A stretch of 63,216 nucleotides of DNA, counting the filler, from Stramenopiles sp. TOSAG23-6 (lineage: Eukaryota), in the NCBI GenBank assembly GCA_900128565.1. It is 16 parts of 16 records of this genome, joined end to end, with 100 filler letters (N's around TTAATTAATTAA, not from the genome) between each part and the next. Parts side by side here need not be neighbours in the genome. Positions count along the whole stretch, not along the records: positions 1 to 3,879 come from LT637339.1; positions 3,980 to 7,854 come from LT637340.1; positions 7,955 to 11,829 come from LT637341.1; positions 11,930 to 15,798 come from LT637342.1; positions 15,899 to 19,765 come from LT637343.1; positions 19,866 to 23,726 come from LT637344.1; positions 23,827 to 27,686 come from LT637345.1; positions 27,787 to 31,642 come from LT637346.1; 8 more parts are not named here. The stretch is one strand, 5' to 3'. Shown here one piece after another: positions 1 to 63,216 of this stretch; the stretch's first letter is position 1, and every line of letters starts with the position of its first letter. A program made the translations under genes and the position numbers. The notes beneath the pieces are model-generated. The model searched no databases. It worked only from the letters and a program-made list of their open reading frames with translations, and was not told the DNA's origin.

Positions 1-65
1 GAATTTATTTTTTTATAAAAATTTTGTACCTAACGATTTTTTTTTAAATATTTTTCAAAATACAT
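1..65 (+). other. 3' part of non-canonical intron with AT acceptor (actin gene)
   Basis: TTTTGTACCTAAC motif, then TTTTC-AAAATACAT directly before the conserved actin C-terminus; no AG between the motif and the exon. Confidence 0.85.
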
Positions 66-107
66 GATGAAGCTGGTCCCGCAATTGTACACCGCAAGTG
101 TTTTTAA
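66..107 (+). CDS. ACT: Actin, terminal exon (partial)
   Basis: Translates DEAGPAIVHRKCF*, matching the actin C-terminus DESGPSIVHRKCF; not in the ORF track. Confidence 0.9.
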   Translation, partial: DEAGPAIVHRKCF

Positions 108-375
108 ACTGCTATTCAAATTTTGTGTTTTGTGTCTCTGTAGTATGTAAGAAGACACGAGAAGAGAGCTCATCGAATACTTTCACGCAGTGATTGTAGA
201 CTGGTTTGTAGAACTTTTCTTATAACAAAAAAAAATGGGAAAAAGAAAAAAAAATGGAGAGTAATTCTCTTAGGATATAATAAACAGTATGAGGTCCGCC
301 AAAAAATGTATTGTTGTGATATTTATTTATTGTTTATTTTGATGATTTCAGTATATTTTCATCTATTATTTTTTT

Positions 376-1619
376 TCATTGTTTTAGTGGAGTGTTTTTG
401 AATCCTTGTCCGTTCACGTCTTCACCTGAGACTAAAAAACTTTGTTTATGATATAGTTGACCAGTTGCCCAATGCTGGTGAAGTTTTCCTACAGGTTTTT
501 TGTAATTAGCAGGTAAGTATCTGAGTATAATTATTCTACGCCAATTTTTAGTCGATGAATTTTTAGCAGAGCAATGTGGCGTTGCAGGGTGGTGCATTGC
601 AGCATCTCCAGCACGTAAATTATATTGCTCTACGTCTCTATTCCACCACTCATCATCCTCGATTTGGTATTTTTGTTTTGTGTAGTTTCGTGTTTGACAC
701 TTTGTAACTTTTTCTATTTCAAGCGAATTCAAACCATCTTTTTTTTCATTTTTAGCTTGTTTATGATAATACGAAAAATCTATCTCACTCATTTTTACTG
801 GCGGTTTGTCTATAAGGTTTGATAGAGACTGTTGATTTTCCTTGAATTGGGCCATTCCAGAAAAATAATTGTGCCTTTTTGACCTCTCAATAAACCTTGT
901 CCGAAGATGTCCACGGCGATGCCAGCCAGGTTTTACTTTTAACCCCCCATTTTCTGCATCAATGTCATCTAAACAAATCCATATTGTTCGCAAAATTTGA
1001 CCGTCTTGATGCCAAGGCACAATACCACCACCTTTCCCATTTTTATGACATATTGGTGGTTTGATGAGGACTTGAGCGGAGTTGAAGACGTAGTTATCAC
1101 CCAAATGGCGGTTTATGACGCGAAGTAAAGCAGGCTCTGAAGCAAGTTTCCACATCCAATTGCAGCTATCCGGCAACACTTGATGAAGATTCATAATCCA
1201 TGCTTTTNNNNNNNNNNNNNNNNNNNNNNNTTCATAATCCATGGTTCTTGTACACAAGGATGGAGATTTTCATATACATGTTGTACTTGTTCTTGCAAGA
1301 ACGTTAGGGCTTTTGGCCGAAGAAAGTTTCTAAGGAAACAGTATCCGTTCTTCTCAAAGAAAGCATGAGTTGCATCATCATACAAGTATTCTGAGTTCAC
1401 AAAAGGTGAAGTGTACATTACAGAACCGTGAGCTAAATCAGGAGCTCGTTTATAATTTATTGTTGCATCTATAGAGTTATTCGACGAGGAGATCCCAACG
1501 ACGTTGCCGTCGTCGTCCATTTTAACAGACGTTGATCCAACATTTTCTCCTCGTATTAGCTGGCGAAGCACGTCGCCCTTTGAACCAGCTGGTATCACCC
1601 ATCCATGAGACATAGACAT
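376..1619 (-). CDS. Phytanoyl-CoA dioxygenase (PhyH)-family 2OG-Fe(II) oxygenase, split by scaffold gap at 1208-1230
   Basis: FFEKNGYCFLRNFL, PWHQDG, IWICLDD, NGGL and H..PHCS..N..RR motifs; sequence either side of the gap overlaps (WIM). Confidence 0.85.
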
Positions 1620-1833
1620 ACCCACAATAAAACAACTTAAAAAAGTCTTTCAATAAAGTGCTTTAATTAGTAGTGTAATTACTATAATAAACGATCCAAG
1701 TATATTGTACCCCTCTACTATAGCTAGCAGGGCTGACAGTACCGAGTCAGTTGACCGACTCTATTCTGGGATATATTAGCCTTTAGNNNNNNNAAATTTC
1801 GTACAAAAAATACCTATATTCTATGATGAACAA

Positions 1834-2818
1834 TTACTTCTGCAAATCTTTCCAATAGGAAGTAATGGCTGTAAATGCCATCATCATAATTCCACCACCA
1901 GGTGCAAGTCTCATAACTTTTGCTCTATATCCTTTCCATAAGGCACCTACTCCTTCATTTCGCACAATATAAAGTATTGCCGATAGAGTGAATCTATATT
2001 TTGACGAAGCATGTGTTGTGAAATTTTTGGTGTAAAAAAATGTAAAAAAATCGTTAGGTACAAAATTTGGTACAAAAAAAATTAAAAATGAAAACGTACA
2101 TATTCTCTTAGTGTCACGTTTCTCTGTCTTGAACAAACAACATCAAACGGTGTATTTAATGTTGTTGCAGCAATAGATGCTATAAAACCGGCGACACAAT
2201 TTTGAGCCATTTCCATTTTCTTATTATCAGTTGTTTCAATCGAAAAGTTGTCGAAAAATATGTACTTGCCCAAATTCCATTTCGCAGTATTGCACATGGT
2301 GCACCAATCATAAATGCTGAGATGCCTTCATTTTTAAAAACACTAGTAAATGCATGAAAAGTATTTTTATATTCGTTTCTTAGAAACTTTTTTGACTGAA
2401 GTCGAACTTTTACAAGTTCTGCCGGAGCAACAGTGATAGCTTCTACACAACCAGCAAGAAACCCCGAGAGTGAAACTAGCTTCATAGTAGGTATATTTTC
2501 ACCAATAAGAGATTTCTTCAATTCTTCATTAACAGTAAACTTTGCAGCACGCTTTAGGGGCTCGACAAAGAGTGGTGGGGCTATACCACGGTAGAGTCTC
2601 CCAATTCCTTCTTTCTTTTGTATTTCAACTAATGTGCTTATAACACCGAGGTTTGAATTACCCACAGCTGTGCTTCTACTGTTTTGGATCTGCATTCTAG
2701 TTTTAACAACATCTAACGGGTATAATGTCAAAAGTTCAATTGCACCAGCAGTGGCACCTGCAAAAACATTTACATGGAATGGTACCACAGTTGAGATTTG
2801 TTTATTCGATTTGTCCAT
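1834..2818 (-). CDS. Mitochondrial carrier, oxodicarboxylate carrier (SLC25A21/ODC)-like; one intron and one apparent frameshift
   Basis: Three PxDxxKxR-type repeats (YPLDVVKTR, PAELVKVR, PFDVVCSR), PPLFVEPLKRAAKF, RLAPGGGIM. Confidence 0.85.
2011..2099 (-). other. GT-AT intron (89 nt)
   Basis: TAT|GTACGT...TTTGTACCTAAC...TTTC-ACAACACAT|GCT; removal gives LREY-ASSKYRF; nearest AG is out of frame and would delete the conserved KY. Confidence 0.85.
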
Positions 2819-3302
2819 TGTAGTCCTTCTGAACTTGTTAAATACAAGGATGCTCACAATACTCTATATAATTCATAAGTATATAAAATAACGATATAGC
2901 TATTTTTGTAGTTCTACACTTGGAGATCTCCTTTGAATCAAGGTCTACTTGCATTTATTAAAAGCTTGAGTTGAGCGCGACCGAAACAAAAAAGAATCCG
3001 TTTCAAATAGTATATCAGGAATCCAGCCAACCATATCTTTTTTAGTCATCATTGGATACGTTAGGATATCTTCTTAGCAGGATACAGTCAACTTAATTGG
3101 AAACGAACAAGCTGAGGAGTAGAAGGCATTTCTTGCTTAGTTTCATCTATATTATCTTGTTTATTAATGGAACCTTAATAACATAAATCAAATTTGATAT
3201 TATATATAAACATGTACTGATTATATATTTACTACAACCCATAAACGAAATATATAAATTACCGACCACCAATACAGTTCAATTACTTCAAAGTATTGAA
3301 AA

Positions 3303-3879
3303 ATGACTTCAAAACAAAAAATACCAGTTGAACTAAACTTTCAATTATTAGGTAATGTTACCCTTCAAATCCAAACTCCAGATGCACTAGACCCGTTTTT
3401 TTCAGGTAGCTTTACTCAGAGGCAGTTGGATAATATTTTCAACAAGCTGAACACCGCCGTGAAAGAAGCAAATGCGGCTCATTCTCAACCGGTTCTAATA
3501 TTTTTGTCGTCATGTATTCCAATAGGAGTTCTTTTAATTCTAAGTTGGCTTCTTATTTTAGCATTATCCGGGGATAGTAAAATGGGAGGTTCAAACATNN
3601 NNNNNNNNNNNNNNNNNNNNNNNNGCTCTGGGATTTTTGTTGAGTATCGTTGGTTGCGTCTCGTGTTTCCGCCTCCAAACGAAAACTTTTTCCAATGTTC
3701 TCTCAGTTTTAGAAAAGGTTTGTAAAGAGAGAATTAATCCTTCATTGGCTAAAGGCTTCTTTTTCAATGTAAGCCGTACACGATATGGAAAGGTATTTTC
3801 CCTTGAAATCACTAAACCGAGTATAAATCCTATCGCAGTGCCTGTAGCAACACTCAAGGACTTTAACGGTACCGCATTG
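3303..3879 (+). CDS. Hypothetical membrane protein (gap inside, 3' truncated)
   Basis: ORF with hydrophobic segments either side of the N gap at about 3599-3624. Confidence 0.5.
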
Positions 3880-3979
3880 NNNNNNNNNNNNNNNNNNNNN
3901 NNNNNNNNNNNNNNNNNNNNNNNTTAATTAATTAANNNNNNNNNNNNNNNNNNNNNNNNNNNNNNNNNNNNNNNNNNNN
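3880..3979. other. Artificial contig linker N44-TTAATTAATTAA-N44 (first of 15)
   Basis: Identical 100-nt linkers start at 3880, 7855, 11830, 15799, 19766, 23727, 27687, 31643, 35597, 39546, 43495, 47444, 51391, 55334 and 59276; contig lengths fall from 3879 to 3841. Confidence 0.98.
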
Positions 3980-4203
3980 AAAAAGTGAAAATTCTGAATT
4001 TGGCATAAAAAACAGGGTCTGTGCCCCGCTGTGCTGAAAATTCGATTCGATTTTTTGGGATTTCGATTTCGATTTTTTTTGCATTTTTTTTGGACGTTTT
4101 TGGAAAATGTTTTCGACCACGAATTGAATTCAATTTTAGCTAATATTTATCCAAAGCCTCGTTTATTTATTATAGTAGGTCCTACTAGTAGTTAGTAAAA
4201 AAA

Positions 4204-4839
4204 ATGTTGAATGATACTAATACAAAGAGTGCAGCTCATCTTTTTAGAGCATTGGCAACTGAACTACCAAAAATTAATAAGAAGCATTATTGGAAGATCT
4301 GTGGCAAAACATTTATGGATAATAGACCTGGTATAAAATTCCGGAAGCTATTTAGAAAAAAATTTACGGAGAAGGAGTTCTCCAAATTAAATTTAGCAGC
4401 AAAATTCTACACAAATAAAAAATGGAATATTCCTTTTACAAAATTGAGAAATGTTGCTCAATTAAATGGAGATAACGGTGGTCCATTCGATATTATGATT
4501 GGTACTTTTATAGAGGCTTATGATTTAGGTTGTAAAAAAAAAGATCTTTATCAGCTTCTTGTCATTGAAGAAGAGGAACCAGTCGTTGTTGAACAAAAAC
4601 ACAATAATATTGAAGAAGAACATCCAAACGAAATAGTACCCCCGTTAATAGATGAAGTTTCACTTAGTCATTCCAATATAATACATTCAAACAAGCGTTG
4701 TGAAGAGTCAGCACAGGTTATAAAAAGAAAGCGTCAAGAGCAGGATCATTTTGCATATTATGCAGAATTGAAAGACTTAAAAGAGACTTTCGACAGTGAT
4801 AGAAAACGCTTGAGACTGAAATATAACATAATCATATAA
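4204..4839 (+). CDS. Hypothetical protein (211 aa)
   Basis: Intact ATG-TAA ORF; no family recognised. Confidence 0.6.
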   Translation: MLNDTNTKSAAHLFRALATELPKINKKHYWKICGKTFMDNRPGIKFRKLFRKKFTEKEFSKLNLAAKFYTNKKWNIPFTKLRNVAQLNGDNGGPFDIMIGTFIEAYDLGCKKKDLYQLLVIEEEEPVVVEQKHNNIEEEHPNEIVPPLIDEVSLSHSNIIHSNKRCEESAQVIKRKRQEQDHFAYYAELKDLKETFDSDRKRLRLKYNIII

Positions 4840-5330
4840 ATAATACATAGTACTGAAAATAAATCTAAAGTTTAAAAACAATTTATTGTTCTTCACACAA
4901 AACAAAAAGCTAATTTCAACTAATTAAACTTTTTATACATATCAGATTTGGAATGTTTCAGTTATTTTTTTTTTACTAAAAAACGTTCATACATCTTACT
5001 CAAACACTTTTGTTGACATGGTGTTGTCCTTTGTAGCAGCTACATTATGCGTGAATTCAAAAATGATAATGCGTTGAAAGAAAACTTTGGTAAGAAATTT
5101 CGAAAATAAAAAAAAAGTTTGTTCAAAAACTTGGTAAGAAATTTCGAAAATAAAAAAGTGTTTTTTTTAATCAAAAATAGTACGTATATAGATAAATGTT
5201 CAACTCTAATCGCTTTTTATTCAAAAACACTTACAATGTTCAACTCTACACTTCGACTACTATAATTATTCAAAAACGAAGGAATACTGTTCATATCTAA
5301 TCCTACACAGTTGTATAAAACTATAGACTC

Positions 5331-5999
5331 TCACATTTGTGCAGAGAAATATTCAACTAATCTACTTTTTGTTGTATACATTGGGCTTTGTAACACCCGT
5401 ATGAGATGAAGGATTTTTGCATATGCAATTACAGCAAAAATATTACGTACTATGTAACTGATATGAAACCAAAGTGTTGACCAAGTTTGGGCTTGTTCAT
5501 TGCCATTTGGATGAACACCAGCACCAGAAATATGAGTAAGATAGATACGAAGTGTAGCATGGCCTACTGCAGTTATTGTATACAACATCACAGTAATCAA
5601 AGATATTTTTTCATTTTTCGCTATGACACTTGTCAATCCAATAGTATATGCAAAAGTACCAAACACCAAGTAACATATAGTACCCCAAATACTAAAAATT
5701 ACAAAAATTTGAGCTATGCCAATATAGATTGGCCCGGGTATATTATCAACTTCACCGTAAGCGTTTATCATGATATCACAAAAAAGTAAAAAATACGATA
5801 ACACATAAGGATTGAACAACCAATGAGAGGATGGATTGATATAGTCCCACTCTTCTTTTGAAGGAGGATGATTCTGACTTTCATTTATACCGTCTAAATG
5901 ATGACTTTTGGAGTACGGACTCCTACGTCTGAAAGACTCTTCAATTTCTTCCCCTGAGTCACTAAGTAAGTGTTCTGTCTGCTCAATATCATTCTTCAT
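5331..5999 (-). CDS. TMEM138: TMEM138-like ciliary membrane protein
   Basis: Multi-TM pattern LLFCDIMINAY...GTFAYTIGL...RNIFAVIAY...LQSPMY resembles TMEM138; start at MKND is inferred (ORF is open to 6236). Confidence 0.65.
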   Translation of the reverse strand: MKNDIEQTEHLLSDSGEEIEESFRRRSPYSKSHHLDGINESQNHPPSKEEWDYINPSSHWLFNPYVLSYFLLFCDIMINAYGEVDNIPGPIYIGIAQIFVIFSIWGTICYLVFGTFAYTIGLTSVIAKNEKISLITVMLYTITAVGHATLRIYLTHISGAGVHPNGNEQAQTWSTLWFHISYIVRNIFAVIAYAKILHLIRVLQSPMYTTKSRLVEYFSAQM

Positions 6000-6450
6000 T
6001 GCAGATGATAGTTTATAAGCACACTGTTCTATCGTGTTGATCAGGAAGTGATATAGTGCCGTAAGAGAGAAGTTAAGGGTATGATATAAGTATAAAGCAT
6101 AAATTAAAGTAACTGCCCAACTTGAACAACACGAAAACACGAAAAAAAACGAAAAAAGATCGACGTTGTTTCTGTCAAAAACGAAAGTAGCAAAATCGCT
6201 TTCGATCATCGATACCCTTTGTTCGTCTGTGGCCATTAATTAATATGCAAAGTAAAAGAAATGTTTGTATTGAGATAAAGTTAATAAAACATATTTAGAA
6301 AATATCTGACGTCATATTTACTTTATAATTCATATGAAATTGACTTGAGATTGAGAAGGTATCCCTAGATATCAATTATTGAGATATAGGAAATATTATA
6401 CGAACTCAAAAAAAAAAAAGAGTACAGACATCGGATTAGATTAAACAAAA

Positions 6451-7254
6451 ATGACTCTCTGTAAAAAAATAGGCTTATGCGTATTGCGTGTCATTGCATT
6501 CATAGTGCTCCTAATTTCAATTAGTCTTATTGGGCTTCACTTCGTAGATCATGACTTCACTTATACCCAAGAAAATAGAGATTGTCCAGACAAACAATAT
6601 CTAGAAGAACGTGGAGGCTTCAAAAGACTTGATATCGTTCGCGGTGACGGTGGTAACATCCTCAATCTAACAAATATTCCATCCTCCTTTTTGGACATTA
6701 CAGTGGTAGTTTCGTGGAATCTACCTATTTGGATTGGTATTGTTGCAAAAAATGTAGATGACAGTAACCCCTATGGTCCAGACATATTGAATAATCCTGG
6801 AAAGCCTAAGGGCGTTCATTTTACTGCAGGCGGTCCTACAAGTTTAAAAACACGTAGTTACACCTGGAAACAGGTGAAAGCTGCAGTGTATGTATTCTAT
6901 ATGGGTGCAAATAAGGGCTATGGGTGCAATTATAAAACCCCATTAGACATCCACGTGCTGGTTAATGTGCGTCTATGAACTTGTGGTTTAGCACTCTTAG
7001 CATCAGTATCCTTAATTTGTATTCTGTTTATTGCATACCCATATTATTCTAAATGTCTAAAGAAATCCAGTCAGGCAGAGTCAAGTGAGAATTATTCAAC
7101 AAAATCAAGTGAGAATTACAGAAAGTCAAGTGAGAAATATTCTACGATCTCAAGTGTTCCCTTGAATACAAATAATCCTCCGATGGAAGCGATCCCTTTG
7201 ACGAAAGCAAAGACACAGGAGTGGTCAAAGGAGGATGCATCAATAAATGTGTGA
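6451..7254 (+). CDS. Two-TM membrane protein with in-frame TGA at 6976-6978
   Basis: N-terminal TM; frame stays open 91 codons after the TGA and encodes a second TM (TCGLALLASVSLICILFIAYPYY). Confidence 0.55.
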
Positions 7255-7954
7255 GCAAAAACGAGTTTGAAATATGATCTGAATTAGATACACCAACTTG
7301 CTTTGTGGCAATACATTAAAAAACAAGTCATAGCATCAACAACAATAAAAGATTCTTCAAGATACATTTTTGTTTTGTCATCCTGGTACTCACTCTCTTG
7401 GCATAATTTCAAAAGGTTTTATTATTTTTTTTCAATAGTTTTAACTTGTCATTTTATCATATAAGTTAAGTTAAGCAAGTATTACGTTGCATCTATTAGC
7501 TCCATTTCTTCATCAATTTCTTCAAGTTCTGTTTCAATAATCAAGTCAATTATTTCTTTTTACACTTGAGAATGAGAAATTGAAATTTTCATTATGGACA
7601 AACACCATACATTCATTTATTTTTGTCACTAGAAACACCAGCTACTCACACTCACACTGTTTTTTTATTTTATTTTTCCCTTTATTTTTTTTTATATTTT
7701 TTTATTTTGTATTATGTGTGGAAAAACACCATACATTCATTTATTATGTCCTTTGGAGCTTCTTCCGTTGTTGCTGTGATTCCCTACGTCCTCTTCCTCC
7801 CCACCAACTCTTTATTTTTTTTATTTTTCCCTCTTTTTTTATTTTTATTTTTTANNNNNNNNNNNNNNNNNNNNNNNNNNNNNNNNNNNNNNNNNNNNTT
7901 AATTAATTAANNNNNNNNNNNNNNNNNNNNNNNNNNNNNNNNNNNNNNNNNNNN

Positions 7955-10900
7955 AAAAAGTGAAAATTCTGAATTTGGCATAAAAAACAGGGTCTGTGCC
8001 CCGCTGTGCTGAAAATTCGATTCGATTTTTTGGGATTTCGATTTCGATTTTTTTTGCATTTTTTTTGGACGTTTTTGGAAAATGTTTTCGACCACGAATT
8101 GAATTCAATTTTAGCTAATATTTATCCAAAGCCTCGTTTATTTATTATAGTAGGTCCTACTAGTAGTTAGTAAAAAAAATGTTGAATGATACTAATACAA
8201 AGAGTGCAGCTCATCTTTTTAGAGCATTGGCAACTGAACTACCAAAAATTAATAAGAAGCATTATTGGAAGATCTGTGGCAAAACATTTATGGATAATAG
8301 ACCTGGTATAAAATTCCGGAAGCTATTTAGAAAAAAATTTACGGAGAAGGAGTTCTCCAAATTAAATTTAGCAGCAAAATTCTACACAAATAAAAAATGG
8401 AATATTCCTTTTACAAAATTGAGAAATGTTGCTCAATTAAATGGAGATAACGGTGGTCCATTCGATATTATGATTGGTACTTTTATAGAGGCTTATGATT
8501 TAGGTTGTAAAAAAAAAGATCTTTATCAGCTTCTTGTCATTGAAGAAGAGGAACCAGTCGTTGTTGAACAAAAACACAATAATATTGAAGAAGAACATCC
8601 AAACGAAATAGTACCCCCGTTAATAGATGAAGTTTCACTTAGTCATTCCAATATAATACATTCAAACAAGCGTTGTGAAGAGTCAGCACAGGTTATAAAA
8701 AGAAAGCGTCAAGAGCAGGATCATTTTGCATATTATGCAGAATTGAAAGACTTAAAAGAGACTTTCGACAGTGATAGAAAACGCTTGAGACTGAAATATA
8801 ACATAATCATATAAATAATACATAGTACTGAAAATAAATCTAAAGTTTAAAAACAATTTATTGTTCTTCACACAAAACAAAAAGCTAATTTCAACTAATT
8901 AAACTTTTTATACATATCAGATTTGGAATGTTTCAGTTATTTTTTTTTTACTAAAAAACGTTCATACATCTTACTCAAACACTTTTGTTGACATGGTGTT
9001 GTCCTTTGTAGCAGCTACATTATGCGTGAATTCAAAAATGATAATGCGTTGAAAGAAAACTTTGGTAAGAAATTTCGAAAATAAAAAAAAAGTTTGTTCA
9101 AAAACTTGGTAAGAAATTTCGAAAATAAAAAAGTGTTTTTTTTAATCAAAAATAGTACGTATATAGATAAATGTTCAACTCTAATCGCTTTTTATTCAAA
9201 AACACTTACAATGTTCAACTCTACACTTCGACTACTATAATTATTCAAAAACGAAGGAATACTGTTCATATCTAATCCTACACAGTTGTATAAAACTATA
9301 GACTCTCACATTTGTGCAGAGAAATATTCAACTAATCTACTTTTTGTTGTATACATTGGGCTTTGTAACACCCGTATGAGATGAAGGATTTTTGCATATG
9401 CAATTACAGCAAAAATATTACGTACTATGTAACTGATATGAAACCAAAGTGTTGACCAAGTTTGGGCTTGTTCATTGCCATTTGGATGAACACCAGCACC
9501 AGAAATATGAGTAAGATAGATACGAAGTGTAGCATGGCCTACTGCAGTTATTGTATACAACATCACAGTAATCAAAGATATTTTTTCATTTTTCGCTATG
9601 ACACTTGTCAATCCAATAGTATATGCAAAAGTACCAAACACCAAGTAACATATAGTACCCCAAATACTAAAAATTACAAAAATTTGAGCTATGCCAATAT
9701 AGATTGGCCCGGGTATATTATCAACTTCACCGTAAGCGTTTATCATGATATCACAAAAAAGTAAAAAATACGATAACACATAAGGATTGAACAACCAATG
9801 AGAGGATGGATTGATATAGTCCCACTCTTCTTTTGAAGGAGGATGATTCTGACTTTCATTTATACCGTCTAAATGATGACTTTTGGAGTACGGACTCCTA
9901 CGTCTGAAAGACTCTTCAATTTCTTCCCCTGAGTCACTAAGTAAGTGTTCTGTCTGCTCAATATCATTCTTCATTGCAGATGATAGTTTATAAGCACACT
10001 GTTCTATCGTGTTGATCAGGAAGTGATATAGTGCCGTAAGAGAGAAGTTAAGGGTATGATATAAGTATAAAGCATAAATTAAAGTAACTGCCCAACTTGA
10101 ACAACACGAAAACACGAAAAAAAACGAAAAAAGATCGACGTTGTTTCTGTCAAAAACGAAAGTAGCAAAATCGCTTTCGATCATCGATACCCTTTGTTCG
10201 TCTGTGGCCATTAATTAATATGCAAAGTAAAAGAAATGTTTGTATTGAGATAAAGTTAATAAAACATATTTAGAAAATATCTGACGTCATATTTACTTTA
10301 TAATTCATATGAAATTGACTTGAGATTGAGAAGGTATCCCTAGATATCAATTATTGAGATATAGGAAATATTATACGAACTCAAAAAAAAAAAAGAGTAC
10401 AGACATCGGATTAGATTAAACAAAAATGACTCTCTGTAAAAAAATAGGCTTATGCGTATTGCGTGTCATTGCATTCATAGTGCTCCTAATTTCAATTAGT
10501 CTTATTGGGCTTCACTTCGTAGATCATGACTTCACTTATACCCAAGAAAATAGAGATTGTCCAGACAAACAATATCTAGAAGAACGTGGAGGCTTCAAAA
10601 GACTTGATATCGTTCGCGGTGACGGTGGTAACATCCTCAATCTAACAAATATTCCATCCTCCTTTTTGGACATTACAGTGGTAGTTTCGTGGAATCTACC
10701 TATTTGGATTGGTATTGTTGCAAAAAATGTAGATGACAGTAACCCCTATGGTCCAGACATATTGAATAATCCTGGAAAGCCTAAGGGCGTTCATTTTACT
10801 GCAGGCGGTCCTACAAGTTTAAAAACACGTAGTTACACCTGGAAACAGGTGAAAGCTGCAGTGTATGTATTCTATATGGGTGCAAATAAGGGCTATGGGT

Positions 10901-11829
10901 GCAATTATAAAACCCCATTAGACATCCACGTGCTGGTTAATGTGCGTCTATGAACTTGTGGTTTAGCACTCTTAGCATCAGTATCCTTAATTTGTATTCT
11001 GTTTATTGCATACCCATATTATTCTAAATGTCTAAAGAAATCCAGTCAGGCAGAGTCAAGTGAGAATTATTCAACAAAATCAAGTGAGAATTACAGAAAG
11101 TCAAGTGAGAAATATTCTACGATCTCAAGTGTTCCCTTGAATACAAATAATCCTCCGATGGAAGCGATCCCTTTGACGAAAGCAAAGACACAGGAGTGGT
11201 CAAAGGAGGATGCATCAATAAATGTGTGAGCAAAAACGAGTTTGAAATATGATCTGAATTAGATACACCAACTTGCTTTGTGGCAATACATTAAAAAACA
11301 AGTCATAGCATCAACAACAATAAAAGATTCTTCAAGATACATTTTTGTTTTGTCATCCTGGTACTCACTCTCTTGGCATAATTTCAAAAGGTTTTATTAT
11401 TTTTTTTCAATAGTTTTAACTTGTCATTTTATCATATAAGTTAAGTTAAGCAAGTATTACGTTGCATCTATTAGCTCCATTTCTTCATCAATTTCTTCAA
11501 GTTCTGTTTCAATAATCAAGTCAATTATTTCTTTTTACACTTGAGAATGAGAAATTGAAATTTTCATTATGGACAAACACCATACATTCATTTATTTTTG
11601 TCACTAGAAACACCAGCTACTCACACTCACACTGTTTTTTTATTTTATTTTTCCCTTTATTTTTTTTTATATTTTTTTATTTTGTATTATGTGTGGAAAA
11701 ACACCATACATTCATTTATTATGTCCTTTGGAGCTTCTTCCGTTGTTGCTGTGATTCCCTACGTCCTCTTCCTCCCCACCAACTCTTTATTTTTTTTATT
11801 TTTCCCTCTTTTTTTATTTTTATTTTTTA
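7955..11829. repeat. Redundant copy of contig 3980-7854 (genes repeated at 8179-8814 +, 9306-9974 -, 10426-11229 +)
   Basis: Same length (3875), same ends, identical ORF translations at offset 3975. Confidence 0.97.
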
Positions 11830-11994
11830 NNNNNNNNNNNNNNNNNNNNNNNNNNNNNNNNNNNNNNNNNNNNTTAATTAATTAANNNNNNNNNNNNNNN
11901 NNNNNNNNNNNNNNNNNNNNNNNNNNNNNAAATTTGTTAGGTACAAAATTTCGTACGAAAAAAAAATCGAATTTGAAAAAAAATTAAAACATAC

Positions 11995-22289: not shown

Positions 22290-23663
22290 ATGGATAGTTT
22301 ACTCGCGGAGGCTGCAGCCCGCCTTCCAGATGCTAAAATACAGTCCTCTATGCCTAAATTAACTAGAATTAATATTCTGCGCGAAATTGTAGGTACTGTA
22401 AAAGTCTCAAATCAACTTCCCAGTATATCCGACGGCAGTCATGATCAATACATTGCCTCTTCAGAGACTTACCAACAACGTTTCCAAGAGTTCTCTGAGC
22501 GATTACGCAAAGTGATCAATAGTTTATTGTTGCAAGCATCTTCTGAAACCCTTATTGAGTCAGATATTTGTGCGGATGATCAAAGTGAATATGAACCATT
22601 AGTATCCGCTGTTGACACTTTTCTAGAACGCGTTGATGTATCCCTTGATGATATTCGATCTGGTAGTAGTAATAAACAGTCTTCAGTCCGCCATGGTGAA
22701 TTATCGTCGTCTTCGAAACCAAGTAAATATTCCCGTGGTTCTCTGGAGAAACCACAACTGAAATTTAAGGATCCCGTGGATAATTCAAATACTCCATGGA
22801 GGCCCATAATCACGTACAAAGATAATGCAACAACACCGCTTAGGTTAGTCCGTCTTAGGTCCGCCTCAACAGATGGGCGTGTACCACCTTTACTCGAAGC
22901 ACATGCTAAGGCACTCGGTGCTGATATTGATGGTGCAGCTGTGAAGGGTGCCGGTGGAAGCTATGCGCATCCGTACGAGGCAGAGATTAAAATGTTTGAT
23001 TACGAGGATACTCAGCTTGCTCCCAAATCAGTACAAGACTATGAACCAATAGTAAATACGAAAGTGAAATGGATTGATACTCTAGAAGGTCTCAAGGATA
23101 TGTGTGCTACAATTTCACGTCTTCCTCAAGTTGCTGTTGATCTTGAGCATCATTCTCATCATTCTTTTCAAGGAATTACTTGTTTAATGCAGGTATCCAG
23201 CCGAAAAGAAGACTGGATTGTGGATACTCTCTGCCTTCGATCAGAAATGCATATTTGTAATTCTTGGTTTAGTGACAAATCTGTCATTAAAGTGATGCAT
23301 GGTGCTAATAAAGATGTAGAATGGTTACAGCGAGATTTCGGGATATATATTGTGAATTTGTTTGATACAGGACAAGCATCTCGTATCTTGGAGTATCCCT
23401 CTTTTTCGTTGGCTTATTTATTGAAACGACACTGTGATGTCATAGCTCAAAAACAATTTCAGTTGGCTGATTGGAGGATTAGACCACTTACATCTCAAAT
23501 GATTTCATATGCTCAATCAGATACGCATTATCTACTTTATATTGCTGATGTTTTGCAAAATGAACTTTTAGATAAAGAAAAACACGAAAAAGATGATAAA
23601 GAAAAAGATGAAAATGTCTCAGCTACAAGTTATATATCTATTGTATTAGATCGTAGTCGAAAT
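22290..23663 (+). CDS. RRP6: Exosome exonuclease RRP6/EXOSC10, first exon
   Basis: KPQLKF..PVDNS, HPYEAEI, AVDLEHHS..SFQG.TCLMQ, QLADWRIRPL, YAQSDTHYLLYI; donor AAT|GTATGT at 23664. Confidence 0.95.
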
Positions 23664-23920
23664 GTATGTTTTATTTTTTTTTTGTATGAATTTTTTTTTC
23701 GTACGGAATTTTGTACCTAACAAAAANNNNNNNNNNNNNNNNNNNNNNNNNNNNNNNNNNNNNNNNNNNNTTAATTAATTAANNNNNNNNNNNNNNNNNN
23801 NNNNNNNNNNNNNNNNNNNNNNNNNNAAATTTTTTTTTTTTTTTTTTTTTGTTAGGTACAAAATTTCGTATGAAAAAAAAATAAATTCGAAATTCGAAAT
23901 TGAAAAAAAATAAAACATCC

Positions 23921-26635
23921 ATGTTTGGCTTTACATTTTTACAATTTTGTAAAGCTTTTAATAGCCAATTTTTATCATTAATAACGCGATTTGAAATAGG
24001 ACCAATTTTTTGTATATATTCTTTTTGCAATTCATGTAAAGTTTGAGTATTTTGAGTATTTTGTAGTGTTTTTTGAGTATTTTTTGGTGTTTTTTGAGTA
24101 TTTTGTAGTGTTTTTTGAGTATTTTTTAGTGTTTTTTGAGTATTTTTTAGTGTTTTTTGAGCATCTTCATTTTTTAAACATTTTGATTGTTGGCTTGTAG
24201 GGTTAGGGTTTGATCCAAACTGTTCTTTATTGGTAACATTTGTTTTATACCTAGTACGTAAATTTCGAAACCCAACATAATATTGAGAGTTTTTTTGTAA
24301 AGCATTTTTTAACCACTTTTTATTATTAAGAAAACGATTTGGAATATTTCCAATTTTTTTTTTGTATTCTTTTTGTAAATCTTCCAAAGTATTTTGGAAA
24401 AATATTTCAAAAAAAAAAAATCGTTAGGTACAAAATTTCGTACAAAAAAAAAATGTTTTTTTTTACGAAAAAACAAAAAATAAATAAAACATACATATAT
24501 CGAGATTTGTTATTGGTTCCATTTGAGATTTCGTGTTTGATTTAATGTTTGATGGCTCCAATGTACACGACTGACCATTTGATGTTTCAATCTTGCGATT
24601 ATATAAATACTCAAATGCACATAATCGCAAATTGTTATATAATACATGTTGTGTAAAGAAAATATTTAAAAAAAAAAAAAAAATGAGTAAAAAAAAAAAA
24701 ATTTAAAATTTTTTTTTTAAAAAAAAAAAAAAATTAAAAATTTTTTTTTAAAAAAAAAAAAAATTTAAATTTTTTATTAAAAAAAAAAAAAAAAAAAAAT
24801 TCATTATGAAAAAAAAAAAAAAAAAAAAAAAGGTACATTTTCATACAGCATTTGAGTTTTAATCTTTGACCCTTTTGGAAGAAAACTTCTGTACCAATGA
24901 TGTACGGAGTAAATATATATTTGCAAATTAAAAAAAATCTTAGGTACAAAAATTTTCATAGTTAAAAAAAATTTTACATTTCCAGATTTGAAACTAAATT
25001 TTTTTTTTTTTTTTTTTTTTCATTGTTGAAAATAAAATCATACTGTAAATAAGATAAAAAACATACATATAATGTGTTGTGCAATGTCATTGTTTGTAGA
25101 CATCGAATCTTGCCATTAGGCAAAAGGTCAGCTTTAGGTAAATCGATATTTAATTGTTTTCTGTATTGTGAAAAAATATTTTTTTTTTTTTTTTTTTTGA
25201 AATTTTTTTTTGTTAGGTACAAAATTTCCTACGAAAAAAATTTCAAAAAAAAAAAAAAAAATCATGTTGAAAACGTATAAAATCTCATTTGTCAATTTCA
25301 ATGTCAAAATGTTTTCAGCTGGTGTGATAATATCCATGCGCATTAATTTATGCACAAATTTGAAACTATTCTTTTCAACATTATGATCAACAGTATTGTC
25401 TTTTTTTTTTTGTTTTGTTTTTGTTTTTGGTTTCGTTGTAAGTGCAGTGCTTGATGGAACCATTTGCATATTATTTTGTTGTTTATTTTGTTGTTTATTT
25501 TGTATTTTTTTTCCAGACGTTGATGTTTTTTGTTTAGGGTTAGACAAGATGTTAGGGTTAGGAGTAACACGACCATTAGTAGGAGCATTAGTAGTAGGGT
25601 TAGGGTTTGGTGTTGTAAACAATTGAGTTTTATTGAGAAGTTGTCGAATTGAAATTCGAGTTGAATTAACTTTTGGAAAAATATTTCAAAAAAAAAATCG
25701 TTAGGTACAAAATTTCGTACGAAAAACCAAAAAAAAAAAACGAATTTGAAAAAAAATTAAAACAAACATTGAATTTTGAGTCTGTTGTTTTTGTTGTTTT
25801 TGTTGTTTTTGTTGCATTTTTTTGTATTTGTGTAGGATTAGTCTGTTCAATCGTTTTTGTTTTTATGTTTTGTGTGTGTTTTGTTGTTGTTGCTGTTGTT
25901 GTGATTTCTCTTTTTCTTTTTGCTTGAAGAATGTTTTTTGGAAAAATATTTCAAAAAAAATTTTGAAAATTTGTTAGGTACAAAATTTCGTACGAAAATT
26001 TTTTTTTATTGGAAATAAATTAGAAATTCATATAAAACGTACACGAGGAATCGTTCGTGTTTTTTCTGGTCTTCAGCTTTCTTTTTCATTTTATCTTCTT
26101 GTTGTTTTTTATAGACCAATTCTTGTTTCTGTCTTTTGATTTCTCGTTTTTTTCTTTTGATTTCTTCTTTTTTTCTTTTGATATCTTCTTTTTTTTTAGA
26201 TTCCATTTCTTCACGCTTTCGTTTCATTTCTTGGCTTCGAGTGTACTCCAATTCTTCTTGCTTTTGCTTTTCAAGTGACAAAGCTATAATATTCTCATAA
26301 TCATGATACATTTGCTTTGATAATGTATACTGAATCGCCATAATTTGTACAACATATGACCCAAGGGAAGACGCCGCGAGAGCTTCCCGTTGAAAGAGAA
26401 GTTTGATGGCTTCGAGAGACATTCCAAACACTTTTGTTGGTCCCACTTTTAATAAAAAAGACAATACATATGGATTATTTGATGTATGTATATAATCCTT
26501 AATGTTGTGTAACTGGAAAATAGGTACACTATCTTCAATACGAATGGGAGCAATATCCATACCACCACATTGTTTCATTGCATCGACAGTGAAAGTGACG
26601 AGTTGATATTTTGATCCAAGGGGAAGACTTGACAT
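23921..26635 (-). CDS. Hypothetical multi-exon low-complexity gene; introns 25931-26042, 25665-25767, 24900-25066, 24646-24836 (GT-AT), 25161-25278 (AT-AG), 24388-24494 (GT-CT?)
   Basis: Frame is kept across the listed junctions; no family recognised; may be chimeric. Confidence 0.5.
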
Positions 26636-26945
26636 GATGTTTTGTTTAATTTACAATTTCAATACTTTTATATTGTACACTAGTTCATTACACACTTGAA
26701 AGTGTTATATATATATAGCATTAAGCTTAGGATAATCGAAATGAAACACAAAGAAAAAGTTGAAATATTTTTCTCGTTGCGGAAAAAGCGAAAAAGTTTT
26801 GGGGGGAAAATTGGCGCGAAAAGTAGGATTCGATTCGAATTTGAAATTTTTGAAATTTTTGAAAATTTGAAATTTTTTAAAAAATTTGAAATCATTTTTG
26901 TGTTTGTGGGTATAGTTATTAATTAATAGTACTACTACTACGTCA

Positions 26946-27113
26946 TCACTAACACCAGTTATTATACCAGCCTCAGTCGAAAGTATTGAAGATAATGCCT
27001 TCCGTTGGTGCACATTACTAANATNAGTTACTATAGGCAACTCAGTCACTACAATTGGAAATGGAGCCTTCGATGGCTGCACATTCCTAACATAAATTAG
27101 TATACCAGACTCA
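26946..27113 (+). pseudogene. BspA-type (TpLRR/LRR_5) fragment with in-frame TAA
   Basis: VIIPASVESIEDNAFRWC..L..VTIGNSVTTIGNGAFDGCTFLT*ISIPDS; no start codon seen. Confidence 0.8.
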
Positions 27114-27263
27114 CAAAAAATATTGAAATATAATAGTAGTTACTGTTTTATTGTATAAAGAAAACAAAAAATATTGAAATATAATAGTAGTTGCTGTTTT
27201 ATTGTATAAAGAAAACAAAAAGTATTGAAATATAATAGTAGTTACTGTTTTATTGTATAAAGA
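27114..27263. repeat. 51-bp tandem repeat, about 3 copies
   Basis: TATTGAAATATAATAGTAG at 27121, 27172 and 27223. Confidence 0.9.
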
Positions 27264-27506
27264 GAATACCACACTTCGACAAAGAATTTAAAAAAAAAGT
27301 AAAGTTTATTATTATTATAATGTTGACTGTAGGTAGAATGTTACTAAAATCTACATATGTTGAATCCGCGAGCCCTAACCCTACAACACGAAATACACTC
27401 TAAAAAAATATACTCAATCGTCAAGGGAGCATTGTTTTCTTCACGACAATGATATCGATATAGACAACCCTAAAAACCCTAACCCTAACTCATTCAAACC
27501 CTAACC

Positions 27507-27560
27507 CTAATCTTCACTCTCTGAGTCTTCATTCATTGCCAAAATTTCATCGACAGAAAC
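27507..27560 (-). CDS. Short terminal exon VSVDEILAMNEDSESED*
   Basis: Follows core motif and ACAATAAAT acceptor; the stop TAG lies in a TTAGGG repeat. Confidence 0.55.
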   Translation of the reverse strand, partial: VSVDEILAMNEDSESED

Positions 27561-27648
27561 ATTTATTGTAAAAAATATAGTCAAAAAAATCTAAAAAGTT
27601 TTGTTAGGTACAAAATTATCTACGAAAAAAAAATTATTTTTTTTCGGT

Positions 27649-27686
<38 letters not shown>

Positions 27687-27786
27687 NNNNNNNNNNNNNN
27701 NNNNNNNNNNNNNNNNNNNNNNNNNNNNNNTTAATTAATTAANNNNNNNNNNNNNNNNNNNNNNNNNNNNNNNNNNNNNNNNNNNN

Positions 27787-27907
27787 ATACACGCGTTTCT
27801 GATGCAACTGCTAAGATTGGTTCCACTTTAGACCAGGCTACAATATCCTTGGACTTTCCAGCATTTTTTTTACAAAAATACTGAAAAAATAACGCAGAGG
27901 GAGGCAT
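27787..27907 (-). CDS. IFT140-like N-terminal fragment
   Basis: ALFFQY...IVAWSKVEPILAVAS resembles the first WD40 blade of IFT140; truncated by contig end. Confidence 0.45.
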
Positions 27908-28857
27908 ATGAAAATGAAGCGGTTGATTCCAGTGTATTTTCAACGTGACCTTCTTTATTGAGTGAATCTGGCTCAATTGTAATCTAAAAAAGAATCTTTT
28001 GCACTTGTAGTAAGGTTGTTTTTTCTAAGACGTTACAAATTCAACGGTCCAAATAATACCCGGTACTAACTCCCGATAATGTCCGGTATTTCGTGTGCAG
28101 GCGATTTTTTTGAAAACCTCAAGAGCCAATTGGCAATTGGCGCCACCNNNNNNNNNNNNNNNNNNNNNNNNNNNNNNNNNNNNCTTCATCACGAATTGCG
28201 CACCAAGGGAATAATATATGGGAAGGAAATCTCCGCGCAAAAAAATTGTTGTACCAAAATTTGGTACTTAAAATCGACTTTTGAGCTACTCATATTATGA
28301 TGCGAGACTTTTCTGTGAACATACCTGCTCCATATTAGACGCCTCTCTACAAATTCCCCCCATATGATATATAACCATCCGCATTCTTTAAAACAGCTTT
28401 ATTATAATCCTCTTGAAGAAACACTTCAATTCCTTGTGGAATTTCTTCTCGCCACTACTGTCCATTGTTTATGATTGTATGAGACAGCTATAATTTACAC
28501 AGTAAGAGTTGCATAGGTGTGTATTGATTACAACATATATACGACTATCGTATTAGTATTCGATAGTAGCTATAGGAGGAGGAACAAACTCAACGACGAG
28601 TGTTCAGAAATGTTGACATCAATTTGATATATTTTGATTGCTCTCAATTATATAAGGAATTCCGTACTTAAGTTTCGTCGTCATTTTTTTCGTCCGAAAA
28701 AATATTGACTTTCTGGCAGGTTTGTTCACAAATAATCTTCGCATCATAAAAAAAATTCTGAGCTGTGTTCCTTCCCATATATCAAAAGTTGCTTATTTTA
28801 TTTCATCTTGCCTGGCTCAAGATCAAGTCAGTTTAGATTTTTGTTTGATTTTGTCGA

Positions 28858-30798
28858 ATGGTAAAGTTCGGAGAACGGCTTCAACAATATTCCAGAAAAT
28901 GCTGGACTTACATCAACTATGCAAAGTTAGTGGAAATTATTGACAATAGAGCAAGTGGAAAGACATGGTCTCAAAGATTTTTACATGCTCTTGATATTGA
29001 AATTGAAACTGTTAATCAATTTTGGGGTTCAACGCACAGGAAAGTCATAGATGCCGGTCAAAAAACTCTCTATAGCAAAACGTATTCTGTATCTTCGCTT
29101 AATTCTTTGGAGCGCGAAGTTCGAGCTCTTCGCCAGTGGGTTATACTGAATTACTTAGCAGTTCTTAAAATTGTCAAAAAACACGATAAACATGTTTGTG
29201 GAGAGAATCAAATCTCGAAACAGATTAAGGAGCGTCTCTTTAAACAACCATTTTATCAAACTATTCGAAACGACTTATTTGTACGTATGAGTAAACTCAT
29301 CAGACAGTGTCGAGAATATTCTGAACGAGTTTCTTCACCTGATATTGCTGAAGGTAAAGAAAACATAGTACATCCGTCTCAAATTGAGGGTAAAAACAAG
29401 AGTTCCGATGAAAAGTGTCCAATCTGTCTCTCAGATATGGCAGAATGGAGTAGTAGCGCAAGTACTGCTGAGCTCCCTTGTGGACATCGGTTTTGTGTGA
29501 CTTGCCTTTTTGATGCTCACGCCAATGATATTTCTTTATGCCCTCTTTGTCGCAGAGAACAATCATTAAATCCTAGTTGTGTTGAAATATCAATGCTACT
29601 TGGTGCTCCTCCAGATAATCCGGACGAAAGAAAACATTATTATCCATCGAGTGTTGATCCCGCTATTTTGTCAACATACTCCCCTAAACGTTTAACTCCA
29701 GGGAAAAAAAAAGGAGTGAAGAGAATAAAGTTGCCAAAAAATGCAATGTCTGTTGATACTTTTAGAATGATGCAAGAAAAGGAATATAGTTCACCGCAAA
29801 AGGCTTCCACTCCAACTTCAAGTATCACGCCATCATATTTTTCATTTTCACCTGGATTGCGAAGTATCCAAGAGGATTGTACTTGGAATGCAGATGATTC
29901 ATTCTCTACTGAAGAAATTAAAGATTTGAAGTCGGTTCTCGATGTTCCATTTGCAAATAATACCATAATGGATGAAATTGGTAATTTTGATCTATTAGAA
30001 CCCTCAATAACGGGATGCTCCCACCGAAGTCTATTTGATTCAAATATTAATTTGAAATGTCCCTCTCCAGAAGTATCAGATAAGAATCATTTTCAAGTTA
30101 TTAGGCAAGTTGGTATCCCAAAAGCACCTTTGGTCCCAAGAAAACGCGAAAAATCAAAAAATAAGAATAATATGCCCGTGAGACCATTCGGAAGTATTCG
30201 TTGTGGTGGGTGTAATAAGTTTGGTGTGTCGGGGGAATGTTGTAGTAAGTACTATCATGTTGTAGTACGCTCTTCAAGAATGCCAAAAGAAGAACGGTCT
30301 CGTTTACTCAAAGTTCAATTTAAATCATTTGAAGAAGCTGATGAATACAGACATGATTTAGCCATCCGATATCCCCGCAAAGTACCAAAACGAAAATCTT
30401 TTTTACCGAATCCAAAAGGACCTTTGGTTCCGAAAAAAAGTGGTCGGAATCATCTGCCTATACCTCTACCTTTACCATATACTAGTAGAATCAATTGTCG
30501 TGGTGGCGAGAACGTCGATAGTTGCAATCATACAAAAAAACAGCGTTACAGCAATGCAATTCCCCCTCGACAGAATATACATCAAAAAATAATGCCAGAT
30601 ATTTCCTTCACTAGAGAGCAGAATCAAATGCTTGCAATTCAGCGTATGGAGTCTACTATCTTGTCTCTTCAGAATCGTCTTGAACGTACGGAGAGTCGTT
30701 TGATGGAATCTGAAGCAAGAGCACAAAAAGCTGAAAGGAGATATCTAGCAATAGAAAAAACTTTAGGCCATATTCTTGGAGGGCATGAAAAGCATTAA
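28858..30798 (+). CDS. SPX domain + C3HC4 RING E3 ligase (NLA/BAH1-like architecture) with long C-terminal extension
   Basis: MVKFG..YINY..L and LNYLAVLKIVKKHDK (SPX); CPIC..LPCGHRFC..C..CPLCR (RING). Confidence 0.9.
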   Translation: MVKFGERLQQYSRKCWTYINYAKLVEIIDNRASGKTWSQRFLHALDIEIETVNQFWGSTHRKVIDAGQKTLYSKTYSVSSLNSLEREVRALRQWVILNYLAVLKIVKKHDKHVCGENQISKQIKERLFKQPFYQTIRNDLFVRMSKLIRQCREYSERVSSPDIAEGKENIVHPSQIEGKNKSSDEKCPICLSDMAEWSSSASTAELPCGHRFCVTCLFDAHANDISLCPLCRREQSLNPSCVEISMLLGAPPDNPDERKHYYPSSVDPAILSTYSPKRLTPGKKKGVKRIKLPKNAMSVDTFRMMQEKEYSSPQKASTPTSSITPSYFSFSPGLRSIQEDCTWNADDSFSTEEIKDLKSVLDVPFANNTIMDEIGNFDLLEPSITGCSHRSLFDSNINLKCPSPEVSDKNHFQVIRQVGIPKAPLVPRKREKSKNKNNMPVRPFGSIRCGGCNKFGVSGECCSKYYHVVVRSSRMPKEERSRLLKVQFKSFEEADEYRHDLAIRYPRKVPKRKSFLPNPKGPLVPKKSGRNHLPIPLPLPYTSRINCRGGENVDSCNHTKKQRYSNAIPPRQNIHQKIMPDISFTREQNQMLAIQRMESTILSLQNRLERTESRLMESEARAQKAERRYLAIEKTLGHILGGHEKH

Positions 30799-30815
30799 GA
30801 AAACCCCCATTATTA

Positions 30816-31011
30816 TAGGGGGAAAATTTCAATTTGATTCGGGGGATTTCCCCCTAGGGGAATTGGCAAATTTGTTAGGTACAATATTTCGTATGAAAAA
30901 AATTGGAAAAAAAATCGAAAAAAATTCTTAGGTACAAATTTCGTATAAAACAAAATTTCAACAAAATTTCAATTCTACCGGGGGAAAAAATCGGGGGAAA
31001 TTTCCCCCCTA
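30816..31011. repeat. Small element bounded by G5/C5 hairpins and imperfect inverted ends, carrying two intron-core motifs
   Basis: TAGGGGGAAAATTTC ... GAAATTTCCCCCCTA; TTAGGTACAA..TTTCGTAT at about 30875 and 30928. Confidence 0.5.
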
Positions 31012-31196
31012 GCTGGTGGACGTCCTATACCCATTATCATCCTATAAGTTATGTTCTCGTATCATAATTATTAATGTTATTCATTCATTTATTTCTACTT
31101 GTCCCCACTTTCTTACATATAAAAAGAAGTAATTCAAATTTTGTTTTTTATATATAATCGAGTAACTAAATACTACTTTGTCAGCACTTTTTCTAA

Positions 31197-31642
31197 TTAT
31201 CTGCTTCGACCTCTGCCTCTGCCTCTGCCACGGTTCTTATTACTTCTTAAACATTTTTGTTGCGCAACAAGTGCATTTGCATGAGCTTTAAGGTGATGAG
31301 GTATCGTAGAAATATTCTCAAGAACAGCTCCTTTTCCTAGTCTTGGTATTAGATCAATGTTTTCTATTCTTTCAGGACATATTTGGAGTTTAAAAAACTG
31401 CGGTTGATCCGAAGATAACATTCTCTGAGATAATAACTTAACACGTTGTTGTAATGCACGCCTACCTGCAATGGTTTGCTTAATATCTTCCAATGTTTCG
31501 ATTGAATTTTCACGAATGCCAAATAAGAAATCACGGAGTGGAGCAGCAACTTTTGCTTTTATAATACCAGAGTCCATTTCTGAGCATGAGCCGGAACCAG
31601 TACCATCGTTTAAATACATTAAGAGCTCTGGAGGTGCATTTG
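31197..31642 (-). CDS. Hypothetical protein, 3' end with RG-rich tail
   Basis: Open frame from the contig edge to TAA. Confidence 0.55.
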
Positions 31643-31776
31643 NNNNNNNNNNNNNNNNNNNNNNNNNNNNNNNNNNNNNNNNNNNNTTAATTAATTAANN
31701 NNNNNNNNNNNNNNNNNNNNNNNNNNNNNNNNNNNNNNNNNNAAAAAAAAAAAAATTTTTTTCCCAAATTTTTAAA

Positions 31777-31809
<33 letters not shown>

Positions 31810-31882
31810 CAAAGACAATATCACACCTAAATACCTAACAAACCAAAATCTGTTTTTTTTCAAATATTATACTATACTACAT

Positions 31883-33548
31883 GTTTACAGCAGCATTACC
31901 CGCTATTTATTATCCAGTCAGTTTGTTCATTGGTATTACTATATATGTACTGTTTATGCCACGTGTCATTTGGTGGACAGTATATAGAGTTGTTTTTTCG
32001 TGTTTTTATGGTGTTCGATTTCGTGATGCTTTTTTGGGTGATATTATGACGTCACTTGCAAAACCTATGGTTGATTTCGTGTTGGCTGTATGTACACTTA
32101 CAACTACAACAGATTGGTTACATGTATGTGTTATGGTTTTCAATGTTGTACCGAACTTTTTTTTTTTTTTTTTTTTTTTAATAGGAAATTTTGTACCTAA
32201 CAAATTTTTTAGAATTTTTTTTCAATTTTTATCTATTTTTTTTTTGGTTTTCATACGAAATTTTGTACCTAACATAAAAACAATATATTTTTTCATAGTA
32301 CATAACACCAACCCTAACACAATGAAAGTATGCACAAACAAAGATGACGTTATTCAGTATGTATGTTTTATTTTTATTTTTTACAAGAAAATAGAATTTT
32401 TTTTTTTTAAAAAAATAGAAATTTTTTTTTATAGGAAATTTTGTACCTAACAATTTTTTTTTTAGAAAATTTTGGAATATTCTTCAAAAACACATGTACT
32501 ACCGTTTGTGAGTGCTTTACCCTTATTTTTTCGTTTGGTACAAAATTTAGTACGGTATAAGGAGACTTCACGACGTTTTCCACATGTACGTTTTTTTATT
32601 ATTATAATATTTTTTTCATAGTAAATTTTGTACCTAAGCAAAAATCAATTTTTTTTTTAAATTTTTTAAATTTTTTAAATTTTTTAAATTTTTTAAATTT
32701 GATTACAAAAAACAAACAAAAACAAAAGAATTAAATATTTTTCCAAAATAAATGTTTTTAATGCTCTAAAATATGCTGTTGCCCATTCCGTTGTTTTTTT
32801 TGGCACATTTAATAGATTACCAAAGTTTGGACATGTATGTTTTTTTTTTTTTGAAATTCGATTTTTTTTTTCGTACGAAATTTTGTACCTAACAAATTTT
32901 CAAAAAAAAAATTTTGAAATATTTTTCCAAAATTTATCATTTTTCAAGTCATGCTATTCGAATTCTTTATTTTTTTTGTTTTTTAATAGCAACATTATAT
33001 CAATTTATCTGGGATATTTTTGTTGATTGGATGCTAGGGAGGTGTAACCCTAACCCTTTGAAAAAACATGAAAATGTAGAAAATGATGATGAAATTGAAA
33101 ATGATGAAAAAAATACAAAAAATACAAAAAATACAAAAAATAAAAAAAATGATTTAAACCCTAACCCTAGCAGTTATGGTTTACGAGCACATACAATGTA
33201 TCCAATATGGTATTATTATACTGCTATTTTATGTGATTTCGTGTTGCGATTTATTTGGACGTTGACATTAATACCAAGCACAGCTGCAAGCATGTACGTT
33301 TTTGTATCATGAGTGTTTTTTTTTTTTATACGAAATTTTGTACCTAACCACAAAAAAAAATACATTTAGGCATAATTGAATTGATACGACGTGGCATGTG
33401 GGCAGTATTTCGTGTAGAATCACAACAATTATCAAATTTTGAGAAATTTCGTCGTGTTGATTTTATACCGTTACATTTTTCAACACCTGTTTGTTTTTCT
33501 TATGAATCTTTTTTTTCGTAGAACATTTCGTACCTAACCAAACCATAC

Positions 33549-33584
<36 letters not shown>

Positions 33585-33760
33585 TTTTTTTTACCTAACA
33601 AATTTAATTTTTTTTTTGATGGAAATATTTTTTCACTTTGACTGGGGAGGAAATTACAGAAAGATCGAAATTATCTGTTGTATATGAAATTGCATTTTTT
33701 GTTATTACTGTGATTGTTGTAGTTTTTATTGCTTATGCATGTCACCCAAATAAAAGTTAA
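31883..33760 (+). CDS. EXS-domain (XPR1/SYG1/PHO1 family) protein; exons 31883-32123, 32304-32360, 32496-32585, 32754-32834, 32938-33293, 33366-33488, 33644-33760
   Basis: FLGDIMTSLAKP, LPYFFRLVQNLVRY, FPHVFNALKY, WDIFVDW, LRFIWTL, ELIRRGMWAVFRVE; junction 33294-33365 is out of phase (an exon is probably lost in assembly). Confidence 0.9.
32124..32303 (+). other. GT-AT intron (180 nt, two core motifs)
   Basis: CAT|GTATGT...TTTC-ATAGTACAT|AAC; the nearby AG at 32297-32298 is out of frame. Confidence 0.75.
32361..32495 (+). other. GT-AT intron (135 nt)
   Basis: TAT|GTATGT...TTC-AAAAACACAT|GTA gives IQY-VLPFVSALPYFFR. Confidence 0.85.
32586..32753 (+). other. GT-AT intron (168 nt)
   Basis: CAT|GTACGT...TTTTCC-AAAATAAAT|GTT restores conserved FPH-VFNALKY. 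Confidence 0.9.
32835..32937 (+). other. GT-AT intron (103 nt)
   Basis: CAT|GTATGT...core motif...TTTTCC-AAAATTTAT|CAT, phase 0. Confidence 0.8.
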
Positions 33761-34321
33761 AACCCTAACCCTAGATTTTTGTAATATTTAAAAAATTTTG
33801 ACGATCTTGAGATCGATGTTTGAATTTCTGTTACCCGGAACCCCGTTGTCCAAAATTTTTATTTTTTTTTTTACTTGCGATAATCATAATATGTTGGAGA
33901 TTTTCGGATTTTCGAATCACCTTCAAATCGGTCGGTTACTTTCAATCGGGCGGTTACTTTAAATGTCACGTGACTTTAAATCGGGCGGTTATAAAGAATC
34001 TTGGACAAAATCTTCATAATCTAAAATTTCTTGTAAGTTAAACACGATAGACGTATCTTCCTTAACCTTTCCAATGTAATGACTTTCTTCTTGAATCTTT
34101 ATCCCATAGACACACTCATTACTTGTGTCACAACACACTAATACACGTGAGAAAGTTTCGTCAAATTTGCTTCGATAATTTTTTTGTAATCCCCCTTTTC
34201 CCGTTTTTTCCGTTAAACTTAGAGAGTCTCTTTGCGTACAACTTATTCGAGCATACAAACTCACACTGTTCACTTTCTTTCCAACATATATCTTTGCTTT
34301 ATAGTATCGGCCTGCAGAACA

Positions 34322-35170
34322 ATGAACAAGGTAATATTACTTCTTTTCGCTGTGTGTATTCAGCAAACATTGGGGTTAAAGAGAGATGGGCTCTTGATGA
34401 ATGCTTGGTGGAGGGGAAAAAAATGCAAGAATTCCAAAACAGAAGTAAGTTGTACTGAAACAAAACGGAGACGCAAATGCGGTTGGTGCGAAAGCGCGGG
34501 CAAATGTGTTGATGTTGAAACCATGGCGAAATGTGAAACATGCGAACTGGGCGAGAACTGTGACGGTTGCGGGGACGTCGACGAGGCAACAGAGAGATTC
34601 TGCAAAAAGGAAAAAGCGGGAATCGAACTAAGACTTGAAAGACAAAAAGAAATGGAGGAACACGAAAAAAGAAAACAATTAAGGGAAATTGAAGATGCAG
34701 AAGCCCTTGAAAAAGCTATAAAAAAAGGAAGAGAAGAAAGAAAAGCAAGAGACGCACAAAGGAATTGTACAAATGGAGTGGAATGCGAAAAAAATTGTGG
34801 TGATGATCAGGAAAAAATCAACAAATGCAAAAACGTACCCATGAAACGCAAACAAAGGAATTGTACAATTGGAGTGGAATGCGAAACAAATTGTGATGAT
34901 GATCAGGAAAAAATCAAATGCGAAAAGCAACACGAGATCAATCAGTGCAGCAGTGGCAAGGTGGACGACTGTAATGAATGCATAGATCTTACAGATCGTA
35001 AACGAAAAGAAACTTGTGAGAAGTGCAGAAAGGTCTCGTCCGACTGTGACGCAGAATGCAAAGATCTTTCAGACACTTGTTGGAAGAGTAAACAACGTGC
35101 GATAGCGGAACAAAAGCAAGAGGCAATACTGAAACATCAACAAGCGAGTCCCCAGCAGTACATTATGTGA
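34322..35170 (+). CDS. Secreted cysteine-rich protein with PSI-like motif and internal repeat
   Basis: Signal peptide MNKVILLLFAVC; CGWCESAGKC; RNCTxGVECExNCxDDQEKI twice. Confidence 0.75.
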   Translation: MNKVILLLFAVCIQQTLGLKRDGLLMNAWWRGKKCKNSKTEVSCTETKRRRKCGWCESAGKCVDVETMAKCETCELGENCDGCGDVDEATERFCKKEKAGIELRLERQKEMEEHEKRKQLREIEDAEALEKAIKKGREERKARDAQRNCTNGVECEKNCGDDQEKINKCKNVPMKRKQRNCTIGVECETNCDDDQEKIKCEKQHEINQCSSGKVDDCNECIDLTDRKRKETCEKCRKVSSDCDAECKDLSDTCWKSKQRAIAEQKQEAILKHQQASPQQYIM

Positions 35171-35696
35171 ACTGGGACAATTCTTGTTCTGAAACAGCAA
35201 GTATAGTGTTGCCAATTCCTAATTGAACACTAATATGACTATAATTTATATTCACAGGATGTGAAAATTTGAGTGAATATGAAGCATATTGCCACTGATT
35301 ACTAATATGACTATAATTTATATTCACAGGATGTGAAAATTTGATTGAATATAAAACATATTATCTGCCATTTTTTTCTTATTCATATCGATTCATATAT
35401 CCACGCTCAATTCTGATCCTTGAAGCAAGTCTCAAGACCAAGTGTTTGTGGGTGCAAAATAATATATATTTATATATAATATATATATAAGGAAGCTAAA
35501 TACGTTAAATTAGAAAAGTTTGAAGCTGTTTGAAGAGTCAGAGTGCTGTACGTATCTTTGGATTCCGTACCATTTTTTCATACCTAAAAAAATAAGNNNN
35601 NNNNNNNNNNNNNNNNNNNNNNNNNNNNNNNNNNNNNNNNTTAATTAATTAANNNNNNNNNNNNNNNNNNNNNNNNNNNNNNNNNNNNNNNNNNNN

Positions 35697-38558
35697 TTTT
35701 TTTTGTTTTTCAAGAGATAATATTATATCCATCTTACATTGTAGTTGATCTTGGAGCATTTTCAATTTATGCTTTTTGCTCTCAATAGTATTGTTAAATT
35801 CTGCCATTTGGGTTTCTCCTCTGTTAGTATCTAGTTGCATATTTGAAATCTTTTCTTTTTGGAATTCCGACTCATTTACTACTTCAATTAATGTTTCATT
35901 GGCTTTGGCGTTTTTAGTTCTCGCAGAATCCAAAGTTTCAATTAAAATTCGCAGCGAACTACGGAGTGACGATTCTGTCAAGTCTTCTCTTTTTATATCC
36001 TCAGATATGTTAATGATCTCAGCCTGTAAGTTCAAGATTACTGATGGATCACTTTTATCAATCCCCAGCTTGGTGAGATTCGACGAGACATTTTCAATAC
36101 TCTCTTTAAGAAATTTCAATGTTTGCTTTGAGCGTTCAACTTTCTCGGTCTTTTCTATAAGCATACTCTTTAATTGATAAATTTTATGTGTCTGAAATAA
36201 TGAATTTGATTTAAATTGTTCTTCTCTCTGCTGAAAATGTTGTTTCAGATGATATATTTCCTGTTGATCCAAATCAATATTGGACTGTGTTTGAATAGCA
36301 GAGTCTTCACGTTCTTCGATATGTTGTTTCGTAATCTGGTGTTGTTGTTGTACTTTGATCAATTGAGCGTTGTGTGAGTTTATCTCTGCAGATATTTCGG
36401 TAATTAGCTGTGATTGTCTTTTGCTTTTTGTCATTACTCGTGGAATGCTTTTAGAAAATACGTTACAAGCTTTTTGTATTTTTTCTATCTCAAGTTGGTG
36501 CGTTTTTGACATAAGGCGTCGATTGTGAATGTTTGTTTTCGTATCTACAATTTGTTCTCTCACTTTTTTGAATTTACTTTGTATTATCTTAGACATGTCT
36601 TCATTGCGTTTTTTGTTTTCTTCTAGTTTCTTTGTTTTGACCGCAATTTCTGAAAGTTCTTTGTGTGCCTCTGCAACTTCAAGCTGAGTTTTCTCCATTA
36701 ATGCAGTTCTTGCTTTTACCTTTTTATCAAATAATTTCTGTTTCATTCTTAATTGCATATTAAAGTTTTCTTTGAATTTTAAAAGGTCAATTATGTCATC
36801 TTCATACTTTGTTATACTTGATTGTAAATCACATGATTTTTGGAACATTTCATCTACTTCATCTTTAAGCTTTCTTGTACTTTCTTCGTGTTTCTGAGTC
36901 ACATGCATCTTCATAAGATCCATTGATTTATTCTCCGCAAAGACCTCGTTTAATTGCGAAGTCAAACATTCAACTGTCGCCTCAAGATCGCATAATTCAG
37001 CGTTTTGATTCGTTTCAATTTTATTCAATGCATTCATCTCGTCTCTCCATTCCTTACGTTGTAAGGATAGTTTAATGCGATGCTGCTCCCCATGCTTCTT
37101 TACCTTATCCAGCTTACGAGTGAGCAAAACTTTTCTTTCAGTATTTTCTTTAATTTGATCTTCTACTAGACTCATCTCTGTCTTTATTTCGTGTATTGAA
37201 AACTCATCATTTATGATTCCCTGCTTGTACATAGATATTTTCTCCTCTAGCTCTTTTATTTTTTTTTCTGTAAGGCTAATCTTACCTTTAAAGTTTGTAA
37301 TTTGATGCTGCAATTCGTCACATTCTTTCTTTAATTTTGAATCATCTGCGCATTTGTCATCCAGCTTTTCAATACTTTTTTGTCTTTGCATTTGAATGAT
37401 CTTAAAATTTGCAATCTTATCTTGTTCAGCTTTTATTTGTAGTTTGCATTCCATAATCTCCTCCCGCATTGAAAATATTTTTTGCATGTGGCATTCTTTG
37501 TCTGCCATCAACCTGTTTACGTTTTGCGTTTTTTCTATCACTGATGCAGAGATGTCGGCTTTTTGTTTCTGATTCTCGGCTAAGTTATTTGTTAATATTT
37601 TTATACGTTCTTTTGTAGCTTCTAACGATGCATTTGCCTCGTCTACAAGTTGCTTCGTATTTTCGATATCTTCACATGTCTTACGCGTTGTCTCAATAAG
37701 ATTTATATTCTTTGTTGAGATAATCTGTTTTTCCTTGGACCATTCACGTTTTTTCTGCAGAACATTATTTTGCATATCTTCACATACTTGCTTATCGAGT
37801 TTGAACTTTACAGTTGTATCTGCTACATCAGATTTGAGATTAGAAATCTCTTTAAGGAGAATTTCCATTTTTGATGTCCTTGTAGCTGCATCTGATTTGA
37901 AAGTTGTTTCCTCCTCGCGGAGTTTTGCAGATAACATTGAGGCCTCTGCGTACTTCAATTTGTTCTCCTCGCTCAATTTGTCTTTTACTGATATCCCATC
38001 ACGGATTTTGCGCTTCAACCCGTGAAGTTTTGTTTTTGTGATCTCCACAGCAACTTCTACGCTTTGAAGTATGTGAACTTCGTCCCTGAGATTTTTTTCT
38101 TTTTCAGAGATTTTTCGACGTGTTTTTAGAGTTTCTTTCTTTGCTTTTGAGTACTCCATATTTTTTTCTTTTATTATTCGTTTAATATTTCCTTCCAATG
38201 TTTGTAAGTTCACTAATTCTTTAGCAAGAAGAATTCTAGATTGTTTTTCTGTAATGAGCTGGTTTTCTATAAATTCAACTTCAGATTGGACTACGTTTCC
38301 TTTTTCTTCTAAAGTTTTGCATTTTATGTCACTTTGCAAAGCACTATGCTTAATGCGCCGCATAATAACATCATATGTTTTCAAATTCATATTACTTCCC
38401 GTGTCAATAACCTGTGTCGGTATTGGGCTATTGTTTGGTACGTTGAAAACATTTGTTTTTTTTGATGGAGTCGTCTTCATGTTTACACTNCATACCATGG
38501 ATGGATGTTCCTTTTGTATCCTCGCCTGTTTATCTTGGTATGTTTCAAATTTACTCAT
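35697..38558 (-). CDS. Long coiled-coil protein (3' truncated)
   Basis: Intronless ORF of more than 950 aa, K/E/L heptad-rich. Confidence 0.8.
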
Positions 38559-38858
38559 AGTGACAATTTACTGATATATGATCCTTGTCCTTATTTGTGG
38601 TTCCTGCGTTTAAAATTCTTCTCTTTCCTTTCTATATTATAAACATATGTAGATGGTACACATGGATTAAGGGGGGTACCGTTAGCCAAGGGGCAACAAA
38701 CAAAACCGTTGTATTATTTTTAACAGCTAAAATTAACGGTCGTCGTCCGAAATCGAGGTCAGGTCAACATCAACAGTTTGGCTCTGCTGCGGTCAAAACT
38801 CAAAACAAGAACAAAAGCAAAACATCACCAAAGAGCAACAAAAACAGTTAAAGTGAAA

Positions 38859-39368
38859 ATGCAAAGTAATGCTGAAGATGTTCGCGAATTTACAGCAGGC
38901 GCTGGTCAACCAACTCCGGATACTCCTGAATTGATGAATAAAACCGAAGTGAACTTTATCGGAAAGATGATTATTGATGAGTTACTTGAGCTTTTTTCGA
39001 CTCAGTATGGAGCTAAAGAGGCAAAGTCTATCTTGTCTGGTTTTGTTCAGAATGCCAAGGAACTGCCACAAATGCCTACAAATACTAAAGAAGAACGTCT
39101 GGAACAATTGGCAGAACAAGGTGATGCTTTAGTTGACATTTATTATTATTCTCTCAACGCTGCATGTAAAAAGGGAGTTAATCTCTCCTCAATTTTCAAC
39201 TGTGTCCACAAAGCAAATATGGCAAAGCGTGATCCAGCCACAGGAAAATTTCTCAAACGTGCTGATGGGAAAATTTTGAAGCCTGCTGGATGGAAAGCCC
39301 CAGATATTGCCGCAGAAATCCAAAGACAGTGTGATGAAGGGTCATTTGCAAAGCAAAACCAGTTATGA
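38859..39368 (+). CDS. MazG-like all-alpha NTP pyrophosphohydrolase (DR2231/PRA-PH-like)
   Basis: DVREF, DELLE, DALVDIYY, VHKANMAK, RADGKILKPAGWKAPD. Confidence 0.85.
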   Translation: MQSNAEDVREFTAGAGQPTPDTPELMNKTEVNFIGKMIIDELLELFSTQYGAKEAKSILSGFVQNAKELPQMPTNTKEERLEQLAEQGDALVDIYYYSLNAACKKGVNLSSIFNCVHKANMAKRDPATGKFLKRADGKILKPAGWKAPDIAAEIQRQCDEGSFAKQNQL

Positions 39369-39645
39369 TTATTTTTTTCTTAGGTACGAAATTCGGTACA
39401 AAAAAAAATGAAATTCATGGGTTAAGTGGTCCAAGGATCTGTGAAAGACAGATTTATCATATATACTATGAAATTGCAATGATTCCATAATATTATCTCT
39501 AATAAAAATTGACTTCAATCTATATTTTTATTATCTCTAATAAAANNNNNNNNNNNNNNNNNNNNNNNNNNNNNNNNNNNNNNNNNNNNTTAATTAATTA
39601 ANNNNNNNNNNNNNNNNNNNNNNNNNNNNNNNNNNNNNNNNNNNN

Positions 39646-42600
39646 TTTTTTTTGTTTTTCAAGAGATAATATTATATCCATCTTACATTGTAGTTGATCT
39701 TGGAGCATTTTCAATTTATGCTTTTTGCTCTCAATAGTATTGTTAAATTCTGCCATTTGGGTTTCTCCTCTGTTAGTATCTAGTTGCATATTTGAAATCT
39801 TTTCTTTTTGGAATTCCGACTCATTTACTACTTCAATTAATGTTTCATTGGCTTTGGCGTTTTTAGTTCTCGCAGAATCCAAAGTTTCAATTAAAATTCG
39901 CAGCGAACTACGGAGTGACGATTCTGTCAAGTCTTCTCTTTTTATATCCTCAGATATGTTAATGATCTCAGCCTGTAAGTTCAAGATTACTGATGGATCA
40001 CTTTTATCAATCCCCAGCTTGGTGAGATTCGACGAGACATTTTCAATACTCTCTTTAAGAAATTTCAATGTTTGCTTTGAGCGTTCAACTTTCTCGGTCT
40101 TTTCTATAAGCATACTCTTTAATTGATAAATTTTATGTGTCTGAAATAATGAATTTGATTTAAATTGTTCTTCTCTCTGCTGAAAATGTTGTTTCAGATG
40201 ATATATTTCCTGTTGATCCAAATCAATATTGGACTGTGTTTGAATAGCAGAGTCTTCACGTTCTTCGATATGTTGTTTCGTAATCTGGTGTTGTTGTTGT
40301 ACTTTGATCAATTGAGCGTTGTGTGAGTTTATCTCTGCAGATATTTCGGTAATTAGCTGTGATTGTCTTTTGCTTTTTGTCATTACTCGTGGAATGCTTT
40401 TAGAAAATACGTTACAAGCTTTTTGTATTTTTTCTATCTCAAGTTGGTGCGTTTTTGACATAAGGCGTCGATTGTGAATGTTTGTTTTCGTATCTACAAT
40501 TTGTTCTCTCACTTTTTTGAATTTACTTTGTATTATCTTAGACATGTCTTCATTGCGTTTTTTGTTTTCTTCTAGTTTCTTTGTTTTGACCGCAATTTCT
40601 GAAAGTTCTTTGTGTGCCTCTGCAACTTCAAGCTGAGTTTTCTCCATTAATGCAGTTCTTGCTTTTACCTTTTTATCAAATAATTTCTGTTTCATTCTTA
40701 ATTGCATATTAAAGTTTTCTTTGAATTTTAAAAGGTCAATTATGTCATCTTCATACTTTGTTATACTTGATTGTAAATCACATGATTTTTGGAACATTTC
40801 ATCTACTTCATCTTTAAGCTTTCTTGTACTTTCTTCGTGTTTCTGAGTCACATGCATCTTCATAAGATCCATTGATTTATTCTCCGCAAAGACCTCGTTT
40901 AATTGCGAAGTCAAACATTCAACTGTCGCCTCAAGATCGCATAATTCAGCGTTTTGATTCGTTTCAATTTTATTCAATGCATTCATCTCGTCTCTCCATT
41001 CCTTACGTTGTAAGGATAGTTTAATGCGATGCTGCTCCCCATGCTTCTTTACCTTATCCAGCTTACGAGTGAGCAAAACTTTTCTTTCAGTATTTTCTTT
41101 AATTTGATCTTCTACTAGACTCATCTCTGTCTTTATTTCGTGTATTGAAAACTCATCATTTATGATTCCCTGCTTGTACATAGATATTTTCTCCTCTAGC
41201 TCTTTTATTTTTTTTTCTGTAAGGCTAATCTTACCTTTAAAGTTTGTAATTTGATGCTGCAATTCGTCACATTCTTTCTTTAATTTTGAATCATCTGCGC
41301 ATTTGTCATCCAGCTTTTCAATACTTTTTTGTCTTTGCATTTGAATGATCTTAAAATTTGCAATCTTATCTTGTTCAGCTTTTATTTGTAGTTTGCATTC
41401 CATAATCTCCTCCCGCATTGAAAATATTTTTTGCATGTGGCATTCTTTGTCTGCCATCAACCTGTTTACGTTTTGCGTTTTTTCTATCACTGATGCAGAG
41501 ATGTCGGCTTTTTGTTTCTGATTCTCGGCTAAGTTATTTGTTAATATTTTTATACGTTCTTTTGTAGCTTCTAACGATGCATTTGCCTCGTCTACAAGTT
41601 GCTTCGTATTTTCGATATCTTCACATGTCTTACGCGTTGTCTCAATAAGATTTATATTCTTTGTTGAGATAATCTGTTTTTCCTTGGACCATTCACGTTT
41701 TTTCTGCAGAACATTATTTTGCATATCTTCACATACTTGCTTATCGAGTTTGAACTTTACAGTTGTATCTGCTACATCAGATTTGAGATTAGAAATCTCT
41801 TTAAGGAGAATTTCCATTTTTGATGTCCTTGTAGCTGCATCTGATTTGAAAGTTGTTTCCTCCTCGCGGAGTTTTGCAGATAACATTGAGGCCTCTGCGT
41901 ACTTCAATTTGTTCTCCTCGCTCAATTTGTCTTTTACTGATATCCCATCACGGATTTTGCGCTTCAACCCGTGAAGTTTTGTTTTTGTGATCTCCACAGC
42001 AACTTCTACGCTTTGAAGTATGTGAACTTCGTCCCTGAGATTTTTTTCTTTTTCAGAGATTTTTCGACGTGTTTTTAGAGTTTCTTTCTTTGCTTTTGAG
42101 TACTCCATATTTTTTTCTTTTATTATTCGTTTAATATTTCCTTCCAATGTTTGTAAGTTCACTAATTCTTTAGCAAGAAGAATTCTAGATTGTTTTTCTG
42201 TAATGAGCTGGTTTTCTATAAATTCAACTTCAGATTGGACTACGTTTCCTTTTTCTTCTAAAGTTTTGCATTTTATGTCACTTTGCAAAGCACTATGCTT
42301 AATGCGCCGCATAATAACATCATATGTTTTCAAATTCATATTACTTCCCGTGTCAATAACCTGTGTCGGTATTGGGCTATTGTTTGGTACGTTGAAAACA
42401 TTTGTTTTTTTTGATGGAGTCGTCTTCATGTTTACACTNCATACCATGGATGGATGTTCCTTTTGTATCCTCGCCTGTTTATCTTGGTATGTTTCAAATT
42501 TACTCATAGTGACAATTTACTGATATATGATCCTTGTCCTTATTTGTGGTTCCTGCGTTTAAAATTCTTCTCTTTCCTTTCTATATTATAAACATATGTA

Positions 42601-45600
42601 GATGGTACACATGGATTAAGGGGGGTACCGTTAGCCAAGGGGCAACAAACAAAACCGTTGTATTATTTTTAACAGCTAAAATTAACGGTCGTCGTCCGAA
42701 ATCGAGGTCAGGTCAACATCAACAGTTTGGCTCTGCTGCGGTCAAAACTCAAAACAAGAACAAAAGCAAAACATCACCAAAGAGCAACAAAAACAGTTAA
42801 AGTGAAAATGCAAAGTAATGCTGAAGATGTTCGCGAATTTACAGCAGGCGCTGGTCAACCAACTCCGGATACTCCTGAATTGATGAATAAAACCGAAGTG
42901 AACTTTATCGGAAAGATGATTATTGATGAGTTACTTGAGCTTTTTTCGACTCAGTATGGAGCTAAAGAGGCAAAGTCTATCTTGTCTGGTTTTGTTCAGA
43001 ATGCCAAGGAACTGCCACAAATGCCTACAAATACTAAAGAAGAACGTCTGGAACAATTGGCAGAACAAGGTGATGCTTTAGTTGACATTTATTATTATTC
43101 TCTCAACGCTGCATGTAAAAAGGGAGTTAATCTCTCCTCAATTTTCAACTGTGTCCACAAAGCAAATATGGCAAAGCGTGATCCAGCCACAGGAAAATTT
43201 CTCAAACGTGCTGATGGGAAAATTTTGAAGCCTGCTGGATGGAAAGCCCCAGATATTGCCGCAGAAATCCAAAGACAGTGTGATGAAGGGTCATTTGCAA
43301 AGCAAAACCAGTTATGATTATTTTTTTCTTAGGTACGAAATTCGGTACAAAAAAAAATGAAATTCATGGGTTAAGTGGTCCAAGGATCTGTGAAAGACAG
43401 ATTTATCATATATACTATGAAATTGCAATGATTCCATAATATTATCTCTAATAAAAATTGACTTCAATCTATATTTTTATTATCTCTAATAAAANNNNNN
43501 NNNNNNNNNNNNNNNNNNNNNNNNNNNNNNNNNNNNNNTTAATTAATTAANNNNNNNNNNNNNNNNNNNNNNNNNNNNNNNNNNNNNNNNNNNNTTTTTT
43601 TTGTTTTTCAAGAGATAATATTATATCCATCTTACATTGTAGTTGATCTTGGAGCATTTTCAATTTATGCTTTTTGCTCTCAATAGTATTGTTAAATTCT
43701 GCCATTTGGGTTTCTCCTCTGTTAGTATCTAGTTGCATATTTGAAATCTTTTCTTTTTGGAATTCCGACTCATTTACTACTTCAATTAATGTTTCATTGG
43801 CTTTGGCGTTTTTAGTTCTCGCAGAATCCAAAGTTTCAATTAAAATTCGCAGCGAACTACGGAGTGACGATTCTGTCAAGTCTTCTCTTTTTATATCCTC
43901 AGATATGTTAATGATCTCAGCCTGTAAGTTCAAGATTACTGATGGATCACTTTTATCAATCCCCAGCTTGGTGAGATTCGACGAGACATTTTCAATACTC
44001 TCTTTAAGAAATTTCAATGTTTGCTTTGAGCGTTCAACTTTCTCGGTCTTTTCTATAAGCATACTCTTTAATTGATAAATTTTATGTGTCTGAAATAATG
44101 AATTTGATTTAAATTGTTCTTCTCTCTGCTGAAAATGTTGTTTCAGATGATATATTTCCTGTTGATCCAAATCAATATTGGACTGTGTTTGAATAGCAGA
44201 GTCTTCACGTTCTTCGATATGTTGTTTCGTAATCTGGTGTTGTTGTTGTACTTTGATCAATTGAGCGTTGTGTGAGTTTATCTCTGCAGATATTTCGGTA
44301 ATTAGCTGTGATTGTCTTTTGCTTTTTGTCATTACTCGTGGAATGCTTTTAGAAAATACGTTACAAGCTTTTTGTATTTTTTCTATCTCAAGTTGGTGCG
44401 TTTTTGACATAAGGCGTCGATTGTGAATGTTTGTTTTCGTATCTACAATTTGTTCTCTCACTTTTTTGAATTTACTTTGTATTATCTTAGACATGTCTTC
44501 ATTGCGTTTTTTGTTTTCTTCTAGTTTCTTTGTTTTGACCGCAATTTCTGAAAGTTCTTTGTGTGCCTCTGCAACTTCAAGCTGAGTTTTCTCCATTAAT
44601 GCAGTTCTTGCTTTTACCTTTTTATCAAATAATTTCTGTTTCATTCTTAATTGCATATTAAAGTTTTCTTTGAATTTTAAAAGGTCAATTATGTCATCTT
44701 CATACTTTGTTATACTTGATTGTAAATCACATGATTTTTGGAACATTTCATCTACTTCATCTTTAAGCTTTCTTGTACTTTCTTCGTGTTTCTGAGTCAC
44801 ATGCATCTTCATAAGATCCATTGATTTATTCTCCGCAAAGACCTCGTTTAATTGCGAAGTCAAACATTCAACTGTCGCCTCAAGATCGCATAATTCAGCG
44901 TTTTGATTCGTTTCAATTTTATTCAATGCATTCATCTCGTCTCTCCATTCCTTACGTTGTAAGGATAGTTTAATGCGATGCTGCTCCCCATGCTTCTTTA
45001 CCTTATCCAGCTTACGAGTGAGCAAAACTTTTCTTTCAGTATTTTCTTTAATTTGATCTTCTACTAGACTCATCTCTGTCTTTATTTCGTGTATTGAAAA
45101 CTCATCATTTATGATTCCCTGCTTGTACATAGATATTTTCTCCTCTAGCTCTTTTATTTTTTTTTCTGTAAGGCTAATCTTACCTTTAAAGTTTGTAATT
45201 TGATGCTGCAATTCGTCACATTCTTTCTTTAATTTTGAATCATCTGCGCATTTGTCATCCAGCTTTTCAATACTTTTTTGTCTTTGCATTTGAATGATCT
45301 TAAAATTTGCAATCTTATCTTGTTCAGCTTTTATTTGTAGTTTGCATTCCATAATCTCCTCCCGCATTGAAAATATTTTTTGCATGTGGCATTCTTTGTC
45401 TGCCATCAACCTGTTTACGTTTTGCGTTTTTTCTATCACTGATGCAGAGATGTCGGCTTTTTGTTTCTGATTCTCGGCTAAGTTATTTGTTAATATTTTT
45501 ATACGTTCTTTTGTAGCTTCTAACGATGCATTTGCCTCGTCTACAAGTTGCTTCGTATTTTCGATATCTTCACATGTCTTACGCGTTGTCTCAATAAGAT

Positions 45601-47443
45601 TTATATTCTTTGTTGAGATAATCTGTTTTTCCTTGGACCATTCACGTTTTTTCTGCAGAACATTATTTTGCATATCTTCACATACTTGCTTATCGAGTTT
45701 GAACTTTACAGTTGTATCTGCTACATCAGATTTGAGATTAGAAATCTCTTTAAGGAGAATTTCCATTTTTGATGTCCTTGTAGCTGCATCTGATTTGAAA
45801 GTTGTTTCCTCCTCGCGGAGTTTTGCAGATAACATTGAGGCCTCTGCGTACTTCAATTTGTTCTCCTCGCTCAATTTGTCTTTTACTGATATCCCATCAC
45901 GGATTTTGCGCTTCAACCCGTGAAGTTTTGTTTTTGTGATCTCCACAGCAACTTCTACGCTTTGAAGTATGTGAACTTCGTCCCTGAGATTTTTTTCTTT
46001 TTCAGAGATTTTTCGACGTGTTTTTAGAGTTTCTTTCTTTGCTTTTGAGTACTCCATATTTTTTTCTTTTATTATTCGTTTAATATTTCCTTCCAATGTT
46101 TGTAAGTTCACTAATTCTTTAGCAAGAAGAATTCTAGATTGTTTTTCTGTAATGAGCTGGTTTTCTATAAATTCAACTTCAGATTGGACTACGTTTCCTT
46201 TTTCTTCTAAAGTTTTGCATTTTATGTCACTTTGCAAAGCACTATGCTTAATGCGCCGCATAATAACATCATATGTTTTCAAATTCATATTACTTCCCGT
46301 GTCAATAACCTGTGTCGGTATTGGGCTATTGTTTGGTACGTTGAAAACATTTGTTTTTTTTGATGGAGTCGTCTTCATGTTTACACTNCATACCATGGAT
46401 GGATGTTCCTTTTGTATCCTCGCCTGTTTATCTTGGTATGTTTCAAATTTACTCATAGTGACAATTTACTGATATATGATCCTTGTCCTTATTTGTGGTT
46501 CCTGCGTTTAAAATTCTTCTCTTTCCTTTCTATATTATAAACATATGTAGATGGTACACATGGATTAAGGGGGGTACCGTTAGCCAAGGGGCAACAAACA
46601 AAACCGTTGTATTATTTTTAACAGCTAAAATTAACGGTCGTCGTCCGAAATCGAGGTCAGGTCAACATCAACAGTTTGGCTCTGCTGCGGTCAAAACTCA
46701 AAACAAGAACAAAAGCAAAACATCACCAAAGAGCAACAAAAACAGTTAAAGTGAAAATGCAAAGTAATGCTGAAGATGTTCGCGAATTTACAGCAGGCGC
46801 TGGTCAACCAACTCCGGATACTCCTGAATTGATGAATAAAACCGAAGTGAACTTTATCGGAAAGATGATTATTGATGAGTTACTTGAGCTTTTTTCGACT
46901 CAGTATGGAGCTAAAGAGGCAAAGTCTATCTTGTCTGGTTTTGTTCAGAATGCCAAGGAACTGCCACAAATGCCTACAAATACTAAAGAAGAACGTCTGG
47001 AACAATTGGCAGAACAAGGTGATGCTTTAGTTGACATTTATTATTATTCTCTCAACGCTGCATGTAAAAAGGGAGTTAATCTCTCCTCAATTTTCAACTG
47101 TGTCCACAAAGCAAATATGGCAAAGCGTGATCCAGCCACAGGAAAATTTCTCAAACGTGCTGATGGGAAAATTTTGAAGCCTGCTGGATGGAAAGCCCCA
47201 GATATTGCCGCAGAAATCCAAAGACAGTGTGATGAAGGGTCATTTGCAAAGCAAAACCAGTTATGATTATTTTTTTCTTAGGTACGAAATTCGGTACAAA
47301 AAAAAATGAAATTCATGGGTTAAGTGGTCCAAGGATCTGTGAAAGACAGATTTATCATATATACTATGAAATTGCAATGATTCCATAATATTATCTCTAA
47401 TAAAAATTGACTTCAATCTATATTTTTATTATCTCTAATAAAA
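39646..47443. repeat. Two redundant copies of contig 35697-39545 (39646-43494 and 43595-47443)
   Basis: Same length (3849), identical ORF translations, same single ambiguous base at 38490, 42439 and 46388. Confidence 0.97.
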
Positions 47444-47543
47444 NNNNNNNNNNNNNNNNNNNNNNNNNNNNNNNNNNNNNNNNNNNNTTAATTAATTAAN
47501 NNNNNNNNNNNNNNNNNNNNNNNNNNNNNNNNNNNNNNNNNNN

Positions 47544-48406
47544 TGGTAGATGCCGATAGTATAGAGAGATCAGTGAATCGGGGTGTGACTATTCTTAACA
47601 TAGTTCATTCAGATGTAAGCTACGGAAATATATTTGTGCACAGAACAACCCAATCGGATGGTACAGTTATATGGAATGGCTATGTTGGCGATCTTGGTTT
47701 GGCAAAATCAGTAGGTTACCAGAGACCGGTTTCCGATCTATACATTCAGGCCACTCGAGAATTCGCCAGCCCAGAAGTATTTCTACGTGAACCTTACACA
47801 GCAAAAAGCGATATATACAGTTTAACTTCCGTCATTGCTGATTGTGCTGGTACATTATCAGTACAAGAAATACCAGTAGAAAAAGCCGGATTTAGTGGAA
47901 GAAAAACAAAGACGCTAAGAAGATGCAGTACGATTGATAAATATGGCTTCTGGGGAAACTTTGATGGACTTATTCCTCGCAAGAAAAAAACCGAGGACGA
48001 AGACTACAAGAAGTTTGGTATGACCTACATAAAAGAACACGATTATATTTACGTTTTATTGAGTAAACTAGGTGACAAGAAATTCTGTGATCGTTTCGCT
48101 AATAATTTCAGCAAGGATCCAAGCAAAAGGGAATATTTATGGGATGAGGATGTACTCTACCGGACATCAACTGATAATGAAGCTAAATCTGATACAGGAA
48201 ACATTACCGTTGGTCAGCCAACGTCACCTGTTCCACCTGCTGCAGTGAATCTAGAAACTGATCAAAGATTAACACCACAAGACTCGGAGGAGGATGCACG
48301 CTACCGATCACCAAGGCCAGATGTTTCATCTGTTGAAGTGGAGGGAAAACAAAATCTGCCACCTGTTCCACCTGCTGTAGCAGGGGTAGAAATGATCCAA
48401 GGTTAA
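47544..48406 (+). CDS. Protein kinase, C-terminal part
   Basis: IVHSDVSYGNI, VGDLGLA, TREFASPE, KSDIYSL. Confidence 0.85.
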
Positions 48407-59544: not shown

Positions 59545-60756
59545 GCATGTGAACTTTTAAGTGGTGGATCAAATCCTACTGTTTGTCATATTACGGCGTT
59601 TACTTGGTTTACAGCATTTACAGGTCAATCATTAATTAATTTAAATGGTTATGTACAACCTCTTTTATATTGGGCTTTTCCTAAAAAAGTATCAAAACCA
59701 AACTGTAGAGAAACTCTGACACGTGTCGCAGATTTATCAGATATAACAAATAAACTTTATGATTCATCTAGTAGACAAATGAACCGTTTACATCCAACAA
59801 ATACATATCAACAAAAATGGAGTGAAAAACAAGAAAAACAAGAAAAACAAGAAAAACAAGAAAAACAAGAAAAACAAGAAAAACAAAAATGGAGTACACG
59901 TCATGAAAAACAAGAAAGTAAAACAGTATTGGTACAGAATCCAGCCTTGCGTGCGAAACATGTTCAAAGTGTTCAAAGTGGTACAAAACATGTACAAAGT
60001 GTTCAAAGTGGTACAAGACATGCAGAAAGTGTACAAAGTGGTACAAGCCATCTACAAAGTGTTCAAAGTGGTACAAAACATGTACAAAGTGGTCAAAGTG
60101 TTACATTGTCTCAAAAAATGGAACAATCTAAAAACATTACATTTGGGTATCTTAACAATGGAGTTCATTATTTTGCAATACATATGCGGAATGTAGGCAA
60201 AATAGATCCAAGTGGTAATCAACATCATTTTCTAGTTTTAAAATATAATGAAAAATGTTGGATTGTTCAAGCGTATGCTTGTTCACGTTTAAATTGTATG
60301 TAACCCTAACCCTAATAACCCTAACCCTAATGTAAAAAAATGATTTATTTTTTTTTTTGGTAAAAAAAATTTGTACCTAACAATGTAAAAACAAATTTAT
60401 TTATTCTTTACAATAAATGTTCATATGCGACAAAAAAAACTGAAATAAAATGTTCTGAATTCTCACAAGATATAATAGATTTGCATAGAAATAGTGATGA
60501 AAGTAAAAGACAAAAAATATATCAAAAATTGTTTTTAGTACCAAGAGATGATGTTTCAATATTAGACTATGTTATTTATTCATTTGCTCCTTTTGAAAAA
60601 GATTTCTTAACTTTAAGTGAAATGTCTCTATCTGCTATTTATGCACATGATGTTGCAGAGATGTTTTTCCCTCTTTCAAGAGTCAAACAATATTTATGTC
60701 TTAGTTGTGGACTTCGATCAGAAAAAACTCCAATGTATGATTTCATGATTCATTTC

Positions 60757-60787
<31 letters not shown>

Positions 60788-61855
60788 ATTATTTTTTTTT
60801 TTTTTGTACCTAACAAAAACAAATATATATTTTTTTAAATACTTTTTTCACTATACATTGGATCTTCACTTCCTATTGCTGAAACAAAAGTAAATCATCC
60901 AATATCTAAAATAATACATATAACTGAAACAATTGGTCATTTGAACATGGTTATGCTATTTGAAAATTTAACAGGATTTGGATTTTTGAATCCGATGACA
61001 TCATCTATTATTACAAATGTAGAATTATTTGTTTCAATTTATTTATCTCATACTATAAATGATGTTATTCATGGAGGTAGTAGTAGTAGTAGTAGTAGTG
61101 TTGATGGAGATGGTATTGGGGTTGATAAAGATATTAATAGTAGTAGTGTTGATGGAGATGGTATTGGTGTTGATAAAGATATTAATAGTAGTAGTGTTGA
61201 TGGAGATGGTATTGGGGTTGATAAAGATATTAATAGTAGTAGTGTTGATGGAGATGGTATTGGTGTTGATAAAGATATTAATAGTAGTAGTGTTGATGGA
61301 GATGGTATTGGGGTTGATAAAGATATTAATAGTAGTAGTGTTGATGGAGATGGTATTGGTGTTGATAAAGATATTAATAGTAGTAGTGTTGATGGAGATG
61401 GTATTGGGGTTGATAAAGATATTAATAGTAGTAGTATTGATATTGCTACTGGAACTATTGATATTGCTAGTAGTAGTAGTATTAATATAGATAGTAGTAG
61501 TAGTGTTGATGAAGATATTGATAGAGCTACACCAATGATAAAAAGTGATGATTATACATCAAGAATTAGAGTGTCATACACTGGTGATAGTATGCATTAT
61601 CATTTTAAGTCTTGGTTTGAAATTGAGCCAAATGTATCTGGTCAATATTGTACATTTTCAACTATTTATACTACAAATCAACAAAAACAAACACGGACAA
61701 TATTTCGTGCTCATCTTCAATCAACATTTAATCAAGTACCAGTGACAAATGCTATACAAAGTGATACAGAATTTATATTTTTATTTGATTCTGAAAGAGT
61801 AAGAAATTCATTTTGTACAATATTAACAAAACATTTGACTTTATTATTAAAATAA
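59545..61855 (+). CDS. Hypothetical multi-exon gene; GT-AT introns 60296-60418 and 60735-60858
   Basis: Both junctions in frame (phase 1 and phase 2); several internal tandem repeats. Confidence 0.65.
61091..61426 (+). repeat. 48-bp coding tandem repeat x7 (SSSVDGDGIGVDKDIN)
   Basis: Units alternate GGG/GGT at one Gly codon, giving a 96-bp higher-order period. Confidence 0.95.
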
Positions 61856-62277
61856 ATAAGAATTTTGACTAACACTTTGACTTTAGTATTGAAATAAAGA
61901 TATATTTATTACAATTGAAAATGTTCATTTGTCTTGTTTTAAAATATATAAATTATAATTTTTTAGTATATAATCAATTATATGGTTTTGTTTTAAAATA
62001 TATAAATTTTGATATATTTGTCAATATTACTGTATATATAATTTTTTACTATATATTGTTTTGATATTTGTTTTGTATTGAAATATATATATCAATATAA
62101 AAAAGATATAAATGTGTTTGAAATATTTTTTACTAGTAAATAAAATAATGTAAAATATACATTTGTACCATTTTTTTGTACCTAATAAATTACACTATTA
62201 ACAATTCATCATACTTCTTCCTTGTTTTACTACAATATTTACAAACAAAGTTGTACCATTTTTTTGTACCTAATGAA

Positions 62278-63106
62278 TTATACCATAAAAACTTCATCAT
62301 CATCCATCATGATTCGTTCTTGTTCCACAAGTGTATTGAGACATTGTTTCACTTGTTGAGGTGAATGTTTTTTGTGATGATATTTTAAAAAAAAAAATTG
62401 TTAGGTATAAAATTTCGTATGAAAAAAAATTTTCATTTTTTTTTTTGTTAGGTACAAAATTTCGTATGAAAAAAAAAAGTTAAAATTAAAATCCAAAATG
62501 AAAAACGTACATATTCTCCATTTTGACCAGTTGAGATTTCTTGAATAATATCAGTCACCATCATTGATTCAACACGATGTTTTTTAAACATTGCAACAAG
62601 TAATTTTTGAAATAACATTTGTTTTTCAGGTGTAACTGTCGAATTTTGATTATTTTGATTTTCAAGATTTTCATTTTGATTATTTTCATTTTCAAGATTT
62701 TCATTTTGATTTTCATTTTGATTTGAAGATTTCATATTATTTTCATCATCAGATAAAGAAGAATTTGATTTCTTTTTTTTACTTTTTGATTTTGAATCAT
62801 TATTTTCATCATCACGTCTTCGTTTTTTTCGTTTTTTCTTTTTCTTTTTATCTTTTTTAGATTTTTTATCTTTTTTTGATGTTTTATCTTTTTTCAAATC
62901 ATCACAATTAAATTCAGCTTCTTCTTCATCTTCAATTTTTTCATTAGTTAAATGAGTATCTGCATCATGGTACATTGCAAAATTAAGTATTTTAATAGCA
63001 GCATCACAATCTTCACCATCAACACTCTTAGATAATCGTAATTTAGCATGTGCGGATGATAAACGAATAAGAGATTCTAATTGACGTGCTGTTACAGGTA
63101 ATGTTC
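62278..63106 (-). CDS. MCM3: MCM3, last two exons (63106-62511, 62364-62278)
   Basis: TLPVTARQLESLIRLSSAHAKLRLSK and winged-helix end Y-SPQQVKQCL...IMMDDDEVFMV*. Confidence 0.85.
62365..62510 (-). other. GT-AT intron (146 nt, two core motifs)
   Basis: TAT|GTACGT...CAAAAAACAT|TCA, phase 0 in frame; upstream acceptor ACACTATAT at 63107 also ends in AT. Confidence 0.88.
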
Positions 63107-63216
63107 ATATAGTGTAAAGAAATATTTTTTTTTTTAAATAATTTTTTTTTCGTTAGGTACAAAATTACCTATGAAAAAAAATATTTTAATTTTTTTTTTT
63201 TTTTTTTTTTTTTTTT

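Follow-up and report, generated by a model that had tools for sequence, protein, structure and literature searches.

The stretch of DNA analysed here (the window, 63,216 nucleotides with filler, joined from 16 short contigs of a fragmented genome assembly from an uncultured marine eukaryote) harbors one homologous, introner-like family of interruptions. The family members are probably spliceosomal introns of transposon-like character whose 3′ site is not AG, read in the register GT...AT. The source label GSMAST32 on one protein suggests that the host is a MAST-3 marine stramenopile.

Results

Copies and consensus of the intron family

The preliminary description of this DNA listed about 30 introns of 70–210 nt with shared signals, in agreement with hand curation, which yields 24 complete copies of 72–208 nt and 12 copies cut by contig ends, five with only the 5′ end and seven with only the 3′ end. 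Complete and cut copies together provide 29 5′ ends and 31 3′ ends; five family-like introns with both in-frame AG and AT ends were excluded from the 3′ count. Allowing up to two mismatches, the motif TTTTGTACCTAAC occurs at 64 sites in the whole window versus 3.61 expected, and none of 100 shuffles reaches 64. This motif is a candidate extended branch-point box, a relative of TACTAAC with one extra C.

The introns are alike over their whole length: in alignment A1 (17 copies) the consensus spans about 100 nt, with CCTAAC invariant. From 5′ to 3′ the layout is GTAYGTTTT, TTTCGTACGAAATTTTGTACCTAAC, T-runs and GAAATATTTTTCCAAAATACAT, and the element includes the 12-nt palindrome TTTCGTACGAAA. 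The spacing noted earlier, TTTTC(C) followed 9–10 nt later by the exon, fits the tail consensus TTTTTCCAAAATACAT, where TTTTCC and the exon are 9 nt apart. The elements are AT-rich and are hosted in unrelated coding sequences. Their terminal inverted repeat comprises only 4–6 nt, and no consistent stable hairpin is found in six folded copies (z −2.9 to +1.4). The 20-mer core of the family is absent from JGI metagenome contigs. All curated copies are compiled in Table 1.

Table 1. Members of the intron family in the window; a slash marks the exon/intron junction, and AG positions are counted into the downstream exon.
Feature	Position	Strand	Remarks
3′ part of family intron	1..65	+	ends ATACAT; 13 C-terminal codons follow (actin-like gene)
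Mitochondrial carrier third-repeat intron	2011..2099	-	89 nt; in frame
Cut 5′ part	11994	-	
Family intron without upstream AT	12301..12408	-	108 nt; CAA/GTAAGT...ATAAAT/G; open in frame; in-frame AG +12
Family intron	12775..12878	-	104 nt; AT/GTATGT...ATGCAT/T; in frame; GC, not AC, at -4,-3
Near-consensus family intron	13263..13365	-	103 nt; internal TAG 33 nt before end is an in-frame option
Kinase catalytic-loop intron	13467..13561	-	95 nt; AT/GTACGT...ATACAT/G; in frame
5′ part, cut by contig end	15713..15798	+	
Cut 3′ part	end 16029	+	
Family-like intron	18366..18490	+	end is CAG (18484) or ACAT (18490)
Family intron	18588..18795	+	two cores; ends GATAT; AT-AC register would give AT-AT
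In-frame AG or AT end	donor 18975	+	
In-frame AG or AT end	donor 19403	+	
Diverged family copy, PRP40-like gene	21179..21270	+	junction codon T+GG = Trp
Cut 5′ part	23664	+	
Cut 5′ part	23920	-	GGATGT; upstream AT retained
Family intron	24387..24494	-	ends ATACTT; GT-TT or AT-AC by register; in-frame AG +6
Family intron	24900..25066	-	167 nt; downstream frame ambiguous
Family copy	25161..25278	-	starts ATACGT, ends ACAG; AT...AG in family register; in frame
In-frame AG or AT end	donor 25767	-	
Family intron after GT	25931..26042	-	cgt/GTACGT...AACAT/T; GT-AT or GT-AC; no in-frame AG nearby
Cut 3′ part	end 27561	-	
EXS-gene intron	32124..32303	+	180 nt; two cores
EXS-gene intron	32361..32495	+	135 nt
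EXS-domain intron	32586..32753	+	168 nt; AT/GTACGT...ATAAAT/G; in frame
EXS-gene intron	32835..32937	+	103 nt; ends TTTAT; further AG +11, out of frame
EXS-gene intron	33294..33365	+	not in frame as GT...ACAT (phases 2 and 0); frame needs 1 nt less, or AT 4 nt upstream; both flanks match EXS profile
In-frame AG or AT end	donor 33489	+	
Cut 3′ part	end 51338	-	
RIO2 intron	53848..54011	+	two cores
Cut 3′ part	end 55488	+	
Intron before GFAT LHAG exon	55586..55782	+	out of frame with long open upstream frame
Family intron after GT	55917..56025	+	in frame only from GT 2 nt upstream, or to AT 4 nt upstream
Family intron after TT	57997..58178	-	182 nt; core duplicated in tandem; in-frame AG +15
Family intron, supposed ITPR site	58227..58340	-	114 nt; frame fits following 48-nt exon
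Cut 3′ part	end 58928	-	
Cut 5′ part	59095	-	
Cut 3′ part	end 59544	+	
Family-like intron after TT	60296..60418	+	CCCTAA repeats inside; ends ATAAAT
Family intron	60735..60858	+	124 nt; AT/GTATGA...ATACAT/T
Family intron downstream of MCM AAA-lid domain	62365..62510	-	146 nt; two cores

Reading frame and domain continuity

Removal as GT...AT restores the reading frame in 20 of the 24 complete copies, slightly fewer than the 22 introns counted previously, where about 1 in 3 would be expected by chance. Three copies are out of frame (33294–33365, 55586–55782 and 55917–56025) and one further copy is ambiguous. Across three introns the Pfam profile coordinates abut, namely for Pkinase, EXS and Mito_carr. 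At the kinase intron (13467–13561) profile positions 5–118 extend to the last full upstream codon and the match resumes at 121 from the second downstream residue, leaving two junction residues; the tail contains a single AG, 29 nt inside, and exonic AGs begin at +61. The EXS profile covers 167–195 upstream of intron 32586–32753 and places 197 at the second downstream residue, so that 195 adjoins 196, with a tail AG 25 nt inside and the first exonic AG at +62. For the carrier intron (2011–2099) the extrapolated profile coordinates are 41 on both sides, and use of the first exonic AG (+17) would break the frame. Splicing to any of the AGs near these three introns would either shift the frame or remove conserved motifs, which bears out the earlier statement that the kinase and EXS introns offer no usable AG. 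GT-AG splicing is rejected for all three barring retention in the RNA. Judged from the sequence, the segments must be removed in at least three conserved domains, with AG impossible as the acceptor.

Among all complete copies the first downstream exonic AG is in frame in 7 and out of frame in 17, and nine AGs within the tails between branch box and 3′ end are evidently not used as ends. Four complete copies start with GT and are in frame while lacking an AT directly upstream; in three of them (12301–12408, 57997–58178 and 60296–60418) an AG located beyond the AT end would also keep the frame, and the fourth (25931–26042) could read GT-AC. Database protein searches found no spliced product. Two database gene models for RIO2 read into intron 53848–54011 and stop inside it; standard annotation is thus blind to such introns.

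Other previously proposed gene assignments fare less uniformly. The supposed ITPR site (58227–58340) is a frame-consistent intron, but the identity of the gene is unconfirmed, with neither a PDB nor a Pfam match. In the PRP40-like gene the proposed Trp codon is indeed formed at the junction of 21179–21270, whereas the FF match lies elsewhere in the open reading frame. The MCM3 interruption (62365–62510) is a family intron, yet its junction falls outside the matched parts of the domain. Intron 55586–55782, which ends at the proposed GFAT LHAG acceptor, does not stay in frame with the one long open frame upstream of it; the open reading frame after 55917–56025 displays no GFAT homology. The 13 C-terminal codons following position 65 are presumably actin, judged by their resemblance to it.

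Splice-site dinucleotides and register

The 3′ end of introns is near-universally AG. Here, 29 of the 31 3′ ends finish with AT, while GT is found at 27 of the 29 5′ ends, followed by A at +3 (29/29), G at +5 (28/29) and T at +6 (28/29). Furthermore, AT directly precedes the GT in 22 of 29 copies (background frequency of AT 9.6%, binomial p 3e-17), and AC occupies positions -4 and -3 of the 3′ end in 22 of 31. Because of the upstream AT, GT-AT, TG-CA and AT-AC yield an identical product in those 22 copies, leaving an uncertainty of up to 2 nt in where the cuts fall. The GT-AT class as originally proposed stands with respect to its conserved ends, whereas its register is equivocal; conservation of GT and of the terminal AT favours GT-AT over the other registers. 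Some copies argue against GT...AT: 24387–24494 ends ACTT, where AT-AC fits better, 25161–25278 reads AT...AG, and the cut copy at 23920 lacks the GT but retains the AT before it.

Splicing of the same family as AT-AC, starting at the AT before GTAYGT and ending at ...ATAC with the downstream AT exonic, is unlikely but is the best of the alternatives. AT-AC is the only non-GT-AG pair known to satisfy the contact between first and last intron base, which it does in the minor as well as the major spliceosome, by virtue of the compatibility of A1 with C(-1). The frequencies of upstream AT and of AC given above are consistent with it, as are copy 24387–24494, in which only the AC is intact, and the cut copy at 23920, which starts GGATGT, having GG for GT, and nevertheless keeps its AT. 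On the other hand, AT is missing at seven 5′ ends (TT in four, GT in two, AA in one), six of which still start with GT, and AC at nine 3′ ends (AA in six, the others GC, AT and TT). The deviating copies would have to be read as AA-AA, TT-AC, TT-AA, AT-GC, AT-AT or AT-TT, and the GTAYGT hexamer would be shifted by 2 nt from the normal U1 and U6 register.

Still less probable is that a minor (U12-type) spliceosome, transformed like that of Physarum, handles the family; in Physarum, GT-AT makes up 17% of 1,014 non-canonical U12-type introns (bioRxiv 10.1101/2020.10.12.336362). The combination of GT...AT with one AT...AG copy, the resemblance of CCTAAC to the U12 branch box, TCCTTAAC, and a TTCC box in the tail 10–13 nt from the 3′ end would agree with this. 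U12 introns carry their branch box 10–15 nt from the 3′ end, however, and the distance from CCTAAC to the 3′ end is far greater (median 43 nt, range 18–120); likewise, G at +5 and T at +6 constitute a U2-type hexamer, not RTATCC. No match to U11, U12 or U6atac is present in the window, none being expected in 63 kb. The minor-spliceosome reading would fall if the branch-binding region of the U2 snRNA complements UACCUAAC.

The family resembles transposons in its direct AT repeats, short inverted ends and many copies, features that would also suit removal at the DNA level (IES-like or by transposon excision), or no removal at all, the interrupted genes being dead copies. This is very improbable, considering that the copies interrupting reading frames are all in sense orientation, that each has the complete set of spliceosomal signals, more conserved than the remaining element, that the interrupted genes are conserved with open frames on both sides, and that the assembled DNA itself carries the segments; moreover, nuclear dimorphism is not known in stramenopiles. 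Ordinary GT-AG introns with acceptors elsewhere, the AT ends being an artefact of hand annotation, are scarcely credible: AT-rich sequence does offer many in-frame ends, and in-frame AG options exist in the five excluded introns and at the first exonic AG of 7 of 24 copies, but any AG at the kinase, EXS and carrier introns breaks profile or frame, and the 17 out-of-frame first AGs and the 29 of 31 terminal ATs speak against it as well.

Comparison with known systems

Yeast U2-type introns are highly constrained (GTATGT ... TACTAAC ... YAG), and the family shares with them a near-invariant 5′ hexamer and branch box. Yeast introns are unrelated to each other, their signals being conserved by function, and end in AG, whereas here the whole intron is homologous, ends in AT and has the additional C in its branch box.

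Introns derived from transposons, with non-canonical ends, short inverted termini and direct repeats where they meet the exons, are described for Fritillaria, Amoebophrya and euglenids (PMC11282704, PMC7789003). The tunicate Fritillaria borealis has MITE-derived introns, most of its introns escape GT-AG, and its major spliceosome is adapted via divergent U2AF paralogues (PMC11282704, PMC13326754); a 3′ AU site is bound by divergent U2AF (PMC13326754). As in our family, introns ending in AU occur there, and the intron boundaries are those of the element, extended by a short repeat from the exon that contributes to the 3′ site. At the 5′ end, Fritillaria introns show great diversity, most of them starting with AG (AG-AC, AG-AT) (PMC11282704, PMC13326754), in contrast to the textbook GTAYGT found here. 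Nearly all copies seen here belong to a single family, with a strong branch box and one dominant 3′ type, in a stramenopile and known from DNA sequence.

Amoebophrya introners are likewise repeated, have non-canonical splice sites and defeat standard gene prediction; direct repeats of 3–5 nt span their exon/intron boundaries, and their ends carry inverted repeats (PMC7789003). They differ in that no dinucleotide pair dominates, the inverted repeats are 8–20 nt long and fold into hairpins, and U1 is apparently missing (PMC7789003); our family has one dominant pair, a strong 5′ site of the U1/U6 type and 4–6 nt of terminal symmetry without a consistent fold. In Micromonas and in the stramenopile Aureococcus, introners are likewise small, non-autonomous and spread over many unrelated genes, the element bringing one splice site and the target-site duplication providing the other, but they are canonical GT/GC-AG with duplications of at least 3 bp (PMC11282704, PMC7789003), compared with an apparent 2 bp (AT) and a non-AG 3′ site here. 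Physarum parallels the family in massive recent intron gain with altered signals, thousands of new minor introns having arisen and mixed termini (AT-AG, AT-AA, GT-AT, AT-AT) occurring, GT-AT and AT-AG among them. GT-AT makes up only a small fraction in Physarum (17% of 0.8% of introns), with RTATCYTT as the 5′ site and a branch site 10–12 nt from the end (bioRxiv 10.1101/2020.10.12.336362). The GT-AT family is best read as a variant of the same kind as the known non-canonical introners.

Discussion

Small introner-like elements would have invaded genes and act as spliceosomal introns, each copy supplying a yeast-like U2-type 5′ splice site, GTAYGTTTT, and presumably being removed from the RNA by the major spliceosome. 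If the intron starts with the G of GTAYGT, cutting at the 3′ side comes after ...A(C/A)AT; U would then replace G as the final intron base, with the A at -2 kept. The AT preceding GT may be a 2-bp target-site duplication from transposon-like insertion or may reflect a proto-splice-site preference (AT/G for AG/G), and under either origin removal of the element and one AT would restore the original message.

As GT and the terminal AT are the best-conserved dinucleotides, the likeliest reading is a spliceosome that accepts a 3′ AT. Of the AT-preferring spliceosome originally proposed, the exclusion of AG in at least three domains holds; the pattern may, however, be a property of one introner-like family and not a lineage-wide change of preference. 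Such a family may bring or co-opt its own 3′ end, by analogy with transposon-derived non-canonical introns, and AG may still be used by up to five family members and by copy 25161–25278. The 63-kb window contains no snRNA or U2AF genes. For the GT...AT register to operate, the spliceosome of this organism would have to tolerate, or even prefer, U at the last intron position.

A family of homologous introns with probable AT ends

The motif TTTTGTACCTAAC, with up to two mismatches allowed, occurs 64 times in the window as compared to 3.61 expected occurrences, a number that none of 100 shuffles reaches; as pieces are repeated in the window, such whole-window counts take some sites more than once. 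Comparison of the flanks of every site depicts intervening sequences that are similar end to end, beyond the shared motif. The consensus of an alignment of 17 copies (A1) reads AT/GTATGTTTTA, T-run, (CAAATTTGA), T-run, CGTACGAAATTTTGTACCTAAC, AAATTTT, T-run, GAAATATTTTTCCAAAATACAT/, where slashes denote the presumed cuts, and the CCTAAC branch box is invariant in all 17. This end-to-end likeness marks the copies as a single repeat family, as opposed to unrelated introns sharing signals by chance.

The hand-curated set comprises 24 complete copies of 72-208 nt, five copies with the 5′ end only and seven with the 3′ end only, copies in duplicated pieces being entered once. The elements begin with GTAYGT, the classical U2-type 5′ site: GT is found in 27/29 5′ ends, A at +3 in 29/29, and G at +5 as well as T at +6 in 28/29 each. 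The branch box, a relative of TACTAAC with an extra C, lies at a median distance of 43 nt (range 18-120) from the 3′ end, and the tails between the two contain 483 T, 483 A, 126 C and 31 G in total. The alignable 3′ ends read AT in 29/31 and AG in a single case; five further family-like introns, which possess both in-frame AG and in-frame AT ends, were excluded from this count.

The copies reside in sense orientation in unrelated genes (kinase, EXS, RIO2, GFAT-like, MCM, PRP40-like, carrier and unnamed ones), and their spliceosomal signals are better conserved than the rest of the element. Terminal symmetry is confined to (AT)GTAT ... ATAC(AT), i.e. 4-6 nt, while a 12-nt palindrome is located internally. 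Among six folded copies no consistent stable RNA fold was found (z -2.9 to +1.4), which lends no support to guidance by hairpins as in euglenids or Amoebophrya. Two tandem TTTCRTACGAAATTTTGTACCTAAC cores are present in six introns, suggesting that the element was duplicated internally or that one copy inserted into a second.

Coordinates of introns, pieces and further features in the window. Core denotes TTTCRTACGAAATTTTGTACCTAAC.
Position	Feature	Observation
2011-2099	Intron, mitochondrial carrier	Mito_carr profile extrapolates to 41 on either side
2215-2270 (-)	Carrier gene	Reading frame switches between repeats 2 and 3, no recognisable intron; probably a 1-nt assembly error
3980-7854, 7955-11829	Duplicated pieces	ORFs recur at constant offset of 3,975 nt
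12301-12408	Intron	In-frame AG further downstream
12530-12625 (-)	Diverged family-like copy	GAC/GTACGTTTTCAT ... GAAACCTAAC ...; outside the curated counts
13467-13561	Intron, protein kinase	Pkinase profile at 118 on last full upstream codon, at 121 on second downstream residue
17545-17575	Branch-box 13-mer, antisense	Directly precedes the ATG of an LRR/coiled-coil gene on the minus strand; only exact 13-mer seen outside an intron-like context
18588-18795	Intron	Two tandem cores
23920	Cut copy	Starts GGATGT yet retains upstream AT
24387-24494	Intron	Ends ATACTT
24900-25066	Intron	Frame ambiguous as GT...AT
25161-25278	Intron	Reads ATACGT...ACAG
25931-26042	Intron	No upstream AT; could be GT-AC
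32124-32303	Intron	Two tandem cores
32586-32753	Intron, EXS	Profile at 195 on last residue before, at 197 on second residue after
32938-33291	EXS exon	No match in the large protein collection
33294-33365	Intron	Out of frame as GT...AT
35649-38567 (-) and its two repeats	972-codon open frame	No Pfam family; strong AT skew (~-0.33)
35697-39545, 39646-43494, 43595-47443	Triplicated pieces	ORFs recur at constant offset of 3,949 nt
39379-39403	GTACCGAATTTCGTACCTAAG	Flanks the 972-codon frame; relative of the branch box
53848-53900	Intron segment	Both RIO2 models read into it and stop
53848-54011	Intron	Two tandem cores
54790-55333	Inverted repeat at contig end	Arms ~270 nt, centre near 55065
54834-54850	CCCTAA telomere-like repeats	Near the inverted-repeat start
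55586-55782	Intron, GFAT-like	Out of frame as GT...AT
55917-56025	Intron	Out of frame as GT...AT
57997-58178	Intron	Two tandem cores; ~80 nt duplicated, 3′ tail included; in-frame AG further downstream
58717-58995, 58997-59275	One exon flanked by family intron ends	Occurs twice in the assembly, in tandem and around single Ns; the repeated introns probably caused a collapse or mis-join
58928-59095	Intron	Two tandem cores
60296-60345	CCCTAA telomere-like repeats	Inside an intron (GTATGTAACCCTAACCCTAATAACCCTAACCCTAA...)
60296-60418	Intron	In-frame AG further downstream
62365-62510	Intron	Two tandem cores

Reading frame, domain continuity and the use of AG

Removal of the elements as GT...AT puts the coding sequence back in frame for 20 of the 24 complete copies, where one in three is the chance level; three copies are out of frame and one is ambiguous. 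Choosing the acceptor by frame alone was abandoned, as the AT-rich sequence provides too many in-frame AT, AC and AG ends. Continuity of Pfam profiles was examined at the three junctions located inside matched domains, namely Pkinase, EXS and Mito_carr. The gap in the Pkinase profile amounts to two residues, the junction codon and one more. In the vicinity of these three introns, the only AGs are those inside the intron at 25-29 nt, which are out of frame; one at +17 in the exon after the carrier intron, likewise out of frame; and those located 61-62 nt into the exon, use of which would remove the catalytic loop or the EXS motif. Of the 24 complete copies, just seven have their first exon AG in frame, and nine AGs in the tails that follow the branch box evidently do not serve as the end.

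In the preliminary description GT-AT introns were regarded as the dominant class. The class is real and AG is unusable in three Pfam domains, but some of the examples and the exact boundaries have to be qualified. The kinase and EXS junctions bear out the description, with abutting profiles and no usable AG, whereas those in the MCM and PRP40-like genes fall outside the matched parts of the domains. The gene assigned as 'ITPR' has neither a PDB nor a Pfam match. The GFAT-like intron breaks the single long open frame that precedes it, although a short alternative frame would fit, and the long ORF following the intron at 55917-56025 lacks GFAT homology. The actin case consists of 13 C-terminal codons, putatively of actin.

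Position of the cleavage sites

At 22 of the 29 5′ ends the GT is directly preceded by AT, as compared to a background of 9.6% in three long exons (binomial p 3e-17). This upstream AT and the resulting ambiguity of the cut sites had been overlooked in the preliminary description. By the presence of AT both upstream of the element and at its end, cuts as GT...AT, TG...CA or AT...AC lead to an identical message and consequently cannot be separated in the duplicated copies by frame, homology or ordinary RNA-seq junctions. In the host proteins of the non-duplicated copies no significant Pfam or PDB match is located near the junction, so homology could not settle these either.

Occurrence of the terminal bases in the three registers.
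Register	5′ end	3′ end
GT...AT	GT 27/29	AT 29/31
TG...CA	T at exon -1 28/29, G at +1 28/29	C at -3 23/31, A at -2 30/31
AT...AC	AT 22/29	AC 22/31

The seven 5′ ends without upstream AT carry TT (four), GT (two) or AA (one) instead, and six of them keep the GT start. Judged by this conservation of the dinucleotides, GT...AT is probably the correct register. Several copies count against it: those at 23920, 24387-24494 and 25161-25278 have aberrant ends, and three are out of frame, two of which are in frame when the end is set to an AT four bases earlier, or the start to a GT two bases earlier. The frame switch in the carrier gene, probably an assembly error, calls for caution about leaning on these three introns. 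Four complete, in-frame copies start with GT and lack the upstream AT; an in-frame AG is found further downstream of three of them (12301-12408, 57997-58178 and 60296-60418), and the fourth, at 25931-26042, could be GT-AC.

The AT...AC register would be in accordance with the majority of both ends, yet it is unlikely. The copies devoid of AT and the nine devoid of AC would then read AA-AA, TT-AC, TT-AA, AT-GC, AT-AT or AT-TT, and a cut two bases upstream would put GTAYGT out of register with U1 and U6. Assignment to the minor spliceosome is disfavored by the signals themselves: U12-type introns are defined by a 5′ RTATCCTT box and a branch box, TCCTTAAC, placed 10-15 nt before the intron end, whereas the family exhibits GTAYGTTTT with G at +5 in 28/29 copies and CCTAAC at a median of 43 nt. 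Ciliate internal eliminated sequences of the Paramecium type are missing from somatic DNA and are bounded by TA; the ends of the family, AT/GT...AT/, differ from TA...TA.

Genes, assembly and database models

The 63,216 bases comprise 16 pieces of ~3.9 kb each, joined by 15 N44-TTAATTAATTAA-N44 spacers, with a GC content of 19-37%. One piece is present twice and another three times, which is redundancy of the assembly or of sampling. The inverted repeat resembles a chimera joined in inverted orientation during whole-genome amplification, or else a foldback element; at its centre sub-threshold Rfam matches to MITE-derived plant miRNA families occur on both strands (MIR1120, 41.7 bits versus a gathering score of 86). 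Eukaryotic genes encode a RIO2 kinase, an RRP6-type exonuclease with PMC2NT, RING, LRR and FF-domain proteins, a mitochondrial carrier, PhyH, protein kinases, a THOC5-like protein, an EXS-family protein, an MCM AAA-lid domain and a GFAT-type SIS exon.

One protein of a Logan assembly matches the RIO2 exon identically, as does, gaps aside, the EukProt entry 'GSMAST32.ASY1.ANO1.458.1 assembled CDS'. The label of the latter, as opposed to a phylogeny, suggests a MAST-3 marine stramenopile single-cell assembly. In both models (P0001 from Logan, P0002 from EukProt) the exon is read straight into the intron and the protein ends there; the EukProt model additionally skips two stretches within the exon. 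Hence, the existing annotation of this organism misses these introns.

In the large protein collection the RIO2 exon retrieved only these two unspliced models of the same organism, and the stretch around the intron at 12301-12408 gave no protein match at E <= 0.001. The representative protein library contained neither a spliced product nor a close relative, the best match having 64% local identity. Within the JGI metagenome contigs neither the core 20-mer (0 matches) nor a relative of the RRP6-like protein was found, and Rfam detected no snRNA in the window, be it at gathering or at E <= 1. A single match of the core 20-mer in a Bacteroidales MAG (L001) is isolated and was taken as chance. Three metatranscriptome runs contain small shares (0.09-0.14) of a 7.8-kb stretch, and six DNA runs were likewise retrieved; such small shares could as easily stem from the repeated intron core as from exons and therefore provide no evidence of expression.

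Proposed mechanism and origin

The interrupted genes require that the elements be taken out precisely. Most likely the major spliceosome would remove them: the intron would be committed by its 5′ site together with the strong branch box, and an A-U dinucleotide behind the AG-poor, T-rich tail would be used in the second step. The upstream AT may go back to duplication of a 2-bp target site on transposon-like insertion or to a preference for proto-splice sites, two origins that would look alike; position -3 beside it is not duplicated. A transposon origin of the family is likely.

T occupies exon position -1 in 28/29 and intron position -1 in 30/31 copies. Canonical introns read AG/GT...AG/G, and the AT/GT...AT/G pattern of the family would result from duplication as well as from a coordinated change in the reading of both positions. 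Tentatively, and at slightly less than an even chance, the major spliceosome of this lineage may have shifted the 3′ site from AG to AU and exon -1 from G to U, with one introner family spreading the signature and the G1-G(-1) contact becoming G-U. The spliceosome preferring AT acceptors that had been proposed from the sequence is partly supported; one that accepts AT is the leading reading, but what is seen may be a property of this repeat family rather than of the entire lineage.

Relation to known intron families

Transposon-derived introns are known from Micromonas, where the element supplies one splice site and the target-site duplication supplies the second (PMC11282704). The same review names Fritillaria borealis (AG-AC and AG-AT, with TSDs and TIRs), Amoebophrya and euglenids as lineages with non-canonical junctions. 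According to PMC7789003, more than 60% of the Amoebophrya introns are non-canonical without a dominant pair and show direct repeats of 3-5 nt across the boundaries as well as inverted repeats of 8-20 nt, and Aureococcus introners have canonical motifs. Divergent U2AF paralogues of Fritillaria bind non-AG ends, a 3′ AU probe included, as shown in a 2026 paper (PMC13326754). In Physarum, GT-AT makes up 17% of 1,014 non-canonical U12-type introns (bioRxiv 10.1101/2020.10.12.336362). The family described here is best placed with the already known kind of transposon-like introns with non-canonical ends; what is unusual is that a textbook 5′ site and a textbook branch box are joined to one dominant 3′ end other than AG, in a stramenopile host.

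The literature search returned no account of a GT-AT-dominated lineage or family, nor of MAST-3 introns. A 2025 introner survey (PMC12130899) starts from annotated introns and drops families with unfamiliar splice sites unless these are supported by RNA; it would consequently miss a GT...AT family. In a study on stramenopile single-cell genomics (PMC5778133) the word 'intron' occurs twice in the main text, both times in the methods, and its supplements may hold intron statistics; it is absent from PMC12614181.

If confirmed by RNA data, the family would provide a natural system whose U2-type spliceosome routinely ends introns at AU, and in which recognition of the terminal intron base by U2AF and during the second catalytic step could be tested directly. 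A stramenopile would also join the few lineages that pair transposon-like introns with relaxed splice rules. If the shift from AG to AU holds for the lineage, standard gene finders would overlook the majority of introns in an abundant ocean protist. As the two RIO2 models end within the intron, proteomes of the group predicted with GT-AG introns only are probably truncated or frameshifted wherever the elements reside, which would distort functional inferences for this uncultured group.
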